IMG/VR virus record: IMGVR_UViG_3300004463_000262
Location: 8,440-72,439 of that record
Direction: 5' to 3' (one strand)
Source of the DNA: a virus
DNA: 64,000 nt
Below the pieces are notes generated by a model. The model was not told the origin of the DNA. It made no database searches and saw nothing but the letters and a program-made list of their open reading frames with translations. The translations under genes were made by a program, and so were the position numbers. The number at the start of each line of letters is the position of its first letter. Positions within the stretch are counted from its first letter, which is position 1. Positions 1-64,000 of the stretch are shown in pieces.

Positions 1-2
1 CG

Positions 3-200
3 GCCGGTGATAACATTGGTTCAGGTAGCTCTGGTCAGATTACACCGATCCCCTTAATGGGTATTGTCTCGCCGGGTTCTACAACGGCCTATAAGGTCAG
101 TGTGGCCGCTGATAGTACAGGCGGTACAATTAAGGCGGCGAGCACACCAAACGGTGCCGGAAACACAGCATCAACGCTTCTCGGTATCAAGATTGGCTAA
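3..200 (+). CDS. 3' end of a Gly/Ser/Thr-rich protein, possibly virion/tail-associated (partial)
   Basis: Open frame from window edge to TAA at 198-200 (…AASTPNGAGNTASTLLGIKIG*). Confidence 0.5.
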   Translation, partial: AGDNIGSGSSGQITPIPLMGIVSPGSTTAYKVSVAADSTGGTIKAASTPNGAGNTASTLLGIKIG

Positions 201-229
201 TTGACATCCTCCTAGGAGTTTGCTATCAT
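201..229 (+). promoter_or_regulatory. sigma70/SigA-type promoter
   Basis: TTGACA-17 nt-TATCAT upstream of infA. Confidence 0.75.
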
Positions 230-260
230 ACTCTGTGTTGAGTAACTATTGGAGGTTTGT

Positions 261-476
261 TTGGCTACAGATAGGTTAGAGTTCGAAGGTGAGGTTACCG
301 AGTCACTACCGGGTACCGTATTCCGCGTTAAGCTGGATGAGGGAGTGGAAGTGGTGGCGACGATCTCTGGTAAGATGAGGAAGAACTATATCCGAATTCT
401 TCCGGGTGATCGCGTAAAGGTGGAATTATCGCAATACGATCTCACTAAGGGCCGTGTGACTTATCGTTACCGTTAG
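261..476 (+). CDS. infA: translation initiation factor IF-1
   Basis: [15 protein letters not shown]…[37 protein letters not shown] is the IF-1 signature; TTG start after GGAGG (ORF track starts at 249). Confidence 0.95.
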
Positions 477-482
477 GCACGG

Positions 483-755
483 ATGAAATTTATCGATATA
501 ACAGGTGAAAGATTCGGTCGCTTGACAGTGATCGAGCAAAATGGTAAACTTGGTGATCAGATCGCTTGGAGATGTAAATGCGATTGCGGGAATTTTACCA
601 CAGTAAGATCGTCCTCGCTTCGTACTGGTAAGACAACATCTTGTGGTTGTTTCGCCAAGGACATTAGAAGTTTGTATGGTGCGATGAAGTATGGTAAAAC
701 GAATGTTCATCCTAATTCGATGGCCGCAAAGAAATTAAGGCTTCGGACACTATAA
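483..755 (+). CDS. N-terminal domain typical of AP2/HNH homing endonucleases (no nuclease domain)
   Basis: DITGERFGRLTV…WRCKCDCG…LRTGKTTSCGC motif. Confidence 0.7.
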   Translation: MKFIDITGERFGRLTVIEQNGKLGDQIAWRCKCDCGNFTTVRSSSLRTGKTTSCGCFAKDIRSLYGAMKYGKTNVHPNSMAAKKLRLRTL

Positions 756-789
756 AATGTTCGAGTTGAAGAACTAATCTATACAAGAC

Positions 790-818
790 TTGACAAGTCC
801 TGAGAAGTTTGTTACACT
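790..818 (+). promoter_or_regulatory. sigma70-type promoter for tRNA-Arg
   Basis: TTGACA-17-TACACT, 6 nt before the tRNA. Confidence 0.75.
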
Positions 819-824
819 AGATAA

Positions 825-896
825 GTCCCTGTAGTTCAGCGGAAGAACAACGGTCTTCTAAACCGTATGTCGGGAGTTCGATTCTCTCCAGGGATG
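825..896 (+). tRNA. tRNA-Arg(TCT)
   Basis: Cloverleaf; acggt-cttctaa-accgt; GTTCGATTC T loop. Confidence 0.9.
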
Positions 897-955
897 CTAG
901 AAGGTAAAGGCGGTTCGACTCCGTTGTAAGATTTCGGTAAACCCCTTCGAGTCAC

Positions 956-984
956 TTGACAGAAAGATCGTCAGGTGGTATGAT
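956..984 (+). promoter_or_regulatory. sigma70-type promoter
   Basis: TTGACA-17-TATGAT preceding a non-coding structured region. Confidence 0.7.
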
Positions 985-1184
985 GTACAAGTACGACAAG
1001 TAAGGCCAGCGCGGGAACTGGTATCCCGTGTGATCTTAGGGGATGGGACTTGAGGATACCTCAAAGAAGCCCTCTAAGTGATCGGAGTCAGAACCAAGCC
1101 TTTGGGGCAAGGGGGAGACGAGCCTTCACTTTACAATAGGGAAACCTATTGTCGAGAATTGGTTGTAATAACGCTATGCCATGT

Positions 1185-1258
1185 TTGAATGTAGCTCAGT
1201 CAGGGAGAGTGCGCGGCTGCAAACCGCGAGGTCGCAGGTTCAAATCCTGTCGTTCGAT
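1185..1258 (+). tRNA. tRNA-Cys(GCA)
   Basis: cgcgg-ctgcaaa-ccgcg; T arm GTTCAAATC. Confidence 0.8.
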
Positions 1259-1401
1259 TGGGAGACTCATAATCTTCTAGTTGCGTTCGAAGCAATGACA
1301 CCGGGAACGTCTTAATCTCTACACTAAATAGGGATGATTAGCGAGGTCTGGTCGAGTGGTTGATCGTAGGTATTGCGTGATTAGAGCCAAGGCTCATAAA
1401 T

Positions 1402-1475
1402 GGGGATATAGTGCTAATTTGGGAACACGCTAGGTTTGCACCCTGGTATTCCGGGTTCGAGTCCCGGTGTCTCCA
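1402..1475 (+). tRNA. tRNA-Ala(TGC)
   Basis: GGGG start with G3:U70; ctagg-tttgcac-cctgg. Confidence 0.9.
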
Positions 1476-1801
1476 CTAGCAGAAAGTACGGTAACGGCAG
1501 CCAGTCGGTTAGTGTGCGTGGCCGGATCTTGTGTAGAAGTGTCGCTCTCAAATTGTGCTTCTACTAAGCGGACTAACATTCTTTCTGCTTAAATCCGCAA
1601 CTGCTGTGCCGGTCACCCCGGCGAAGAGGGGATAGTCCCTGTCCGGCAGTTGCGATAATGGTTGCGGTTTGGCCACCGTCGTGTCCGGCGATTAGTACAT
1701 AGGAGCCGTCCTACGAAAATGGATCGGGGCAATGTACAAATATTGATCCCCTCACAGAGATTACCAGCGGTGATGGTTGGGGGCAAGAAAGATCTCATCA
1801 T

Positions 1802-1874
1802 AGGCGAGTAGCTCAGAGGGACGAGCGTCCGGTTTACACCCGGAAGGTCGTGGGTTCGACCCCCACCTTGCCTA
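1802..1874 (+). tRNA. tRNA-Val(TAC)
   Basis: tccgg-tttacac-ccgga. Confidence 0.9.
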
Positions 1875-2142
1875 CTACGGTAAGCCCAACCTCCCACGTC
1901 AGGGTGAGGGCCGGATTTCGTCCCTAGCGGCGAGTTAGGGGTTGCGTGCCGGTATAGTATCTAGGAGTGACGCCTTAGAGTTGTTGGGTAACCGATTTTG
2001 CTCCACCCTCCACGGGTAGTGGCTCGACTATAAGCGAGAGACTTATGGCGTAGCGTTGGATACGAGAATCCAATATCGAAGCGGGGGTGGGAGATGATCT
2101 TCATTCGCGCAGTTCGATTCGGGAGGGCTTAGCCCTCCCCAT

Positions 2143-2224
2143 GCCCTCTTGGTGGAATTGGTTTACACGGCAGCCTTAGAAGCTGTGCCCGCAAGGGTTG
2201 CGAGTTCGAGTCTCGCAGAGGGTA
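2143..2224 (+). tRNA. tRNA-Leu(TAG)
   Basis: gcagc-cttagaa-gctgt, long variable arm. Confidence 0.9.
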
Positions 2225-2353
2225 CTTTGAGACAACCGGGGCGAATGAGCCTAAGGTAGGCGTATGCCGAGGCGCGACTTATACTGCGAGCAGGATTCTA
2301 ATATCCTGCCCCTAAGTTGTCTCAATTATCGTACTGTTAATGTGTAGGATGCA

Positions 2354-2638
2354 ATGGCACTTTCATACGGAGATAACTTCTATGACAGCGGCCCTTACGG
2401 AGGGTTTTATCTACCTATGGCAACAGAGTCGGTAGTACAGCAACGCGGAGTAGAGTATACTGATACGGCTGATATCCCGAGATGGGCTATCCAGTCGTCT
2501 GGTGCTTCACCCGCTTATCCTGCACAGACACGAACCTACACCGTTCAAACCAGGAATTGGGATCAGATTGCCGATCCTAGTGGCGCTGGCTTTCAAGCTA
2601 CGCTTGCCTCCTGGACACGAACCGAACTACACAATTAA
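2354..2638 (+). CDS. hypothetical protein
   Basis: ATG ORF with upstream AGGA, coding-like composition. Confidence 0.6.
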   Translation: MALSYGDNFYDSGPYGGFYLPMATESVVQQRGVEYTDTADIPRWAIQSSGASPAYPAQTRTYTVQTRNWDQIADPSGAGFQATLASWTRTELHN

Positions 2639-2647
2639 GAGGTTTCA

Positions 2648-3268
2648 ATGGCTGGTAAGAGAAAGTTTGACGACAAAGCAACGTGGCGCAATGATCAGTG
2701 GGGAATTGATCAGGATCAGCCTGCACGTGCAGAGAAGATTTTTGATCCTGCTGACACTGTGACTGATGATCCTACTGCCGGTGGTATTGGTGGAGGTACA
2801 TCCTTCTCTAGAAGTCCGGTTCAGATGACTGGTACGATGTATACCGGCCTGAATGATAATCCTACCGCAATGGTGGATCAAGCGTATCGTCTTGGTGACA
2901 CGCTTCTAGGAAACACCTACGCCTCTCTAACAACTGATTTAACCGGTGATGACAATGATCTTGTTTTCACTGCTAATGCTAGAGGCTCAGGTGGCAATGC
3001 GATCACCGTAGAGTATGTTGATCCGGCTGACACAGATCAGTCATTAGACGTGAGTGTTACAGATCTTGCTATCGTGGTAAGTCTTGCTACGGATAGTGGT
3101 GGTATCATTACTACTGTGGCTGATGATATTTCTGCTGCGATTGGTTTGGACACAGAGGCGAATGCTCTTGTCTCTGTAGAAGATGCTGCTAGCAATGATG
3201 GTTCTGGCCTCGTTACAGCGATGGATGAGACGAATTTGTCTGGTGGATCTGACGCTCATTACGCATAA
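2648..3268 (+). CDS. probable virion structural protein (acidic, Thr/Gly-rich)
   Basis: C-terminal DLVFTA…GNAITVEY…TNLSGG segment of a type seen in phage structural proteins; GAGG RBS. Confidence 0.55.
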   Translation: MAGKRKFDDKATWRNDQWGIDQDQPARAEKIFDPADTVTDDPTAGGIGGGTSFSRSPVQMTGTMYTGLNDNPTAMVDQAYRLGDTLLGNTYASLTTDLTGDDNDLVFTANARGSGGNAITVEYVDPADTDQSLDVSVTDLAIVVSLATDSGGIITTVADDISAAIGLDTEANALVSVEDAASNDGSGLVTAMDETNLSGGSDAHYA

Positions 3269-3272
3269 ATAC

Positions 3273-3301
3273 TTGACATAGCCCTCCCTTTTTGATATAA
3301 T
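3273..3301 (+). promoter_or_regulatory. consensus sigma70 promoter
   Basis: TTGACA-17-TATAAT. Confidence 0.85.
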
Positions 3302-3337
3302 ACCTGTACAAGGTAATCAAGGAAAGGATTAGGGATC

Positions 3338-3688
3338 ATGGCACTTACAGCAGCGGAGCGCGAAACGGTCATCAGCATCAGCGACGATGAGAACGAGTGG
3401 ACGATCCATACGTCTCAGCGCAAGATGGTCACGCAGCTTCTCAAGAATCCGTCCGCGACGATCCTGGAGGATACGACTTTCCAGGGTACGCGCATGCTGG
3501 TCGCGACGGTTCCTGCCAACGGTATTACCGTCCGCAAGGGCAAGGGTACGCCTCGTAAGGTAGCTGGTCGTGCCCCTCGTAACATCGATGCCCCGACGTG
3601 CGGCGGTGTCAAGTCTGATGGTAGTAAGTGTGGTATGGTCGCCAAGAACGGTAGTGGGTTTTGCCGTCACCATCAGGATCAGAAGTAA
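3338..3688 (+). CDS. hypothetical protein with C-terminal C3H zinc finger
   Basis: TCGGVKSDGSKC…FCRHH. Confidence 0.7.
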   Translation: MALTAAERETVISISDDENEWTIHTSQRKMVTQLLKNPSATILEDTTFQGTRMLVATVPANGITVRKGKGTPRKVAGRAPRNIDAPTCGGVKSDGSKCGMVAKNGSGFCRHHQDQK

Positions 3689-3794
3689 TCACGTTTCTCT
3701 GGAGAGGGCACCGTTCGGTCATATCCTCCAACAATTAAGGGGGTGTGGTTAGTAGCAGGAAGAGGGAGCGGTGCCCTCGCAGGGGAACATTTTA

Positions 3795-3868
3795 GGCTCC
3801 ATAGCTTAGTTTGGTAGAGCAGGGGACTCTTAATCCCAAGGTCGAAGGTTCGAATCCTTCTGGGGTCA
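3795..3868 (+). tRNA. tRNA-Lys(CTT)
   Basis: gggga-ctcttaa-tccca. Confidence 0.9.
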
Positions 3869-3979
3869 TAGGCGGTGCTATCGTTGTTGGTAATCATTCC
3901 ATTGCCCTCGAAGCCGGGGACTTCTGTGATAGCAATTCTAGATCCGCAGGCTTCCTTATTTGTAAACAATCAAGGGGAT

Positions 3980-4351
3980 GTTTTGAAGTTAATCATCGCA
4001 AGTATCTGTGTCTTAATGACACTCTTACTCCCGGATGTATCGAACGCAAACATCGCAACAACAAAGAAAGCAATCATCTGGGCATTTTGTGGTCACTCAT
4101 ACAAGCCGTGTTGGTTAGGACGAGAGGCCATCAAGGTATCGGACTGTGAAACAGGCGGTACCTTTTCTATTTGGGCAGGCGTTGGTAAGCATGACTATTG
4201 GGGTCTTTTCCAAATGGGATCATCAGAAAGAGAGACATGGGGATACGGCAATGATCCCTGGGAACAGGCACGTTCAGCCTATCGCATGTATATGGCGACT
4301 CGTTACGAGGATCGTTCTGATAGATGGAGTCGTTGGGATTGCAAGCCTTAA
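3980..4351 (+). CDS. secreted lysozyme-like (Rpf/SLT-type) transglycosylase
   Basis: Hydrophobic signal-like N-terminus, CETGG, YWGLFQM, W.RWDC motifs; start approximate (track 3875). Confidence 0.65.
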   Translation, partial: VLKLIIASICVLMTLLLPDVSNANIATTKKAIIWAFCGHSYKPCWLGREAIKVSDCETGGTFSIWAGVGKHDYWGLFQMGSSERETWGYGNDPWEQARSAYRMYMATRYEDRSDRWSRWDCKP

Positions 4352-4434
4352 GTCGATATGCTGGAATCTGGTAGACAGGCACGGTTGAGAGCCGTGTGCA
4401 GTAATGCGTCCGAGTTCGACTCTCGGTATCGACA
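4352..4434 (+). tRNA. tRNA-Leu(GAG)
   Basis: cacgg-ttgagag-ccgtg, long variable arm. Confidence 0.9.
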
Positions 4435-4489
4435 TGTTTGACCACCTATAAAGGCAACATCTCATCCTAAATAGGTAGGTGATATACAT

Positions 4490-4606
4490 ATGAGTGCAGC
4501 AGTTTTCATTGTACTAGTACTATTACTAGCTCTATTACTTGGAGTTGGAGTCAATTTCTGGTTCTTCTTGCTTCTTCTGCTCCTACTCCTGCTGTTCTTC
4601 CTTTAA
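4490..4606 (+). CDS. 38-aa Leu-rich membrane peptide (below ORF-track cutoff)
   Basis: AGGTAGGTG RBS then MSAAVFIVLVLLLALLLGVGVNFWFFL…FFL*. Confidence 0.6.
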   Translation: MSAAVFIVLVLLLALLLGVGVNFWFFLLLLLLLLLFFL

Positions 4607-4693
4607 GAACAGTTCGATCCTCTGTGGAGGCGCGATGACAGTCGGGAAAGACCGGCACCCCGTATAAGCCCGAGGGTACATATCGGGCACCAT

Positions 4694-4765
4694 TCCACTG
4701 TAGCTCAGCGGTAGAGCGGTTGGTTGAAGCCCAGCGCGTCGGCGGTTCGATTCCGTCCGGTGGAA
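4694..4765 (+). tRNA. tRNA-Phe(GAA)
   Basis: gttgg-ttgaagc-ccagc. Confidence 0.88.
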
Positions 4766-5102
4766 CCTAGAGCGAGAGGTTACAACCCTAGGATGCTTAG
4801 GGGACGACAGTCGTTGAGCATCAAACGTTCTGTTAATATGCTTGCTCTTATTTTTGTAGTCAAAGACCCTTGGAAACTCGTGCTGGAGACTTTTCTCTTA
4901 TCAGGGATTGCATACGAGGCAGAGCAAAGTTCAAGGCGAGACGAAATGGGCGCCGAAGCGCCCAGATTTTGTAATCGAAGACCCTAGAAACTCTTTGGTT
5001 CTTGTGGAGAGAGAGTTTAGTCTCAGTGAAGCATCCTAAGGAGCAAGTCTAGGCGAGATGAAATTGCGGTCAAACAGTATACTATCGGCCGCAAGATTTT
5101 AC

Positions 5103-5177
5103 GTCCCGTTGGTCTAGTTGGTTTAGGACGCGGCCCTCTCACGGCTGAGGTCATCGGTTCGAATCCGATACGGGATA
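5103..5177 (+). tRNA. tRNA-Glu(CTC)
   Basis: cggcc-ctctcac-ggctg. Confidence 0.9.
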
Positions 5178-5179
5178 CT

Positions 5180-5504
5180 ATGGCTTACAAAGATCCAGAA
5201 AAACAGAAAGTTGCTCAACGTGAATGGTATGAGCGGAATGATATTTGCAGAAAGCGACGTGAACGTAAGAAAAGCATCCAGCGATTCTTACGTGCAGTTA
5301 AAGTAACTGCTGGGTGTCGAGATTGTGGATATGATGCGCATGCAGTGGCATTAGACTTTGATCATCGAGATGATGAAGAGAAGAAGTTCTTTTCGATCTT
5401 CTGAATTAGGTGCTCATGGTTGGAAAGCTATTGTCGAAGAAGTCATGAAATGCGATGTTCGATGCGCAAATTGTCATCGCGTTAGACATTCCGATGTCGT
5501 CTAA
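5180..5504 (+). pseudogene. frameshifted HNH endonuclease
   Basis: MAYKD…CRDCG…LDFDH stops at 5404; another frame continues ELGAHGWK…KCDVRCANCHRVRH to TAA 5504 inside tRNA-Asn. Confidence 0.75.
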
Positions 5505-5560
5505 TGGTAAGGCGCGTGGCTGTTAACCACGCTATCAAGGTTCGAATCCTTGCGTCGGAG
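5490..5560 (+). tRNA. tRNA-Asn(GTT)
   Basis: cgtgg-ctgttaa-ccacg. Confidence 0.9.
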
Positions 5561-5931
5561 CTACACAATACGATTGGGCCGACACAATCGTGCCATATGT
5601 GGTGTAATGATCGGCAATTGTATGAATACAATCATGAGGATAACACTAATGTAAATGCTATTTCAGCATTAGGGGTTAAATGATTGGGGAGTGTGTGTAC
5701 CGAAGAGGAAGCTGCTAGAGGCCGGAAACGACTAGCAGGGATCAAGTCCGATGACCAGTCAGCTTGATGAATCCCCTGTGACAAGCGAAAGCCGTAGCCG
5801 AGGCCAATCTTTCGACTGTAGTTAACACATGGATTAAATCACACTTTATTGTGAAGTTTGTTATATTTTAAGCTTTAGGGGATGCGCATCTTACACGCAT
5901 ATATTTGGTTAGTTACCCAAGAACAGCGTAG

Positions 5932-6021
5932 AGTTGGGAACGGATTCTTGGTGAAATAGATAAATGTGAACTTCTTTGTGCCAATTGCCATCGCAAGGAA
6001 GAAATTAAGGAAATATGCTAG
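5932..6021 (+). pseudogene. C-terminal remnant of HNH endonuclease
   Basis: SWERILGEIDKCELLCANCHRKEE…*, in-frame stop just upstream, stop lies within tRNA-Ser. Confidence 0.7.
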
Positions 6022-6095
6022 AGTGGCTGAATAGGCTCGCCTGCTAAGCGAGTGTGTCTTAACCGGCACCGAAGGTTCGAATCCTTCTATTTCCG
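6009..6095 (+). tRNA. tRNA-Ser(GCT)
   Basis: ctcgc-ctgctaa-gcgag, long variable arm. Confidence 0.9.
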
Positions 6096-6098
6096 TAT

Positions 6099-6143
6099 GG
6101 TTAGGGTCGAGAGGCCGCGTGAGTTCGAATCTCACACTAACCG
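6099..6143 (+). ncRNA. mini tRNA-like RNA (acceptor + variable arm + T arm only)
   Basis: ggttag/ctaacc stem, gtcgagaggc hairpin, gtgag-ttcgaat-ctcac T arm. Confidence 0.5.
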
Positions 6144-6265
6144 TAGTCGGTTGAAGCCTAGGTTCGCCGTGGGATAAGACTGATGAACGAAGGAATCGCA
6201 GCACGAGGTCGTGCCCCGGCTTTACGGGAGGCTATGGTATCCGATCCCATAGGTGATTCTAACTA

Positions 6266-6347
6266 GGAATGTGTCCGGGTGGTGAGGACGCTGCCTTGAA
6301 AGCAGTCGCGTCGAGAGGCGTTGCAGGTTCGAATCCTGTGCATTCCG
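6266..6347 (+). tRNA. tRNA-Ser(TGA)
   Basis: gctgc-cttgaaa-gcagt, long variable arm. Confidence 0.85.
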
Positions 6348-6349
6348 TA

Positions 6350-6425
6350 CCCGTGCGTATGAGGTTCAAGTCCTCATCATCAGGATATCCTAGGCTGATG
6401 TAGCTTAACTGGCAGAGCGAGCGGG
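6350..6425 (+). ncRNA. circularly permuted tRNA-like RNA (YrlA/Y-RNA topology)
   Basis: Order cccgt - T arm - catcag loop ctgatg - D arm - gcggg. Confidence 0.6.
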
Positions 6426-6532
6426 CGTTATTTGTAGGGCAATGGATAGCGGGCCGGACTAGTTGACTCGCTACTCCATCCCTACTGCGCACACATCAAA
6501 TCCCGAATGATCCCCTCCGTAATCATTGGAAG

Positions 6533-6850
6533 GTGATTACAATGGTAGATAGATCGCAGGGAGAACCGGGTAAGCCCGGACAACCGGCTGTCGGCCCGAC
6601 CGGTGGTAGGGGCGGCGAAGGTGGTCGTGGTGGCGAAGGAACAGAGATTGGCGGTGCTGGTGGTGTCGGCGGCGAAGGTGGCGCTGTCTATGTCAGAGAT
6701 TCAGTCGAAGACATTAGACAGAGACTAGCTGAAGCTGGTTCTCAGATCCGAAAGCATGCTGATGCTGCACAGTCTGAGCTAGACGCACTCAAACTTGTTG
6801 TTGAAGAGATTGACGCAAGAGTCAAGGTTCTAGAAGATCTACAGATTTAG
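6533..6850 (+). CDS. Gly-rich repeat plus coiled-coil protein
   Basis: GEPGKPGQP / GGxGGx repeats then heptad-like C-terminus. Confidence 0.7.
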   Translation: MITMVDRSQGEPGKPGQPAVGPTGGRGGEGGRGGEGTEIGGAGGVGGEGGAVYVRDSVEDIRQRLAEAGSQIRKHADAAQSELDALKLVVEEIDARVKVLEDLQI

Positions 6851-6935
6851 GAAACGTGGCGAAATTGGTAGCCGCGCTCGCCTGGAAAGCGGGTTGGGTT
6901 GATAGCCCTTGGAGGTTCAAGTCCTCTCGTTTCCG
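6850..6935 (+). tRNA. tRNA-Ser(GGA)
   Basis: ctcgc-ctggaaa-gcggg. Confidence 0.88.
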
Positions 6936-7019
6936 TAACGAGTGTAATCCGTAGAGTCGGCTGTGGAGGTCATGGCCCACGGGCGCAGGAGAGGTTCATT
7001 ACCTAACACTCGTATTCTT

Positions 7020-7101
7020 GGAAGATATCCGAATGGTTAGGGAACCGCTTCGAAAGCGGCTGCGTCGAAAGGCGTTGAGGGTTCGAGTCCCTTGTCTTCC
7101 G
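7020..7101 (+). tRNA. tRNA-Ser(CGA)
   Basis: ccgc-ttcgaaa-gcgg, long variable arm. Confidence 0.85.
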
Positions 7102-7237
7102 TAATGGCAGTAGTCTATGACCTACGTAAGCTGCTGCAAGTCCATGCCTCTTGATCGTAGGCCACTGAGGGTGGACGAATCTTATCGGCTAGGTCATGGC
7201 GACCCTAAGAAACCATGACCTACCAACTTAAACTAGT

Positions 7238-7570
7238 ATGGCTCTACAAGGACAAGCTAAACTGGATTACATGCGTGATTACCAGAAGCGAAATCGTGAG
7301 AGATTACTGGTTGAGAAGAAGAAGCGTCGTGAAGAACAGCGACGTTTTATTCAAGTAGCAAAATCAAAACCATGTGCAGATTGCGGAATTCAGTATAGTA
7401 CCTGGGTGATGGATTTCGATCATGTCCGTGGCGAGAAACGATACAATCTCAACAGACTAACTAAGATGTCTGCTTCTTGGCAGACAATCATAGATGAAAT
7501 TGCTAAGTGCGATGTGGTCTGTTCGAATTGTCATCGAGAACGAGAACATAAACGAAGGGGTATCGGTTAA
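7238..7570 (+). CDS. HNH endonuclease
   Basis: CADCG…MDFDH…CDVVCSNCHR. Confidence 0.85.
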   Translation: MALQGQAKLDYMRDYQKRNRERLLVEKKKRREEQRRFIQVAKSKPCADCGIQYSTWVMDFDHVRGEKRYNLNRLTKMSASWQTIIDEIAKCDVVCSNCHREREHKRRGIG

Positions 7571-7626
7571 CGGTAAACCAACGGATTCCAAACCCGTGAC
7601 TGCGAGTTCGACTCTTGCTACCCCTG
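7556..7626 (+). tRNA. tRNA-Trp(CCA)
   Basis: acgga-ttccaaa-cccgt. Confidence 0.85.
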
Positions 7627-7724
7627 TAGGTGGGCCAATGAACGCATAGAGGGTTGAAATCACCCCGCTCGGCAAGATATTGTTCTGGCGAAATAAATTG
7701 GTAAGAAGGATGGAGCGCCCTTCC

Positions 7725-7800
7725 GCACTGGAGGCAGACATAAGGTTAACGCGCCACTCTTATAAGGTGGAAAGAGAAGGTTCGATTCCTTCCCGGTGCA
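7725..7800 (+). tRNA. tRNA-Ile(TAT)
   Basis: ccact-cttataa-ggtgg; T arm gaagg-ttcgatt-ccttc; atypical D arm. Confidence 0.7.
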
Positions 7801-7821
7801 TATCTGTGCTATAATGCATCC

Positions 7822-8340
7822 ATGCGTGAGAAAGCATGGCAGGAGTACTTCAGATCAGGGGACACAGAACCGCTGATCAAGGCGTATTGGGATTCTATTC
7901 AATACATGGCGTGGGATTTCAATGAGCGTAATCAGGACGATTTATTCCAGGTAGGATTGCTCGGACTAATCAAGGCGGCGAAGACCGTCGATGTCAAGCG
8001 CGTGAGATCTCTAGACGCTTGGGTGTTTTTGAACGTCCGAGGCGCTATGAGGAATCTCCGACGATTCAAGCAGGATTACTCCCTTGATATCCTCTACGAT
8101 ATCACTACAGATGAGGATAGTTTGGAGCGTCGTATTGATCTGAAGATCGCATTGGAGACTAGATCTATCGAAAAGGCTAGAGGGTATCTGCAAGGATACG
8201 AGCCGATGCGAGGAAACCCAGATGACAGCATAGAGAGATATCATCGCGGCAAGATCTCACTAAGAGCCTTGTCCGATGAATTAGGAATTAGTAAGAGGCA
8301 GACTTACAAGCTTCTCGGTAAGCTGCCAGATAGTTGGTAA
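7822..8340 (+). CDS. sigma-70 family factor (region 2 plus C-terminal HTH)
   Basis: QDDLFQVGLLGLIKAA region-2 motif; ISLRALSDELGISKRQTY HTH. Confidence 0.7.
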   Translation: MREKAWQEYFRSGDTEPLIKAYWDSIQYMAWDFNERNQDDLFQVGLLGLIKAAKTVDVKRVRSLDAWVFLNVRGAMRNLRRFKQDYSLDILYDITTDEDSLERRIDLKIALETRSIEKARGYLQGYEPMRGNPDDSIERYHRGKISLRALSDELGISKRQTYKLLGKLPDSW

Positions 8341-8346
8341 AGATAC

Positions 8347-8419
8347 ACACCGGTAGCTCAGGGGTTAGAGCACCGCTCTGATACGGCGGGTGTCGGTAGT
8401 TCGATTCTACCTCGGTGTA
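8347..8419 (+). tRNA. tRNA-Ile(GAT)
   Basis: ccgct-ctgatac-ggcgg. Confidence 0.88.
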
Positions 8420-8448
8420 CTTTCTTGTGAAGACCAAAGGAACGTCTT

Positions 8449-8533
8449 CGGTATGTGGCGAAATTGGTAGCCGCATCCGGCTGGAAACCGGACAGCACTT
8501 TGTGCTTTGCGGGTTCGACTCCCGTCATACTTA
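8449..8533 (+). tRNA. second tRNA with GGA anticodon (Ser-like, atypical acceptor end)
   Basis: tccgg-ctggaaa-ccgga, long variable arm, unpaired first base pair. Confidence 0.65.
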
Positions 8534-8893
8534 ACAGCGTATAGTCTTTGAGAGCAAGAAAAGATATCACTGATGATAATGCTTTGTGCGCATCGGTGAA
8601 GACTCGTGAACAACCTGCTGATTGGGTTAGAGACTAACGAAGATCAGGGAAACGACTGTATGAAAGCGCCCACGACATGTTCGTGTTCGGCCAAGGCGGT
8701 ATATACTTGCTAAGTTCTCATTAGAGGGCCGTTATTCATCCGAGGCGGCGCCTCATGACTAGAAAGCTTAAGATCCTTTCGGTGATGAGCGTAGGATGGG
8801 CCACTTAGCGAAGGATGTAATCGCGTTGGGATTTGCAGCGAAAGTTCTTGTAGTTGCTCAGCTAATTCAACCAGTAAGGCACAGCGAGTCCAA

Positions 8894-9198
8894 GGGGATG
8901 TATTGGTTTCGACGTGGAACTGATGTATCAACTGCGATCCGTGTTGATCAGGCACGTAAAAGGATCAATCAAATAGAAGCAAACGCCATTAAGAGCGTAT
9001 CGGCATGGCTTCGCGGTTCAGTCCGCCAGCCTGCCTTGGTTGCAGCATAACCAGGAAACCTAATATGCTGAGACAGTCGGGAAAGACCGGCACGTAAGTT
9101 GCAATATCCGTTGTAAGTTGCTACACTTTACGTAGCTATGATCGTAGTAAGTTGGTACTTAGGTTGTACGGACGCCGGTTCGAGTCCGGCCATCTCCA
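8894..9198 (+). ncRNA. ssrA: tmRNA
   Basis: 5' GGGGATG…GGTTTCGAC, 3' GGACGCCGGTTCGAGTCCGGCCATCTCCA; internal tag ANAIKSVSAWLRGSVRQPALVAA*. Confidence 0.92.
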
Positions 9199-9220
9199 TA
9201 TAACGTGACAGGAAGGAAAC

Positions 9221-9421
9221 ATGGCTAGATTGAGCAAGGTATATGTGGCTTTCTTCCACGACAAGGGAAAGCGTTCTTTCGCGACAGAGAAGATTGCTGC
9301 CCGTAATTACGAAGCGGCTATGGAAGTGGCCGAGACATGGGCGATCAGCAAGTATCATGGTCGTGTAAAGGAAATCAAGATCGAGAAGTCCAAAGGAGAG
9401 ATTCTACTTGGCGACGATTAA
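9221..9421 (+). CDS. hypothetical protein
   Basis: AGGAAGGA RBS, ATG, overlaps rpsL start. Confidence 0.65.
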
Positions 9422-9800
9422 TCAGTTGGTCAGAAAGGGCAGGAGCAAGCCGAAGCCGAAGAGCAAGGCACCGGCTCTGGACGCCAATCCGCAACTACGT
9501 GGAACCGTTGTCCGCACGATGGCTCTTGATCCGAAGAAGCCTAACTCTGCGAAGCGTCATTGTTGTCGCGTCAGGCTATCGAACGGCAAAGAAGTGAACG
9601 CATACGTCCCTGGTCGTGGGATGAACATCCAGGAGCATCACTCGGTGCTCATTCGTGGTGGTCGAGTCCCGGATCTACCTGGGGTTCGCTACAAGGTCAT
9701 CCGAGGCACGATGGATTGCCAGGGTGTCTCCGATGAAGAGGGTAACGTTCCTCGCAGGCAGAGTCGTTCGAAGTACGGAGTGAAGAAGAACGTCAAATGA
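9408..9800 (+). CDS. rpsL: ribosomal protein S12 (divergent)
   Basis: [12 protein letters not shown]…PKKPNSA…[13 protein letters not shown]…RSKYGVK. Confidence 0.95.
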
Positions 9801-9976
9801 GTGAGCATTTCCATCAAGACGAAGAAGGTATCTGGCACAAGTGTTACCATAAGTCTCGTGGTTTGCTTACCAATTTGCAGTTCTGGATAGGACTCACTCT
9901 AGGTTTTCCTGTTGAGCATTTGCTCTGGGAAAAGGTTTGGCCCTTCTACCATCTCACAAGATGGTGGGGTCTATAG
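9797..9976 (+). CDS. 59-aa Trp/His-rich small protein
   Basis: ATGA overlap with rpsL stop; [18 protein letters not shown]…WWGL*. Confidence 0.6.
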
Positions 9977-10064
9977 CAACGTACCGGGTGTCATAAAGTG
10001 GCATCAGTTCTGGAAAATCCAACCAGAGGCGGACATTAGTTTTGCTGGGCGAATGGGTAAACTA

Positions 10065-10135
10065 GGTACCTTGGCCGAGTGGTTAGGTATGAGGCTGCAA
10101 CCCTCATTATGTCGGTTCGATTCCGACAGGTACCT
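10065..10135 (+). tRNA. tRNA-Cys(GCA), second copy
   Basis: tgagg-ctgcaac-cctca, U73. Confidence 0.9.
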
Positions 10136-10275
10136 CTGCACCACTCTATTCCTTGTTTGAATAGGGTCTATTGAACGCTCGTCCCGACGCGACTGCCATC
10201 GTTAGAGGGAGCAGCAAGCTGAGTTTGGCAGAACTAACAGGTAATATCGGTACGAATCCGAAGCGTTCAAATTTT

Positions 10276-10357
10276 GCCCCCTTGCTGGAATTGGCATACA
10301 GGAGCGGCTTAAACCCGCTTGCCGCAAGGCTTCAGGGTTCGAGTCCCTGAGGGGGTA
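10276..10357 (+). tRNA. tRNA-Leu(TAA)
   Basis: agcgg-cttaaac-ccgct. Confidence 0.9.
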
Positions 10358-10467
10358 TTATGTACAAGTTATATCTCTGGATAATATCCAGAAGAATTAG
10401 ATCAAGAAGATTAGAGCGACTATTACAATCCTATTTAGGAAAGAGATGGCGCTTAGGTAAGTTATAA

Positions 10468-10542
10468 GCCCGCTTAGCAGAATTGGTATATGCACTGCTC
10501 TCAAAAAGCAGGATTTTCTGAGTTCGAATCTCAGAGCGGGTA
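10468..10542 (+). tRNA. tRNA-Leu(CAA), short variable arm
   Basis: ctgct-ctcaaaa-agcag. Confidence 0.85.
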
Positions 10543-10665
10543 CTTACCCACGAGTCTAGTAACATCTACCCCTAGGGCCATGAACAGGCGAGTCCGTGGT
10601 TTACTAGTGATCGGCGGTAGAACGTCTAGGGGCGTTCGAGATGTTGTTGGTGAGCGTGGGTTTAC

Positions 10666-10739
10666 GGCCGTATAGCTCAATCAGGCAGAGCAAGGGACTT
10701 TTAATCCTTAGGTTGTGGGTTCGATTCCTACTGCGGTCA
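10666..10739 (+). tRNA. tRNA-Lys(TTT)
   Basis: aggga-cttttaa-tcctt. Confidence 0.9.
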
Positions 10740-10767
10740 ACGAAGGGTTCATATTCTATACTCTAAT

Positions 10768-11220
10768 ATGAACCTTATCTATTACAGAATAGATAGAATG
10801 CCATATAAAGATCCTATTAGACAGAAACAAGCACAACGTGAATCCTATCTTAGGAACAAAGAGAAAGTTTTGGGAGTAAGGGTCAGGGCGATTCAAAGGA
10901 ATAAAGAATATGTCTTGAATTATTTGCTGAACAATCCTTGTGTTGATTGCGGAGAAGATGATCCAGTCGTGTTAGAGTTTGATCATCTACGAGATAAATC
11001 TTGGAATGTTTCTGCTCTAATAAAGAGAACATATTCTACTGATCGTATACAGGAAGAGATTGAGAAATGCGAAGTAGTCTGTGCAAACTGTCATCGAAGA
11101 CGAGAAGCAGTTAAAGGTAATCATTTTCGCCTCATTAGCTCAGTGGACAGAGCACGAGCCTTCGACACTAGAAATTTGTTCGAATCAAACAAGAGACTAT
11201 ATGATGGATACGCTTGGTAG
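10768..11220 (+). CDS. HNH endonuclease
   Basis: MPYKD (likely start 10798)…CVDCG…LEFDH…[10 protein letters not shown]. Confidence 0.85.
11129..11198 (+). pseudogene. degenerate tRNA-Arg(TCG) inside HNH 3' end
   Basis: D arm tagctcagtggacagagc identical to the next tRNA; broken anticodon and acceptor stems. Confidence 0.6.
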
Positions 11221-11285
11221 CTCAGTGGACAGAGCGGTGCGCTTCGAACGCACGTCAGTCGCGGGTTCGACTCCTGCCCAGGCGA
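11211..11285 (+). tRNA. tRNA-Arg(TCG)
   Basis: gtgcg-cttcgaa-cgcac. Confidence 0.88.
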
Positions 11286-11317
11286 TGAAGATGAGTCCTT
11301 CCAGGGGTATATGTGGT

Positions 11318-11448
11318 CTGATCAGGTTAGGATGTTGGCCTAGAAGTAGCCATCATTTAAAGAGTGGGCGATGGCGGCGGCGGTGCGGCGGGCCGCATCA
11401 TTTGGGTGGTCGTCGGTAAGCGTATTAGCGAAAGCCTTTGAGAATCAG
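11318..11448 (+). ncRNA. 23S rRNA H43/H44 (L11-binding, GTPase-associated centre)-like RNA with insertion
   Basis: AGGATGTTGGCCTAGAAGTAGCCATCATTTAAAGAGTG … GCGTATTAGC. Confidence 0.7.
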
Positions 11449-11548
11449 AAGAATGCCACGGTCGGAGGACATGGATTCTGTGCGATCTGATGAAGACCAA
11501 GGAAACGTCTTTAAGCGTGTAGTCCTTTGGTGTAATAGCACACTATCC

Positions 11549-11577
11549 TTGACAGACACTATGTTTCGTGATACACT
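11549..11577 (+). promoter_or_regulatory. sigma70-type promoter, leaderless
   Basis: TTGACA-17-TACACT, GTG 7 nt downstream. Confidence 0.65.
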
Positions 11578-11584
11578 ACATCCT

Positions 11585-11797
11585 GTGGCACGAAAAAAGA
11601 AAGAAGCCAAAAAGGAAGACGTAAAGTTTGCGAAGTACCTTCCGGGTGAAGCACGTTGGAAGGGTCGAGTGAACAAGACACGTCAAGATCGTTTGGCTAT
11701 TGATGATAGGGATCGCGTACATAACGCAGATCGCGTAAGAAGTTTTTCGCAGAAGCATAAGCCAGCACGTTCGGCGGATTGGCTTAAGTTTCGCTAG
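11585..11797 (+). CDS. small basic protein
   Basis: GTG start after promoter; Lys/Arg-rich. Confidence 0.55.
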   Translation: MARKKKEAKKEDVKFAKYLPGEARWKGRVNKTRQDRLAIDDRDRVHNADRVRSFSQKHKPARSADWLKFR

Positions 11798-11822
11798 AAC
11801 ATTGACAATTTAGGAAGAATTA

Positions 11823-11899
11823 CAGGATGAGGGTGTGCCTGGTTCACCACTCGCCTTGGACGCGAGACATTCTCGTGGGTTCGAATCCCACCATCCTGA
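11823..11899 (+). tRNA. tRNA-Pro(TGG)
   Basis: ctcgc-cttggac-gcgag. Confidence 0.8.
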
Positions 11900-11994
11900 T
11901 CGGGGACTGCTACTGACAAACGACCCAAGGGCTAACCCTAGCGGGCACGTTGGAAACGAGCGGCTGCATGCGCTGACCGCGCAGTTCCTAACTA

Positions 11995-12069
11995 CTAGTT
12001 GTAGGATAGCTTGGTTATTCCACCTGTCTGGGGGACAGGAGATCGGGGGTTCGAATCCCTCCAACTAGA
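11995..12069 (+). tRNA. tRNA-Pro(GGG)
   Basis: cctgt-ctggggg-acagg. Confidence 0.85.
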
Positions 12070-12072
12070 TAA

Positions 12073-12148
12073 CGGAATATGGGAAAGTCTGGTTTAATCC
12101 ACTCGCTTCGGGAGCGAGAGATCGAAGGTTCGAATCCTTCTATTCCGA
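12073..12148 (+). tRNA. tRNA-Pro(CGG)
   Basis: ctcgc-ttcggga-gcgag. Confidence 0.88.
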
Positions 12149-12559
12149 CTGTCGCGGACACGCCGCGCAATCGAAGGTGCGTGTTATAATCAGCCCATTA
12201 AATCCTGGTTGAATGGCCAGTGGGTGTAGGAACGGTGTAACCTACTAAATCCTCCGCTGAAATGCGGGCGCTAGAGAGGTTCTTCGAGCCATTGACCTAG
12301 CGTGTGGTGGAAGCCGTACCTGCCGGATCGGCCATTGCCGGTTCGGGTGAGCCAGGTGGAGGCACGTCTAGTCAACGTGTCGAAAGCGTAGGGCAGCGCG
12401 GCGGTTGCTGGTGGTCGAGGGCGCAGCAACGTATTGACTAAATGGCCTGTCTGTTCGGAGCAGCGGGTACCAGCAGGGGTATGGTGTCAAAACCTGCCCC
12501 TGCTCTAGAGCGACGAGACATTGTTCAGTTACTCCTGATAGATTATCGTCGCTCATCTT

Positions 12560-12630
12560 TCCAAGGTACACTAATGGTAGGTGACGAGACTCTGAATCTC
12601 GTGGTGTTGGTTCGACCCCAGCCCTTGGAG
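12560..12630 (+). tRNA. tRNA-Gln(CTG)
   Basis: cgaga-ctctgaa-tctcg. Confidence 0.85.
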
Positions 12631-12808
12631 CTAAGGCACATGGTAGGTACTCTTGGCCTTTAGGAGTAATAAGCCTGCCAACTATGCTCCCTGCGCACCG
12701 CCCAATTTACAGGCGGGAGGTGGGGGAGCGCCACTCCCCGGAGGCGATCACTTCAAATCTGGGGAGCCAAGGCCAGGGTGCGATCACTTGTCAATCTCTG
12801 GTCGCCAA

Positions 12809-12891
12809 GGGAGTATTACCTAAGTGGACAACAGGTTCCGGCTGTAACCCGGATGCTTCTAGCTTCGGAGGTTCGAATCCTTCTGCTCCCA
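12809..12891 (+). tRNA. tRNA-Tyr(GTA)
   Basis: tccgg-ctgtaac-ccgga, long variable arm. Confidence 0.9.
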
Positions 12892-12957
12892 TCGTCACAC
12901 AGCGGCACCAAGGCCATGCTCGCGAGCAAGCCAAGTGATCGTAACGTGTGACACCTT

Positions 12958-13029
12958 TCCGGGATCGTCTAATGGTAGTGACCTTGGACTTTGAATCCAA
13001 TGATCTAGGTTCGAATCCTAGTCCCGGAG
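12958..13029 (+). tRNA. tRNA-Gln(TTG)
   Basis: ttgga-ctttgaa-tccaa. Confidence 0.9.
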
Positions 13030-13180
13030 CTATGGACTATCCGGTTCATATCACCCTAAATCTTGCAAGTGTGATATGAGTAGTCGATCTGTCGTATTTC
13101 CATGGTTACGCGGCAGGGAGTGTGGGTTCGATTCCCTAAACCGCCATAGTGCGGGGACTGGCGAGATAGTTCCAGATTTT

Positions 13181-13253
13181 GGCCCGTTAGTTCAGCGGTT
13201 AGAGCGCCTGCCTGTCGAGCAGGATGTCACCAGTTCGAATCTGGTACGGGTCG
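13181..13253 (+). tRNA. tRNA-Asp(GTC)
   Basis: cctgc-ctgtcga-gcagg. Confidence 0.88.
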
Positions 13254-13348
13254 TATGGTGCGCTAGGGGGAGTACTACCCCTAGCAGGGAGGTAGCTCGA
13301 AAGAGAGAGTTCATTCGCCGTGGTGAAGGGCGGGATGACAACAACATT

Positions 13349-13423
13349 GGAGTGGTAGTTCAATTCGGTTAGAGCACTGCCCTGTCACGGCAGAAGTTGC
13401 GGGTTCGAGTCCCGTCCATTCCG
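13349..13423 (+). tRNA. tRNA-Asp(GTC), second copy
   Basis: ctgcc-ctgtcac-ggcag. Confidence 0.9.
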
Positions 13424-13641
13424 TAGTCATAGCCCTGCACGCCACGAGGGGTAGATAGTGAGTCTGGTCGGACTCCCGTTTGAGGGTAGATACAGGCTTT
13501 AAACAGTTAGGTACCATCGCGAGTAACGGCTTTCGTTCTATGACTCAGGAGAGGGATTGCAGAGGCACGGTATATGCCCCTTCTAGGACTTCACCGTGAG
13601 TAATACGCCTGGGTTTGGCGCAAGACAGATTCAGGCTCCAT

Positions 13642-13715
13642 ATCAGAGTCGTCTAATGGTCAAGGACTTCAGACTTTCAATCTGAACAATGCGGGTTCGA
13701 CTCCCGTCTCTGATA
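13642..13715 (+). tRNA. tRNA-Glu(TTC)
   Basis: tcaga-ctttcaa-tctga. Confidence 0.88.
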
Positions 13716-13718
13716 CTA

Positions 13719-13792
13719 CAGGAGTTAGCATAATTGGTTAATGCCCCAGACTGTGAATCTGGACGATTTGGGTTCGAATCCCCTGCTCCTGA
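13719..13792 (+). tRNA. tRNA-His(GTG)
   Basis: ccaga-ctgtgaa-tctgg; no encoded G-1. Confidence 0.75.
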
Positions 13793-13795
13793 TAC

Positions 13796-13870
13796 CCTTT
13801 GGTAGCTCAATGGCAGAGCACTGCGCTGTAAGGAACGCAGAGGTTGCGAGTTCGATTCTCGTCCTTAGGT
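13796..13870 (+). tRNA. tRNA-like gene with 10-nt anticodon loop (identity undetermined)
   Basis: ctgcg-ctgtaaggaa-cgcag; canonical D and T arms; two U:U acceptor mismatches. Confidence 0.55.
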
Positions 13871-13874
13871 CTTC

Positions 13875-13946
13875 GCCGAAATAGCTCAGCGGTAGAGCAC
13901 CTGTTTTGTAAGCAGGGTGTCCAGAGTTCGATTCTCTGTTTCGGCT
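13875..13946 (+). tRNA. tRNA-Thr(TGT)
   Basis: cctgt-tttgtaa-gcagg. Confidence 0.9.
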
Positions 13947-14050
13947 TACGCCAGTGGATCAAGTAGATAGCACGAAGCCTTATCTTCGAGTAGATCCTCC
14001 TAAGAATAATCAGTCCAGTAAAATACGTTGGGCTAAAGATTACGAGCTTC

Positions 14051-14123
14051 GCCTGCTTGGTGCTAACGGATAGCATACTGCTTTGGTATAGCAGGGGAGA
14101 CAGTTCGATTCTGTCAGTGGGCT
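14051..14123 (+). tRNA. tRNA-Thr(GGT)
   Basis: ctgct-ttggtat-agcag. Confidence 0.8.
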
Positions 14124-14242
14124 TATGGAAGGGGTCTTGGGTTCGAATCCCAAAGTTAGCTTTGCGCTTATCAGACGTAGCAGACGCCGCACGGATAGCG
14201 TAACCGTGTCCTGATCGTGGGTCAGGTTATCTCCCACGCCAC

Positions 14243-14314
14243 GCTAATCAGGTGTTTCAGGTGGCACACGTCTTTCGTAAGGACGGAGACAGAGTTCGAT
14301 TCTCTGGATTAGCT
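14243..14314 (+). tRNA. tRNA-Thr(CGT)
   Basis: cgtct-ttcgtaa-ggacg. Confidence 0.82.
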
Positions 14315-14317
14315 TAC

Positions 14318-14390
14318 AGACTCATAGCTCAGATGGGAGAGCGCTTCCTTGACGTGGAAGAGGTCACAGGTTCGATCCCTGTTGGGTCTA
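14318..14390 (+). tRNA. tRNA-Val(GAC)
   Basis: cttcc-ttgacgt-ggaag. Confidence 0.9.
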
Positions 14391-14473
14391 TTGGGTAAGA
14401 CTACAGAGCCGTGTGCAGCACGGTAAGGCAGCTAGCACTTGTCTTCCCACCATTTTATGGTATACTGTACTCA

Positions 14474-14731
14474 ATGTGTGAGAAGAGAGAGAAGTTGATC
14501 AAGGAGATTGCCGAGGCAATCAAGCAGGCCGACCTTGAGATGGAACGTCGTCAAGATCTGTTCCATCAAGATTGGGATTGGCAGTTTGAGCAGAGAGCCG
14601 AAGCCGCATTACGTGTAATCGAGCGCAAGGCTGACGTAACTCAAGATAGGATTCTTCCTTGCACTTGTGGTCATAATGGATATGGAGCACATAAAGAAGG
14701 GTGCGCGTTATATGAACAAAGCAGACTATGA
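14474..14731 (+). CDS. hypothetical protein with C-terminal CxCxH…H..C motif
   Basis: ATG 7 nt after TATACT; track ORF starts 14411. Confidence 0.6.
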   Translation: MCEKREKLIKEIAEAIKQADLEMERRQDLFHQDWDWQFEQRAEAALRVIERKADVTQDRILPCTCGHNGYGAHKEGCALYEQSRL

Positions 14732-15089
14732 ATATAAAGCCGGTTATGCTTGTGGTTTTTGGGCCGACGAATTGATCGAAGCGAAAAGGAGAGGATATTC
14801 TTCTTTTCATTATAATCCTGATACTCTTCGGGGAGATCCTAAGTTTGAAATGGGTCGTGCAGATGGCATCGGGGATCGTGAACTAGTTGATGTAGAAAAT
14901 GATGACTCCTTTTTCTTCGCTTTTGATCAGAGCGGTTTTCCGTGGGGGAGCCATATAGAACAGGAGTTCAAAAGGCGAGGATATGAGTTTGAATACCTAG
15001 ATATTTACGGCAAAGTCATCAAAGAACGTCCCGCTCCTATAAAATCCTTATTGCAGTCTTATCGTCTCGTCAAACCAAAGCAGGTATAG
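14712..15089 (+). CDS. RMF-like motif protein
   Basis: YKAGYACG…FEMGRADGIGD. Confidence 0.6.
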   Translation: MNKADYEYKAGYACGFWADELIEAKRRGYSSFHYNPDTLRGDPKFEMGRADGIGDRELVDVENDDSFFFAFDQSGFPWGSHIEQEFKRRGYEFEYLDIYGKVIKERPAPIKSLLQSYRLVKPKQV

Positions 15090-15173
15090 TGGCGGCAATC
15101 GTATTTCCGCAAACCTCGTATATTACCTCCGGGGCACGTAGGGATCAGGGAAGTGGGTTGACCTACAAACTAA

Positions 15174-15247
15174 GCAATAGTAGCTCAGACTGGTAGAGCG
15201 TCACCTTGCCAAGGTGAAAGTCGAGGGTTCGAGTCCTTCTTTGTCTG
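15174..15247 (+). pseudogene. tRNA-Gly(GCC) with replaced 3' acceptor strand
   Basis: Intact D, anticodon (tcacc-ttgccaa-ggtga) and T arms, but the 3' strand does not pair with gcaatag. Confidence 0.7.
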
Positions 15248-15272
15248 GGACTCCTACCTCGTAATAACTGAG

Positions 15273-15638
15273 ATGGCATACAAAGACAAAGAGAAGCAGA
15301 GAGAAGCATCCCTCGCCTCTTATCATCGTAGAAGAAAGAGTGATATAGAGAGAATGAGGCTCGTTAAGAATGAAGCAAAGAAGCGTAGGCGCAAAGAGAA
15401 TTCTGAGTACGTCAACGCTCTGAAAGCGCAACCTTGTGTGGATTGTGGGAATTGTTATCTACCATGTGTGATGGATTTTGATCATGTTCGTGGTGAGAAA
15501 ACTAAGAACATCGCTTTCATGTTAATCAACGATACTTCTCTCGAAAAAATTAAAGAGGAAATTGAGAAGTGCGAATTGGTATGCTCAAATTGTCATCGAA
15601 TTCGCACGCATCAGCGCAGATATAGTGCCAATGGTTAG
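15273..15638 (+). CDS. HNH endonuclease
   Basis: MAYKD…CVDCG…MDFDH…CELVCSNCHR. Confidence 0.85.
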   Translation: MAYKDKEKQREASLASYHRRRKSDIERMRLVKNEAKKRRRKENSEYVNALKAQPCVDCGNCYLPCVMDFDHVRGEKTKNIAFMLINDTSLEKIKEEIEKCELVCSNCHRIRTHQRRYSANG

Positions 15639-15688
15639 CATACCAGATTGCCATTCTGGTGGTACGAGTTCGAATCTCGTTATCTGCT
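15616..15688 (+). tRNA. tRNA-Gly(GCC)
   Basis: ccaga-ttgccat-tctgg, U73. Confidence 0.85.
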
Positions 15689-15786
15689 TGAAGACTATTG
15701 ATAGAGACTAGAAACTCTAGGGTGCAAGTCCCTGGCTCTCCCATAGCTCTGTGTAGGTTATGGGTACACAGTGATAGTCTTCTCCA

Positions 15787-15859
15787 GCACCTATGATGTT
15801 AATGGTTAGCATCTCAGACTTCCAATCTGATCGTGTCGGTTCGAGTCCGACTAGGTGCT
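15787..15859 (+). tRNA. tRNA-Gly(TCC)
   Basis: tcaga-cttccaa-tctga. Confidence 0.9.
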
Positions 15860-15865
15860 CTGAAC

Positions 15866-15938
15866 GTCCTAGTAGCTCAGTGGATAGAGTGCCACCCTGC
15901 GAAGGTGGAAGTCGTTGGTTCGAGTCCAACTTAGGACG
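15866..15938 (+). tRNA. tRNA-Arg(GCG)
   Basis: ccacc-ctgcgaa-ggtgg; A20 in D loop. Confidence 0.85.
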
Positions 15939-16354
15939 CTAGAACAGGGACATACGCAGCACCCGTTGATCCATGCGTCGTGGGTAACTCCCCGGCCGAA
16001 AATTGGGCGTCTTCACGGCGCAGAGATGAGCGGGTGTTGAGGAACTTCAGGACTACTGAACCGCGTGGTGCCAAGAGAGCGCGGGGAGCGTTTAGACGAT
16101 GAGGGAGATGGCCGGTTAGCCGGTAATGCCCGTAATGATGTGTAGGGCTGATAGCGTGAGCGGGAGCCATCGCGTACCTCTAAGCGGACGATATGTAGCG
16201 ATTCCAAGTTCGTCCTGAGCACACAGGACAAGGTAGGGAGCAGCCACTTTATCGAGACGGGTGGCCATTGGTCGAAAGCCCTTCAACGGACGTGAGGGTA
16301 GAGGGCTGAAAACCCCACGCTGACCAGTGAGATAGATGTATGTCATCTTGTTAC

Positions 16355-16383
16355 TTGACAAGACACAGAATCCTGGGTATACT
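16355..16383 (+). promoter_or_regulatory. sigma70-type promoter
   Basis: TTGACA-17-TATACT. Confidence 0.75.
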
Positions 16384-16398
16384 GTTCTAGATACACAA

Positions 16399-16471
16399 AC
16401 CTCCGTAGCTCAGCGGTCAGAGCGCTGGCCTCATAAGCCAGATGTCGTCGGTTCGAATCCAACCGGAGGGA
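16399..16471 (+). tRNA. tRNA(CAT), Met or Ile2
   Basis: ctggc-ctcataa-gccag. Confidence 0.8.
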
Positions 16472-16473
16472 AT

Positions 16474-16692
16474 ATGAATCAAATTGATAAGAACAAAGTC
16501 GTAGAGGTTCCGCTTAGTTCTAAGTACCTTACTCATGATGGATTGTATATGGCAGGCTATCATTGGGGTCGGCATATTAGAAGTCCAGAAAGCGCCCCTA
16601 GTGGTGCGCCGGTAGCCTTTCTTCAAGGTGTTCGGGATGGATATGGAGACGGCTTGGAAGAAATCCGAGAAAGGATGAGATCAGGAACATGA
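16474..16692 (+). CDS. RMF-like motif protein
   Basis: YMAGYHWG…AFLQGVRDGYGD; GGAGG supplied by the tRNA 3' end. Confidence 0.6.
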   Translation: MNQIDKNKVVEVPLSSKYLTHDGLYMAGYHWGRHIRSPESAPSGAPVAFLQGVRDGYGDGLEEIRERMRSGT

Positions 16693-16892
16693 AGAAGATA
16701 GATCAGAAAGCCGAAAAGGCTGAGCGTAACAAGATCTACGCGCTCAAGTTCAAGAAGAAGGAAAAGGAGAAGAAGGGCAAGCGCGAGGTTTCTCGTTTCG
16801 CCAATTGGTGCAGAACCGAGGGTCATGATCCTAGTTGTAGTTGCGCCTATCCTTCTCGCGAAGAAGTCATTGAGGCTTCACGCAGAAAGTAA
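16689..16892 (+). CDS. small basic hypothetical protein
   Basis: ATGA overlap; Lys-rich with C/H cluster. Confidence 0.55.
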   Translation: MKKIDQKAEKAERNKIYALKFKKKEKEKKGKREVSRFANWCRTEGHDPSCSCAYPSREEVIEASRRK

Positions 16893-16965
16893 TTCCCTGT
16901 AGCTCAGTGGAAAGAGCATCTGTTTCCTAAACAGAGTGTCGGAGGTTCGATTCCTCTCAGGGAAG
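16893..16965 (+). tRNA. tRNA-Arg(CCT)
   Basis: tctgt-ttcctaa-acaga. Confidence 0.88.
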
Positions 16966-16966
16966 T

Positions 16967-17212
16967 ATGAAAAGAAAGCTTAAGTGTGGTACTTGTGGTA
17001 CCACCAAAAATAAAGCAACAGGCAAAACGCTCTACATGTTTGGTGACTCGCCTGCATCTATGATGATCCTCCCTGATTCTATCGAGTGTTGGGATTGTGG
17101 TGAGGCTCGTCGTGAGGCAGAAGAAAAGAAAAAGCAGGAGCGCAACAAGAGCCTGGTTGATAAGTTCGCTGTCGAAAGCGATAAACTAGCACGCGGAGTA
17201 GAGCACTGGTAG
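16967..17212 (+). CDS. zinc-ribbon hypothetical protein
   Basis: CGTC…CWDC; stop inside the following tRNA. Confidence 0.55.
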   Translation: MKRKLKCGTCGTTKNKATGKTLYMFGDSPASMMILPDSIECWDCGEARREAEEKKKQERNKSLVDKFAVESDKLARGVEHW

Positions 17213-17263
17213 CTCGTCAGCCTCATAAGCTGAAGGTAGCTGGTTCAATTCCAGCCTCCGCTA
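17192..17263 (+). tRNA. tRNA-Met(CAT), initiator-like
   Basis: CGCGGAGTAGAGCA start, C1 mismatch, tcagc-ctcataa-gctga. Confidence 0.85.
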
Positions 17264-17282
17264 TAGAGTAAAGTGAAGGTTC

Positions 17283-17315
17283 AAGCCCGTGGCGTTCTTG
17301 CGCCACGGGCTTTTT
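17283..17315 (+). terminator. intrinsic terminator ending the tRNA array (overlaps a TTGCGC-17-TATAAT promoter)
   Basis: aagcccgtggcg-ttcttg-cgccacgggctt followed by T run. Confidence 0.8.
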
Positions 17316-17332
17316 CGTGCTATAATAAACTG

Positions 17333-17614
17333 ATGGAGCTACATCATAGGAAAGCTAGAGAGATCTGGCGGGAGATGAGACTAGAGAATGGTATAGATCC
17401 TGATTCAGTCACTTCTAGTGATCCAGGACACCCCAAGTGGTCTACAATTAAGTACATCGGGGGATATTATCATGGTTTAGTGGGTCTTTATATTCCCCCT
17501 GATCGTCGTAACGATTCTAATAATGCCAAGGGAACTTTTGGCACGACTGAGGATGAGTGGGATATGGGTTATTGGGACGCTCAAGGAGATTTAGAAAATG
17601 GCAAATATAACTAA
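17333..17614 (+). CDS. RMF-like motif protein
   Basis: YIGGYYHG…WDMGYWDAQGD; leaderless ATG. Confidence 0.6.
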   Translation: MELHHRKAREIWREMRLENGIDPDSVTSSDPGHPKWSTIKYIGGYYHGLVGLYIPPDRRNDSNNAKGTFGTTEDEWDMGYWDAQGDLENGKYN

Positions 17615-18977
17615 GGATTTGAAGGTTTTTAGCCCGCAGGGTGTGGGTATTGATCAGGGCGCGGTTGAGCAGATTGAACGCTGCCTAGAGCATCCTAACG
17701 CCGTTGCCGGTGCATTGATGGCTGACCATCATCTAGGCTATTCTATGCCTATTGGTGGTGTTGTCGCCTACGAGGATGCTATTTCTCCTACAGGAGTAGG
17801 ATTCGATATCGCCTGTGGGAACATGGCGGTCAAGACTGATCTGAATATCTCTAGTTTCGGTTCTGAGTCTGCCAAGAGTGGGGACATCGTTCCTAATCCT
17901 AAGGTATTCAAGGGACTGATGCGTGAAATCCAGCGCCAGGTATCTTTCGGTATTGGTCGTTCTAACGCGAATCCTATTGATCATCCTCTCTTCGACAATC
18001 CTGTTTGGGTTGAGATTGATAACCAGTTTGGTCGTGAGCTAGAGGCTAAGGCTCGCAACCAGTTGGGTACCGTGGGTTCTGGTAATCACTATGTGGATAT
18101 TCTCGTTGACGAGAAGGGTGCTCTCTGGATTGCTAACCACTTTGGCTCTCGTGGTCTAGGTCATACTATCGCTTCTGGCTTTATGGCTGCTGCCGCTGGT
18201 AGGAAGTTCACGGATCGCGTTCCTGAGTCCGAGGATGCAGTAGTTCTTACTAAGAATGACCCTCTAATCTACGAGTTCTACATCGAGGCTATGCAGCTAG
18301 CTGGCGAGTACGCTTATGCTGGTCGTGAGTACGTCATCGATCAGGTTCTTAAGATCCTCGGTGCTGAAGCTGTTTGGTCAGTCCACAATCATCACAACTA
18401 CGCTTGGCTGGAAGATGGCAAGTGGGTAGTTCGCAAGGGTGCCACTCCGCTAACGAATTCTCCTGCATTTATTGGAGGTTCTATGGGTGATATCTCCGTG
18501 ATTGTTCGTGGTCGAACGGCTGGTGGCGAAATGTTGCGCTGGACTCGCACGGAAGATGTTGGCGCATTGGGTTCTGCGCCTCATGGTGCTGGTCGTATCA
18601 TGAGCCGCACAAAGGCCGCTGGTAAGTTACGCAAGATGTGGGTATGTCCTAATCGTAACTGTGGTAAGTTTGAGGAAAGAGCAGTAGCAAATACGCCTGC
18701 TTCTGCTGGTTCTCGCTGCCCGGATTGCAACATCGTTTTGCGCAAGGTTCGCAAGCGCGATACCTCTGATGCTGCTATCGATTGGACTGCAACCCGTCAG
18801 GATCTAAAGGATCGTGGGATCATTGTTCTGGGTGCTGGTGCTGATGAGGCACCGGGAGTCTATAAGCCTCTCGCTGAGGTTATCGAAGCACATCCTAACA
18901 TCGAAATCCTACATACTCTTCGTCCGCTTGGTGTGGTAATGGCAGGTGCGGATGAATTTGACCCTTATGCTGATTGA
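17598..18977 (+). CDS. rtcB: RtcB RNA ligase with zinc-ribbon insertion
   Basis: MADHHLGYSMPIGG, VGFDIACG, LGTVGSGNHY, HNHHN, VRKGATP, HGAGRIMSR. Confidence 0.93.
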   Translation: MANITKDLKVFSPQGVGIDQGAVEQIERCLEHPNAVAGALMADHHLGYSMPIGGVVAYEDAISPTGVGFDIACGNMAVKTDLNISSFGSESAKSGDIVPNPKVFKGLMREIQRQVSFGIGRSNANPIDHPLFDNPVWVEIDNQFGRELEAKARNQLGTVGSGNHYVDILVDEKGALWIANHFGSRGLGHTIASGFMAAAAGRKFTDRVPESEDAVVLTKNDPLIYEFYIEAMQLAGEYAYAGREYVIDQVLKILGAEAVWSVHNHHNYAWLEDGKWVVRKGATPLTNSPAFIGGSMGDISVIVRGRTAGGEMLRWTRTEDVGALGSAPHGAGRIMSRTKAAGKLRKMWVCPNRNCGKFEERAVANTPASAGSRCPDCNIVLRKVRKRDTSDAAIDWTATRQDLKDRGIIVLGAGADEAPGVYKPLAEVIEAHPNIEILHTLRPLGVVMAGADEFDPYAD

Positions 18978-19114
18978 TCCTTACCAAGGACGATCAGATG
19001 CCTGAATGGTTCTTCGGTGGTAGCGAAAACTAGTATAATTGTTGGCACGTGATGCAGGAGAGAGGCGGACACTAATAGAAGACATCGTTAGAACAGAAAT
19101 AGGAGACTTTCAGA

Positions 19115-20920
19115 GTGACAGAATTCGAGCCTACAGGGCTAGGAGCTACGATTTTCTCAGATAGGTACGCGAGAGAACCAGAAGAGACGTGGCCCGAAGC
19201 ATGTGACAGGGTGGCCCGCCATGTGGCCCAAGCAGAAGATAATGGCAAAGTAAAGCAGTACACAGAAAGGTTTTATGAGCAGTTAGCAAGTGGTAGGTTT
19301 AGTCCTGGAGGTCGAATTTGGTACGGATCGGGACGCCCTAAGGCGCAGCTTCTAAATTGCTTCGTGGTTCCTACTGGAGATAGTCGAGAGGCGTGGGGTA
19401 AAACCGCTTCTGACACGATTATCATCAGTGGGCTTATGGGTGGAATCGGAATAAATCTCTCGCCTATACGTGGTCGAGGTTACTCGATTAAAGGCACTGG
19501 TGGCGTAGCTACTGGTGCTGTTTCTTATGGTCAGTTGATCAATGGCATTGGAGATGTGATCGTCGGCGGCGGTGGTCGAAGGATGGCTCTTATGTTGGCC
19601 CTTGAGCTAACCCATCCAGACGTAGAAGAGTTCCTCTCGGCTAAGCTAGATCGTGACGAGTTGAACAATGCGAATATTTCGCTGATCATCCCGGACAATC
19701 TTTCCACAGATGACTTTGTGAGAATGATTGAGAACGGGGAAGACATTGAATTAGAGTTCAATGGTGTTCCTTCTGGTAAGGCCATCAATGCTAAGTGGCT
19801 CTGGGATAAGCTAGTAGAGAATGCTTATGAGTCTGGGGAGCCAGGGGTGTTGAATGGTTATCTGGCGAATCAGATGAACAACCTCTACTATTACAAGTCG
19901 CTTGTTTGTACTAATCCCTGTGGAGAGATCTGGTTGGAACCTTACGGGTGCTGTGATTTGGGCGCTCTCGTTCTTCCAAGGTTTGTTTTTGACGGTAGAA
20001 TGGATTGGGATATGCTGGAAGAGACTATCCGCCTAGGGGTACGATTCCTAGATAACGTTTTAACGGTAAACCATTATCCTATCCAGGAGATCAAGGATAA
20101 TAATGAGAACGTTCGTCGTCTAGGATTAGGAGTTATGGGTTTGCACACAATGCTTCTCGAACTAGGCATGACTTATGATAGCGAAGAGTCTTTTTCTTTT
20201 GTGGATAAGCTTTTCAGTGTCATCAAGAACACAGCTTACGACACGAGCATCAATCTGGCCATCGAGAAGGGGCCATTCCCTGCTTATGATCCGAAGTTCC
20301 TGGAGAGCGGATTTGCTAAAACACTAAAGCGTGGCATCCGTAATAAGATCAAGGAGTATGGCATCCGTAACTGTGCTCTTCTGACAATAGCCCCAACTGG
20401 TACAACCTCTATGGTTCAAGGTGTAAGTTCTGGTGTCGAGCCGATTCCTTCACCTGTTTATTGGAGAAATTACTTCAAGCCAACAGATGATGGTACGAGG
20501 GTTCTTGAGCGAGAGCTAGTTGTAGAGGATGCATTTCACAAGTATCGAGACATCGTTCAATCTGCGATTGATATCCCGGTTGAGAATCACTTCCGCATGC
20601 AAGCTATTGTTCAGGAGCACATCGATAATGCTGTTTCCAAGACCATTAACATGGCAAAAGATGCTGATAAGCAGGAATTTTCTGCTGCATGGTTGAAGTA
20701 TCTTCCGAGTTGTAAAGGCACGACGGTCTATCGCTTTGGTTCTAGAGAGAATGAACCGATTAACCCTGTTCCTCGTGAGCAATGGGATGAAGTTGTTGGA
20801 CAGGATCATGCTTCAGAGATGAGTGTCGAGGAATTTATGTTTGGTGACTGTCCTGATGGAGCATGTTCTGTAGAACTTGTCCCGCAGAGTTGGCAAGATC
20901 GCGAGATTGTGCTAAAATAG
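19115..20920 (+). CDS. nrdJ: class II (B12-dependent) ribonucleotide reductase
   Basis: TNPCGEI, APTGTTS, C-terminal CPDGAC; no beta subunit in window. Confidence 0.85.
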   Translation: MTEFEPTGLGATIFSDRYAREPEETWPEACDRVARHVAQAEDNGKVKQYTERFYEQLASGRFSPGGRIWYGSGRPKAQLLNCFVVPTGDSREAWGKTASDTIIISGLMGGIGINLSPIRGRGYSIKGTGGVATGAVSYGQLINGIGDVIVGGGGRRMALMLALELTHPDVEEFLSAKLDRDELNNANISLIIPDNLSTDDFVRMIENGEDIELEFNGVPSGKAINAKWLWDKLVENAYESGEPGVLNGYLANQMNNLYYYKSLVCTNPCGEIWLEPYGCCDLGALVLPRFVFDGRMDWDMLEETIRLGVRFLDNVLTVNHYPIQEIKDNNENVRRLGLGVMGLHTMLLELGMTYDSEESFSFVDKLFSVIKNTAYDTSINLAIEKGPFPAYDPKFLESGFAKTLKRGIRNKIKEYGIRNCALLTIAPTGTTSMVQGVSSGVEPIPSPVYWRNYFKPTDDGTRVLERELVVEDAFHKYRDIVQSAIDIPVENHFRMQAIVQEHIDNAVSKTINMAKDADKQEFSAAWLKYLPSCKGTTVYRFGSRENEPINPVPREQWDEVVGQDHASEMSVEEFMFGDCPDGACSVELVPQSWQDREIVLK

Positions 20921-20924
20921 ACAG

Positions 20925-21212
20925 ATGGCCAAAGTGGTGGTCTGCGAGAGCTTACTCAAGCCGCAGATAATCCCGGTAGAATCTAGTCAAGGCGATGGCA
21001 CGTATTACACGGTCATCGCCTCTACTCTTTTCAATGATCCTGTCTGTGATTGCAGAGGATTTGAGTTTCGAGGGACATGTAGGCATATCCAGATGATCGA
21101 GCAGGCTAGATGTGATTTTCATCGTCTACCCATGGAGGAAGAAGAGCTAGGCCATTGTCCGCAATGTCGTAACCCGCTGGTGCTGTTTGAAATGGAGCCT
21201 GAGTTTGACTGA
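20925..21212 (+). CDS. SWIM-type zinc finger protein
   Basis: CDCRGFEFRGTCRH. Confidence 0.7.
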   Translation: MAKVVVCESLLKPQIIPVESSQGDGTYYTVIASTLFNDPVCDCRGFEFRGTCRHIQMIEQARCDFHRLPMEEEELGHCPQCRNPLVLFEMEPEFD

Positions 21213-21429
21213 TCTAGAGCCAGACAACCAAGAACGAATCACTAGTCTTGCTGAGTCGTTAAATATTTCCAGAAAAAGCTGGGATGACCCTGACAATCTT
21301 TCTTACTTTGCAGGATACTATGATGCTTACCTTGAATTCCCTCATACTCCTACTGGCTTTACTTCATTTTACGCAATGGGATATGAGGATGGAACGGGGG
21401 ATCTAGACATAGATTTGGAAAATGAATAG
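21187..21429 (+). CDS. RMF-like motif protein
   Basis: YFAGYYDA…FYAMGYEDGTGD. Confidence 0.6.
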   Translation: MKWSLSLTDLEPDNQERITSLAESLNISRKSWDDPDNLSYFAGYYDAYLEFPHTPTGFTSFYAMGYEDGTGDLDIDLENE

Positions 21430-22015
21430 AGAAGAGAGATTACAGCACATAGCCAGGGAACTGTACGAGGCCAAGTCTGATGAGAAAATGGTCAAAGAAG
21501 ATGTGGGCAGGCTACGAGAAGAGTTCTTTAGACTTCATGATGAGGGCTTCAAGGGGCAGACTTATAGGTTGCCGGTGAAGACTATAGAGGTTCCCGATGC
21601 GTTCTTTGAGATAACCGATATGGGCATTGATGAGTTTGTGGAGTCGCGCTTCCCTAACTGGAATGTAGAGCACATCGAGAAGAATACGGCTTTGAATAAA
21701 ACGGTAATTGTGTTGAAGCAGGACTATAGGTATGTTCCTGGTGTTGTGGATGTGCAGGATGGGGACAAGACGATTCGTGTTTCCAAAGAAGTTTCCGAAT
21801 ATACGCCTGAGATCGATTGGACTACCCTTAAGGAAGAGCGCCCTGATCTCTTTGAGCGTATCGCACAACCAATTACGAGCTATGAAATAGATGAAGTGGG
21901 TTTTTCAAAGCTGATTGATGAGTCACCTGAAGAACTAGCGACTCTACAGCGACACATGAGAGTGAAGCCGCCGACCATAAGGGCGACGGCTAGGAGAATC
22001 AAGACAGATGAATGA
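21422..22015 (+). CDS. hypothetical protein
   Basis: Overlapping start/stop in operon. Confidence 0.7.
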   Translation: MNREERLQHIARELYEAKSDEKMVKEDVGRLREEFFRLHDEGFKGQTYRLPVKTIEVPDAFFEITDMGIDEFVESRFPNWNVEHIEKNTALNKTVIVLKQDYRYVPGVVDVQDGDKTIRVSKEVSEYTPEIDWTTLKEERPDLFERIAQPITSYEIDEVGFSKLIDESPEELATLQRHMRVKPPTIRATARRIKTDE

Positions 22016-22319
22016 CCAAGAGTTTTTTGAGCAGCGAGATAAACTGGCAGAAGACCTTTATGGTGATCGTTATCATAGGTTGAGTGCATGGGGCAGGAGT
22101 TCTGTAGATAGAGCAATAAGACAGAAAGTTTTTGAACCATTGCAGGGCAACTTGCCAACGCAGCCGGAAGCTGCTACACTACGACAAGAGAATGAGCGTC
22201 TCGCTCGTCTATTAGAGAACGCTCAGCAGGAGAGTTTGGAATTATGGGAAGAAGTGACGGAATTGAAGACGGAGTTGGCGACACTGAGATCGGAGTTGAA
22301 CCTTCCCTCTACCTCGTAG
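22008..22319 (+). CDS. coiled-coil hypothetical protein
   Basis: Heptad C-terminus. Confidence 0.6.
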   Translation: MNDQEFFEQRDKLAEDLYGDRYHRLSAWGRSSVDRAIRQKVFEPLQGNLPTQPEAATLRQENERLARLLENAQQESLELWEEVTELKTELATLRSELNLPSTS

Positions 22320-22828
22320 GAGCGCCGGGTACAAAGAAAGACGAGATTGCTCGTGCTTTGGAAGAACGTTTTCCAAACAATCTTACTTATAAGACAGAGA
22401 ATCTCGAAAATACACCCTACGCCCTAGGTTCGGTCGCGGACTATCGAATTGAACTTAAACTAGCGTTAGAACGAAGCTTAGAGAAGCCCTCTGGGGCCAC
22501 CCTCTACACTCACTCCGTGCTAGACAACCTCGCATACCTCTCTTTTGCCATTTCTAGGTATCAGATGGGCACTGTGGGTGAAGAAACCGTGCAGAGAGCC
22601 GTTCTGGCATGGACTCTTACTGGCCTGATTCTAACTGACTCATTTAAGAACGATCATGTGTTTCTCTTGCAGGGTAAGTTTGATCCCGAGGATGACTATG
22701 AGTCGGCTGAACTACAGATCATTCTTCAAATGATCCTGGATCAGTATCAGGTGAACTATTCGATCATCGATGTGGATGATGATCCCGTCGAGAAGATCGC
22801 GGAGACTTTGGGGACGTATCTTGACTAA
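22244..22828 (+). CDS. nucleoside/nucleotide kinase-like P-loop protein
   Basis: YLVGAPGTKK, HSVLDNLAY resembling dNK/AAA_28 proteins. Confidence 0.55.
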   Translation: MGRSDGIEDGVGDTEIGVEPSLYLVGAPGTKKDEIARALEERFPNNLTYKTENLENTPYALGSVADYRIELKLALERSLEKPSGATLYTHSVLDNLAYLSFAISRYQMGTVGEETVQRAVLAWTLTGLILTDSFKNDHVFLLQGKFDPEDDYESAELQIILQMILDQYQVNYSIIDVDDDPVEKIAETLGTYLD

Positions 22829-23036
22829 GAGAGAGGCATTTCTGTATTGGAAATCTTTATGGATTGAGCCAGGTTGTAATGATTCCTATGCGGCTGGGTA
22901 CTATGGCTTTCTTCTTGGTGTGGCAAGAGAAAACGCTCATCGCGGTGATAGGCGTCATCTTTATTGTATGGGGTGGGATGATGCTAAGGGAGATTGGGGA
23001 ACTTCATTGCCGCACAAGGAGCAAGCATTTGACTAA
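22821..23036 (+). CDS. RMF-like motif protein (tandem 1)
   Basis: YAAGYYG…YCMGWDDAKGDW. Confidence 0.65.
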   Translation: MTKREAFLYWKSLWIEPGCNDSYAAGYYGFLLGVARENAHRGDRRHLYCMGWDDAKGDWGTSLPHKEQAFD

Positions 23037-23220
23037 GGCAGAGGCGCTCGAATATTGGGAGGATTATTGGGCATTTCGGCGTCCAGGATTAGATCATAGA
23101 AGCATATCGTATATTGGTGGCTATTTAGTTGGACTCAGAGGTCATGCAAGACAGCAGTCTGGATACACTAATGATTGGTATATGGGATGGGATGATGCAA
23201 AAGGAGATTGGGGAGATTGA
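23029..23220 (+). CDS. RMF-like motif protein (tandem 2)
   Basis: YIGGYLVG…WYMGWDDAKGDW. Confidence 0.65.
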   Translation: MTKAEALEYWEDYWAFRRPGLDHRSISYIGGYLVGLRGHARQQSGYTNDWYMGWDDAKGDWGD

Positions 23221-23449
23221 GACAGTTAAAGCCTACTGGAGTGATCTTTGGGAAAAAACAGAGGCAGCCAAAACGGAATTGGGTTTCAAATCTGATCATA
23301 TTGAGGATTCTCAAGATTGGTATATTGCTGGTTATTGGTCAAAATTGCGTTTAATATCAAGAGAAGGTACATATTTGCGAGGCAAGAATAGAGAATTCTG
23401 GCAGGCTGGATGGGATGACGCTGAGGGAGATTGGAAAGAGAAACTTTAA
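23129..23449 (+). CDS. RMF-like motif protein (tandem 3; true start probably near 23216)
   Basis: YIAGYWS…FWQAGWDDAEGDW. Confidence 0.6.
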   Translation: MDSEVMQDSSLDTLMIGIWDGMMQKEIGEIETVKAYWSDLWEKTEAAKTELGFKSDHIEDSQDWYIAGYWSKLRLISREGTYLRGKNREFWQAGWDDAEGDWKEKL

Positions 23450-24225
23450 TCGCTAACTTGCGGCAACGCAAGATTGACGACACAACATATGATAGGATCA
23501 CTACTCTTTATCCGGTAGCTGTAAGCTGCCCGACTTGTGGGGGTCGAGGAAAGTATAACCTTGATCTGCTTCCCAATGAGTGTGATTGTGAAGTACAAAA
23601 ACTCCTGCAAAAGCACTACTTTGCTGCCAACATTGGTCGTGAGTACCACGATATTTGTTTGAAGGATTTTAGTGGCTCGGATACCAATTCTGTAGTGCCG
23701 GTTACGCAAGAGTACATTTCCAATTTCGAAAACAACTTCCACTATGGTCTGGGGTTGACCTTTAGTGGCCCCGTGGGCACAGGGAAGACCTTTGCTATGA
23801 CCTGTGTGCTGAAGGAGTTGATTAAGCAGGGGGTGGATGTCTATTTCATCACCTTTGAAGAGCTAATCAATGTCTGGGGCAAATCGTGGCATGATGATGA
23901 TGCCAAACGACTCTTGGAGCAACGTTTAAAAACGGCCTCTGTTTTGGGGCTAGACGAATTACGTACAGATCCGAGAAATGCGGGTGGATTCTTGGCCAAT
24001 GGGCTAGACTCAGTGATTAGACATCGTACTTCTAACCTGCTCCCAACTTTAGTTACTACTAACATGAATCGAGAGGCGGAACTAGATCAGTTCGGCAAGG
24101 TTTACAGTCTGTTGTCAGCCAAGAACACAAGAGTGGAGACTCATGGTCATGATCGTCGCATGCGCGAGGTAAGGAATCGTAACTTCGAGCTAAATCAGCG
24201 GGGGGAACGAAGACCAATATGTTAA
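23431..24225 (+). CDS. DnaC/IstB-like helicase loader
   Basis: CPTC…CDC, GPVGTGKT, LGLDEL, LPTLVTTN. Confidence 0.85.
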   Translation: MERETLIANLRQRKIDDTTYDRITTLYPVAVSCPTCGGRGKYNLDLLPNECDCEVQKLLQKHYFAANIGREYHDICLKDFSGSDTNSVVPVTQEYISNFENNFHYGLGLTFSGPVGTGKTFAMTCVLKELIKQGVDVYFITFEELINVWGKSWHDDDAKRLLEQRLKTASVLGLDELRTDPRNAGGFLANGLDSVIRHRTSNLLPTLVTTNMNREAELDQFGKVYSLLSAKNTRVETHGHDRRMREVRNRNFELNQRGERRPIC

Positions 24226-24419
24226 GATTTGTAGAAATGCTCCTAAGACCATTCGATAACGAGGATAGAGAGTTGATTCTGCGTTTTCGTTTGTGGAAAT
24301 CAGATTGGTTTCCTTATCGCACTTACGTGATGGGCGATGAAAAGGAGTTTCTGGATATGTTGGATGGCAAGATACAACCAAAGTGGCAATGGAATAGGCC
24401 ATGCAGGTGGATAAGATGA
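24219..24419 (+). CDS. hypothetical protein
   Basis: Fills gap with overlaps on both sides. Confidence 0.45.
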   Translation: MLRFVEMLLRPFDNEDRELILRFRLWKSDWFPYRTYVMGDEKEFLDMLDGKIQPKWQWNRPCRWIR

Positions 24420-25669
24420 CTGAATCTGCAATGCTCAATATCGAGAATGAATTTGTCAACCATCTTCTAGATCAGACCGATCTAGAGTTCATCCTGCGTG
24501 AAGGTGTATCTCCAGAGCTACTCGTGTCGCCTCTTTCGAAGAGTATCTACAATTTCGTTCAGCATCACTTCACAGAAACGGGCAAAACTCCCTCAAAGAA
24601 AGTGTTAGAGGCTGAGTTTTCTGCTTTCGCGTTTGAAGATCCAGAGACAACGGCGCATTATGTGGTTGATAAGCTTCGAGAGCGCTTCCAGAAGAACGAG
24701 GTTGGCAAGGTTCTAACCGATGTGGCTCAGGTGGCCGACAAAGATCCTTCTTTGGCCATGACAAAGCTGCGCGATAAAGTGTTCGAGATCGAGCGAACCA
24801 GTATGTCTCAGCGTCATATTTGGAAGCCGGGAGATCATCCTCTTTTCATCGAGAACTTGAAGCAGAAGATCCTCAAAGGGCATCATAAGGGTGTCTCGAC
24901 AGGGTTTCAGGACATTGATTACTTCACTGGTGGAGTGAAACCAGGGAATGTGGCTTATATCTTGGCTCGTATGAAGAGGCAGAAGACCTTCTTGACCTTG
25001 AATTCATTTATACAGCAAGTTTTGGATGATCAGGAGCCATATCTCTTTACTCTGGAGAACACGGCAGATGAGATCAACCTGCGATTGTCTTGTATGCTTT
25101 CTGGTGTATCGTGGGATCGTGCTCAGAAGGGTCACTTGACGGGTCAGGATTATAGAGAGATTACTAGGGCTTGGGAAAGTTTTGATCAGCACAAGTATTG
25201 GATTGAAATGCCCCCTCTTGATGAGCGCACTGTGAATCACTTCATAATGAAAGCCGATAAGGTAGATGCAGGCCCGGTTTTGATCTCACAGTTTAAGTAC
25301 ATCAGAGGCACAAAGGAATGGTATCGTCATGAGTTTGAAGAGAATGCAGAGGTAGCAGTGGATATCAAGAGGGCAGCTATCCGTCCAGGAAACGAGCGCC
25401 CGATCATTGTGGAGGCTCAGTTTAACAGAGGCGGCGATTCAATGGAAGAATTGGAGGATTTCACTGGCTCTAAGGTAGGTTTGACTGACATGATTCCTCA
25501 GTCAGCAGACATTCTCTTTGGTATCTTTCAGAACAAAGACATGCGTTCGAACAACACGCTTGAATTTGGCATTCTAGAGAGTCGCAACACGGGCAAAGCT
25601 GCATGGTTTGTCACCTACGATTACATCAACAATACCCACATCACAATGCAGTCAGGAAGTCAACACTAA
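24401..25669 (+). CDS. DnaB-like replicative helicase (atypical Walker motifs)
   Basis: GVSTGFQDID…GGVKPG, FTLEN, AQFNR, IPQSAD. Confidence 0.8.
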   Translation: MQVDKMTESAMLNIENEFVNHLLDQTDLEFILREGVSPELLVSPLSKSIYNFVQHHFTETGKTPSKKVLEAEFSAFAFEDPETTAHYVVDKLRERFQKNEVGKVLTDVAQVADKDPSLAMTKLRDKVFEIERTSMSQRHIWKPGDHPLFIENLKQKILKGHHKGVSTGFQDIDYFTGGVKPGNVAYILARMKRQKTFLTLNSFIQQVLDDQEPYLFTLENTADEINLRLSCMLSGVSWDRAQKGHLTGQDYREITRAWESFDQHKYWIEMPPLDERTVNHFIMKADKVDAGPVLISQFKYIRGTKEWYRHEFEENAEVAVDIKRAAIRPGNERPIIVEAQFNRGGDSMEELEDFTGSKVGLTDMIPQSADILFGIFQNKDMRSNNTLEFGILESRNTGKAAWFVTYDYINNTHITMQSGSQH

Positions 25670-25854
25670 TGGCTCAGTATCGTCACCCAGAAGATCACTA
25701 TGAATGTACTTTGTGTGGGTGGACTGGCTATCCAGAGATCCCAGAGGGAGGATGGTGTCAGACTGAATCAATCATTTGCCCTGAGTGTGGAGAATATGAT
25801 GATGAACCTTGGGTACCAATTCCCGAGCCGGATCTAAGGGGTTACTTTTTATGA
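25669..25854 (+). CDS. small zinc-ribbon protein
   Basis: CTLCGWTG…CPECG; TAATG overlap. Confidence 0.6.
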   Translation: MAQYRHPEDHYECTLCGWTGYPEIPEGGWCQTESIICPECGEYDDEPWVPIPEPDLRGYFL

Positions 25855-25866
25855 CAAGTCAACACA

Positions 25867-26070
25867 ATGCGTAGAATACTTAGAACAGCAACGTATCGCA
25901 TTGGTCGTCAAACATTAGAAGTTGAGGACGGCCCGCTTTGTCCAGATTGTGGATTTAAGCATTCGGATACGGCACATGATCGTTACTTTCTGACAATTAG
26001 GAATCGTACCTATCGATCTGAAGTAGAGATCTCCAAGGAAAGAGCGGATTGGTATTTAGAGAACCTTTAA
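25867..26070 (+). CDS. hypothetical protein
   Basis: ATG ORF with CPDCG..H. Confidence 0.5.
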   Translation: MRRILRTATYRIGRQTLEVEDGPLCPDCGFKHSDTAHDRYFLTIRNRTYRSEVEISKERADWYLENL

Positions 26071-26093
26071 ATGTTTGATATTGGTGATAGAAA

Positions 26094-27257
26094 ATGATGA
26101 CACGTAAATTTAGACGTGGCATCAAAGTAGACGCTGTTGATTACAGTCATCTACGAGGCATTATAGACACTGAAGCTTTGCTTTCGGATCTTGGTGTGGA
26201 CTTTAGCTTTTGGCATAAGGAGCATCAAGCCATGTGTCACTGTCCAAACCTCTATGGTCTTCATGAGAATGGAGATCGTAATCCATCCTTTGGCTTCAAT
26301 GACGAGAAGCTCGCCTACAACTGTTTCACTTGTGGAGGCGGCAATGTAATTGAGCTAGTTCAGATGATGAAGCCTGAATACGCTCGTAGATTCAAGGGCG
26401 ACACACAGAAGGATCAAGAGGCAATCACCTATCTAGAGCAGTTCGCAGATTTCAATCAACAGAGTGGCATTGCAGCTAAGGTCAGTGAGATCCTGCATGC
26501 TAAAGAAGAGAAACCAATGCCGTTGCCTGACTATCCTGCCGATAGCCTGTTTCAGTATCACAAGATACATCCTTATCTCTATGAAAGAGGCTTGACTAAG
26601 GATGTGATTGTTGAGATGCAGGTTGGTTTCGATGATGAACATGGAGCTATTGTGATTCCTCATTTCTTTCAAAACAAACTGGTCGGAATTCAAAGACGGC
26701 ACCTTGCGCAGGACTCGAATGGTGACTTTATCTGCCCGAGATGTGAGCAGAATAAGAAGTCTGTTCCTAAATACTGGAATACACCCAACTTCCCTAAAGT
26801 CAACACACTTTATGGCTACGATCATATGAAGCAGGCGCTTGTGGAAGAGGATGGTCGTTCGGTGATCGTGGTTGAGTCGCCTTTCTCCGCGCTCAAGTTG
26901 AAGTCTCTTGGTTTCAATCGAGTTGTTGCGACTTTCGGGCAGTTCAGTAGAGAGCAAGGCATGTTGTTGATCGCTATTCCGACGATACTCTACTGGCCGG
27001 ACAACGATTATGCTGGTCATCAGAATACGTGGCGCACAATCTCTAGTTTGGGACAATATACAACGGTTAAGATTGTCCCCGTGTTGCCTAAATTGAAGGG
27101 AGATCCAGGGGACTTAGAGACTTCAGATGAGGTTCTAAAGTACCTGCAAAATGCCTATTCTGCTTCGCTTTTTCCGTTATATTCAGCCGAAAAACTAGCA
27201 ACATTGGAGGCTGTAGCGAACACTAATCAGAGTAGGTCTACTACGTCGAGGGATTAA
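26094..27257 (+). CDS. DnaG-like DNA primase
   Basis: CHC2 zinc finger (CP…H…CFTCGGG), TOPRIM VVES and PDND. Confidence 0.88.
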   Translation: MMTRKFRRGIKVDAVDYSHLRGIIDTEALLSDLGVDFSFWHKEHQAMCHCPNLYGLHENGDRNPSFGFNDEKLAYNCFTCGGGNVIELVQMMKPEYARRFKGDTQKDQEAITYLEQFADFNQQSGIAAKVSEILHAKEEKPMPLPDYPADSLFQYHKIHPYLYERGLTKDVIVEMQVGFDDEHGAIVIPHFFQNKLVGIQRRHLAQDSNGDFICPRCEQNKKSVPKYWNTPNFPKVNTLYGYDHMKQALVEEDGRSVIVVESPFSALKLKSLGFNRVVATFGQFSREQGMLLIAIPTILYWPDNDYAGHQNTWRTISSLGQYTTVKIVPVLPKLKGDPGDLETSDEVLKYLQNAYSASLFPLYSAEKLATLEAVANTNQSRSTTSRD

Positions 27258-27258
27258 A

Positions 27259-27453
27259 ATGGGAATGCAAAAATTTGGTGATGTCGAGAAGATCGAGGTA
27301 CTTCAGGGCAAAGAAGCACAAGTGTTGAACAAGCACATGAGCAAGCTGGGCAAGTACAAGGTCAGTGACTTTTCGAAGGATGAAAAGGAAGCACTCGCCG
27401 CAGAATTAGAATCTGTCCGTCCGAAAGAAGAAGAGACGGAAGATGGCTCCTAA
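27259..27453 (+). CDS. hypothetical protein
   Basis: ATG ORF, coding-like composition. Confidence 0.55.
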   Translation: MGMQKFGDVEKIEVLQGKEAQVLNKHMSKLGKYKVSDFSKDEKEALAAELESVRPKEEETEDGS

Positions 27454-27690
27454 CCCATTAGCGGTTTGGGCCGCTGATCATGGATTTGATCCGATGGATA
27501 GTGATCAGCAGACAGAGCTAGCTTGGGCGCTGCTTGCAGCAGTCATGGAGCTAGAACACAAGCTTGAAGATTGTCGATTAGAGATGGATCTGATGGCTCG
27601 TATGGATAGCAACGAATAAGTAGTTGTTATAGTTGACAATAATAGAGTCAATGCTATAATAGAGGGATTTTCGATAGAGTAATAGGTGTT

Positions 27691-28116
27691 ATGATACAAC
27701 ATGGAAAAGCTAGCACCTATTCAAATCGGAAATGTCGTTGTGATGAGTGTCGAGAAGCGTGGAGAATCTATCAAGGTGCGAGGATGAAAGCTAATCCTCA
27801 ATATAGGATAGCTAAGCGTAAAAGGAGGAAGGCATATTTTGGAAAATCCCCGGAAGAATATCAAGAGTACATAGCCGCTTGGCGCAGGCAGAGGATAAAG
27901 GAGAATCAAGAATTCTTGCGGGAGTATAAAGAGAGTAAGCCATGTAAGGATTGCGGGAATTTCTATCCCGCAAGAGCTATGGACTTTCATCATCGAAATA
28001 TCGAAGAGAAGAAATATGCAGTGAGTGGAATGTTACATCATTCGAGAGCAAAAATAGAAGAAGAAATAGCAAAATGTGATCTACTTTGTGCGGTGCATCA
28101 TAGATTAAGGCATTAA
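27691..28116 (+). CDS. HNH endonuclease (same family as the tRNA-array copies)
   Basis: HG..TY…CRC..C, CKDCG, MDFHH, CDLLCAVHHR; own TTGACA/TATAAT promoter 27633-27660. Confidence 0.8.
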   Translation: MIQHGKASTYSNRKCRCDECREAWRIYQGARMKANPQYRIAKRKRRKAYFGKSPEEYQEYIAAWRRQRIKENQEFLREYKESKPCKDCGNFYPARAMDFHHRNIEEKKYAVSGMLHHSRAKIEEEIAKCDLLCAVHHRLRH

Positions 28117-28122
28117 TGTTAC

Positions 28123-28151
28123 TTGACATCTAGATCATAAGGTGCTATCAT
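28123..28151 (+). promoter_or_regulatory. sigma70-type promoter
   Basis: TTGACA-17-TATCAT. Confidence 0.75.
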
Positions 28152-28184
28152 AGACAAGTAAACTCAATAGGAGATACATATTAG

Positions 28185-28997
28185 ATGAGCACACGAACGT
28201 ACCGTCGCGGTACTGAAGTAATCAAGGAATTAGGAGAAAGAAAGAAGGGTGGAAGTAGGTTTACTCCAAATATCTACTGGAAGCCTGGGGATGTGCGAAC
28301 GGTTGCCTTCCTTACAGAGGCCAGTGAGATTCCAACTGTATTGATGCATCAGATGGTGAAGGTACCGGATGATAATTTCGATTCCGGGTTCCGCTATGAG
28401 AACATCATCTGCAAGCGCGACCCATCGATGATCGATGAGTTTAGTGGACGCTGTGAGCTTTGTGAGAACGTGAAGGTTGATCCCACAGAGCGCCAGATTG
28501 CTCTTGCTGTTGAGCTTGAGCCGGTTAGAGAAGGAAAGCGGGTTACTAGCTTGAAGGTCAAGACGAACCGCGTGAAGAATCGTGAAGGTGTCGAGCAGGA
28601 TTATCCTCAGTGGGGATTGATCATGCAGGCGTCCTCTAACTTCTTCTCGTACTTTGCTAACTACAGTGATACCAACGGAGATATCCGCGAGGTAGCCTGG
28701 GAGATTCAGCGCGAGGGTGGTTCGACTGATACCAAGTATCATCCGTTCCTCGTAATGAATGGTTCTAGCGCTGTCCCTCTACCCGATCTCTCTGAGATCG
28801 TAGAGAACATTCCAACGCTTGATGATCTACTTGAAAAGATGGCTTCTGAAGAGAAGTATGCAGAGGTAGCTGACCTCGATCCTAACTCTCAGCCCTCATG
28901 GGGTGGGAAGAAGAAGGTTGAGTCGGGTAATGTCCCCTCTGGCGACAGAGCTACCGAGTTTGAGAAGATCAAGCAGGAAACGATCAACGCATACTAA
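28185..28997 (+). CDS. single-stranded DNA-binding protein (gp32-like)
   Basis: H…C…CELC zinc site, REGGSTDTKY, position among replication genes. Confidence 0.65.
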   Translation: MSTRTYRRGTEVIKELGERKKGGSRFTPNIYWKPGDVRTVAFLTEASEIPTVLMHQMVKVPDDNFDSGFRYENIICKRDPSMIDEFSGRCELCENVKVDPTERQIALAVELEPVREGKRVTSLKVKTNRVKNREGVEQDYPQWGLIMQASSNFFSYFANYSDTNGDIREVAWEIQREGGSTDTKYHPFLVMNGSSAVPLPDLSEIVENIPTLDDLLEKMASEEKYAEVADLDPNSQPSWGGKKKVESGNVPSGDRATEFEKIKQETINAY

Positions 28998-29588
28998 GTG
29001 ATCACTGTCATCACTGACGGTTCCGCCTGCAATAAGTCGAAAAAGGGTGGTTGGGCAGCCATTGTGCGCAATTCAACCACCCTGATCGAGCTAACAGGTT
29101 GGGCCGAAGATACTACTTCGAATAGGATGGAATTGACAGCGGCAGTTGAAGCGCTTAGAGCCATCCCTGTCCCCTCTGAGATCACTGTAGTTACTGACTC
29201 AGCTTACTTGCGAAACACGATGATACGCAAGTGGTATGAGCGATGGTTCACAGAGGAACGAAGCAAGCCTCGGCCCAATCTTGATCTTTGGGAAGCACTA
29301 GCTGGTCTTGCAAGTTTTCATACCATCACGTGGGTGAAGGTGAAGGGTCACTCTGGAGATTATTGGAATACCCGAGTGGATCACTTGGCTTCGTGGGCAC
29401 GAACAGATAAGAAAGAGATGAGCAATGAGATCATCTTGGATGATTTTCAGTGCTCGACCCTGAATACTGAGTTTTGGCGAGACACACAATTTGTAAAGCG
29501 ATGTGGGCTTTATGCTAATCATGTCGGGAAATGTGATTTTCGTGGACAGCCAGCAATCAAGGATATAGATGCCGACTCCATTACATAA
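28998..29588 (+). CDS. rnhA: ribonuclease HI
   Basis: TDGSA, TSNRMELTA, TDSAY, VKGHSG..N..VD. Confidence 0.9.
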   Translation: MITVITDGSACNKSKKGGWAAIVRNSTTLIELTGWAEDTTSNRMELTAAVEALRAIPVPSEITVVTDSAYLRNTMIRKWYERWFTEERSKPRPNLDLWEALAGLASFHTITWVKVKGHSGDYWNTRVDHLASWARTDKKEMSNEIILDDFQCSTLNTEFWRDTQFVKRCGLYANHVGKCDFRGQPAIKDIDADSIT

Positions 29589-32500
29589 TCATACGCATGC
29601 CTCTGCGCTCGATGGTCTGGCTAAGCCAGAAGAAATCGTGCAGCGCTGCACTGAATGTGATTTTGGTGCGGTGGGTATCACTGATCACGATGTAGTGGCT
29701 GGTCATGTAGAGTTCTATAAAGAGGTATCCAAGTCAGAGATTAAGCCTATCCTGGGTATTGAGACATATCAGACGATTGAAAGTCGTTACCAGAACTACG
29801 GTGGTCTGAGCAAGCGCACTGATGAGGGTGAGAAGGAGAGGATTGATAACTTTCATCTCATCTTGATCGCTATGAATAACACGGGGTTGCGCAACCTGTG
29901 GACTATGAATTCTGAGGCTCATTGTACAGGGTTCTACTACAATGGCCGAGTTGATTGGGATCTCTTAGAGCGATACAATGAGGGTATCCTCTGTACCTCA
30001 GCTTGCGGGCTTGGTATGCTCTCTCAGGCGTTACGAAATAACTCAAATTTGCCCGATGTTCATGATCTGGTGGCACGATACCAGAACATCTTTGGAGATC
30101 GCTTTTACATAGAACTTTCTACGTATTCTGAGGCGTGGCAACGTGATATGAACTACCAGCTATCAAAATTGGCGGCTGATTATGGCATTCCAGTGGTTTA
30201 TGCCAATGATGCACACTATGCTTTCTCTGGTCAATACGATTTGCATGAGACATTGCTCTGCATGCAGTATCAGGAGAAGAGATCGCAACTAGCTGAGCCA
30301 CATCATACTCCTGACCTTTACATCATGAGTGAGAAAGAGATCAACGACTCCTTTTACTATCTCCCGCAGGCAGTCGTTGACGAGGCAATTGATAACACTG
30401 ATGAGATTGCCTCGATGTGCTCTGTGACTATGCCAGAGCATCGAATGCATGTCCCGACTTTTGTTCCCGAAAGCAAGTGGGCTACGAGCCGGGACATGCT
30501 CTTTGATCTTGCGGTGGAAGGGTATGAAAAGAAGATTGCCGCACGTGGATTGCCGGACGATGTGTATATGGAACGTTTCAAGATGGAGATGGCTGTTATT
30601 ACGCAGGCTAATTTGACTGATTACCTCTTGATGGTGCGGGATTTCATCATATGGGCCAAAGAAGAGAAAGAGATTCTCGTTGGCCCCGGTCGTGGTTCTA
30701 TCGGTGGTTCCTTGATTGCTTATCTGATTGGAATCCATGAACTAGATCCGATCCGTTATGGTCTGATCTTTGAGCGCTTCTATAACATCGGTCGTGAGTC
30801 AAGTCTTCCTGATATTGATGTCGATTTCCCGACGTGGGCAAGAGAATTGATCAAGGAGTATCTGATCAAGAAATATGGCGAAGAGCATTGCGCTGATATT
30901 GGAACTATTTCGTCCTTCCAGGGGCGCAATGCCATCCAGAAGCTAGGTGTGGCTATGGAGATTCCGTACCCAGATGTACGAGCTATTTCTAATATCATCG
31001 AGAAAGCTATCGAGTCTGGCCAGCAGCCAAAGTGGAAGGATATCTATCTCAAAGGTGGAGAAACTCTTCAAGCTTACAAGCGTAGGTATCCTAAGCTGTT
31101 TGAGTATGCCGAGACACTTTTCGAACGTACTTCTAACTATGGTGTTCATGCCTCTGGATTTGTCATCGCTGACGTTCCGTTGAACGAGAACTTTCCGGTT
31201 CGCTGGAATACCAAGGAGAAGAAGCCTGTAACGCAGTGGGACATGCGTGTGGCTGAGGATCTCGGTTACATGAAGATGGATATTCTTGGGTTGCGTAACC
31301 TCGATACTCTGATGGAGTACAACAAGATCCTGAAAGATCAGGGCAAGGAGCAAGTTGATTTCTATGATGTGCTCCGCATGGATGAGGATGGGGAGTTACC
31401 TGAAGAGATGTGGGAGATGTTAGATAACGGTAGAACTGTTGGTGTATTTCAGATTGAGGATGCGGCTTATGTTAAGAGGATTACAAAGAAGATCAAGCCC
31501 AGGAATCTAGAAGAGTTGGCCTTGATCACAGCGCTTAACCGACCTGGGCCGATGAAGTCTGGTGCAGGCGACCGATACATCAAGGCTCGTCATGGAGAAC
31601 CAACCAAGCCTCCGCACCCTATCTTTCTTGATGTCGCCCCCGAATCTCATGGAGAGATCGTATATCAGGAGCAGTTTATTAGGTTCTTTGAAGCGCTTGG
31701 TTACGATCCTAAGGAAGCTGATGGTATCCGTGCCATTGTGGGCAAGAAGAAGCGAGATGCGATGGCTAAGATCAAGCCGGATTACATCGAGCGTTTTAAG
31801 AAGATGGATTGGGGCTTTCAAGTTGAAGGGAGAGAACACCTTGCCGAAACGAAGACCATGGATATGTTTGTCCGTGCGATCATCGAGAAAGTCTGGGAGG
31901 ATCTTGAAGCTTTTGCTGATTATGCCTTTAACAAGGCCCATTCTGTCGAGTATGGATTGATCTCTTTGTGGACTCTCTATGCTAAGTGGCTTAATCCAGT
32001 TGAGTACTATCTTGCTTCTATCCGCACACTCGTGGCTGAAGGAAAGAAGGGTGAAGTCCCCCGTTATGTGCGCGAGGCGCGTACACTGGACATCCCTGTG
32101 TTACCGGTAGATATGAACCGCTCTAAGGCAGAGACTTCCATTGAGCATGGCGGCATTCGTTATGGTTTTCGTGATATCAAGGGGATTGGGGCTGGTGTTG
32201 CACGATGGCTAATTGAACATAGGCCCTACACCGATCTGGATGAGATCATTGAGAAAGCAGAAGAGCCAGACAACAAGATCATGCTCAAAAATGGAGTCAT
32301 GACCATGGCTGTAAATCGTGGCCATGTTGAGAAGCTTCGACGCCTTGTAGAAACAGATGGCGACGAACTTTTAGAAGCCGAGGAAGAACTGTTAGGGTAT
32401 GCTTTGTCTGATACCTCTGCTAACATCCTGGATGATTATCAGGATGAGATCTCACAAGAGTGTGAGCCATTCTCTGAGTTGGACAAGATTGGTGTTCATA

Positions 32501-32739
32501 CCATTGCAGGCATCATCACTAACATCAAAGAGACTAAGACCAAGGCGGGGAAACCTATGGCCTGGGTTACTATTGAAAGTGATGGTGAGTCTGCTGATTT
32601 TACTGTCTGGGATTCAGAGTTGACAAGACTTGCATTCATTTGGCGTAGACGACAAGCCGTGATAGCCAGAGTAAAGGTTAATGAAAGGGGGATGAATATT
32701 ATCGGCGCAAAAGTATTGAATTCAAAACAAACTGTTTAA
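29569..32739 (+). CDS. dnaE: DNA polymerase III alpha subunit
   Basis: LHNHT..S.LDG PHP domain, GPGRGS, PDIDVDF, KMDILGL, YAFNKAH. Confidence 0.95.
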   Translation: MPTPLHNHTHASALDGLAKPEEIVQRCTECDFGAVGITDHDVVAGHVEFYKEVSKSEIKPILGIETYQTIESRYQNYGGLSKRTDEGEKERIDNFHLILIAMNNTGLRNLWTMNSEAHCTGFYYNGRVDWDLLERYNEGILCTSACGLGMLSQALRNNSNLPDVHDLVARYQNIFGDRFYIELSTYSEAWQRDMNYQLSKLAADYGIPVVYANDAHYAFSGQYDLHETLLCMQYQEKRSQLAEPHHTPDLYIMSEKEINDSFYYLPQAVVDEAIDNTDEIASMCSVTMPEHRMHVPTFVPESKWATSRDMLFDLAVEGYEKKIAARGLPDDVYMERFKMEMAVITQANLTDYLLMVRDFIIWAKEEKEILVGPGRGSIGGSLIAYLIGIHELDPIRYGLIFERFYNIGRESSLPDIDVDFPTWARELIKEYLIKKYGEEHCADIGTISSFQGRNAIQKLGVAMEIPYPDVRAISNIIEKAIESGQQPKWKDIYLKGGETLQAYKRRYPKLFEYAETLFERTSNYGVHASGFVIADVPLNENFPVRWNTKEKKPVTQWDMRVAEDLGYMKMDILGLRNLDTLMEYNKILKDQGKEQVDFYDVLRMDEDGELPEEMWEMLDNGRTVGVFQIEDAAYVKRITKKIKPRNLEELALITALNRPGPMKSGAGDRYIKARHGEPTKPPHPIFLDVAPESHGEIVYQEQFIRFFEALGYDPKEADGIRAIVGKKKRDAMAKIKPDYIERFKKMDWGFQVEGREHLAETKTMDMFVRAIIEKVWEDLEAFADYAFNKAHSVEYGLISLWTLYAKWLNPVEYYLASIRTLVAEGKKGEVPRYVREARTLDIPVLPVDMNRSKAETSIEHGGIRYGFRDIKGIGAGVARWLIEHRPYTDLDEIIEKAEEPDNKIMLKNGVMTMAVNRGHVEKLRRLVETDGDELLEAEEELLGYALSDTSANILDDYQDEISQECEPFSELDKIGVHTIAGIITNIKETKTKAGKPMAWVTIESDGESADFTVWDSELTRLAFIWRRRQAVIARVKVNERGMNIIGAKVLNSKQTV

Positions 32740-32749
32740 CGAGAAGAAT

Positions 32750-33856
32750 ATGAGTGAACAAAAGAGAATAATTGACAAATTGTACGCCGAAATGAAGAAG
32801 GAATACGGCGACAGATACTTTCGAGCAAGTGAGGCACCGCCAGTGAAGGTTATTTCAACAGGAATTACCAGTCTAGATGTAGCTACCGGCGTGGGAGGTA
32901 TCCCACGTGGCACTTTAGTTGAAGTCTTTGGTCGCGAGTCTGTTGGTAAGACAGCGCTAGCTATCTATGCTATGGCTGAAGTCCATAAACAGAACGGTTT
33001 CACGGGGCTGATCAATCTTGAATCAGACATCACTAAAGAAGGTTGGCTAGAATGGGCAGAGTCTATTGCCCCGGAGGGTTGGGATTCAGATCGTTGTCAC
33101 ATTGTCAACCCACCTACCTCTGAGACAGCAATCAAGTTGTTCAGTAAGTGGGTGTCTAGCGGCGGGTTTGATATTGTGGTTTATGATTCTATTGGAGCTA
33201 TGTCAACTGAGAAGGAGTTGGAGATCGGAGAGAAGAAACAAGCTTATGGTCAGTCTGCTCTCGTAACACAGCTAATCAAACAGGCTGCGCACTATGCGTA
33301 TGAGAAGAAGTGTGTCCCGATTCTACTAAACCAAGTTAGAGATCAGGCAACTATGTATTCTCCTATCGAGAAAGCCCCTGGTGGTCATGCTAAGGATCAT
33401 TTCGCATCATTGCGTATTCATTTGAAGCCGAATTATCAAGAGTTCAAGAACAAGAAGATCAAAATGGATGACAAGGAGATCGCTCCAGGTTTTCGTGTGC
33501 AAGCTGAGATTGTGAAAAATAAGGTCGGTGCGCCACGTCGCTTTGCGGGATGGAACTACTGGAATTACCCATCACCCGATGGTGTAATCGGTATCGATAC
33601 CTTTCAGGATACCGTTGACGTTGCCCTACGACAAAATGTCTTCAGGGCATCGGGAACATGGTACTATCATGATGATTTCCCCGATGGGAAACTTCAGGGT
33701 GGACAGAAGGTGATTGACTTCTTGCGTATCAATCCTAGTCTAATGAAAGAGGTACGTCAGCAGCTAGTTATGCAGGCATACCATACTACGGGGAGTGTGA
33801 TGGATGACGAACCAGTGGAAGACAACGTTATCATTCATGATGGGGCCACTTCCTAA
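32750..33856 (+). CDS. recA: RecA-like recombinase
   Basis: GGIPRG..VEVFGRESVGKT, VYDSIGA, NQVR, KNKVG. Confidence 0.9.
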   Translation: MSEQKRIIDKLYAEMKKEYGDRYFRASEAPPVKVISTGITSLDVATGVGGIPRGTLVEVFGRESVGKTALAIYAMAEVHKQNGFTGLINLESDITKEGWLEWAESIAPEGWDSDRCHIVNPPTSETAIKLFSKWVSSGGFDIVVYDSIGAMSTEKELEIGEKKQAYGQSALVTQLIKQAAHYAYEKKCVPILLNQVRDQATMYSPIEKAPGGHAKDHFASLRIHLKPNYQEFKNKKIKMDDKEIAPGFRVQAEIVKNKVGAPRRFAGWNYWNYPSPDGVIGIDTFQDTVDVALRQNVFRASGTWYYHDDFPDGKLQGGQKVIDFLRINPSLMKEVRQQLVMQAYHTTGSVMDDEPVEDNVIIHDGATS

Positions 33857-34010
33857 CAAACCAATCAACGCTAATGGTCTATATGGATTGCCAATGGACG
33901 TGGCTATGTCTGATATTATCAGACAGATAAATACTACGCTTGATTCGCTTTCTGATAGGCTAAGAGCGCTGGAAGAAAGAATCGAACTCTTTGAGGATGA
34001 AAATGTCTAA
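33834..34010 (+). CDS. small coiled-coil protein
   Basis: Overlapping ORF; start uncertain. Confidence 0.45.
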   Translation, partial: FMMGPLPNKPINANGLYGLPMDVAMSDIIRQINTTLDSLSDRLRALEERIELFEDENV

Positions 34011-34347
34011 GACAACTAGTACTACAACAGCAATTAATGAGATTAAAACTACTATAAAGGACTTGCAGAATTCATTGGGAAGTTCCTCTACGAATTATTG
34101 GACAACAACAACAGTGGGTGGTAATATAGCTCCCTCTTATCCAAGGAACAGAACCACTCCTTACACAAGTCCACCACAGCCACCACAACCATATGTAAAT
34201 ACACCATTTCAGCAACAGATACAATTTGATGATCCACGAGTAGATGGATTGCTTGAGAGGATTGCAGCTTTGGAGGATGCGCTGAGTGACAAGTTGACTG
34301 CGGTGATGGAACGCCTAGAGATGATCGAGGACGAACTTGAGGGCTAA
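34003..34347 (+). CDS. Thr/Pro-rich hypothetical protein
   Basis: GAGG RBS before ATG. Confidence 0.55.
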   Translation: MSKTTSTTTAINEIKTTIKDLQNSLGSSSTNYWTTTTVGGNIAPSYPRNRTTPYTSPPQPPQPYVNTPFQQQIQFDDPRVDGLLERIAALEDALSDKLTAVMERLEMIEDELEG

Positions 34348-34696
34348 ATCTACTATGGGGATGGGCAAAAAGCACGAGGAAAGTGTCGTCAAGGAGTTTG
34401 AGTGGGCTTCAGCGTATCGTAGTAGGAGTTCTGGCGCCTCTTTTCATGCGCCTGTAGATGTAACGTGTGATGTTGCCGTGATTGAGTGTGAGGCTACCGA
34501 GGGACAGAGCTATAGTTTGAAGGAAAGCTTTTGGAATGAGGTAGTTGAGAAGCAGCATAGTGGGAAGATTCCTATGCTTGCTGTGCGCTTCGATAGAGCG
34601 GATCATAACGTTGATCTTGCCGTGGTTAGCCTAGATATGTTGTCAGGATTGCTGGCAGAAGTGGAAGAATATAGAGATGAGGCTCTTAGATCCTAG
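34337..34696 (+). CDS. PD-(D/E)XK Holliday junction resolvase-like protein
   Basis: HE..V, SSGA, D…IECEAT, YSLK..W. Confidence 0.6.
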   Translation: MRAKSTMGMGKKHEESVVKEFEWASAYRSRSSGASFHAPVDVTCDVAVIECEATEGQSYSLKESFWNEVVEKQHSGKIPMLAVRFDRADHNVDLAVVSLDMLSGLLAEVEEYRDEALRS

Positions 34697-35403
34697 TGGA
34701 CAGTAAAAAGCTACGTAAGACTATGACCGCAGGGCATGGAGCCATCCTTGTCCCTCACATTGAGGCATATCAACAGAAAGCTAAGTTTCCTACCGAATGG
34801 AGTATCACTATTCGCAATGAGAAGAAGGATGATGGTCATTTCCACCCGTCGTCTCACTGTTTCATGCCCGTTCGCGATCTTTGGCTTGATCGTCAAGGCA
34901 GATTAGCAAAGAGGCCGATCTCTCCTGCGTTGCGGAGGACGTTTGATATCGGTCACATGATCCATGGCTATCTTCAGTCCATTCTACTTGATATGGGACT
35001 AGTTAGAGAAGAGAACATCGAGCGCTACATCAAACAGATGATCTTTGGTGCTCATGGCAAGTGCATCGGCGCTGGCACTGGAGATCTCATAGATGTTGCG
35101 ATCCCTGGTCATGGCAACTGGTTAGTTGACATCAAAACCATGGGGAAGACAGAGTTTGAACAGGGGGCTAGAGAAGATACCCTGAAGAAGTGGAATGCTC
35201 AAGTGAATTGCTATATGGATTGGTTTCAAACTACCAAGGCATTGGTGCTGGCGTTCAGTAAGGATTCTCCGCATGACATGAGGGAGTATCAGATCACCAG
35301 AGATGGTACACTGTTAATGGAAGTCTATAATCGATGGTCTTATGTGCAGCATTGCATAGACGAAGGGATTGAGCCGAGTGAGGACACCCTACTACGGGAA
35401 TAG
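34696..35403 (+). CDS. Cas4-like/PD-(D/E)XK exonuclease
   Basis: HPSS.C, G..IH, GTGD, VDIKT, QVNCYM. Confidence 0.75.
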   Translation: MDSKKLRKTMTAGHGAILVPHIEAYQQKAKFPTEWSITIRNEKKDDGHFHPSSHCFMPVRDLWLDRQGRLAKRPISPALRRTFDIGHMIHGYLQSILLDMGLVREENIERYIKQMIFGAHGKCIGAGTGDLIDVAIPGHGNWLVDIKTMGKTEFEQGAREDTLKKWNAQVNCYMDWFQTTKALVLAFSKDSPHDMREYQITRDGTLLMEVYNRWSYVQHCIDEGIEPSEDTLLRE

Positions 35404-35794
35404 TCAGGTAAACCAAGGCTTCGGCGTGGGATCGACCATGAAATACTACGATCCTCACAGTTGGGGCTTGGACAAAGAAGAGTTACCAAGCGTAGATGAC
35501 TTCGATCCTGAAGTGAAGTACACTCCCTGGGAATTAGATCGCTTTGCGGATGCGTATCTCTGGGAAGTGCATAAGACTAAGCCCTGTTGGCATGATCCTG
35601 TGGTTTTGATGCATGAACATTTGCATGAGCGCCACAAGCGAGAGGTTTATAACACAGAGGGCCGAGCGGATGCCAGAATCACCAAGGATCTATCTTCAGA
35701 TCGGGAAACGATGTACTGGAGAAGCCATCCTAAGGGTCGTAAATTGTCTGATCTAAAGCAAAGGAAAAAGCATAAGGCTTCCTATTATCGTTAA
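35369..35794 (+). CDS. hypothetical protein, paralogue of 37018-37356
   Basis: Shared motifs and C-terminal ASYYR. Confidence 0.7.
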   Translation: MSRVRTPYYGNSQVNQGFGVGSTMKYYDPHSWGLDKEELPSVDDFDPEVKYTPWELDRFADAYLWEVHKTKPCWHDPVVLMHEHLHERHKREVYNTEGRADARITKDLSSDRETMYWRSHPKGRKLSDLKQRKKHKASYYR

Positions 35795-35851
35795 CCCCTA
35801 GAAAATAGCTCCAACAAGGAGCTTAATAAGTGGAAGACATTTTGACCAGGC

Positions 35852-35881
35852 TTGACAGTCTGGTTATATTTTTGCTATAAT
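35852..35881 (+). promoter_or_regulatory. sigma70-type promoter
   Basis: TTGACA-18-TATAAT. Confidence 0.65.
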
Positions 35882-35906
35882 AAACCCATACGAGGTAAAA
35901 TTGTAA

Positions 35907-36494
35907 GTGATAGTTGTGGGTATAGACGGCGGGATGGTGCGTCTAGGTTTAGCTGCCGTAGAAGGACATCCTAATAATCAGGTAGATCTTCTTTCGTATG
36001 ATCTAATTGAAAACCCCAGAGGGGAAGAGAAGTACAATGCTTTTCTTGCCGCTGGCATCACCCGTATCACCAATACATTTCCTCGATTCTTAGATCAGAT
36101 TAGACCAGACTTCATTGTCTCTGAGACTATCCCGGTGGGCAAACTTGGCTCCAGTGATAGTCAGGTGGTCGCAGCGGTAACCACGTGTCGTGTGATAGCC
36201 ATCCAATTTGGCATACCTTGGCATAATATCGCTGCGAATACGGTTAAAGTGATCAATACTTCTGATGGCCGAGCATCCAAGACATTGATTAGGAACACTA
36301 TGCTCTATATGTTTCCTGAGATTGCTGAGGCTCATGCAAAAGCCAAGAAGGATCAGAAGAAAGCAGGACTAAAGAGACGACCAGGACTTGCGCAGGATTA
36401 CTTTGATGCAATAGCTGTAGCTGTTGCAGGGTACCGGCAATTCCACATGGAGATAAATGAAACAGAAGCGATGCAAGAAATGCAGAAAGCTTAA
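35907..36494 (+). CDS. ruvC: RuvC-like resolvase
   Basis: IVVGIDGG, VSE, GRASK, D..DAIAVA. Confidence 0.8.
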   Translation: MIVVGIDGGMVRLGLAAVEGHPNNQVDLLSYDLIENPRGEEKYNAFLAAGITRITNTFPRFLDQIRPDFIVSETIPVGKLGSSDSQVVAAVTTCRVIAIQFGIPWHNIAANTVKVINTSDGRASKTLIRNTMLYMFPEIAEAHAKAKKDQKKAGLKRRPGLAQDYFDAIAVAVAGYRQFHMEINETEAMQEMQKA

Positions 36495-36987
36495 GCGAGA
36501 AACCCTTTTCTCTTTAGGAAAGGGAGGGCGGAACAATACTTGTCGATCATGTAACTATGATGGACTAACCGCTACGGACAAACACAAGATATTGCGTGAA
36601 GCATATCGGAATTACCTTTCTTGGAAAGATCTACTTATCTACGGCGGCGGTAGTGATTCTCCAGTAAAGGATCGAGAGGCACTAGAAACAATCACTCATA
36701 CAGTCCCGAAGGAACCGGGCAGTGAAGAGTACATTGAGATTTCGATCTCGTTCTATGATCTAGAACGGGCATTGAAGAGCTTCCAAGGCGAGATCCAGAG
36801 AGAAGGTACGGTTCTATCGAAGAGAAAGGAAGAAGCATTCTATCTCAATGTCATTCGTGACATGTTGCAGAGAGATGTGGCCCAGAAAATGGGCATCACT
36901 ACGGTATCTGTGGGTCAATACGTGGATCAATCGATGTTGCAGTTGGTCAGTTATTACTTTGGTGAAGACAATGGTGCAACACTATAA
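36457..36987 (+). CDS. sigma region-4-like HTH DNA-binding protein with N-terminal Cys cluster
   Basis: LSKRKEEAF…QRDVAQKMGITTVSVGQY. Confidence 0.65.
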   Translation: MKQKRCKKCRKLKRETLFSLGKGGRNNTCRSCNYDGLTATDKHKILREAYRNYLSWKDLLIYGGGSDSPVKDREALETITHTVPKEPGSEEYIEISISFYDLERALKSFQGEIQREGTVLSKRKEEAFYLNVIRDMLQRDVAQKMGITTVSVGQYVDQSMLQLVSYYFGEDNGATL

Positions 36988-37017
36988 TGTCCGCAATACG
37001 GACACGTAATAAATGAC

Positions 37018-37356
37018 ATGCCGAGAACACCTTACACCACAAGAAAAGAAGTCCTGGTAGATCTACCAGAGTTCGATGCATCGCGCACTGATTACTCCGA
37101 TATGGAGTTAACCATGTATGCTGATCAGATGTTGCGCGAGGCGGGTGCTACCGAAGAATGTCAATTCCTGTTCCAGGAGCACATCGATCCTCGATGGCGA
37201 AAAGAAGTCGCGCCTACTGAGGGTACACCGGATGCCGCCATTACATTTAGTCTCTCACCAGATGGGCAGACGATGTATAATCGCCAGCATCCGCAAGGCC
37301 GCAAGGTGAATAGCGACCAGCAAAGAAAATCTAATGGGGCGTCTTATTACAGGTAA
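37018..37356 (+). CDS. hypothetical protein, paralogue of 35369-35794
   Basis: TMY.R.HP.GRK…ASYYR. Confidence 0.7.
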   Translation: MPRTPYTTRKEVLVDLPEFDASRTDYSDMELTMYADQMLREAGATEECQFLFQEHIDPRWRKEVAPTEGTPDAAITFSLSPDGQTMYNRQHPQGRKVNSDQQRKSNGASYYR

Positions 37357-37384
37357 GTAGGGTGGGGAATAAGGAGAATAACCT

Positions 37385-37591
37385 ATGCCTTGTATGAAAG
37401 ATTACGGGAAGACTTGGGATTATCAGAGAGGTTGTTATCCTCATGTCAGAATGGTGTTAGTCACAAGGGATGGCTATTCTAAGTTTGAGATGAAGGAAAT
37501 GCCTCCACCGGAATTTTGTAAAGTGATTGTGGGCACGCATACTTTTGGTATAGACGAAAGACGAATTAGATTTGTGAGGGAAGATGGCTAA
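37385..37591 (+). CDS. hypothetical protein
   Basis: AAGGAG RBS. Confidence 0.55.
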   Translation: MPCMKDYGKTWDYQRGCYPHVRMVLVTRDGYSKFEMKEMPPPEFCKVIVGTHTFGIDERRIRFVREDG

Positions 37592-38183
37592 GAATTCGCT
37601 CGCTGTGATTGGAGAACAGTTGCCGCTCAAGACAGAGCCACGTTGTCTTGTGTGTCAGTCGGCTCATAGGACTACCATTGACAAGTTGCTGGCTCTTCAG
37701 TTCTCGTACAAGAGCGTGGCTGAAGAATTGATGACCCTTGATCCTGATTTCAAGGACAAGGATTTAGACACAGTTAGAAAGAATGTCTCTCGCCACAGTC
37801 AGAATCATGTAGATATTCGGAGCAAGGCTATCCGTCGTCAGGTCGAGCAGCGTGCTAGAGAACAAGGCATGCTCATTGATTCAGTCGAGGGAAAGATTAC
37901 TTCAGGTCGTGCTCTTCTCGACACCCTGATTTCACAAGCGCAGGAACAACTTGCAAATCCTGACGCAAGGGTTAGATACGCAGACGCTATCGAGGCAGTC
38001 AAGCTCCTGGAAGATGTTCAAAAGGCAGAGTTCCAGACGCAGCTAGAGGTTCTTCAGCGTCAGGTTTGGGCAATCTCGGAGGCAGTTAGGAACAAGGTTC
38101 CCGCCGCGCTCCACCCAGCCATTGTAGAAGAGGCTCGTAGGCTGTTTGATAATGAGCCACTAGAGATTGAGAAGAAGAAATGA
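37584..38183 (+). CDS. probable terminase small subunit
   Basis: C.VC…RH..NH N-terminus, helical, upstream of TerL. Confidence 0.55.
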   Translation: MAKNSLAVIGEQLPLKTEPRCLVCQSAHRTTIDKLLALQFSYKSVAEELMTLDPDFKDKDLDTVRKNVSRHSQNHVDIRSKAIRRQVEQRAREQGMLIDSVEGKITSGRALLDTLISQAQEQLANPDARVRYADAIEAVKLLEDVQKAEFQTQLEVLQRQVWAISEAVRNKVPAALHPAIVEEARRLFDNEPLEIEKKK

Positions 38184-38488
38184 TAGATCTGCATGACTAT
38201 GAAGCGGAGTTGATCATCTCCGCAGTGCAGATAGTTCAGCAGAAGTACGCACACAAAGAGGCAACCGGTGACAACCTGTTACGTCTTCATAATGAATTGG
38301 TTGATAGGCTAGAGGATCTAGGTTTTGGTGTTACCGTGGATGTCACGCCCTGTATGGCAGGAGAGTGGGCCACAGTTAGTATCGATTCCCGTCTAGATCC
38401 TGAGCCATTCGATGCTGAGAAGAAGAGATGGGAGGTTCAGCATCGAGACAGTCACCATCAGGCCGATCAGATTGAGGGATTGAGTTAA
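38180..38488 (+). CDS. hypothetical protein
   Basis: ATGA overlap. Confidence 0.65.
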   Translation: MIDLHDYEAELIISAVQIVQQKYAHKEATGDNLLRLHNELVDRLEDLGFGVTVDVTPCMAGEWATVSIDSRLDPEPFDAEKKRWEVQHRDSHHQADQIEGLS

Positions 38489-38489
38489 T

Positions 38490-38741
38490 ATGGGCTACCC
38501 TATGACATGGAAGAGGGTTATCAATCGAAACGGTTTGGCTGATGGAGACTACATGTCTCCACCAAAAAAGTATGCCAAACGAGTTAATATTGGTGACCTA
38601 GCTGGTGCTGATGATAGTGATGCGTTCTATAGACAGATGTGGCCTCATATCATTGAGAGAATAAAGGAATATGAAAATTCGGCCCGTATGTTAGCGGGAG
38701 ATATCCGTCGATTAGAGGAAGATACTCTTGATGAACAATGA
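38490..38741 (+). CDS. hypothetical protein (possibly frameshifted, continuing to 38829)
   Basis: Stop falls in tandem ATGAACA duplication. Confidence 0.55.
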   Translation: MGYPMTWKRVINRNGLADGDYMSPPKKYAKRVNIGDLAGADDSDAFYRQMWPHIIERIKEYENSARMLAGDIRRLEEDTLDEQ

Positions 38742-38828
38742 ACAGGCTATTTGCTCTAGGATTGTGCGTCAAACTGAGATAGATCCAGATGTTGTAGCTG
38801 CTGTGCTTAAAGCATACATGGAGATCTA

Positions 38829-40787
38829 ATGGCTCAAATACCCGATCTGATCGAGCAGTTTAGTGGCGCGATCATCAAGGAAAAGGTAGACATCATCACG
38901 TTTGCTGAGGATGTTAGGTTCCTTGGTCGCAGACTTTATCCACGCCAGCGTACTTTGCTGAAGATCATCTTCCTTATGGATCTGGACGACTACGATAAGG
39001 CTGTGATAGCTGAGTGGGAAGATCCAGATGGCGAGGTTACGCTCTGTCCGAAGGTCTATGATCGGATTGATTACCTCAAGGATAAGGGTTATCCACACTT
39101 TCGTACCATCCAACTAGTCGGAGGACGACGTTCTTCTAAGGGTTATTTGACGGCTATCATCGTCGCCTACCAAGCCTACCTAGCCACACTACATGAGGAT
39201 CTTCACAAGGAATACAACATCCCTTCTGGTAAGGAAATCTATTTCAACATCATCGCGGATTCTCTTGATCAGGCAAAGGCCCATCAGTTTTCAGACGCAG
39301 CCGATGCCGTCATGGATACAAAGCCCTTCCAGAAGCAGCGTTTGTACGGCAAGCTGCTAGCCGAGTCTCTAAGTATTAACACTCCAGGAGATAAGAGGCG
39401 AGTCCAGGAGTTGCGTGCCGCAGGGATGAAGATCGAGCGTGACATGGGATCGCTGATCGTCAAGGCTAATGGTACTAACTCGAAGACTATTCGAGGGTCG
39501 GCTAGTATGATCTTCATCTTCGATGAGATGGCCCATCTAGTAGCGGGCGAATCTCGCATGTCTGATGAAGAGCTATGGAAAGCTGCCGTCCCGTCAGTAA
39601 ACCAGTTCCGTGAAGAAGGTATGATCTTCGCTAATTCTTCGCCCTACCAGAAGCTAGGCAAGTTCTATGAGCTTTACGAGCAGTCTATGAAGTTAGATCC
39701 TCCTGAGGATGGCAAGCCAGAATTCCCTGACCAGATTATGATTCAGTTCCCATCGTGGGCATTGTATGAGGATTGGGAAAAGTATGACATGCCTATCCCT
39801 GCTGCATTGCCACCTGAAGAGGATTCAATCATGCGGTATGAAGAGCAGCGTGATCCTGTAGCATTCAAGGTGGAGAACCGAGCACAGTTTGCTGAAGTTG
39901 AAGACGCTTTCTTGCGTCCTGAGCTTGTAGATCGCATGTTCGATCCAGGTTTCAATGAATCTACCCTAGGTCATGAGGTTCGACCTACTGCTGGTGCCTC
40001 GGTTTGGGTCAAGTACAAGGGCCATGGCGACCCGGCATCCGTGGGAGCCAACTTTGGCCTTGCTATTGGCCACGTTGAAGAGATCATGAATGAAGACACA
40101 GAGATTCTAGAACCACATGTGGTCTTTGATTTCATTGATGCGTTTTATCCCGAAGACTTTAGAGATCCCGCATTCCCTGATCATCCAGGTACCATCGATT
40201 GGCTCGAAGTTATCCCTACTATTACTCAGTTGATCAATAACTTCCGTCCATTCGAGTGGACGTTTGACCAGTTCGATTCCACCATGGCTATTCAGCAGCT
40301 TACAGAGAACCTGCGCAAAATGAATATCCAGGACACCATTGTCTATGAGAAGCCTGCATATGCTAAGCTAAACCTTAGGCGAGCATACAATTTCCGTGCA
40401 GCATTAAACCTTGGCCGCGTTCACGCGCCACACCCCGAAACTTATAACCCGATAGCGACAAAGAACCCTATTGAGTTAGTGCGAAATGAACTTAAGTACC
40501 TTGTTGAGAAGAATGGCAAGGTAGATAAGCAGACTATTGGCCCCGTCAAGACGAAGGATATTGCCGACTGTCTGATGGAGGTCACCGACGCATTGATTGG
40601 TGACTCTCTAGGATCAATCTATGATCTTGGTATGACCCCAGCCCTAGGTATGCAAGTCAACCCTGTGGGTATGGTAATAGGCAATACTAACAGCTTCTCA
40701 GAACTACGAGAATGGTCTGATAGAAGAAGGATGGGTAAGCCTGTGAGGATGCCGGGACGTAGCATTGATCGCAGTAGGAAACACTAG
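38829..40787 (+). CDS. terminase large subunit
   Basis: LYPRQ, GGRRSSKG Walker A, FIFDEMAH Walker B, NSSP, HGDPA, KDIADC nuclease motifs. Confidence 0.88.
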   Translation: MAQIPDLIEQFSGAIIKEKVDIITFAEDVRFLGRRLYPRQRTLLKIIFLMDLDDYDKAVIAEWEDPDGEVTLCPKVYDRIDYLKDKGYPHFRTIQLVGGRRSSKGYLTAIIVAYQAYLATLHEDLHKEYNIPSGKEIYFNIIADSLDQAKAHQFSDAADAVMDTKPFQKQRLYGKLLAESLSINTPGDKRRVQELRAAGMKIERDMGSLIVKANGTNSKTIRGSASMIFIFDEMAHLVAGESRMSDEELWKAAVPSVNQFREEGMIFANSSPYQKLGKFYELYEQSMKLDPPEDGKPEFPDQIMIQFPSWALYEDWEKYDMPIPAALPPEEDSIMRYEEQRDPVAFKVENRAQFAEVEDAFLRPELVDRMFDPGFNESTLGHEVRPTAGASVWVKYKGHGDPASVGANFGLAIGHVEEIMNEDTEILEPHVVFDFIDAFYPEDFRDPAFPDHPGTIDWLEVIPTITQLINNFRPFEWTFDQFDSTMAIQQLTENLRKMNIQDTIVYEKPAYAKLNLRRAYNFRAALNLGRVHAPHPETYNPIATKNPIELVRNELKYLVEKNGKVDKQTIGPVKTKDIADCLMEVTDALIGDSLGSIYDLGMTPALGMQVNPVGMVIGNTNSFSELREWSDRRRMGKPVRMPGRSIDRSRKH

Positions 40788-40837
40788 AGAATCGGCGTTA
40801 CAATATTTGCTTGCACAGCAGGAGGGTAATTAGGGAG

Positions 40838-41737
40838 ATGATCATCGAAGAAGCGGGTAAACTCTACCATATTGATGAAGAAACGGGCTTGGTCACCGAA
40901 GCTAGCATTATGGATGAAGAAACTGAATCCATTGTTGGTGAGTATAGGATCGGAGATCGTGTAGAAGTCCTAGGCCATGCGGGAGAGATCATTAGTATCA
41001 TTCCGAGTATCTATGGCGCAGCCTATGGTGTCAAATTTGATGGCGGTGACGTAGATGAGTTCGGTGAGACACAGTTGAAGCGATCTTCTGTAGAAAAGAA
41101 GACGTATGAGTCACCGATCATGGAAGTCTTTGGTCGTTATGAAGACTACCAGGAGCTACCTACCTATACAGAGGATGAGATTGAATCGAAGGAAGCTGAA
41201 GCACGATGGCTTAACCTTCAGGCTCGACAACTTCAAGAGGCTCATGCACAGCATGGTGTAACTCGTGATCCTAAGCTTGATGAGATCGTCCTAACTACTT
41301 CTTCTGACATCAAGGACATCCAGGAGATCCGTACGAACGCAGGGCTAGAATCGAACCAGCGCTATCTCTCTTCTTTCAACAAGTATAAGCTGGCCGAAGA
41401 GATTGATTCAGGCGCGGTGATGGGTGGATCTGATGACGCATCGTGGCTTTACACTGAGACAGATGACCTAGAGACAGTTGAAACTACTGACACAGACCTA
41501 GCTGTACGAGCTACAGAGGTCGTGGCTTTCTTGTCTCGTGAGCAGCTTGAAGATGATGAGTTCATGCGTGTCGCTGGCGCTTATCAGTATGAGTATCTCC
41601 AGATGGATGAAGAACAGAGGGGCATGTTTGATCGATTGCTTGCTGATGCTCGCTCTGCCAGACTGAAGGAACTTCCCACAGAGACTAAGACAGCTTCGAC
41701 GTTCAATCTGGATGACGCTACGGATATCTATCTGTAA
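40838..41737 (+). CDS. acidic hypothetical protein (head module)
   Basis: GGGAG RBS before ATG 40838; SH3-like IGDRVEV segment. Confidence 0.6.
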   Translation: MIIEEAGKLYHIDEETGLVTEASIMDEETESIVGEYRIGDRVEVLGHAGEIISIIPSIYGAAYGVKFDGGDVDEFGETQLKRSSVEKKTYESPIMEVFGRYEDYQELPTYTEDEIESKEAEARWLNLQARQLQEAHAQHGVTRDPKLDEIVLTTSSDIKDIQEIRTNAGLESNQRYLSSFNKYKLAEEIDSGAVMGGSDDASWLYTETDDLETVETTDTDLAVRATEVVAFLSREQLEDDEFMRVAGAYQYEYLQMDEEQRGMFDRLLADARSARLKELPTETKTASTFNLDDATDIYL

Positions 41738-41746
41738 GGGGGCATC

Positions 41747-43522
41747 ATGTATGACCTAACCGCTAGCGAGAAAGCTAACAAGATCGCTCTCTTGCTTGTA
41801 CATGAGAGATATTCTAAGCAACTGGCACCCTTTGTAAAGAACAGCAAGACTCGTTACGACTACGTGCAGGACACTGTAGCAAAGATCATTAATGAGATCT
41901 GTAAAGAGACTGGTGCGGATGTTGATTGGGTAACTGATCGTTTCTCCGCTCTTGATGCTGTGTTAGTTGACAACAAGAATGTTAAGCATGAAGAACTAGA
42001 CTCTAAGCCTGATGGCCCCTACACTACTAACTCTGAGGCTACGATTGAAGGAATCAAGAGTACTGATGTAGCTGATCGTGGTGATGTCCCTGGTGCTGGA
42101 CGGGAAGAAGCTCTCAAGGCTGATGCTACTCAGGATCTCAACGAGGAAACTGCATCCGAGACTGGTGAGACAGAGGTTGATAACAAGACTGCTGCATTAT
42201 TGAAAGAGGCGATGACTTCTCGTGACTTTCGATTGATTGCGGGTATTCTTGCACAGACTGGTGCGGATCAGAACATGATCGAAGCTTTTGCTCAGGCATT
42301 GGGACAGACTAACCCGATGTTTGACTATGAACGATTCGTTGCAGCCGCACAAGGATCTCCAATGAGTGGACGCGATGCTCCAGGTTACCGTCCTTACTCC
42401 TGCTTTCGATGCGGCGATGAGTTAGACGAGACTGTCAAAAACAGCAAGGTTTGTCTAAGCTGCAACCATGAATTGCTTAAGCTGGCTCTCCCTCAGCCCG
42501 ATGGTACTGATGGTACGATGGGTATAGGTGCTGGCGCAGAAGGGCCAGGGGTTCAGGAGTTACCCCAGCCGGTAAACCCTAATATCCCATACGCCTGCAA
42601 GATTTGCGGCGCTGAGGGTGAGCAAGAGGAAATTCTTGCGCACATTAACCGTGATCATGCGGACGTATTGCAACGTCAGCAGGAGATGTCTACTGACAAT
42701 ATGGGTCAGGACAACCTCGGTGTTACCGCCCCTTTAGCTAGTACTAAAGAGTTACCTGTCCCTCTTCAGGGCACATTGGGGTGGGAGAAATGGCCCTCGA
42801 ATAATGAGTTGCTTCAGCGTGTTGCCGAGCTTCTTGAGACACATCCTGAGATAGCAACAGAGCTTGAAGCATTGATCCAGCAGCTAGGCATCACACCTAC
42901 AGCTAAGACAGCAGATGTTCCTCAGCCAACAGATCAATCAGCAGAGGTTCAACCTCTTCCTGAAAACCCTGGAGATAGATTTGATGAATACGTGCAGCGC
43001 CTAGCGGAGACGGCAGCAGCACGTAAATTCTCACAGTTGACCGACGAGGATATTCATTCTATCTCTAGCCAAATTGCTCAGTCTCCTGATGACATCAAGA
43101 ATGCAATCAAGATCGTTGCAGTCTTTGGTGATCAAGTAGGAGTGAATGGTCAGCTAGGTGGAGATCCCTCAGCACCCGAAGGATACGAAGAGGTACCCGC
43201 GCAGGGATTAAGTGGTCAGCAGAATACACATGATGCGCTCGTGCCTACAGATTTGATTCTACAACAGGTAGCTAGCGATCTAAACATGTCTCCTGATCTA
43301 GCCTACAACATGGTTAAGGATAAGTACGGAGCAGATCTCCCCGACAAGTATCATGCAAGTATCAGTGGACAAGTCCACTACTATCTACCTTCTGGAATGG
43401 CTATGAATCAGCAGCAGCCGCAGAATCCAGAGGTCGGCCCTGCCGCGCCGCCTGCATCACAGCTTCAGCCAATGCAACAACCCATGCAGCAGCCGCAGAA
43501 GCCAATGCAACCCACGATGTAA
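41747..43522 (+). CDS. large acidic multi-segment protein with zinc fingers (head module)
   Basis: 591 aa; CFRC…CLSC, CKIC…H…H; Gln/Pro tail. Confidence 0.6.
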   Translation: MYDLTASEKANKIALLLVHERYSKQLAPFVKNSKTRYDYVQDTVAKIINEICKETGADVDWVTDRFSALDAVLVDNKNVKHEELDSKPDGPYTTNSEATIEGIKSTDVADRGDVPGAGREEALKADATQDLNEETASETGETEVDNKTAALLKEAMTSRDFRLIAGILAQTGADQNMIEAFAQALGQTNPMFDYERFVAAAQGSPMSGRDAPGYRPYSCFRCGDELDETVKNSKVCLSCNHELLKLALPQPDGTDGTMGIGAGAEGPGVQELPQPVNPNIPYACKICGAEGEQEEILAHINRDHADVLQRQQEMSTDNMGQDNLGVTAPLASTKELPVPLQGTLGWEKWPSNNELLQRVAELLETHPEIATELEALIQQLGITPTAKTADVPQPTDQSAEVQPLPENPGDRFDEYVQRLAETAAARKFSQLTDEDIHSISSQIAQSPDDIKNAIKIVAVFGDQVGVNGQLGGDPSAPEGYEEVPAQGLSGQQNTHDALVPTDLILQQVASDLNMSPDLAYNMVKDKYGADLPDKYHASISGQVHYYLPSGMAMNQQQPQNPEVGPAAPPASQLQPMQQPMQQPQKPMQPTM

Positions 43523-43539
43523 AACGAGGGCAACGAGAG

Positions 43540-43824
43540 TTGTCATTCAGCAATACAAGAAACTATAAGAAGAGCTTGATCCCGAATCGTTGTGAGATTC
43601 CTGGTTGTGATTTCACAGCATTCGTGACTAGGCATCGCATCAAGCCAGGTAGGAAAGGTGGCAAATACATAGCCGGAAATGTTATAGGGCTTTGTCCTAA
43701 CTGTCACATTCTAGCTGAACAAGGTGTGTTTTCACAATATGAATTGTTCCAGATCGTACAATATAGATTACAACAAGAACAAGTTGGGGGATTAGATGGA
43801 TCTATTGAAGCAGGGGGAGCTTGA
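43540..43824 (+). CDS. HNH endonuclease
   Basis: CEIPGC…RHRI…GG.Y…N…LCPNCH. Confidence 0.75.
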   Translation: MSFSNTRNYKKSLIPNRCEIPGCDFTAFVTRHRIKPGRKGGKYIAGNVIGLCPNCHILAEQGVFSQYELFQIVQYRLQQEQVGGLDGSIEAGGA

Positions 43825-45868
43825 TAACTTTCAGAAGCTTGCTCTCCATCGAGCAAATACACCAAGATCAGTCTTAGTACAGACCAACCATGGTCATCTT
43901 GGTAGCTCGCTCTTTCGTGATGCAACGCAAGAAGACTTGATTCAGGACTTCTCGAATCGTCGTGCGTTGTCGAGACGTACAGCATCGATGGGTGGAGACG
44001 ATGTGTTTGCGGCTGTTCCTAGATTCTATAGTCCTATGGAATACTTCCAGGCGCAGAAGATCCCCTATAGAATCAACAATGATCAGGAACGATTCAAGCT
44101 TTATCAGTGGTTAGATCTGTTCTATCGAACACACTTCCTTATCCCTATTCTTGTGGATATCTTTACTCGATTCCCGCTTGTAGGTATTGAGTTAGACTGT
44201 CCTGATCCTGAGCTTAAGACTTTCTATGAAGATCTCTTCTTTGATCGCATGGATTACGAGCACTTCCTCGTTGATCTTGGTCGTGAATACTGGACGTTGG
44301 GTGAAGCATTCCCGCTTGGCCACTTCAATGAAACGTTAGGGATCTGGGAAGACGAAGAGCTAATCGACCCCACGATGGTAAAGGTACGTAGCTATCCGAT
44401 CATTGGTGGCGAGCAGTTCTTCTTTAGTGCTGAAGGAATGGAAACTCTGCGCACTATCGTGGAGAAGAAGGAGCCGCGAGAGATCTATTACTTGCTGGAA
44501 CGAGACTACCCAGAGTGGATGCCATTTCTGCGCAACAAGAAAGACATTCCTGTTAGTGATGTTTTGCTCAAGCAGGTAGCATTCAAGGTCAGTCCTCGCG
44601 ATCTGCACGGTACTCCTATCTTGCTTAGAGCACTACGTACTCTGCTCCACGAAGAAAAGCTAGTTGCATCGCAGGATGCTGTAGCTGAGCGACTTTATAA
44701 CCCTGCGATCCTAGTCCAAGTAGGTATTCAGGACATGGGTCAGAACAGAGGCCCATGGATTCCTACTCCCGCAGAGGTTCAAGATGTTCGAGATCAGTTT
44801 GATCTCATGCTTGCATCTGACTTCCGTCTGATGGTTCACCACTTTGGTATCCAGGTGCAGCAGATCTTTGGACGTGACCAGATGCCGAAACTTGATCAGG
44901 ACTTTGATCGTATCGAGCAGCGCTTGATGATGACGTTCGGTGTTAATCCTTCACTCTTACAGGCTGGCTCTGCAACGCAACCTTACGCATCCTCAGCCCT
45001 TCAGGCAGAGTTCCTGAACCAGATCCTTAGAACCTATCAGCGGTTCCTTATAAACCATTACAAGCAGCGAGCGATGATCGTGGCTGAAGCACAAGAGCAC
45101 TATGACTATGAGAAGCGTGGTGATTCTCGTGTACCGATCATGGAAGAGGTTCTAGAATACGACGATGATGGCAAAGAGGCAATCGTTGAGAAGAATAAAC
45201 TTCTCATCCCTGAGATGCGAATGAAGGTGTTAGACTTAAGAGATGAAGCCACACAACGACAGTTCTTGCAAGCGCTCAAACAGCAGGGGGTTCCAATTCC
45301 TGATCAGGACATTGCTATGGGAATGCATTACGATTTCGTTGAAGCTCTTGGCAAGTCCGAAGAAGAGATGATCCAGAAGACTGTTAGCCAACAGGAGGCT
45401 AAGGTCAAGACTTATGATATCCTTACGGCAAAGGGTCTGCCAATCCCGGCAGATTTGAAGCAGGAAGTAGAGGGTATGTCAGGATTCCAGCCACCCGCAC
45501 CGGGGACTCCGCTTAGCACGGGAGTAGATGTTCCGCAAGGTGGAGACATTGTGATGCCGCCGCCTCCTGGTGGAGGAACAGGCCCAATTAGTCCGTATGA
45601 TGCTACTCGTGGCTCAAGACCCGAGCAATCTGATGAAGGTAATCCAATCCCACCGCCCGGTCAGGTACCGACACAGCCCTCGATCCCTGGAGTTCCAGGA
45701 CAACCCGGTCTTCTTGGTATCCCAGGCGCACCTACGCCAGCAGTTTCATCCTCTGTGAAGAGATTGCCACGTAAGCAAGCACAAACATTCAGTGTTCCTG
45801 ATTTAACAAAAGACTTGACAGAACCGTCTGATGATGCTACTATAGATCCAGATGGAAAAACTGAGTAG
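43796..45868 (+). CDS. portal protein
   Basis: 690 aa after TerL; EYW.LGE.F, HGTPILLRA motifs; Pro-rich tail. Confidence 0.7.
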   Translation: MDLLKQGELDNFQKLALHRANTPRSVLVQTNHGHLGSSLFRDATQEDLIQDFSNRRALSRRTASMGGDDVFAAVPRFYSPMEYFQAQKIPYRINNDQERFKLYQWLDLFYRTHFLIPILVDIFTRFPLVGIELDCPDPELKTFYEDLFFDRMDYEHFLVDLGREYWTLGEAFPLGHFNETLGIWEDEELIDPTMVKVRSYPIIGGEQFFFSAEGMETLRTIVEKKEPREIYYLLERDYPEWMPFLRNKKDIPVSDVLLKQVAFKVSPRDLHGTPILLRALRTLLHEEKLVASQDAVAERLYNPAILVQVGIQDMGQNRGPWIPTPAEVQDVRDQFDLMLASDFRLMVHHFGIQVQQIFGRDQMPKLDQDFDRIEQRLMMTFGVNPSLLQAGSATQPYASSALQAEFLNQILRTYQRFLINHYKQRAMIVAEAQEHYDYEKRGDSRVPIMEEVLEYDDDGKEAIVEKNKLLIPEMRMKVLDLRDEATQRQFLQALKQQGVPIPDQDIAMGMHYDFVEALGKSEEEMIQKTVSQQEAKVKTYDILTAKGLPIPADLKQEVEGMSGFQPPAPGTPLSTGVDVPQGGDIVMPPPPGGGTGPISPYDATRGSRPEQSDEGNPIPPPGQVPTQPSIPGVPGQPGLLGIPGAPTPAVSSSVKRLPRKQAQTFSVPDLTKDLTEPSDDATIDPDGKTE

Positions 45869-46018
45869 TGGTTCTGCTCTGGCCTGTGGTCACGCCCAGG
45901 TCATATCTGAGCATAGAACCAAATTATCAAAAGAAGGATTAGAGCAACCGGCTGTGTGGTGCGTCGAATGTGACGGCTGGAGCCGTGTTGTACCTGAACA
46001 AACGGAGGACGCTAAATA

Positions 46019-47122
46019 GTGTATGATGACTCTGACGGTTTAACTCTGACCGAGGCCGCAGTTGAACTAGGAGTAAGCCGCAATTCACTAAAGAAGAGAT
46101 GCGACAGAAAGACAATCGAGTACTTCATTGATTCCAAGGGTGCTCGTCGTATTCCTCACCAAGTAGTTTCGGGGATCGGCGTACCGGATGCTAGAGCATT
46201 CAAGGGGTACAGCCTTGATCCCAAGTTCGATATTCCTAAGGCAGAACTGTGGGGCAACGGTAAGGCTCCAGTTATAGAACCTTCTACCACAAAACAGTGG
46301 GAGGTTGTTGTTGGGGTGAATGATATCCATGTACCCTACCATGATGACATTCTATTGAAAGCTGCATTAGAATTGGCCGCAGATGTCAGTCCTGATCGCT
46401 TTATCATCAACGGAGACACCAATGATTTCTTTGGTATCTCTCGTTACAATCGTGCTATGGAGAGGCTTGATCTACTTCAGACCGAGTTGGATCAGGGCAA
46501 GGCTGTGCGTCGTGCAATTCGTGACGCTGTGCCTGATGCTCAGATTGAAGAGACGTTGGGCAATCATGAGGAAAGGCTGCTAACCTATCCGGGCTTCAAT
46601 GCACCGGCTCTGCGCAGTCTTAACTCGCTTAAGCCGAACGTGTTGCTTGGTCTAGACGAGTTAGAGATTCGACACTGGCCCACGAATGGCTTTCGTCTTC
46701 GTGATGACTTTCTTGTCGAGCATGGTGCTACCATTCGCAGTCAGTCTGGAGCCACTGCTAAGGCTCGCCTTGATGCTACGTTGATCTCTGGTGTCATGGG
46801 ACACACTCATAGGATGGGTGAGTCTAGGCGTAGTGGGTATCGTGAGCTAGCTTGGTTTGAAACTGGCTGTCTTTGTAAGCTGAATCCAGATTACTTTCCG
46901 ACTGAGGCAAACTGGAAGCAGGGTATCTGGATTGGTACGTTTTCGACTCAGACTAACAACTGGAATGTCCAGTTGATTCCTGCTGTCGGTCGTGGATTCA
47001 TCTATGACGGTAAGCACTATGGTGATACTGCGACGGAGCTAGACATCTTCGTAGGGCCGTTGCCCAACTTTGAGGCAGACATTCCCTCGGATTATTCGAA
47101 GTACATCCTGGTCACGAGGTAG
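46019..47122 (+). CDS. HTH-fused calcineurin-like metallophosphoesterase
   Basis: N-terminal LTLTEAAVELGVS HTH; DIHVPYHD, NGD, GNHE, HG, GHTH. Confidence 0.85.
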   Translation: MYDDSDGLTLTEAAVELGVSRNSLKKRCDRKTIEYFIDSKGARRIPHQVVSGIGVPDARAFKGYSLDPKFDIPKAELWGNGKAPVIEPSTTKQWEVVVGVNDIHVPYHDDILLKAALELAADVSPDRFIINGDTNDFFGISRYNRAMERLDLLQTELDQGKAVRRAIRDAVPDAQIEETLGNHEERLLTYPGFNAPALRSLNSLKPNVLLGLDELEIRHWPTNGFRLRDDFLVEHGATIRSQSGATAKARLDATLISGVMGHTHRMGESRRSGYRELAWFETGCLCKLNPDYFPTEANWKQGIWIGTFSTQTNNWNVQLIPAVGRGFIYDGKHYGDTATELDIFVGPLPNFEADIPSDYSKYILVTR

Positions 47123-47156
47123 TTTTCGCGGCGCAGGGAAGTCTCTATGGTTGTCA
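47123..47156 (+). repeat. dispersed intergenic motif, copy 1 of 3
   Basis: ttttcgcggcgcagggaagtctctatggttgtca; related copies at 50866 and 51979. Confidence 0.65.
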
Positions 47157-47344
47157 GAATAGTAAACAGGAGTAGACGATAAGCGGACAAGAATACAACG
47201 AGTGGATGATCAAGCACGAATATCCTGCTCTAGGTGATAAGATGGTTGGAGAGATGGAAGCAGAAGGTATTGTATTTGAGCTACATGAAGAGAATGGGAT
47301 AGAATTCCCGCAAATAAATGCAGCCAATTGGAAGAGGGTGTCAA

Positions 47345-47518
47345 GTGAAGAAGAAGAATAAAGCCATGCAGATCGCTGTCTATGATCTCGGTGGTAATCC
47401 TCTATCTCAAGCAGCGATTGAAGAGATAGAGTTGGCTGTCGTTAAGACGATCAAGAAGCTAAAGACCGAGAACAATTCGAAGTATACAACGCTCGCTCAT
47501 ACGGTGGTGGTAGAGTGA
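47345..47518 (+). CDS. hypothetical protein
   Basis: GTG after GAGGG; start uncertain. Confidence 0.45.
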   Translation: MKKKNKAMQIAVYDLGGNPLSQAAIEEIELAVVKTIKKLKTENNSKYTTLAHTVVVE

Positions 47519-47706
47519 TTTTTAAAAGCAAAAGAGATAAGCCGATATACGAACAAGAGGTAGTTATTCTCTCTAAATTATGTAATGCTGTTGGAATTCT
47601 TGCACAGAACGGTGATCATCCAGAAGCAAGAAAGAAAGCCAATCGATTGGCTAACGAAGCGATGGATATTTTGGATACATTGAGATCACCTTGGAGGAAT
47701 TTGTGA
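47515..47706 (+). CDS. hypothetical protein
   Basis: GTGA overlap. Confidence 0.5.
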   Translation: MIFKSKRDKPIYEQEVVILSKLCNAVGILAQNGDHPEARKKANRLANEAMDILDTLRSPWRNL

Positions 47707-48116
47707 CCAAGTTGGATTTCGGACGTGAGATCCGTCTAACTGATGAGAACACAGGTGGACAGAAGGGAAGCAAGCTAGCAAGACTTAGCCTCATCCCTAT
47801 CTATGCACAAGTAGAAGAGGCAAAAGTGTATGGCATGGGTGCTGAAAAGTATGCCCCGCATAATTGGCGCAGAGGCTATCCGTGGTCATGGTCTTATGAT
47901 GCTATGCAAAGGCATCTTGTTCAGTTCTGGGCTGGCGAGGATCGAGATGAAGAAAGTGGACTTCCTCATTTGGCTCATGCTCGATGGCACACCGGGGTGC
48001 TACTAGAAATGTGGCACTATAGTTTAGGGACTGATGATCGGTTTATTCATGAGGCAATCAAGGCAAGTACTAAACTGAAGTCGCCTCCGAAGAATCTGTC
48101 CAATAGGGGTGGATAA
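47691..48116 (+). CDS. dATP/dGTP diphosphohydrolase-domain protein
   Basis: GGQKGSK..R.SLIP, GAEKYAPHNWRRG, RH…GEDRDEESGLPHLAHA. Confidence 0.85.
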   Translation: MEEFVTKLDFGREIRLTDENTGGQKGSKLARLSLIPIYAQVEEAKVYGMGAEKYAPHNWRRGYPWSWSYDAMQRHLVQFWAGEDRDEESGLPHLAHARWHTGVLLEMWHYSLGTDDRFIHEAIKASTKLKSPPKNLSNRGG

Positions 48117-48324
48117 AGTGGGAAATGCCGATCTATTAAGAGAATTAACTAAGGTTCATGACACTTTACTAAAGGTGCAGGCACATCTATATCATAAGGA
48201 TGCTATGAATGCGAATTTGCATATGTCAGACAAGGTGTTGTCCACTCCCCTGTATTCAGCAGTGGAAAAAGCACTAGAGACAACCAAGTCTCTTATGGGG
48301 ACTCTGATGTTGGAGGAAGATTAA
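48109..48324 (+). CDS. hypothetical protein
   Basis: Overlapping operon ORF. Confidence 0.5.
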   Translation: MDKVGNADLLRELTKVHDTLLKVQAHLYHKDAMNANLHMSDKVLSTPLYSAVEKALETTKSLMGTLMLEED

Positions 48325-48326
48325 GA

Positions 48327-48968
48327 ATGTTAATCCAAGTGGACGTTGACAGCACACTTTATGATGCTGATGCCCTCTTTGATGAGCTAGCAAGGGAGAA
48401 TGACATCGAGTGGCCGAGGCGAGCTAAGAGTTGGCTTCCTGCGTATGAGATAAAGCGCTTCGATGGTACTCCCTGCACTGTAGAGGATCTGAAGAAGGTC
48501 TTTCGCATTGCTCATTCTCGCGAATGGGTCATGCAGAATAAGCCCTACCCTCATTCAGTCAAGGTTCTTCAGGGCATCGTGAATGACTACCCGGAAGCAG
48601 AGATCGCGTATGTTTCCGACCGTAACGAACAACAGACAGGCTCACTACGTGAATGGCTTGATGAGAAGGGATTTCTTTTCAGCGATGACACTCACGTGGC
48701 AGCCACTAAGGACAAGCGTCATTGGATGCGTGAACGTCGTCCCGAGGTAGTGATTGATGATCGTGTTCGTACTATGTTGATGGCCCGTTACGAGCTAGGC
48801 TCGTATGTCGTCAGTCTGGAGCACAATCACAACACTAACCTGAGGAACGAGGTTGAACACATCTATATCATGAAGGATTGGAAGGGCATTGATGAAGTAT
48901 TGCGAGAAACAATCCTTCCTAAGTTACAGCAGAAAGCTGTGACTAGAGAAAAAGAACTATCATACTAG
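48327..48968 (+). CDS. HAD-family 5'(3')-nucleotidase-like protein
   Basis: VDVDSTL, YVSDR, VIDD. Confidence 0.75.
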   Translation: MLIQVDVDSTLYDADALFDELARENDIEWPRRAKSWLPAYEIKRFDGTPCTVEDLKKVFRIAHSREWVMQNKPYPHSVKVLQGIVNDYPEAEIAYVSDRNEQQTGSLREWLDEKGFLFSDDTHVAATKDKRHWMRERRPEVVIDDRVRTMLMARYELGSYVVSLEHNHNTNLRNEVEHIYIMKDWKGIDEVLRETILPKLQQKAVTREKELSY

Positions 48969-48974
48969 GAGACA

Positions 48975-49247
48975 ATGGAAGAGAATAACGATCTAAACGT
49001 AGAGCAGGATGAGCAGGACGGACAGCGTATTCCACGAGTACAGCTAAGTCCTCATCCGCTTGGTGGGTTGTCGGTAATCGTGCGTGACCCACAGGGGCAG
49101 ACTCTAGCTACTAGGATTGACTTGCCCGAGGCAACAATTCTCTACTCTCATCTAGGAGCGCTGATTACCATGGCGTTCAATGAGATGTATGTGCAGGCTG
49201 CTCAAGCATCAAATCAAAGTAAGGTTGTAGTACCAGGGAGGAATTAA
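48975..49247 (+). CDS. hypothetical protein
   Basis: AGGAG RBS. Confidence 0.6.
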   Translation: MEENNDLNVEQDEQDGQRIPRVQLSPHPLGGLSVIVRDPQGQTLATRIDLPEATILYSHLGALITMAFNEMYVQAAQASNQSKVVVPGRN

Positions 49248-49540
49248 TGCCAGAGACACTAACACTAGCTGAATTGGATAAACGTGTAAAACGTCTGGAA
49301 GAACGTTATCCGGGCATCACTGTTGAACAGATGTATACGTTCTACACTGATCGTGCCATTGGCACGAAGGAGTTCCGCAATTTCCTTGCCAAGCACGATC
49401 CTATATTTGCTGAGGTACGTGATACCAGTGTGGACGATGAGATTGATGAAAATGCTCGTCGTATTCAGCGAGAACGAGAGGCGCAGGCAAGTGGGCTTAG
49501 TATGATCGGCAAGGATGGGCAGGTTGTCAACCCCGAGTAA
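49247..49540 (+). CDS. hypothetical protein
   Basis: GGAGG RBS, TAATG overlap. Confidence 0.6.
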   Translation: MPETLTLAELDKRVKRLEERYPGITVEQMYTFYTDRAIGTKEFRNFLAKHDPIFAEVRDTSVDDEIDENARRIQREREAQASGLSMIGKDGQVVNPE

Positions 49541-49578
49541 GGGTTGCGCTAACCTGCTAAGTCTGCTATCATAGACCT

Positions 49579-49821
49579 ATGGCTTATGCTAGCGAAGCAA
49601 TCCTAGAGAAGATCCTGGAACTATCTGCTGACGTGGAAGCATTAAGTGTGCAGGTAGCTAACCAGGATAAGGTCATCACTGGTATGAAGCATTACCTCAA
49701 GGTGGCTGCTGACTATCGCAATGATGATCCTGCTCAAGTATTGGGTGCGATTCAGGCTGCGCTTGGTGAAGCCGCAAAGTATGAAAAGACCAGAAGGGTT
49801 AAGCGAAAAAAGAGGAAGTAG
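49579..49821 (+). CDS. hypothetical protein, leaderless
   Basis: TTGCGC-17-TATCAT then ATG 6 nt later. Confidence 0.6.
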   Translation: MAYASEAILEKILELSADVEALSVQVANQDKVITGMKHYLKVAADYRNDDPAQVLGAIQAALGEAAKYEKTRRVKRKKRK

Positions 49822-49823
49822 AT

Positions 49824-50555
49824 TTGAGCTTATTTAATCGAGGGCCAGAGAATGAATCTAATCTGGTGACCTACTACTTGGGAGAGGATGATCTTCATCC
49901 CAAGATTCAAGGGGCATTCGAGTGGTTCAAAGAGGATGTCCTTCCATTTTTCCATAACGATTGTCAGGATAAGATCATGCTTGCTGGTGGAGCATTGCGA
50001 TCCCTGTTTACTGATACATCGATCAGAGATTACGATGTTTATGCTGACATAAACACCATAGAAAAACTTAGTGACAATCATTATGCCGTGTTGGCAAGCA
50101 AACATGGCGGCTGGACTCGTATTTCTAACACAGCACGATCTTATACTTATAAGAGGATGTTTTTCAATCCTCTGGAACAGAAGATTGATCATTCTCTGGT
50201 CAACTTCATCAAGACTCCATACGTGACGCCACAGTCTGTAATTGAGACGTTCGATTTCACTGTTTGCATGTGTGCTATCACAAAGGATCAGATCACCTAT
50301 CATCCAGACTACTTCGTAGATCTGGCAACACGTGTCTTGCGTGTCAATAGTTTGGAAGATCCTTTGAGTACTCTTTGGCGTGTACAGAAGTACAACAAGT
50401 TGGGGTACACAATGTCACAAGAAGAGATGTGGAAGACCGTCGAGGCCGTGCATGATCTGGGCACACTGCCAAGGATTGTAGATGAGGGTGAGAAGACCAA
50501 GGCATCTTTGAAAGAGAACGTAATGACTTTGGAGGAAGTCTTTAGATCATCATGA
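49824..50555 (+). CDS. class II nucleotidyltransferase-like protein (CCA/poly(A) polymerase head)
   Basis: LAGGALRSL…DYDVY, FDFTVC, R..KY..LGY. Confidence 0.7.
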   Translation: MSLFNRGPENESNLVTYYLGEDDLHPKIQGAFEWFKEDVLPFFHNDCQDKIMLAGGALRSLFTDTSIRDYDVYADINTIEKLSDNHYAVLASKHGGWTRISNTARSYTYKRMFFNPLEQKIDHSLVNFIKTPYVTPQSVIETFDFTVCMCAITKDQITYHPDYFVDLATRVLRVNSLEDPLSTLWRVQKYNKLGYTMSQEEMWKTVEAVHDLGTLPRIVDEGEKTKASLKENVMTLEEVFRSS

Positions 50556-50854
50556 CACAAGGAGAGACAATTGAGAGCATGCGCTATGAGTTAGGGCGCG
50601 ACTCTGCCCAGAAGGGAGAGCCACTCCATGAGGGAGCATCGGAAGAGTTCTATCATGGTTACACCGATGTGAAAAAGAGCGCTTGGTCTGGCTCTTCTAA
50701 CGTCATGCCGAGAACATTTGCCAGGGGAGGTAGTCAGCCCGAGGAATGGGTGTGTTTATGCGGTCATCATAATCCACGTTACGTTCAAAAGAACTGTTGG
50801 AAATGCGGAGTGGCTAAAGTCGTTGTCGAAGAAGCAAAAAGGACACACGGCTAG
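50552..50854 (+). CDS. RMF-like motif plus zinc-ribbon protein
   Basis: YELGRDSAQKG…EFYHGYTD; W.C.CGH.N…CWKC. Confidence 0.55.
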   Translation: MTQGETIESMRYELGRDSAQKGEPLHEGASEEFYHGYTDVKKSAWSGSSNVMPRTFARGGSQPEEWVCLCGHHNPRYVQKNCWKCGVAKVVVEEAKRTHG

Positions 50855-50924
50855 ATGGTAGGGGCTTTCTCGCGGCAGCGAAGGGGTCTAATGGTTGTCA
50901 AAAGAGCAAACACAGGGAGATAGT

Positions 50925-51974
50925 ATGTCAGTTACAGTAGATTTCATTCATGAACTTCATGGTTCCGGTGATTGGACTTATGCCTCCTTTATAAAGGCGA
51001 TAGAGACTGCACAGTATCCTGTCATTAGAGCCTTTACATGGGACTGTCGTGAGTTCAAGAACATCGAGGATGCTCAGTTCTATTTCAAGGGAAGCATGGC
51101 ACGTGAAACTGTTCTTCATAATCATCAGGATGGTGTCTTCCACCTTCGTAGAGATCATGGGGAAGTTTCTGTAGTCGTAGCTGCACACTCTCATAAGCGG
51201 TGTCAGGAGCTACACGATAAGGCTAGGGAATTTGCTCCTGAGTATCAGAATTCATCAGAGAGAGAAGTATCTGTTACCTTTTGGTCTATGTCTGCCAATG
51301 GCCCGATGTCTGTGACTCGTTCTTTGGATGTACCAAGTTGGGATGAGATCAAGATCAACTATACGGGCGATGTCAAGGAAGAACTAGACGAACTGATCAA
51401 TTCAGAGTGGCGTCCTACGAGTGGAGGTCAGTTGATTCTTTGGCATGGTGTCCCTGGTACGGGCAAGACCACTGCGCTTAGAGGATTGGCTCGCGAATGG
51501 AACAATTGGTGCGATATCCATTACATTGCAGATCCCGAAGTGTTCTTCGGAGATCGCGCTGATTACATGCTCAATGTGATGCTCGATAGGTATGACACCG
51601 AAGATAATCGGTGGCGCCTCTTGATCTTGGAAGATTGTGGCGAACTGATTGGAGCCGATGCAAAATTGAAGTCAGGCCAGGGGCTATCTCGGTTGCTTAA
51701 CTCTGTTGATGGACTGATTGGCCAGGGATTGAAATTCATGGTCTTGATTACTACCAACGAAGAACTTGGCAAGCTGCACCCTGCTGTTACACGTCCCGGT
51801 CGTTGTCTGGCTCAGGTAGAGTTTCGTCCTCTGGATCATGATGAAGTGATCCAATGGCTCAAGGCCCACAAGGTAGAGTACGATGCTACCGGTGGTTTGA
51901 CCATTGCTGAGTTATATGCACGAAGATACAACTTCACTAACAAGGGTAAAACCAAGGTCGTAGGATTCGGTTAG
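50925..51974 (+). CDS. AAA+ ATPase
   Basis: HGVPGTGKT, LILED, LLNSVDG, TTN, RPGR, C-terminal VGFG. Confidence 0.88.
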   Translation: MSVTVDFIHELHGSGDWTYASFIKAIETAQYPVIRAFTWDCREFKNIEDAQFYFKGSMARETVLHNHQDGVFHLRRDHGEVSVVVAAHSHKRCQELHDKAREFAPEYQNSSEREVSVTFWSMSANGPMSVTRSLDVPSWDEIKINYTGDVKEELDELINSEWRPTSGGQLILWHGVPGTGKTTALRGLAREWNNWCDIHYIADPEVFFGDRADYMLNVMLDRYDTEDNRWRLLILEDCGELIGADAKLKSGQGLSRLLNSVDGLIGQGLKFMVLITTNEELGKLHPAVTRPGRCLAQVEFRPLDHDEVIQWLKAHKVEYDATGGLTIAELYARRYNFTNKGKTKVVGFG

Positions 51975-52002
51975 GCCGTTTTCGGCGGCGCGGAGGGTTC
52001 CA

Positions 52003-52230
52003 ATGGTTGTCAGTTTAGCTAACATGTCTAGAGAGGGTTTAAGCATAGAAAGGATGCTAGAACAATTGGAGTATAGATTGGGATCTCTTGAACATGTGTA
52101 TTGCGCAGGGTATTGGTGCGCATATAATAGTCGGGCGTTTAGGCTTAGCTCTCACTTGCCCGATCTTCATCAGAAGATATGGAAACAAGGATACGCCGAT
52201 GGCGAGGGAGATATGCAAAATGTTTGTTAG
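52003..52230 (+). CDS. RMF-like motif protein
   Basis: YCAGYWCA…IWKQGYADGEGD; start uncertain. Confidence 0.55.
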   Translation: MVVSLANMSREGLSIERMLEQLEYRLGSLEHVYCAGYWCAYNSRAFRLSSHLPDLHQKIWKQGYADGEGDMQNVC

Positions 52231-53179
52231 GCCCATAGCGTTAAGTTTCGATGATGTGCTCTTAGTGCCAAAACGCGGGATTCTCGAAAAACGTGCAGAT
52301 GCCGATATTGGCTCAGAAGTCGTTTCTGGCCTAAAGGTCGAAATTCCGATAATCAGCGCTCCGATGCAAAGCGTTACAGAACGCGAAATGGCGCGAGCTA
52401 TGAATTATGCCGGGGCGTTTGGCATAATTCATCGATTCCTCGATATTGATCAACAGGTTAAGGAGTATCTGGCCGGTTATCCTGCTGGGGCTGCTATCGG
52501 GATCAATGAAGGGTACGAAAGATGGGAAAAACTACTAGATGTCGGCTGCAACGTCATATGTCTCGATGTTGCGCATGCACATCACGATTCTATTGAAACT
52601 TTCATTAGAAATGCGGGCACAGACCTTGTTTCGAGCACTCAACTGATCGTCGGAAACGTGGCTACGGGAGAGGGTGCTCAGTTTCTCGCAGATTTGGGTG
52701 TAGCGGCTGTGAAGGTCGGGATTGGCCCAGGAGCAGCTTGTACCACTCGTGAAGTTACTGGATTTGGTTTTCCACAGCTTCAGGCTATCAGTGAGGTATC
52801 TAATGCTATTTACGATTGGGGTGTAAAGATCATTGCTGATGGAGGTATTCGTAACTCTGGCGATATCGTCAAGGCTCTAGCTGCGGGGGCAGATACAGTC
52901 ATGATCGGTCGTCTCTTTGCGGGAGCCGATGAATCACCCCATCCAGGGATGTATTGGGGGATGGCTTCACATCGAGTGAATGGCCATCATGCCCCAGAAG
53001 GGATAGAAGCCATAGTAGAGCGCACAGGGCCAATTAAGGATACGCTCAAGTCGTTGGCATGGGGGATTCGTAGTGGAATCTCTTATGCGGGCGCTAAGGA
53101 TCTTGAAGGATTGCGTGAGAATGCAGAATTTGTCATGATAAGTGGTTTGGCATTCGAAGAGAACAAGACTAGAGTATGA
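52220..53179 (+). CDS. IMP dehydrogenase/GMP reductase family protein (no CBS domains)
   Basis: [42 protein letters not shown]. Confidence 0.9.
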
Positions 53180-53433
53180 CAGATGTAATGGATGAAGTGC
53201 GTCTTATGCGGGAAATTGCAGAGAATCTTAGACATGAGCTAATACAGGTCAAGTCTGAGTTACAGATTGTCAGGCGAGATATTGCTGGTATTTTCGGGGA
53301 GCTAGAGGATCTCCACAAGCAAATGACTGAGCAACGCAATTCTATGGATGACAAGTTTGGTGCATTTACGGAAAGGATAGATCAAGTGGAATTCAACATC
53401 GAGGATATAGAGTATGATCAAACAGCCAGATAA
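53176..53433 (+). CDS. coiled-coil hypothetical protein
   Basis: ATGA overlap. Confidence 0.55.
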   Translation: MTDVMDEVRLMREIAENLRHELIQVKSELQIVRRDIAGIFGELEDLHKQMTEQRNSMDDKFGAFTERIDQVEFNIEDIEYDQTAR

Positions 53434-53848
53434 AATGATGCGTAGTTTAGATGACCCAATCCTTGGAAGAGTTGTAGACGGTGCTATTGATCATATTGAG
53501 GCATTAGAGGATCAAGTTCAGGCTCTTCGAGAGCGTAATGAATCCTTGGAGGAAGAGATCCAGTACGCCAATTTGCGTGTATCTGAGATGGAAGAGAAGG
53601 TACAAGGGTTGGTAAACGATAAAGCCAACAATGATGATGAAGAGTATTGGCAACAAATTCAGAAAGCTTTGAATGATCTAACGGATTTGAATGATCGAGC
53701 GGCAACAAGTGAACCCTGGGTAAACGATAAAGCTCCCTGGATTCCCTCTCAACAAGAGATGGATATGTTTACTGAAGAAAATGATGTAGAGAAAACTGAA
53801 GAGAAGCCGGAAGGATTGTGGCGAAATGCGGCGAGGCGGTTGTGGTAG
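53414..53848 (+). CDS. coiled-coil hypothetical protein
   Basis: Acidic heptads. Confidence 0.55.
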   Translation: MIKQPDKMMRSLDDPILGRVVDGAIDHIEALEDQVQALRERNESLEEEIQYANLRVSEMEEKVQGLVNDKANNDDEEYWQQIQKALNDLTDLNDRAATSEPWVNDKAPWIPSQQEMDMFTEENDVEKTEEKPEGLWRNAARRLW

Positions 53849-54522
53849 GAGAAGAGATCAAAGTGTTGGATCACGGCTTTGTCCGTCTAGATGAAGCTAT
53901 GGCTTCTGATCTTAGCGTTGCGAATTCTGCTCGTGTGTCCTTTGGTGCTCGCCATACTGAGATGGAAGAAGGAGATGACAAGTTGATCGTCTACCTGATG
54001 CGTGAGCGACATGGTACGCCGTTCGAGCACAATGCATTTCGCTTCCACGTCAAGGCTCCAATTTTCATCTTCCGTGAATGGCAACGACATCGCATTGGTA
54101 GCTTCAATGAACTCAGCGGTCGCTACAAGCAATTCCTCAATCCAGATTTCTACATCCCAGAAGATTTCCGCTCTCAAACAGGTAAACCAGGAGCGTATAC
54201 CTTTGAGAAGTGGACTGGAAACACCAAGCTGGCACAGCATACTATGTTGAATCACTTCAAAGATTGCTATGATCTGTACCTCTGGTACATGGAATCGGGC
54301 ATGGCTAAAGAACAGGCCAGGATTGTGCTGCCGCTCTCAATGTATTCTGAGATGTTTTGGACAGTGAATGCTCGTTCACTGATGAACTTTCTCTCATTGC
54401 GTAATTCGGATCAGGCGATGTGGGAGATTCAGCAATATGCTATGATTGTAGAGGAACTATTTGCTGAAGAGATGCCTATAACGCATGCGGCATTTGTGGA
54501 ACAAGAAAGGATTGCACCGTGA
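53818..54522 (+). CDS. thyX: FAD-dependent thymidylate synthase
   Basis: HGTPFEH, RHRIGSFNELSGRY, EQARIVLP. Confidence 0.93.
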   Translation: MAKCGEAVVVGEEIKVLDHGFVRLDEAMASDLSVANSARVSFGARHTEMEEGDDKLIVYLMRERHGTPFEHNAFRFHVKAPIFIFREWQRHRIGSFNELSGRYKQFLNPDFYIPEDFRSQTGKPGAYTFEKWTGNTKLAQHTMLNHFKDCYDLYLWYMESGMAKEQARIVLPLSMYSEMFWTVNARSLMNFLSLRNSDQAMWEIQQYAMIVEELFAEEMPITHAAFVEQERIAP

Positions 54523-54866
54523 ACATAATGAGGAATGCTCGTTTCTTGAAGATATATATCAGTGTTTGGTATGCCTTTAGTTTAGGACTTCTTGTTTGGG
54601 AGACATGGCGTCATGAGATCACGCTTTCTGTAATTCAGGCTCTTGTATTAATTGTTGCATCTGTTCTGCTTGGTCATGCATGGTGGCCAAGGAAAGAGGT
54701 TGAGATGCATACGCTAAGAGTCCCTATGCCTCCTGAGTATCCTGCTGACAAGGATAGCCATAATTATAAGATGGGTTACGAGGATGGCAAGGCTGATGCT
54801 CAATCATTGGAGAAGGTGCCAGTGGGTACGCCGTTTGATTGGGATGATATGGGGCCATATCCATGA
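54519..54866 (+). CDS. membrane protein with half RMF-like motif
   Basis: Two hydrophobic helices then NYKMGYEDGKAD. Confidence 0.55.
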   Translation: MNIMRNARFLKIYISVWYAFSLGLLVWETWRHEITLSVIQALVLIVASVLLGHAWWPRKEVEMHTLRVPMPPEYPADKDSHNYKMGYEDGKADAQSLEKVPVGTPFDWDDMGPYP

Positions 54867-55423
54867 TCGGTAGCCTAACTGTTATCACAGGCCCAATGTA
54901 TTCGGGGAAAAGCGAGGAACTGATCCGTCTGCTTCGTCGTGCCGCGATTGGTGGCAAGACAACTATTCTGCTTCGACCTAACATTGATGATCGTTATAGC
55001 AAGAAGGATCTCGTATCTCATGCTGGTATCTCACACAAGGCCCATTCGATCAAGCCCACGGCTGATGAGATTTGGGTGGCTGGAACACATTTTGATGTGA
55101 TCGGTATTGATGAGGTTCAGTTCTTTGAGAATCAGGATTGGACAATAGAGTCCACCATAGATTTTCTGATAGACAGTGGGAAAGAGATTATCGTCTCTGG
55201 ACTCGATATGACGTATCGAAAAGAACCATTTGGGCATATGCCAAATCTTCTAGCTATGGCAGATAGGGTGTTTAAACTGGATGCTGTATGTCATAGATGC
55301 AAGGGAGTAGCTACATTGACACAGAGACTAGTCAATGGTAAACCTGCGCCTCATTCTGGCCCAACAATTCAGATAGGAGGGGAAGAGAGCTATGAAGCCC
55401 GATGCCGCGAATGTTTCGAATGA
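54863..55423 (+). CDS. tdk: thymidine kinase
   Basis: GPMYSGKSEEL, IDEVQFF, GLD, YEARCR.C. Confidence 0.93.
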   Translation: MIGSLTVITGPMYSGKSEELIRLLRRAAIGGKTTILLRPNIDDRYSKKDLVSHAGISHKAHSIKPTADEIWVAGTHFDVIGIDEVQFFENQDWTIESTIDFLIDSGKEIIVSGLDMTYRKEPFGHMPNLLAMADRVFKLDAVCHRCKGVATLTQRLVNGKPAPHSGPTIQIGGEESYEARCRECFE

Positions 55424-55664
55424 CCCTATTGAACGTCGTTTGAATGAGATAGAGGAAGTGCTAGTCAGTCTGTCCGGTAGAGATCTTGTCTATTTCTGTG
55501 GCTATTGGGACGCATTCGCGAAGATTCAGAACTCCAAGTTTCCCAAACCAGATGAAGAAGAGGAATGGAAGAAGGATGATCTCTGGGAAACCTATCTTCA
55601 AGGATTAGAAGATGGCGATGGTGATAGGAGAGAATACGAGCAACGTGTTGGTTCAAAGCCATAA
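55410..55664 (+). CDS. RMF-like motif protein
   Basis: YFCGYWDA…TYLQGLEDGDGD; start uncertain. Confidence 0.55.
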   Translation, partial: NVSNDPIERRLNEIEEVLVSLSGRDLVYFCGYWDAFAKIQNSKFPKPDEEEEWKKDDLWETYLQGLEDGDGDRREYEQRVGSKP

Positions 55665-55690
55665 AAGCGCGAGAACACGAAGCCTAATAG

Positions 55691-55906
55691 TTGATGGGTG
55701 AAGTTATGACAACTAAGGGCAAGATACGATTCCCATATCCTCCGTGCCGCATCGGGCTATTCTCTGAGAAACCCGTTCGCCATGATTTTCAGATTGTGCT
55801 AGACTCTGAGGGCCATGCACTAACCTATGTGCGTAATGGTGTGACGTACTACAAGGTGCGTTGTACTGAATGTGGACTTAACGATCCGAAAGGACAATTA
55901 CACTAA
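55691..55906 (+). CDS. small Cys/His protein
   Basis: C…H…CTECG. Confidence 0.5.
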   Translation: MMGEVMTTKGKIRFPYPPCRIGLFSEKPVRHDFQIVLDSEGHALTYVRNGVTYYKVRCTECGLNDPKGQLH

Positions 55907-56089
55907 TGATTCAACCGACTCCCCCGCCAGAGAAGGAACCAGAACCTCCTGCATACGAATTGAAGGAGTGTCAGAATTGCCATGGCGAGAAGGTTGCGCT
56001 AGATAAGAGAACAGCTAAGCTTGATCTTATCGTTCTTGTTTGCCCTAGTTGTGATGCTATCCCGGTATAATCACAATTTGGGGGCAGAT

Positions 56090-56455
56090 ATGTCCAGGAG
56101 TAAGGGAACATTCCCTAGGTATTCGAAGGTTGATGTAGATCCCGAACTATGGCCTCTGCGCTATTGGGACGCATCTAGATTTTGTGAGTCGTGTGGTACT
56201 CGCTGGCCTAATACTCATCTCTTTTCAAAATGCCCTACTTGTGATATCGGTACAACTATCGATGAACATAGCGCTCCTGATATGCGCTGGCCTGATGCAG
56301 TGAAGTCATACCTCGCCTCTCGCTTTGAAAAGCTTTATGAAAGATACAATGAGGGTCGCACGGATCAAGAACTGATCTATGAGGATGAGAAGAAGAGCGA
56401 AGACTTCGATTTTGATAAGATTGATACAGAAATCAAGAATTCTGTGACGCACTAA
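56090..56455 (+). CDS. zinc-ribbon hypothetical protein
   Basis: CESC…CPTC; GGGG before ATG. Confidence 0.55.
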   Translation: MSRSKGTFPRYSKVDVDPELWPLRYWDASRFCESCGTRWPNTHLFSKCPTCDIGTTIDEHSAPDMRWPDAVKSYLASRFEKLYERYNEGRTDQELIYEDEKKSEDFDFDKIDTEIKNSVTH

Positions 56456-56480
56456 AGCGAGCATCAGCCTCCACTAATAG

Positions 56481-57287
56481 GTGGAGGTTAGAATGCTCGA
56501 AACTCTTTATAACAAGCTAGAAAATGCACTAATCAAGCGTGGTTCGCATCCACAGCCCCTTGGTTATCAGAAGCCGAAAGATTTGGATCACATTCAGAAG
56601 TATCCTCTTTCTGCGCTCTCTCTAACAGAGATCCCTCGTGTGCCGATGTCGATGGGTATCGATTGGTACTCAAACTTCGATCAACCGGAAGCGGTTCAAT
56701 TTGGCTCACTCACTAGGTATTTCGTGGGACGAGGTAAGCTCGGCCGTATTCGTGGTGGTCACTGCGTCTGTATCAAGAGCGGCAACTTCTCTGACCGTCT
56801 ACAATGGTGGGATTTCTATGATCAGGGTGCTGAGGGTGCGTGTGTTGGATTTGGTAACTCACGTATGATGACATTGATGAATCGTGTCCGCTACAACCCT
56901 TGGTGGCTTTGGGATCACTGCAAGATCATTGATGAGTGGGCAGATACCAATCCTGGTGATGATAATGGCACTTCTGACCATGCGGCTGCTGACGTTATGA
57001 GAACCCAGGGTATGGTCAAGTGGGATAACTCTATGGGCAGCCTGTCTTGGCAAGAGCGTGATGCTATCATTCCCGACCCTGCCGCTGGTATTGCTGCTGC
57101 TCGATGGGCGCAAAGTGTAGATGAGATCCGAGATGTATTACAGTCTTCGTTGAATGATCAGCTTCAGGCCATTCCGTTCCTTAACTCGTGGGGACGTTAC
57201 TATCCACACATAACGTGGATGCCATACATTGTAGTAGAGAAACTCATAGATGATGGTGGCGAATTCCTAGTTCCGACAGATCGATGA
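56481..57287 (+). CDS. papain-like (C1) cysteine peptidase with rearranged motif order
   Basis: GGHCV precedes DQGAEGACVGF; FLNSWG near the C-terminus. Confidence 0.75.
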   Translation: MEVRMLETLYNKLENALIKRGSHPQPLGYQKPKDLDHIQKYPLSALSLTEIPRVPMSMGIDWYSNFDQPEAVQFGSLTRYFVGRGKLGRIRGGHCVCIKSGNFSDRLQWWDFYDQGAEGACVGFGNSRMMTLMNRVRYNPWWLWDHCKIIDEWADTNPGDDNGTSDHAAADVMRTQGMVKWDNSMGSLSWQERDAIIPDPAAGIAAARWAQSVDEIRDVLQSSLNDQLQAIPFLNSWGRYYPHITWMPYIVVEKLIDDGGEFLVPTDR

Positions 57288-57520
57288 CAGATCTACTAGG
57301 GAGTTTTGAATACTCACAGTTCAACGTTGCGACTGAAGAGATAGAAGGGAAACTGAATGAACTCATAGCGTGTCGCCATGAGTACCCTATGTGGCCCACT
57401 CATGGCGACCCTCCCTTCGATATCTACGAAGAGATGCTCCATACTCCGATCCGACATACGTATTATCGCACGACTTTGTGTGTCTTACAGGTGGTACGGG
57501 CACTCAGAAAGCTGGCTTAA
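57284..57520 (+). CDS. hypothetical protein
   Basis: ATGA overlap. Confidence 0.45.
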   Translation: MTDLLGSFEYSQFNVATEEIEGKLNELIACRHEYPMWPTHGDPPFDIYEEMLHTPIRHTYYRTTLCVLQVVRALRKLA

Positions 57521-57562
57521 CCGGCTGGTAATAGTTGGAATTCTGAATCTAGGTGGATTTAT

Positions 57563-58006
57563 ATGGCAGATGGCTCTGAGGGTCTAAGACGAGGCTCACG
57601 AGTAAGTTTCTGGGGCACGATCAATGCATCAAATGTAGCGGTTGGTGAATCAGTTAGTGCCAATGCTGTCTCTAGGGCAGTTCAGGTTGGACGTGGCACG
57701 AATATGTTTTGCTGGTTCGTTAGCTCTGATGGAGCTTCATCGTTTCAGCTTCAGGCAGCCCATGTGGGCGAATTTTCGTCTCAAGGGACGGTTCCTGATC
57801 CTGATGATATCACAAAGGTTTGGCACGACTTGTGGTACATGGGGAATAGTGCCAGCGGCAACTCGACTAACAACTTGATTACGTTTACAGGCTCGGGCAC
57901 GATTGCGTCTATCATCCCTGACTTTGAGCCAGATTGGGTACGCATTAAGTGCATTACAGGCACTACTGTGACTGTGATCGCAGGATTTGAAGCTTGGGGC
58001 GATTAA
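57563..58006 (+). CDS. probable virion structural protein
   Basis: Beta-rich, DWVRIK C-terminal motif. Confidence 0.55.
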   Translation: MADGSEGLRRGSRVSFWGTINASNVAVGESVSANAVSRAVQVGRGTNMFCWFVSSDGASSFQLQAAHVGEFSSQGTVPDPDDITKVWHDLWYMGNSASGNSTNNLITFTGSGTIASIIPDFEPDWVRIKCITGTTVTVIAGFEAWGD

Positions 58007-58009
58007 TTC

Positions 58010-58327
58010 GTGGAGATCTTCAAGATATCTGAAGACTCGAAGAGTTACACTCTGGGGTGGAATAAGCCTCCAGGAGAGAATGCAGGATATCGTTTTCGCG
58101 AAGAAGGATTAGCAAAAGTTCCTCATACATGGGATACTGAGCGAAATCAAGTACGTGTCGAGAAGGGTCATACCTCTTACACCATAGAGGCTTTGTCAGT
58201 AGTAGACACTGGCGTTTGGAGTCCAGTTGCAACAAGTTCTGAGTTTGGTGTAGGTCTTTTCGGTGTTATGAGTTTTAGAGCCACATTAAAGGCTCTGATT
58301 AGTTGGGCAAATATCTTTCGAGATTAA
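58010..58327 (+). CDS. FN3-like hypothetical protein
   Basis: TLGW…GYRF…YTIEAL. Confidence 0.45.
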   Translation: MEIFKISEDSKSYTLGWNKPPGENAGYRFREEGLAKVPHTWDTERNQVRVEKGHTSYTIEALSVVDTGVWSPVATSSEFGVGLFGVMSFRATLKALISWANIFRD

Positions 58328-58336
58328 AAGGTTAGA

Positions 58337-58867
58337 ATGGCTTCAAATTATCCCAACTCTTTAGATACTTTTAGCACATCCCATCAAGATAATGTGGGCG
58401 AAATTGTTCATGCTAGCTTTATCAATGATCTTGATGATGCAGTAAACAAGATCGAAGCAGAGCTTGGCACAGTTCCGAAAGGAACCTTTTCAACTGTCAA
58501 AGCACGATTAAACAATTATGAAGCTCCTGCTCTCAATGCCCAAACAGGGACGGCCTATACACTTGTTCTTGGAGATGCAGGAGATATTGTCAGTATGAGT
58601 AATGCCTCTGCTAATACTATCACGATTCCTACTCATCTTCAGGTTGCATTTCCTTATCCTGGTGATGGTGGTGTGAACGGTTGTACACAGGTCACTATTC
58701 GTCAGGCGGGGAATGGCACTACGGCGATAACTCCCACATCAGGAGTTACTTTGGTTGCTCGTGGATTGACGACAGGAACAATGCATATGGCTGGTCAATA
58801 TGCGTATGCAACGTTAACCAAAGTAGGACAGAATGCTTGGGAGCTATCTGGAGATATTGTTCAGTAA
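58337..58867 (+). CDS. tail fibre-associated protein
   Basis: YPNSLD…IEAELG, NAQTGTAYTLVLGD…W.LSGDI typical of phage tail proteins. Confidence 0.7.
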   Translation: MASNYPNSLDTFSTSHQDNVGEIVHASFINDLDDAVNKIEAELGTVPKGTFSTVKARLNNYEAPALNAQTGTAYTLVLGDAGDIVSMSNASANTITIPTHLQVAFPYPGDGGVNGCTQVTIRQAGNGTTAITPTSGVTLVARGLTTGTMHMAGQYAYATLTKVGQNAWELSGDIVQ

Positions 58868-59317
58868 ATGGCTAGACCGCAATTCGCAGCATCTCGACGA
58901 AGGACAATTGCTCCTTCTGTCTTCTTTGGCGAAACCTTAATAGGTAGTGTTGATTCTCTTGCTACATCAGATAGCAAGAATGTGTTTGCTGCAACTGCGC
59001 CTGTTACAGGGACTATCAGCAAGTTTACAGGATACCTGTCTGGTTTAGGAAGTGGAGTAGGAAGTCAGCCATTCCGTGTAGTGATTTACGCAGATAGTAG
59101 TGGAAATCCTGGTGCGCTTCTAAAGATTTCTGATGAGGTTATTATCTTAGATTCTTCTGCATTTGCTTGGTATGATTTCATCTTGCCTACCCCTCTAGCT
59201 GTAACGGCTGGAACTACTTATTGGATTGGGTATTACATTGGTTCGCCCAACCAGGGCAGCCAGATCAAGGGCTTTTCTGGTTTTGGTCTGAAGTTTAATA
59301 CTAATAACTACGCTTAA
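58868..59317 (+). CDS. beta-sandwich tail-associated domain protein (appears C-truncated)
   Basis: VIYADSSGNPGALL…L.AGTTYWIG. Confidence 0.6.
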   Translation: MARPQFAASRRRTIAPSVFFGETLIGSVDSLATSDSKNVFAATAPVTGTISKFTGYLSGLGSGVGSQPFRVVIYADSSGNPGALLKISDEVIILDSSAFAWYDFILPTPLAVTAGTTYWIGYYIGSPNQGSQIKGFSGFGLKFNTNNYA

Positions 59318-59321
59318 CGCA

Positions 59322-61034
59322 ATGGCAACCGTCAATATCACACCTAATAATGTTACGCACACGTTACCGAATTACTTTTACGGGTTTAACGTTGCGCCGT
59401 TCTATATGGATGATGTTTATCTTCCCACATGGAAATCTCTAACTCAGCCTCTAAACCTTGAAATTTTCCGTGCGCATTGGTGGGGTATTGGACTTGGTAG
59501 TGCCCCCGCTCCGTTTGGAGCAGGGAATCCGTTGGTATGTCCAACTTCATGGACTGAGGCTCCAGCCGGTTCGGGTCGTTACGAAATAACGAATAAGGCG
59601 ATGGACGTTTGCCGTGAAAATTTACTGCCGAATGGTGGACGTACGAAGTTGATGCTTGAGGGCACAGCTGGAACGTCGTCTCCACGTCCCCATAACACTG
59701 ATGATTATTATGTGTTGAGTAACTATGAGACGAACGTCAATGACTCATTCTCTCCTGCTGGTATGGCGGGGTGGCTCAAGTATTTCGTAAACAGATATGG
59801 TCTGAGCGAAATATGGGGCCATGCTCATGTAAATGAACCAAACAACAATCACAATGATGGTACGGGGGGCGGAGGTAACTGGTACCAAGATGATCCATTA
59901 AGTTTTCTTGAGGATGAAAGATGCCGTAAATGGTGGGTGGCTCATCTTAAAGATTATTACGGCCCCGCAGAAGTCGCCCATCCCGAAGTCCCTAAGCTGC
60001 TACTCAACTATGCAGGAGTGGGAGCGGACAGCTACAACGTTAATCAGATACAAGAGCAGCTTGACGGTACTGGTGATAGTCGTGGATCAAATATGGGCTA
60101 TTTTGATGTATTTGATGCTCATATATATGGTGGTAGCGGTATTTCGCAACTTAGACTTAACAAGCAGTGGTATCTTCCTTATACGCCGAACACAGGCGCC
60201 GAGTCTACAGGTAAATCTGGATATCTAGCTGGATTCAACAAATATAGAGAACTGCTTGATGCTAGAGCAAATTCTAATCCGGCTTTAGATGGACGCCTAA
60301 AGAGTATGGCCATGACAGAGGCATTTCATAACTTTAGTGTAGCTGATGATAACTGGAAATGTGGACTTGCTGATATTGGTGTAGCAATGATTTCGGCTCT
60401 CAAGCAAAAAGATTGGAATCTACGGTGCCTGATCTATCATTGCTTAAGCAGAAACACCACTGCTTTGAATGCTAGCGACCAGAATGCATATTTGCTTGCT
60501 CTTAACGGGGGGAATAGACCAGGCAATCTCGTAGGTACAGCTGCGTATTATGTTCAGAGACAGATTGTTAGCCCATATCTAACTAAATATAAGAGGCAAG
60601 TTCTTACAACTGTAACTGGCTCTGGTGCAACACCAGCTTCTACCTCTAATAATTCTATCGATAGAATCCATGCAATCAGCGGATTGAGCGCAGATGGTAC
60701 TGTATTGGCCATTTTAGTAATGAACTCGGATCTGTCAAATACAGAACAGCTGACTATCAATATTGGCACAACTTCAACTGGCCCAATCACAGGCGTGAGA
60801 TTGCCGAATGGTCATATAACAACGCCGACTGCTGGCGCTTCGGCGTTGCCTAGTATTACGCCGTTTGGTGTCGGCGCATCTTCGTTTACCACCGGTGTGG
60901 GCGGTGCTCCCACTTTGGGGATAGGCGAGGCGTTGTTTCTGTTAGTACCAATTCCAAGTGCGAGTAACCCATTTGGTGCAGCAACTACGAGTAGTACATT
61001 AAATCATTATTCCCTTTATGGAACCTACGAGTAA
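59322..61034 (+). CDS. glycoside hydrolase-like (clan GH-A) tail-associated protein
   Basis: NEP acid/base motif, DAHIY, MTE nucleophile motif, C-terminal beta domain. Confidence 0.65.
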   Translation: MATVNITPNNVTHTLPNYFYGFNVAPFYMDDVYLPTWKSLTQPLNLEIFRAHWWGIGLGSAPAPFGAGNPLVCPTSWTEAPAGSGRYEITNKAMDVCRENLLPNGGRTKLMLEGTAGTSSPRPHNTDDYYVLSNYETNVNDSFSPAGMAGWLKYFVNRYGLSEIWGHAHVNEPNNNHNDGTGGGGNWYQDDPLSFLEDERCRKWWVAHLKDYYGPAEVAHPEVPKLLLNYAGVGADSYNVNQIQEQLDGTGDSRGSNMGYFDVFDAHIYGGSGISQLRLNKQWYLPYTPNTGAESTGKSGYLAGFNKYRELLDARANSNPALDGRLKSMAMTEAFHNFSVADDNWKCGLADIGVAMISALKQKDWNLRCLIYHCLSRNTTALNASDQNAYLLALNGGNRPGNLVGTAAYYVQRQIVSPYLTKYKRQVLTTVTGSGATPASTSNNSIDRIHAISGLSADGTVLAILVMNSDLSNTEQLTINIGTTSTGPITGVRLPNGHITTPTAGASALPSITPFGVGASSFTTGVGGAPTLGIGEALFLLVPIPSASNPFGAATTSSTLNHYSLYGTYE

Positions 61035-61042
61035 TAAGAGAG

Positions 61043-61816
61043 ATGGCAGTTATTATCCGGGAAGATTTCGAAAATTTTGACTCAAGCCTTTACACTGTCG
61101 TGTTTGGCTCGGCTGCTACCATAAATAGTACGGCCGCAAAACGGGGCAGCAATGGAATGTATATCAATTATCCTAGCTCTGGAAGTCAGGGTGATTTCAT
61201 TTATCGTCCATTTATCACGACGAATTCAATTTTTGCGTGTCGTATGAGTATCCGAATAGAACAGGCTCTACCCTCTTCTTCGCAAACCTTTTTTGAGTTA
61301 CAGAATAGCACCAATAATAAGAGTTTCTTCATGAGAATGACAACTACCACTCTTGATATTGCTTTCTTTGATCTTCTTTCTTCGGCGTCTATTCAGAATT
61401 TCACTTTTTCGACCGCAACATGGTATGACATTGATATGAAAGTCGATTTCTCAACCACAACCTGGAAAGCTGATTGGAAGGTAAATGGTACTAATCAGAC
61501 TCAAGCCACGCGCACTTCGGCAAATACTACAGCCGGATTTATCCCTGATCGACTTAGATTTGGAGTGGGAGATTCAGTGGCCAGAACAAAGGTGGTTAAA
61601 ATAGATGATGTGTGGATGACGGATAATGGTTCATCTTATCCAATGGCTTACCCTGGAGTCTTCTTGAAGCCAATCTCTGATATCACAGTGGGCGATTATG
61701 TACCCACTCCATCGTCGCCATCTACCCTATATGACAAGCTTGATGAAAGTAGCGCCACCAATTTGGATGCTGACTACATCTCTGGTACCAATACTACTGA
61801 AGTCAAATTCGGATAA
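61043..61816 (+). CDS. lectin/LamG-like tail-associated protein
   Basis: EDFE…WY.I…IDDVW beta-sandwich pattern. Confidence 0.55.
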   Translation: MAVIIREDFENFDSSLYTVVFGSAATINSTAAKRGSNGMYINYPSSGSQGDFIYRPFITTNSIFACRMSIRIEQALPSSSQTFFELQNSTNNKSFFMRMTTTTLDIAFFDLLSSASIQNFTFSTATWYDIDMKVDFSTTTWKADWKVNGTNQTQATRTSANTTAGFIPDRLRFGVGDSVARTKVVKIDDVWMTDNGSSYPMAYPGVFLKPISDITVGDYVPTPSSPSTLYDKLDESSATNLDADYISGTNTTEVKFG

Positions 61817-61819
61817 ACT

Positions 61820-63325
61820 ATGCCTCTACAAGTTGAAAAAGGAACTTTTACAACCCCCGGTTCTACGGGTAACGTAACCTACAATCTAGGTGGGAATTTC
61901 AATGCATCTCAGCCGCTTAAGGCTTTGATTCTTTGGGGCACCTATGCTACGGCTGATGGCGATACTGGTGCAGACATCATCTATACAATGGGATTTGGTA
62001 CTTATCGTTCCTCTACTGTATCTCAACGTTATGTCAGTATGTATGCACAAGATACTAGTACTCCAACTGTAGTTTCTCGTGGGAAAGGCAACAATGCTAT
62101 CCTTAAGGGTTTTACGGGTCTTTCGCCAACAACTGATTTTGAAATCAGATTAGATTCTTTCACAAGCACAAGCTTTACCTTAAATCACTTTGATCTACCG
62201 GCCACTTCTTCTTTGGTATTTCATTATTTTGCCTTAGGTGGATCAGACATTAGTGATGCTCTTGTTGGAACATTTACCTTGAATACATCAGCGGGTACTC
62301 AGGATGTTACTGTCACTTCAGGTTTTGGTAAGCCAGATCTTCTCTTCAACTTTGATGGGGCTGTTACTACCGTAACCACAAATGTAGATGAAACGGGTCG
62401 TGCTGGGATTTATGCGGGTATTGGAAAGGATGATGCCAATCAATGTGCTTCTTATTTCAGTTTGGGCCAAGGTTCAACTCCCAATAATGATGAGGCTTAT
62501 CAACGTGCAGATCGGTTCATTGCAGGAGTTACTCAGGGTGGTGCTCGACATGAAGCTTCTTTGACAGCAAAGTCAAGTTGGCCTACAGATGGATTCCAGA
62601 TAACCAAGAACACTGCGCCTACAGCAAACCGCGATGTTTTCTTCTTGGCATTGAAAGGCAATCTTCAATCTGCAATGGGGGAAGCAACGGTTCCAACCTC
62701 TGTGGCCCCTCAAACCAATACACATAGTGTTTCTTCTCAGAGTGTAGCTCGTGGGATTTTTACATTTGGGAATACTTTAGCTGCAAGCACCAGCTTTATT
62801 ACTTCGGATTCTGGAAACCTTGGAACTTTCTGGATGGGCGCTTCAGATGGAACTCGTGAAGGGTATGCTGGATTTTCAGAACGAGACGGTGCGACTGGAA
62901 TCGTTGGTTCTAGACATCAGTCCACGACCAAAACCGTGAAAATGATTATCCCTGACACTTCAGGTGAAACAGGTACCCTTACATCAGAAGCGGATGCGGC
63001 ATTGTCTCTTAACAATGCTCAGTTGATATTCAATGACACAGACACAGTTGCTCGTGCTTATATCTATCTTGTCTTGGGTGATGCTCTTGCTTCTGCATCC
63101 TTGAGTACAACATACGTCAGATATAGAATCGGGAAGAATTTAAGCTCAGGCAACGTAGATATGACAGTTCGACTAATGCAGGGATCTACCGAGATTGCTA
63201 ACTGGACGCACACAAATTTGGCCCAAGGATTCACTACTTATGAGCAAGTTCTTTCTCAAGGTCAGGAATCCTTAATCACTGATACAACCAATCTACGACT
63301 TCGTTTCGTGAGTACGGTCACATAA
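61820..63325 (+). CDS. minor tail/virion protein with internal repeats
   Basis: Three related GF.P…SF…F.L….YLAL.G units. Confidence 0.6.
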   Translation: MPLQVEKGTFTTPGSTGNVTYNLGGNFNASQPLKALILWGTYATADGDTGADIIYTMGFGTYRSSTVSQRYVSMYAQDTSTPTVVSRGKGNNAILKGFTGLSPTTDFEIRLDSFTSTSFTLNHFDLPATSSLVFHYFALGGSDISDALVGTFTLNTSAGTQDVTVTSGFGKPDLLFNFDGAVTTVTTNVDETGRAGIYAGIGKDDANQCASYFSLGQGSTPNNDEAYQRADRFIAGVTQGGARHEASLTAKSSWPTDGFQITKNTAPTANRDVFFLALKGNLQSAMGEATVPTSVAPQTNTHSVSSQSVARGIFTFGNTLAASTSFITSDSGNLGTFWMGASDGTREGYAGFSERDGATGIVGSRHQSTTKTVKMIIPDTSGETGTLTSEADAALSLNNAQLIFNDTDTVARAYIYLVLGDALASASLSTTYVRYRIGKNLSSGNVDMTVRLMQGSTEIANWTHTNLAQGFTTYEQVLSQGQESLITDTTNLRLRFVSTVT

Positions 63326-63393
63326 CCTTTTAAATTGTACGACCCCGCTCACGGAATTAGTGACGAAATCAGAATCAAGGGGTATTTTATCTC

Positions 63394-63966
63394 ATGGCAT
63401 GGACTTTAACCGCACAGCTAACAACCGGCACCTACACTGTTCTTAGCACGGATCAGATTTGGTGGACGGCCGGTACCGATAACACGTCGGCTAACTACGT
63501 TGTTGTGGGTAACTACCAGGATGGTACGCACATTTACGCATCCAATGGTACAACTCATCAGTGCAACACGAACCACGTTCACAATACGAAGTATCTTTCT
63601 TCGACTACATATAGTCTTGATGGTGCTGGCTCTGCTAACCTTTCTACCCTAACGACCGCTAACACGGGTCTAAAATTCGTCTTTGATACCTCTGATCTTG
63701 GTGGCGCTTCTGTTACAACTTCTGGTGCGAAGTTTTATGCTTACGATGGTACGACTGATGCAACTGCAATGGCGGGAATCACTTTCCAGGCCGCAGTTGG
63801 TGGTACCTCTTCGTCTTGGGTAGCAGCTAATGGATCTGGAGCAGCATTGACTTTTGCTGATCAGACCACGGCTACATCGCATACATTCTATGTAGCTACA
63901 AGCGCTTCTCCGACATCTACAGGAGCTAAGACGGGCAAGGTTAAGTTCCTTCTAACTTACGTTTAA
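63394..63966 (+). CDS. virion structural protein
   Basis: Thr/Ala/Ser-rich, HTFYVA.SASP..TG.K C-terminus. Confidence 0.6.
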   Translation: MAWTLTAQLTTGTYTVLSTDQIWWTAGTDNTSANYVVVGNYQDGTHIYASNGTTHQCNTNHVHNTKYLSSTTYSLDGAGSANLSTLTTANTGLKFVFDTSDLGGASVTTSGAKFYAYDGTTDATAMAGITFQAAVGGTSSSWVAANGSGAALTFADQTTATSHTFYVATSASPTSTGAKTGKVKFLLTYV

Positions 63967-64000
63967 AGAGGAAAAATGGCAGCAATAGAACCAGGACAGT

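Follow-up and report, generated by a model that had tools for sequence, protein, structure and literature searches.

Results

Protein genes of the block

The window, meaning the whole 64,000-nucleotide stretch that was analyzed, comes from a large uncultured phage whose genome is represented by a 72-kb virus record (a fragment, ∼45% complete), of which it covers positions 8440 to 72439. Downstream of the block described here lie genes for DnaB/DnaC/primase, DNA polymerase, a UvsX-like recombinase, terminase, and portal, which indicate phage identity. Rhizosphere metagenome is the label of the two sequencing runs in which most of the stretch is found. A complete 158-kb relative, G001, shares its gene order with the window, with protein identities of 41 to 85%. 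The block at positions 249 to 18977, with a promoter-like site just before it, contains, besides its RNA genes, the following features.

201-229, +, sigma-70-like promoter just upstream of IF-1, TTGACA-17-TATCAT with TG (consensus match only, 11/12)
261-476, +, infA, translation initiation factor IF-1, 71 aa from TTG 261, ORF open from 249 (Pfam, NCBIfam)
483-755, +, 90-aa ORF with HNH-endonuclease-associated domain (phrog_374, 5e-25; absent from G001)
2354-2638, 2648-3268, and 3338-3688, +, three ORFs conserved in G001 (52-65% aa identity)
5180-5404 and 5358-5504, +, HNH endonuclease gene in two overlapping frames, apparently broken (both pieces match phrog_2255 and phrog_3106)
7238-7570, +, HNH homing endonuclease, 110 aa (phrog_3106, 6e-26)
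7822-8340, +, sigma-70-family factor-like ORF, 172 aa (Sigma70_r2, 30.4 bits, cut-off 24; TIGR02937, 4e-9)
9221-9421, +, 66-aa ORF overlapping the uS12 start by 14 nt (48% over 48 aa to the ORF directly upstream of uS12 in G001)
9408-9800, +, rpsL, ribosomal protein uS12, 130 aa, TTG start (Pfam, NCBIfam)
9797-9976, +, 59-aa ORF conserved in G001 (54% over 56 aa)
10768-11220, +, HNH homing endonuclease ORF, 150 aa (phrog_2255, 1e-25)
15273-15638, +, HNH homing endonuclease, 121 aa (phrog_3106, 7e-28)
17273-17614, +, 113-aa ORF overlapping the RtcB start (absent from G001)
17598-18977, +, RtcB-family RNA ligase, 459 aa (Pfam 193.5, cut-off 27; absent from G001)

Pfam confirmed the co-oriented plus-strand genes for IF-1, S12, and RtcB that a preliminary description had read from the sequence, and IF-1 and uS12 were also recovered as NCBIfam equivalogs. 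IF-1 scored 88.6 bits with Pfam (cut-off 30.2) and 110 with the infA equivalog (cut-off 61.15), and the corresponding values for uS12 were 110.2 (22.3) and 173.5 with rpsL_bact (112.95). The TTG at 261, behind GGAGG at 251-255, is likely the true IF-1 start. The RtcB motifs, among them the HGAGR histidine stretch, align with those of P. horikoshii RtcB, and the protein carries an extra stretch of ∼55 aa with two CxxC pairs. The ORF at 3338-3688 ends in a DUF5763 Zn-finger tail, and the sigma-like ORF is 41% identical in G001. Promoter-like sites with at least 10/12 consensus matches numbered eight on the plus strand and one on the minus strand; the scan overall was only modestly above shuffles, with 28 found versus 20.7 ± 4.5 expected.

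The array holds five HNH-type ORFs, and HNH homing-endonuclease genes between the tRNAs plausibly drive mosaicism of the block. Three ORFs previously called RMF-like are not RMF: no RMF match was found among 23 small ORFs (E ≤ 5) or when the whole record was searched in six frames (E ≤ 1), and the small, basic ORFs rich in Cys hit HNH endonuclease PHROGs.

tRNA array and tmRNA

In the interval from 825 to 17263, ARAGORN finds 45 genes, all on the plus strand, comprising 44 tRNAs and 1 tmRNA, which agrees with the earlier claim of a tmRNA and about 43 tRNAs for all 20 amino acids: 43/44 have an assigned amino acid, together covering all 20, and one is without assignment. At gathering score, Rfam returns the tmRNA and 43 tRNA matches, namely, 41 of the 44 ARAGORN tRNAs (those at 4352-4434, 10275-10358, and 14243-14314 are not listed) plus two weaker, Rfam-only matches at 11129-11198 and 15174-15245, giving some 46 tRNA genes in the 19-kb block.

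825-897 Arg(TCT), 1185-1258 Cys(GCA), 1402-1476 Ala(TGC), 1802-1875 Val(TAC), 2143-2225 Leu(TAG), +, tRNAs (ARAGORN, Rfam)
3795-3868 Lys(CTT), 4352-4434 Leu(GAG), 4694-4767 Phe(GAA), 5103-5178 Glu(CTC), +, tRNAs (ARAGORN)
5490-5561 Asn(GTT), 6009-6095 Ser(GCT), 6266-6347 Ser(TGA), 6850-6935 Ser(GGA), 7019-7102 Ser(CGA), +, tRNAs (ARAGORN, Rfam)
7556-7626 Trp(CCA), 7725-7800 Ile(TAT), +, tRNAs (ARAGORN, Rfam; Ile(TAT) only 30.6 bits in Rfam)
8347-8420 Ile(GAT), 8448-8535 Ser(GGA), +, tRNAs (ARAGORN, Rfam)
8894-9201, +, tmRNA (ssrA), tag ANAIKSVSAWLRGSVRQPALVAA (ARAGORN; full-length match to Rfam RF00023, 114.4 bits, cut-off 47)
10065-10136 Cys(GCA), 10275-10358 Leu(TAA), 10468-10543 Leu(CAA), 10666-10739 Lys(TTT), +, tRNAs (ARAGORN)
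11129-11198, +, tRNA-like, weak (Rfam 29.4 bits, cut-off 29; no ARAGORN call; poor fold)
11211-11285, +, tRNA-Arg(TCG) (ARAGORN, Rfam)
11319-11554, +, RNA copy of the 23S GTPase-associated centre (Rfam LSU; 8/8 family members; G001 homologue)
11823-11899 Pro(TGG), 11995-12069 Pro(GGG), 12073-12149 Pro(CGG), +, tRNAs (ARAGORN, Rfam)
12560-12631 Gln(CTG), 12809-12891 Tyr(GTA), 12958-13030 Gln(TTG), 13180-13254 Asp(GTC), 13348-13424 Asp(GTC), 13642-13716 Glu(TTC), 13719-13792 His(GTG), +, tRNAs (ARAGORN, Rfam)
13796-13871, +, tRNA-shaped gene with enlarged anticodon loop (ARAGORN 4-base "anticodon"; Rfam 50.8 bits)
13875-13946 Thr(TGT), 14051-14123 Thr(GGT), 14243-14314 Thr(CGT), 14318-14390 Val(GAC), +, tRNAs (ARAGORN)
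15174-15245, +, tRNA-Gly(GCC)-like, poor acceptor stem (Rfam 45.4 bits; no ARAGORN call)
15616-15688 Gly(GCC), 15787-15860 Gly(TCC), 15866-15939 Arg(GCG), 16399-16471 Met(CAT), 16893-16965 Arg(CCT), 17192-17263 Met(CAT), +, tRNAs (ARAGORN, Rfam)

The array contains 39 distinct anticodons. Across 29 long ORFs with 10,533 codons, they give 95.8% coverage under strict wobble, with only GCC and GCT uncovered; the figure follows simple wobble rules. CCA is encoded at the end of only 1/44 tRNAs, and a search of the 72-kb record turned up no CCA-adding enzyme and no PF01743 domain anywhere. A nucleotidyltransferase noted earlier at 49.8 kb (49824-50555) has its single support in a match to phrog_1614 (3e-11), with no Pfam, NCBIfam, or PDB match, and nothing in the record ties it to tRNA. 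The tmRNA has a homologue in G001, and SmpB was found neither in the record nor in G001, so the tmRNA depends on host SmpB.

Three tRNA-like genes are noncanonical, and to this extent the "tRNA mimics" of the preliminary description exist; their standing as mimics is weak, as they may be decayed copies. The one at 11129-11198 probably arose by decay of a copy of tRNA-Arg(TCG), its neighbour, the one at 15174-15245 matches a tRNA-Gly from a Leptolyngbya phage (92% identity over 63 nt), and the one at 13796-13871 has a homologue in G001 at L004:14211-14287.

A 23S-like RNA inside the array

The suspected 23S fragment mimic proved to be a larger element than its Rfam match. Positions 11330-11378 match the Rfam LSU model at 1096-1145, the H43/H44 region, and the full element extends to about 11319-11554. 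Its closing helix pairs 11319-11329 with 11544-11554 and encloses an H43-like half (∼11330-11365, differing very little from the Rfam LSU consensus across ∼37 nt), a 161-nt insert, and an H44-like half (11527-11543). Both halves and the closing helix, which covaries, are present in 8/8 members of the family, from very different contigs, and G001 has a homologue. Judged by its sequence, the RNA reproduces the uL11-binding GTPase-associated centre completely, as a self-closed element interrupted by an insert.

The phage uS12 lineage

The uS12 of the window is a member of a phage lineage in which Pro replaces the bacterial Lys88, a classical streptomycin/fidelity site. Pro is found there throughout the phage clade, and the G001 protein also has Cys at the Lys43 and Arg at the Pro91 position. 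Because 38 columns are invariant across 20 clade members, and the clade forms one split in two trees (97/82; SH-aLRT 89), the pattern of conservation indicates that the gene is maintained.

The protein could instead have its main role away from the ribosome, perhaps as a regulator or as an RNA chaperone that serves the many structured RNAs of the array. E. coli S12 is an RNA chaperone in T4 intron splicing, the phage gene consistently lies among structured RNA genes in this lineage (5/6 metagenome loci, at 66 to 99% identity to the window uS12, have tmRNA or the same tRNA neighbours), and the classical ribosome-function sites are changed as described above. However, the whole uS12 fold signature is kept, the bacterial equivalog cut-off is passed, and the clade shows no variation at PNSA, Asp89, His77, or the C-terminal RSKYG stretch. 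Cellular uS12 encoded by str operons can likewise have Pro in place of Lys88, so this residue is compatible with ribosomal function; Patescibacteria and organelle-like uS12 also have it naturally. We therefore regard a mainly off-ribosome role as unlikely. Ribosomal uS12 binds late but stably, and for this reason entry of the phage protein into pre-existing ribosomes during infection is doubtful.

Distribution of the parts

G001 keeps the tRNA order, the tmRNA, uS12 (66% identical), the 23S-like RNA, and the sigma-like ORF, and its array, too, is followed immediately by ribonucleotide reductase (RNR); it has neither IF-1 nor RtcB. The IF-1 and HNH-like segment at the left edge and the tRNA-Met/ORF/RtcB segment at the right edge are extra DNA relative to G001. 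IF-1 and RtcB were likewise absent from all five other uS12-carrying viral records and from 80 metagenome loci with the clade's uS12 motifs (604,347 bases of locus DNA; many loci short or cellular). Among five IF-1-carrying viral records, none had uS12 and one had RtcB, and none of five other records with the 23S-like RNA carried uS12. The parts of the block were thus gathered one by one and are not one co-inherited machine.

Another reading is that the block is only codon-usage compensation plus passengers: the tRNAs would suit the codon bias of the phage, and homing endonucleases would have carried along IF-1, uS12, RtcB, and the RNA mimic as neutral captures. The accessory genes for IF-1 and RtcB are indeed flanked by HNH-type ORFs or ORFs without assigned function, and two decayed tRNA-like copies and the broken HNH gene show ongoing turnover. 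Yet the near-complete anticodon set exceeds what bias correction needs, these protein genes are all intact, uS12 and the 23S mimic persist across phages with core proteins of just 41 to 85% identity, and the mimic keeps its covarying closing helix in every family member, which makes this reading quite improbable.

The preliminary description had the phage supply both partners of the IF-1/uS12 contact at the 30S A site for a coordinated rebuild of the decoding centre, with tRNAs, tmRNA, RtcB, and decoy RNAs in the same unit, and co-occurrence of infA, rpsL, ssrA, and rtcB across phages was the check set beforehand, with patchy, independent distribution named as the refuting outcome. IF-1 does touch S12 on the 30S subunit, both genes are intact, above equivalog cut-offs, and co-oriented in one block, a Shine-Dalgarno sequence and a promoter-like site of its own precede IF-1, and a decoding-loop residue of the phage uS12 differs from bacterial uS12; but the distribution is patchy and independent (0/5 and 0/5 viral records, 0/80 metagenome loci, and uS12 without IF-1 in G001, the nearest complete relative), which by that check at least partly refutes an integrated unit, the genes lie 9 kb apart with IF-1 at the array edge and uS12 in the interior, IF-1 is 70-76% identical to ordinary bacterial IF-1 without a phage-specific clade and so gives no sign of co-adaptation, and the RMF and nucleotidyltransferase parts fail, leaving this reading very unlikely.

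Discussion

What stands is a block that supplies tRNAs, a tmRNA, an RNA ligase, IF-1, and a ribosomal protein in a phage. Given the observed gene identities, gene order, conservation, and distribution, we consider it probable that positions 249-18977 are a translation-supply region in which a core (array, tmRNA, uS12, 23S copy, and sigma-like factor) is ancestral to the window and G001 and the IF-1 and RtcB edge segments are lineage-specific additions.

The following scenario for this translation-supply region, from its expression and timing to the entry of its products into ribosomes and all functional effects, is inferred. The block would be transcribed early from sigma-70-like promoters, and tRNAs without an encoded CCA would be matured by a CCA-adding enzyme. 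The array, able to read almost every codon, could sustain translation of phage mRNAs if the tRNAs of the host are poorly suited, run short, or are cleaved by defence nucleases, and RtcB would reseal tRNAs or other RNAs cut to 2′,3′-cyclic phosphate and 5′-OH ends. The tmRNA, with host SmpB, would free ribosomes stalled on broken mRNAs, IF-1 would add initiation capacity, and uS12 may be built into new 30S subunits, where it would be a variant protein of the decoding centre.

Comparison with known systems

The block is a modular translation-supply region of a known kind. In T4, Pnk and Rnl repair PrrC-cut tRNA, and the replacement tRNAs with an RNA-repair ligase seen here are likewise a plausible answer to anticodon nucleases; the ligase here is, however, of the RtcB type, acting in one step on 3′-phosphate or cyclic-phosphate ends. 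Phage tRNAs evade tRNA-cleaving defences (PMC10264068, PMC11555353, PMC11464382, as far as consulted), and large phages intercept translation (PMC7162821, in the portions consulted); the gene content of the block fits both pictures. The ligase is also missing from the closest relative.

Huge phages carry genes for IF1, IF3, S1, S4, S21, L7/L12, tmRNA, and tRNA ligation, of which "no huge phage encodes all," a content as patchy from phage to phage as that seen here (Al-Shayeb et al. 2020, PMC7162821). The consulted parts of that paper name S4, S1, S21, and L7/L12 without uS12 and do not mention an RNA copy of a 23S domain, and the genome here is about 160 kb, whereas huge phages exceed 200 kb. 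Other viruses likewise carry bona fide ribosomal protein genes apparently under constraint (Mizuno et al. 2019, PMC6375957, in part). The main text of that paper, to which this count applies, uses "S12" or "uS12" 0 times; as far as consulted, it stresses the exchangeable bS21 and bL12 and does not place uS12 among the proteins it calls dynamic and easily exchanged, whereas uS12 is a core decoding-centre protein.

Two parts of the block are unusual, the uS12 with Pro at the Lys88 position and the split, self-closed 23S-like RNA. Against the rpsL streptomycin-resistance/fidelity alleles at K43, K88, and P91 (PMC12416847, in the parts consulted), the phage lineage differs from bacterial uS12 exactly at Lys88, and G001 also at the positions of Lys43 and Pro91; Pro in place of Lys88 is not among the alleles given there, and the phage states are natural and fixed in a gene lineage, unlike the laboratory mutations. 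Like the bacterial GTPase-associated centre (H42 top, H43, H44; uL11 site), the phage RNA has an H43-like half, an H44-like hairpin, and a covarying closing helix, with a predicted uL11 site. The bacterial centre lies inside 23S rRNA, whereas the phage RNA stands alone inside a tRNA array and, unlike bacterial 23S, is split between its halves by a variable insert of 140 to 211 nt.

Composition of the block

The block (window 249-18977) contains the following features, in window coordinates.

Translation genes, tRNA array and HNH-type ORFs of the block
249-476, +, initiation factor IF-1
483-755, +, ORF with an HNH-associated domain (PHROG match)
825-17263, +, array of tRNA genes with one tmRNA gene
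5180-5504, +, broken HNH endonuclease (PHROG matches)
7238-7570, +, HNH endonuclease (PHROG matches)
9408-9800, +, ribosomal protein uS12
10768-11220, +, HNH endonuclease (PHROG matches)
15273-15638, +, HNH endonuclease (PHROG matches)
17598-18977, +, RNA ligase-family protein RtcB

The products named IF-1, S12 and RtcB in the preliminary description were all confirmed by profile searches. IF-1 passes the cut-offs of both the NCBIfam equivalog (TIGR00008, 110 bits versus 61.15, residues 8-74 aligned to positions 3-69 of the 69-position profile) and Pfam (PF01176, 88.6 bits versus 30.2). Its start is most likely TTG 261, to judge from the GGAGG at 251-255 and the promoter-like site at 201-229 ahead of it; this start yields a 71-aa IF-1, and the same product is present in the protein database. 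Identity to ordinary bacterial IF-1 is 70-76%, and no phage-specific clade was seen among the database relatives. The protein matches phrog_30201, and an IF-1 match was found in 36 GenBank phage records, Lak megaphages included. The presence of IF-1 in large phages is already known, as it is named in passages of PMC7162821. uS12 matches the bacterial equivalog TIGR00981 over its full length (173.5 bits versus 112.95), passes the Pfam cut-off as well, and aligns to solved bacterial uS12 chains at 1.7e-42. RtcB passes PF01139 (193.5 bits versus 27), and its conserved metal-binding and guanylylation motifs, including the HGAGR stretch, align to the solved Pyrococcus horikoshii RtcB. Because it scores below the NCBIfam equivalog cut-off (94.7 versus 407), we assign it as a member of the family and not as the named equivalog. 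It also carries ∼55 extra residues with two CxxC pairs.

ARAGORN detected 44 tRNAs and the tmRNA, all on the + strand, and the 43 tRNAs with an assigned amino acid serve all 20, which upholds the co-oriented array first described. Rfam confirmed 41 of the 44 at gathering score, those at 4352-4434, 10275-10358 and 14243-14314 being missing from its list, and added weaker tRNA-like matches at 11129-11198 and 15174-15245. With 39 distinct anticodons and strict wobble, 95.8% of the 10,533 codons in 29 long ORFs are readable, GCC and GCT being the only ones uncovered. A CCA end is encoded by one of the 44 tRNAs and lacking in the other 43, so that a CCA-adding enzyme is needed. The PolyA_pol head domain (PF01743) was found nowhere in the 72 kb of G000, the whole record containing the window; a PF01743 gene is encoded elsewhere in G001, a complete 158-kb viral record syntenic with it. 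Many of the tRNA genes are directly followed by TA, which may be a shared processing signal.

The tmRNA matches RF00023 at full length (model positions 1-374, 114.4 bits versus a cut-off of 47), with a tRNA-like domain and a tag frame that ARAGORN reads as ANAIKSVSAWLRGSVRQPALVAA. SmpB (PF01668) was found in none of four viral records (G000, which is a fragment, G001, G003 and G004), and the tmRNA would rely on host SmpB. As for the several tRNA mimics proposed earlier, three noncanonical tRNA-like genes do exist, but two of them resemble decayed copies. The third, a tRNA-shaped gene at 13796-13871, stands out by its anticodon loop, which is enlarged to 10-11 nt and in its 5′ part resembles a Tyr (GUA) anticodon loop. 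This feature is conserved in the G001 homologue (L004:14211-14287), where the changes keep the acceptor stem paired.

Two other assignments were not borne out. For the three ORFs described as RMF-like, no match to PF04957 appeared among 23 small ORFs (E≤5), and a six-frame search at E≤1 found RMF in none of four records; the candidates, which are small, basic and Cys-rich, match HNH endonuclease PHROGs. The ORF at 49.8 kb, described as a nucleotidyltransferase, has a single PHROG match (3e-11) and no Pfam, NCBIfam or PDB match, nor one to PF01743, and was rejected as a CCA-adding enzyme.

Distribution of the parts among viral records

G000 is a linear virus record of 72,439 bases, of which the window takes bases 8440-72439, and it is ∼45% complete by CheckV. 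The window belongs to a phage, since downstream of the block it encodes ribonucleotide reductase, DnaC- and DnaB-like proteins, primase, DNA polymerase, a UvsX-like recombinase, terminase, portal, thymidylate synthase and thymidine kinase. A megablast search with window 1-20000 identified no close relative among GenBank phages, the sole match being a 63-nt tRNA-Gly. Two sequencing runs holding 95% and 60% of the words sampled from window 8800-12000 are labelled rhizosphere metagenome, and no RNA run is listed among the runs holding this segment.

G001 has core proteins 41-85% identical to those of the window and an identical tRNA order. It keeps the tmRNA, uS12 (66%), an RNA copy of part of 23S rRNA, a sigma-like ORF and a number of ORFs of unknown function, and its array, too, is immediately followed by ribonucleotide reductase. 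Nowhere does G001 encode IF-1 or RtcB. In the window, one segment with IF-1 and an HNH-like ORF is flanked by tRNA-Arg(TCT) and by an ORF that G001 also has, and a second, with tRNA-Met, a 113-aa ORF and RtcB, separates the array from the reductase; G001 lacks the DNA of both segments. A metallophosphoesterase-like ORF (46019-47122) and an AAA-like ORF (50895-51974) find no counterpart within the 91 kb of G001 used for the comparison and are further accessory genes outside the block.

The preliminary description regarded the block as one integrated translation-takeover island centred on the IF-1/S12 interface and proposed co-occurrence of infA, rpsL, ssrA and rtcB across phage genomes as its check. 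We found the genes to be distributed patchily and independently, the very outcome by which the preliminary description said it would be refuted. Neither IF-1 nor RtcB occurs in any of five uS12-bearing viral records; conversely, five IF-1-bearing viral records include none with uS12 and one with RtcB, and uS12 is absent from all five other records carrying the 23S copy. The tmRNA was found in four of the five records tested (G001, G002, G004, G005 and G016). One of these, G016, is a relative by portal that is 93% complete and has the tmRNA while uS12, IF-1 and RtcB are all absent; five small portal relatives (G017-G021) are 3-27% complete and carry no weight either way. Overall, the distribution speaks against a co-inherited unit; the proposed design around IF-1 and S12 fails, and a coordinated remodelling of their interface finds no support.

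A phage lineage of uS12

With residues counted from the start codon, the window uS12 retains the decoding-loop residues PNSA, Lys43, Asp89 and Pro91 and has Pro in place of Lys88. The motif GGRVPDLPG is present in the 20 best database relatives (65-99% identical), compared with GGRVKDLPG in solved bacterial chains; the residue here is Pro in 20 of the 120 best database hits, Lys in 90, Arg in 8, and Thr and Glu in 1 each. The Pro-type relatives in the database form a single split with support of 97/82. In a second, quick tree, built from a short alignment and with many weak forks, a phage uS12 clade of 26 rows (SH-aLRT 89) nests among six Lys-type uS12 sequences of other large viral contigs in a 33-row group (support 88). 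Cellular and organelle-like Pro-type sequences are placed apart from the phage clade, and their own grouping is weak (SH-aLRT 18). In G001 uS12 (L004:10001-10399), Lys43 is replaced by Cys, Lys88 by Pro and Pro91 by Arg, so that all three classical streptomycin/fidelity positions differ from bacterial uS12. According to passages of PMC12416847, K43, K88 and P91 are classical streptomycin-resistance positions in E. coli, resistant uS12 mutants often combine hyper-accuracy with slowness, and the residue beside K88, Asp89, carries a modification.

Identity to the window uS12 reaches 66-99% at six metagenome loci, five of which have the tmRNA or matching tRNA neighbours; G001 aside, all six lie on contigs of ≤1.6 kb. 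PHROGs holds no family for uS12, and "S12" does not appear in the main text of a survey of virus-encoded ribosomal proteins (PMC6375957); passages of the huge-phage paper PMC7162821 name S4, S1, S21 and L7/L12. A tblastn search of 50,697 GenBank records gave 15 uS12 matches, all at ≤60.6% identity, which we did not count as phage uS12 because two are Salmonella genome contigs of >500 kb and several are unannotated fragments.

tRNAs were present in 53 of 80 metagenome loci with Pro-type uS12 motifs. We nevertheless dropped the idea that phage tRNA arrays commonly carry Pro88-type uS12, as the loci examined, at ∼50% identity, turned out to be bacterial or organelle-like. Of the 34 loci that reach 5 kb, a neighbourhood check covered 7: all five zero-tRNA loci were bacterial str operons with S7 adjoining uS12 (EF-G and EF-Tu also in four), and both tRNA-rich loci look organellar, one carrying cox1-3 and the other S14. 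A genome scan for the Pro-type motif returned 14 loci, mostly Patescibacteria, at ≤54% identity. Natural Pro at this position is seen in bacterial str operons, titled mostly as Patescibacteria, and on organelle-like contigs (loci L067, L088, L106, L113, L132 and L134-L147). A ribosome can therefore work with Pro at the Lys88 position, a state that has multiple origins.

On three large viral contigs with Lys-type uS12, similar helical ORFs of 90-118 aa lie directly upstream and overlap the uS12 start.

Helical ORFs beside Lys-type uS12
L005:9766-10038, first viral contig
L006:9729-10022, second viral contig
L014:9679-10035, third viral contig

This arrangement suggests a two-gene phage cassette. 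The 66-aa ORF upstream of uS12 in the window has no detectable similarity to these three ORFs.

An RNA copy of the 23S uL11 site

Window positions 11330-11378 correspond to positions 1096-1145 of the LSU model, the H43/H44 region (20.2 bits, E 0.014 in a 19-kb search), and the same region is matched in G001 at 21.3 bits. A pattern made from the H43-like half identified seven viral contigs of 50-371 kb, G001 among them. In all eight sequences, the window included, an H44-like half follows after an insert of 140-211 nt (161 nt in the window). The strand 3′ of this half forms a helix with the 11 bases that precede the H43-like half, pairing at 8-10 of 11 positions in each of the eight, and these helix sequences vary between contigs while the pairing is kept, i.e., they covary. 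As the eight-member set was found with the 5′-half pattern, the independent evidence consists of the 3′ half and the closing helix only. The 23S copy accordingly extends over ∼11319-11554 and constitutes a self-closed version of the uL11-binding GTPase-associated centre, interrupted by the insert. The 23S fragment noted earlier is thus genuine, and its extent exceeds what was first described. Searching full texts for a phage mimic of 23S or L11 gave nothing relevant among the literature matches listed.

Promoters and intergenic elements

By consensus matching, strong sigma-70-like promoter matches lie almost only on the + strand, at 201, 522, 790, 956, 3273, 11549 and 16355, six of the seven with a TG extension. 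The 11549 match overlaps the strand that closes the 23S copy on its 3′ side. A sigma-70-family-like ORF (7822-8340), 41% conserved in G001, is located inside the tRNA array.

An intergenic element of ∼180 nt at 12252-12430 is 74% identical to its G001 counterpart. The fold predicted by RNAalifold has 50 pairs, of which 8 show compensatory changes between the window and G001, and a 24-nt hairpin indel falls within a loop. The element has no Rfam match, and a pattern search of viral contigs with its 22-nt core returned G001 only. It is probably an undescribed structured RNA. A second intergenic stretch at 5715-5805 (see also 5562-5625) is conserved with G001 (82% over 89 nt) and has a predicted multi-stem fold; its core was likewise found in G001 only by pattern search. 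The motif AGCGAAAGCC recurs in the 5715-5805 and 5562-5625 stretches and in the insert of the 23S copy.

Discussion

Taken together, these data describe the block as a modular translation-supply region of known kind with new members, probably transcribed from several sigma-70-like promoters. Its ancestral core comprises the tRNAs, the tmRNA, the phage-lineage uS12, the 23S copy and the sigma-like factor, and IF-1 and RtcB are recent additions at the block edges. The block is seeded with homing endonucleases, and the distribution shows how such regions grow: genes are gained piece by piece at either edge of a tRNA array that abounds in these enzymes.

tRNA replacement, RtcB repair and tmRNA rescue would all be reasonable functions to expect from the gene families. 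To our knowledge, the contact between IF-1 and uS12 is known on the ribosome only. A broader reading, which we consider improbable, is that large phages own an old uS12 lineage, one branch of which is Pro-fixed at the Lys88 position, with G001 further changed at Lys43 and Pro91. uS12 made early with a full tRNA set, the tmRNA and the 23S copy would enter new 30S subunits and give phage-specialised ribosomes with altered accuracy and aminoglycoside response, and the RNA copy would divert uL11 or factor contacts from the ribosomes of the host and might, for instance, blunt RelA signalling. The single uS12 gene makes it directly testable whether specialised ribosomes are built by phages, as it differs at a residue where bacterial mutations alter accuracy and the streptomycin response. 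The stand-alone uL11-site RNA, recurrent in unrelated large phages, points to an unexplored interference with the factor-binding stalk or with stringent signalling.

Since the translation-gene complements of large phages are already known, the block as a whole is not new in kind. Whereas earlier reports concern peripheral, exchangeable proteins, the phage uS12 lineage would represent a core protein of the decoding centre that is encoded by a virus.

Follow-up and report, generated by a model that had tools for sequence, protein, structure and literature searches.

The 64,000-nt window analysed here (positions 8,440 to 72,439 of IMG/VR virus record IMGVR_UViG_3300004463_000262) carries a complete gene for ribosomal protein S12 (uS12), embedded in an array of tRNA genes and a tmRNA gene of a large soil phage and marked by substitutions that recur throughout a clade of metagenomic S12s. 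The best explanation is that the gene encodes a working uS12, which has probably been kept for a long time by a lineage of phages of roughly 160 kb. The chances appear about even that its product is incorporated into newly made 30S subunits, where it would remodel the streptomycin pocket and the decoding site.

The DNA around the gene is that of a phage. The source record (72,439 bp, CheckV completeness 45) is filed as a virus in IMG/VR, and the window encodes a large terminase, a portal protein, DnaB, DnaC, primase, PolIII-alpha, RecA, RNR and RtcB (Table 1). An IMPDH-like protein, with at least 120 database matches, is also encoded. An intact S12 of the same clade is also present in a 158-kb relative, G001, with a CheckV completeness of 100. 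Judged by the portal gene, this lineage seems to resemble actinobacterial myoviruses. The 72-kb record contains one match to PF00164. No S7 or EF-G family was found among the large ORFs of the window, and neither gene lies 3' of S12, where a str operon (rpsL-rpsG-fusA) would have them; a 59-aa ORF and then a tRNA-Cys gene follow instead. The first-pass annotation, which had described a complete S12 on phage DNA with no rpsG or fusA, is borne out here by Pfam, by alignment to PDB chains and by the phage flanks.

Table 1. Coordinates, in window positions, of the phage S12 gene, its sequence elements and the neighbouring features.
Feature	Position	Strand	Details
Translation island with S12 embedded	825..17263	+	44 tRNA genes and tmRNA; ARAGORN, 45 genes
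tmRNA	8894..9201 (or to 9198)	+	207 nt upstream of S12; ARAGORN, tag ANAIKSVSAWLRGSVRQPALVAA; Rfam RF00023, 114.4 bits
66-aa ORF	9221..9421	+	stop overlaps S12 start by 14 nt
Shine-Dalgarno-like AAGGAG	9393..9398	+	9 nt before TTG; read from sequence, putative function
Phage uS12 gene (rpsL-like)	9408..9800	+	130 aa, TTG start, TGA stop; ORF list and Pfam
Decoding loop P42-K43-K44-P45-N46-S47-A48	9531..9551	+	kept; column counts
Loop G69-R70-G71-M72-N73-I74	9612..9629	+	ordinary S12 reads GEGHNL
Codon CCG (Pro88)	9669..9671	+	K87 site in mature numbering
Six-residue insertion EEGNVP relative to E. coli-type S12	9732..9749	+	sole gap in PDB alignments
59-aa Trp-rich ORF	9797..9976	+	ATG overlaps S12 stop (ATGA)
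tRNA-Cys	10065-10136		
RtcB-type RNA ligase	17598..18977	+	directly after tRNA island; PHROG 1075, E 4.6e-70; Pfam RtcB, E 1e-56
Large terminase	38829-40787		
Portal	43796-45868		

The identity of the protein is supported along its whole length. The ORF scores 110.2 bits with Pfam PF00164 (Ribosom_S12_S23), whose cut-off is 22.3 (E 5.6e-32), with residues 18-113 covering profile positions 2-101 of 110. In phmmer searches of the PDB, residues 1-127 run collinear with 1-121 of E. coli-type S12 chains (E 1.7e-42 to 5.6e-42) at about 60% identity, from the N-terminal tail through to the C-terminal RSKYG. The start codon can be regarded as fixed, because the N-terminus agrees with that of homologues. 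PHROGs v4 holds no family for the protein at E 1e-5 or better, and a protein atlas search returned generic S12 clusters only. The motifs singled out in the first-pass annotation, together with the EEGNVP insertion, are all found in the translation, and PDB alignment and column counts confirm its observation that a streptomycin and accuracy residue is changed next to a retained Asp, the RimO target. The changed residue, Lys88 when Met1 is counted and K87 in mature numbering, is Pro in the window S12, at a site of the streptomycin-resistance type in rpsL; Asp89, the target of beta-methylthiolation, and His77 are both present. The highlighted changes at residue 30 and at EEGNVP do exist, but both fall at naturally variable sites: in cellular S12 residue 30 (PQ-x-RG) is already found as either R or K, and an insertion at the EEGNVP site, present in 20/20 members of the clade described below, has counterparts in several other S12s (e.g., a Planctomycetes-labelled one).

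Most of the remaining departures form a signature that extends well beyond one phage. The clade consists of the window S12 and 19 metagenomic S12s (n = 20), set here against 243 other S12s. Pro88 occurs in all 20 members, and in the comparison set this position is Lys in 206 sequences and Arg in 24. Met72 (17/20), Ile74 (18/20), Val34, Cys52 and His or Thr51 (19/20 each) complete the signature, and R, K or Q occupies position 70 in every member. Among the 243 other S12s, His72 is found in 241 and Leu74 in 242, and at five of the six signature columns, residue 88 being the exception, the ordinary residue is kept by 234-242 of them. The most clade-specific changes, which the first-pass annotation had given only in part, are C34V, K51H/T, V52C, H72M and L74I. 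Residues R9, K10, G11, R12, K44, P45, N46, S47, A48, H77, D89 and R120-S121-x-Y123-G124 are invariant in 20/20 members; P42 is an invariant column as well, and K43 is retained in 18/20. Compared with cellular uS12 (rpsL, E. coli 30S), the phage protein shares the family, the length, the N-terminal tail, KPNSA, His77, Asp89 and RSKYG, but has fixed K88P, H72M, L74I, C34V, V52C and K51H/T and gained six residues, and its gene lies in a tRNA/tmRNA island rather than in the rpsL-rpsG-fusA operon. Clade members differ from one another by 23-35%, and a signature shared despite this divergence points to descent within phages, with substitutions that are fixed in the clade rather than random.

Selection on the gene has not lapsed. 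Values of dN/dS lie between 0.11 and 0.19 (Nei-Gojobori, computable for 5/10 pairs), with dS saturated; dS was beyond correction in 4/10 pairs, and one pair was identical. This indicates purifying selection and not relaxation to neutrality, so the relaxed selection that the first-pass annotation had set against a functional role did not materialise. A decaying passenger gene, acquired by chance, was already disfavoured and is hardly credible: the faster evolution relative to cellular S12 and the further conserved residues lost from the G001 copy would suit it, but every copy seen has an open frame, the signature is common to 20 diverged members, and conservation extends to the gene order and to the overlaps at the start and stop codons. 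Between the window phage and G001 the portal is 85% identical, the terminase 79%, PolIII 75% and S12 66%; the phage S12 keeps pace with an average gene of its phage and is far more loosely conserved than cellular S12. Such loose conservation could reflect a departure from the ribosome. In G001, K43C, R86I and P91R come on top of P88, three more near-invariant residues being lost, and single changes occur in P0008 (K43R) and P0015 (R86V). Change within the clade at sites of streptomycin phenotypes fits a protein that evolves inside the decoding site.

In trees the clade is nested not among cellular S12s but among stand-alone S12s on large viral contigs of 96-442 kb that keep Lys88, the stand-alone S12s of IMG/VR contigs falling in one 30-row group with the window clade. 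The comparison with host S12s proposed in the first-pass annotation therefore came out on the viral side, and the best reading is that the window S12 probably descends from a wider S12 family of large phages. The stand-alone genes (G006, 128 kb; G007, 193 kb; G008, 442 kb; G009, 96 kb; G011, 117 kb) are, like that of the window, phage-borne and close to tRNAs or tmRNA, and S7 is absent from the four of these records that were checked. Unlike the window S12, four of them keep Lys88, His72 and mostly Leu74. The S12 of G011 also has Pro88, but on another background, CGGENSNVQEH. The portals of these contigs are 25-26% identical to that of the window or undetected, and the 66-aa ORF upstream of S12 does not occur in the stretches examined of G006-G009 and of the bacterial-type contig G010.

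The oddity of the residues, stressed from the outset, holds for the signature as a whole but not for Pro88 taken singly, which is uncommon yet not confined to phages. It is native in eight Patescibacteria str operons and also occurs in some organelle-like S12s. Because the eight Patescibacteria genes are followed by those for S7 and EF-G, a ribosome can evidently work with Pro88, and the residue is no bar to membership in uS12. These S12s (Falkowbacteria, Moraniibacteria and other MAGs) read Thr/Ile87-Pro88-Asp-Leu-Pro-Gly, as the phage clade does, but unlike the clade they keep C34, TTT39-41, L49, K51, H72 and L74 and have an N-terminal insertion of their own of 15-17 residues. They branch elsewhere in the trees, and Pro88 must therefore have arisen independently; K87P is an independent acquisition in phages, Patescibacteria and organelle-like S12s.

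The same Patescibacteria loci, with native Thr87 as well as Pro88, lend some colour to the idea that the phage protein is tuned to an unsequenced host with the same S12 and 16S rRNA features and serves as supply or replacement, leaving decoding unchanged; and since Lys88 is retained by other phage S12s, the residue at this position might vary with the host. This host mimicry is quite unlikely. A scan of 185,579 species representative genomes (one per species) with the motif GGxxPDL[PR]GV[RK]YK returned 10 loci and no clade member; M72, I74, V34 and C52 are absent from all 10, and Actinomycetota contributes no locus. In the trees the S12s that branch closest come from viral contigs, and the signature is held in common by members that have diverged widely from one another. 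Among sequenced phages, tblastn against INPHARED gave 15 matches, all at 61% identity or less and none resembling a clade member. Two of these 15 are Salmonella contigs, 515 and 582 kb long, that are catalogued as phage. A metagenome motif scan found four loci; two matches from an IMG/VR scan with a shorter motif were rejected as chance hits that are not S12.

The preferred reading, a functional uS12 that enters the ribosome, suggests the following course of events. The phage S12 would be taken into 30S subunits assembled during infection, where it would replace the host S12; new 30S assembly during infection would be needed, because uS12 is a buried, late-assembling protein (PMC10931766). Its N-terminal tail, KPNSA, His77 and Asp89 would preserve the anchor and the contacts to the codon-anticodon helix. 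The surface of the streptomycin pocket would be rebuilt by K88P (often together with V87T) and by the loss of K30 and K51, and the 69-74 loop would be rebuilt too. The predicted outcome is an altered dynamics of the decoding site, with ribosomes like "restrictive" or streptomycin-insensitive mutants that would translate with the phage's own tRNA set. We infer that the gene is expressed, that the product enters the 30S subunit and that accuracy or drug response may be affected; the earlier proposal that the protein may retune accuracy or shield the decoding centre stands on the same footing.

Work on host rpsL gives this scenario its points of reference. K42, R85, K87 and P90 (mature numbering) are described as sites of SmR, SmP and SmD phenotypes (PMC9456066), and changes of K42 as suppressing P90 dependence mutations (PMC3884664). 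Like the streptomycin alleles of rpsL, the phage proteins are altered at K87 throughout the clade and at K42, R85 and P90 in single members; unlike those alleles, which are single laboratory or clinical mutations of the host, the phage changes appear ancient, fixed, multiple and phage-carried. K87P itself was not found described as an rpsL allele and, as far as seen, has never been a standard laboratory allele. Streptomycin sensitivity is dominant in merodiploids, so a mixed pool of host and phage ribosomes would offer limited drug protection.

An intact anchoring tail combined with an altered functional surface is also the layout of a dominant-negative protein. On such grounds the phage S12 might be a decoy or saboteur that competes with host S12 in assembly or binds a host factor (an A-site toxin, a defence sensor, a GTPase of ribosome assembly or RimO, for instance), so as to cripple the making of host ribosomes or weaken a defence rather than to improve ribosomes, and a precedent of sorts exists in pelagiphage bS21, which in E. 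coli ribosomes reduced translation to about 5% (PMC6375957). That result, however, came from a heterologous host; the strict conservation of KPNSA, H77 and D89 is hard to explain for a blocker, and a phage that carries 44 tRNAs needs translation to stay active. We regard this possibility as very unlikely.

The genomic setting bears on what the protein does. S12 belongs to a phage translation island made up of tRNAs, tmRNA and RtcB, for which Rfam counts 43 tRNA matches plus the tmRNA, and S12 lies just 3' of tmRNA in four of the seven S12-bearing viral records. On the + strand no terminator-like site was found from the tmRNA to the end of S12, in a scan whose site counts do not exceed those of shuffled sequence. 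S12 would be transcribed together with the tmRNA and the tRNA island, and its translation would be coupled to the small ORFs on both sides. According to two reviews, S12 makes no contact with SmpB and trans-translation is barely affected by streptomycin, and for this reason the adjacency of S12 and tmRNA is read as co-expression rather than as a functional link.

The placement of S12 within a 16-kb array of 44 tRNAs and a tmRNA, next to RtcB, would also suit an RNA chaperone that acts away from the ribosome, folding or processing the long tRNA and tmRNA transcripts of the phage or speeding host 30S assembly, rather than being a stable subunit at the decoding site. Indeed, uS12 is a documented RNA chaperone that helps to splice group I introns of phage T4 in vitro and hastens co-transcriptional folding of 16S rRNA (PMC10931766), and the average pace of phage S12 evolution and the loss of the rRNA-facing lysines K30, K51 and K88 can be read in the same sense. 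Yet the invariant residues are precisely those of the decoding site (KPNSA, H77, D89), needless for a generic chaperone, the variation within the clade hits streptomycin-phenotype sites, and the window holds no group I intron at Rfam gathering scores. An off-ribosome chaperone is therefore unlikely.

Ribosomal proteins as such are not new to viruses. Those reported from viral genomes include bS21, bL12, bL9, bL31, bL33, HPF and others (Mizuno et al. 2019, PMC6375957), and the lists given for huge phages name S1, S4, S21 and L7/L12, not S12 (Al-Shayeb et al. 2020, PMC7162821). As with the proteins treated in PMC6375957, the phage S12 is a single gene under purifying selection and presumably replaces a host protein; unlike them, most of which bind loosely and can be exchanged, S12 lies deep in the decoding centre. 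The main text of PMC6375957 mentions neither "S12" nor "uS12" (0 occurrences), and no report of a phage S12 was found in the main texts consulted. The ribosomal proteins that this literature stresses are peripheral and swappable, whereas S12 organises the decoding centre. If host S12 is indeed replaced, viruses would reach beyond the periphery of host translation and reshape its catalytic core, and ribosome assembly would have to go on during infection. The clade also offers a natural set of variants at residues governing accuracy and aminoglycoside response, so that the idea of "specialised ribosomes made by a virus" can be put to a direct test, and an S12 family exploring the K42/R85/K87/P90 network would amount to a natural long-term experiment on the evolution of the decoding site. 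A bolder version, doubtful at present, is that large soil phages build specialised ribosomes around a decoding-centre protein of their own, which has co-evolved with their nearly complete set of tRNAs and their tmRNA. Infected cells would then decode by phage rules: restrictively, unaffected by A-site toxins or drugs of the streptomycin class, and perhaps with a preference for phage tRNAs.

The small ORFs flanking S12 recur with it. The 66-aa ORF precedes S12 in the window, L001 and L017, and two more homologues exist in the protein database; S12, the 59-aa ORF and tRNA-Cys follow one another in both the window and L016. Homologues of the 59-aa ORF adjoin S12 in L016 and lie near it in L001, and G004, which has no S12, lacks the 66-aa ORF and has the 59-aa ORF at 60% identity. 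The 66-aa ORF has no Pfam family. Its model is a beta-beta-alpha-beta fold (pLDDT 86.6) for which Foldseek finds nothing in the PDB at E 0.001 or better, and its best VIA-align Z, 6.8 to eL20/LX-type ribosomal protein chains, is below the stated noise level of 7-8. A complex prediction of S12 with the 66-aa ORF scored 0.00 and 0.00, which gives no answer either way. For window positions 8800-10200, the nine runs listed include no RNA run, all being DNA labelled rhizosphere metagenome, and two of the nine contain at least half of the sampled words.

The open reading frame within the tRNA and tmRNA array encodes a ribosomal protein uS12. Its match to Pfam PF00164 (Ribosomal protein S12/S23) scores 110.2 bits where the cut-off is 22.3 (E 5.6e-32). 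When it is aligned to solved E. coli-type S12 chains, its residues 1-127 pair with their residues 1-121 (E 1.7e-42 to 5.6e-42), and the 6-residue insertion EEGNVP is the sole gap. The 11-residue N-terminus is the same as in homologues, so the TTG start is correct. Because the alignment is gap-free before residue 108, residues are numbered as in E. coli counting Met1; older literature uses mature-protein numbering, one less (K42, K87, D88, P90), and both schemes occur in PMC9456066.

Features of the S12 locus in the window and of related loci in two relatives
Feature	Record	Coordinates	Strand	Remarks
44 tRNA genes and one tmRNA	window	825-17263	+	ARAGORN
Paralogous ORFs (three)	window	7238-7570, 10768-11220, 15273-15638	+	all match G001 111671-112045
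172-aa protein	window	7822-8340	+	sigma-70 region 2, E 3.3e-07
66-aa ORF	window	9221-9421	+	stop overlaps S12 start by 14 nt
AAGGAG	window	9 nt 5' of S12 TTG	+	read from sequence
S12	window	9408-9800	+	TTG start, 130 aa
59-aa ORF	window	9797-9976	+	Trp-rich; ATG overlaps S12 stop; tRNA-Cys next
tRNA-like gene	window	13796-13871	+	Rfam tRNA, 50.8 bits; ARAGORN: 8-nt anticodon loop, four-base anticodon 'taag'
172-aa protein homologue	G001	L001:4034-4552		41% identity
S12	G001	L001:6001-6402
59-aa ORF	G004	C1:56680-56850		60% identity

A word-indexed search of 5.8 billion proteins with this S12 scored 7,999 candidates, all at E <=0.001; among the 120 best matches listed, the window S12 and 19 clusters (64-77% identity) rise above the bacterial S12s, which run at about 61-67%. 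Common to the 20 are R/V/I-x-P-D-L, G-[RKQ]-G-[MSV]-[ND]-[IV], NSA-[KNE]-R-[HTK]-[CS] and an insertion where EEGNVP stands. Columns were counted over 281 S12s, comprising these 20, 10 other phage-type, 8 Patescibacteria and 243 other sequences.

Residues at S12 columns in the clade of 20 and in the 243 other S12s
Column	Clade	Others
88	P 20/20	K 206, R 24
72	M 17/20	H 241
74	I 18/20	L 242
34	V 19/20	C 242
52	C 19/20	V 234
51	H or T 19/20	K 240
70	R, K or Q 20/20	E 172, I 36, V 34
30	non-basic 15/20	R or K 238

The first-pass annotation had read the protein as changed at the K87/88 accuracy site with the neighbouring Asp, the RimO target, retained. The motifs it quoted are all found in the translated ORF, and both points extend to the whole clade, with Pro88 and Asp89 in 20/20 members. 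K44, P45, N46, S47, A48 and H77 are likewise invariant. The protein thus retains its ribosome-binding regions and those in contact with the codon-anticodon helix, and both the surface round the streptomycin pocket and the 69-74 loop have been rebuilt. The S12 of G001, a 158-kb relative, carries K43C, R86I and P91R on top of Pro88; all four classical streptomycin-phenotype sites are altered in this single protein. Elsewhere in the clade, P0008 has K43R and P0015 has R86V. Reported phenotypes at these sites (mature numbering) include resistance for K42R and K87R/E, pseudo-dependence for R85C/H, and dependence for bulky P90 substitutions including P90R (PMC9456066; PMC3884664). Since K42 changes are reported to suppress P90 dependence (PMC3884664), the G001 pair P90R and K42C would fit the pattern expected from compensatory evolution inside the decoding site.

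The phylogeny proposed in the first-pass annotation recovers these proteins as a group of their own, nested with S12s from viral contigs. Trees excluded the window's own row (P0001) and three tandem-duplicated chimeric predictions (P0002, P0122, P0123). FastTree on 277 rows united the 20 S12s in one clade (SH-like support 82); IQ-TREE (quick search, LG+C20) on 80 rows, namely all clade, intermediate, named and genome-derived rows plus 32 random representatives, gave the same clade at SH-aLRT 84 within a 26-row group at 98. When four S12s from IMG/VR contigs were added, the enclosing group grew to 30 rows (SH-aLRT 83), with the clade at 76. With no more than about 130 columns to work from, the trees are moderately supported and the branching order within the 30-row group is unsure. 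Outside the clade, that group holds 10 rows: four viral-contig genes and six context-less metagenomic proteins, two of which pair with viral S12s (P0124 with L045 at 97, P0024 with L044 at 71). A decaying passenger gene is one rival explanation on which the substitution pattern bears. Nei-Gojobori estimates on five sequences, likewise suggested at first pass, gave dN/dS of 0.11-0.19 in 5 of 10 pairs, at saturated dS (1.3-3.1); four further pairs had pS beyond the correctable range and one was identical. The phage S12 is under purifying selection. Its pace of change is about that of the average gene of the same phage and much faster than that of cellular S12.

Another rival is that the protein mimics the S12 of the phage's host. 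A scan of bacterial and archaeal genomes, one per species and 185,579 in all, using a pattern satisfied by 20/20 clade members (GGxxPDL[PR]GV[RK]YK, which demands Tyr-Lys after GV[RK] and leaves cellular Pro88 S12s with Tyr-His uncounted), matched 10 loci and no clade member. Eight are Patescibacteria-type S12s with GG[RK][TI]PDLPG, each followed, as judged by eye, by S7 and EF-G genes; the remaining two come from MAG bins and look organelle-like, with a very high AT content. An exhaustive profile search found Pro88 in three more among 149 newly listed cluster representatives, two of them with an apparent mitochondrial presequence. The Patescibacteria Pro88 proteins are placed elsewhere in the trees, apart from the phage clade. 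Occurring in such operon-borne and organelle-like S12s, Pro88 is rare yet compatible with a working ribosome, and has arisen several times independently. The eight Patescibacteria genomes (L004-L006, L008, L009, L011-L013) have native Thr/Ile87-Pro88 S12s in ordinary S12-S7-EF-G operons and share a 15-17-residue N-terminal insertion; their bearers may have a natural insensitivity to streptomycin or a different mode of decoding.

The window's tmRNA, confirmed by Rfam (114 bits), ends 207 nt before S12. Other genes include RtcB, ribonucleotide reductase (RNR), DnaC-like, DnaB-like, primase, RNase H, PolIII-alpha, RecA/UvsX, large terminase and portal; the source record, an IMG/VR virus entry of 72,439 bp, has a CheckV completeness of 45%. 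By tblastn the portal is related to 227 records of isolated phages, 223 of them from Mycobacterium/Mycolicibacterium (210), Gordonia (9) and Rhodococcus (4), at 37-42% identity among the matches listed. Sequencing runs with the label rhizosphere metagenome contain near-identical DNA, two of the nine listed holding at least half of the sampled words. A soil actinobacterium is thus a reasonable guess for the host, and no more. Several neighbours deserve mention. The three paralogous ORFs probably represent homing-endonuclease-like genes that shuffle the array; one matches HNH weakly (E 0.0051). The sigma-70-like protein is kept in G001. The tRNA-like gene folds with an enlarged anticodon loop and could be a quadruplet or frameshift-type decoder, contain a tiny insert or be degenerate; the first would be noteworthy beside a variant accuracy protein.

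A clade-signature scan of JGI metagenomes yielded four loci: a copy of the window (L019), G001 (L018), one with the order S12, 59-aa ORF, tRNA-Cys (L016) and one with an RNR fragment, 66-aa ORF homologue and S12 (L017). G001 is rated 100% complete, with 46 tRNAs and a tmRNA, in the order tmRNA, 59-aa ORF, tRNA-Cys, 66-aa ORF, S12. Its proteins are identical to those of the window at 85% (portal), 80% (RNR), 79% (terminase), 75% (PolIII), 66% (S12), 54% (59-aa ORF) and 47% (66-aa ORF). The more distant G004, a 150-kb record that is 93% complete and whose portal is 50-51% identical, carries 39 tRNAs plus a tmRNA found by Rfam (56.7 bits) and missed by ARAGORN. It lacks both S12 and the 66-aa ORF, so these two behave as a single module. 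The 59-aa ORF, for which no family was found, is present there and hence also occurs without S12; its conservation is unusual (60%, versus 28-35% for core genes and 50% for portal). The predicted model of the 66-aa ORF is beta-beta-alpha-beta (pLDDT 86.6), and VIA-align placed eL20/LX-type ribosomal protein chains in 9 of its top 18 rows, at Z <=6.8, under the tool's noise level.

The best-supported reading is that the phage S12 would be made together with the translation island and built into newly assembled 30S subunits in place of host S12. According to PMC9456066, K43-K44-P45 and K88 abut 16S helices 18 and 27 where streptomycin binds, and Asp89 adjoins m7G527, a region tied to the 30S shift toward an 'open', hyperaccurate state (PMC7550191). 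Loss of Lys88, together with Lys30 and Lys51, should weaken these 16S contacts, and the predicted outcome is a restrictive-like, streptomycin-insensitive decoding site. The altered 69-74 loop may meet incoming tRNA or EF-Tu. His77 is retained; as H76 (mature) it is reported to be involved in EF-Tu signalling and dityromycin binding (PMC5960728). Candidate benefits are accuracy while 44 foreign tRNAs flood a host of different base composition, preference for phage tRNAs, or the ability to withstand A-site toxins or aminoglycosides met in soil. Streptomyces aminoglycosides are reported to inhibit phages, though via an early, pre-replication block (PMC9239200), which serves as background and not as evidence for such a benefit. 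Another rival reading sees the protein as a decoy or saboteur. The strongest points against replacement in the 30S are the fast evolution of the gene and the buried, late-assembling nature of S12; a further rival places the protein off the ribosome, as an RNA chaperone (PMC10931766).

No description of a phage-encoded S12 was found in the literature by title or abstract, nor one of any phage clade in which substitutions at streptomycin and accuracy residues are fixed, and no PHROGs v4 family matches the window S12 at E <=1e-5. The main text of Mizuno et al. 2019 (PMC6375957) contains neither 'S12' nor 'uS12', its full 13-protein list sitting in a supplementary table and figure, and where Al-Shayeb et al. 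2020 (PMC7162821) enumerate phage ribosomal proteins, S4, S1, S21 and L7/L12 appear and S12 does not; supplements of earlier surveys may list a phage S12. Virus-encoded ribosomal proteins as such are already known.

Alignment-based scans of IMG/VR found stand-alone S12 genes on five further large viral contigs: G006 (127,888 bp, CheckV 71%), G007 (193,340 bp, 100%), G008 (441,904 bp, 100%), G009 (95,716 bp, 53%) and G011 (117,101 bp, 65%). No S7 was found in G006-G009; G007, G008 and G009 have a terminase PHROG match, and the window portal matches G006, G007 and G008 at only 25-26% identity. Lys88 is kept in G006-G009, while the G011 S12 has Pro88 in a different background, near P0197, which has His88. 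A tmRNA occurs in 6/7 S12-bearing viral records, the exception being G011, a fragment. In the window's record, G001, G007 and G009 the tmRNA precedes S12 on the same strand by about 0.2-0.7 kb; it is 14 kb away in G008 and about 62 kb in G006. As judging it would take a base rate of tmRNA among large phages, this association counts as no more than suggestive. No SmpB gene was found in the window's record, G001, G004, G007 or G008, though all five carry tmRNA, so these phages must depend on host SmpB. Four small contigs with ordinary bacterial-type S12 were set aside as cellular DNA; an S7-type gene comes next in three, and the fourth locus stops just past S12. Two phage-collection hits (H4, H5), 515 and 582 kb long, are contigs of Salmonella chromosomes, and several short 'phage' records of that collection carry ordinary bacterial rpsL; all are likely cellular DNA in a phage database.
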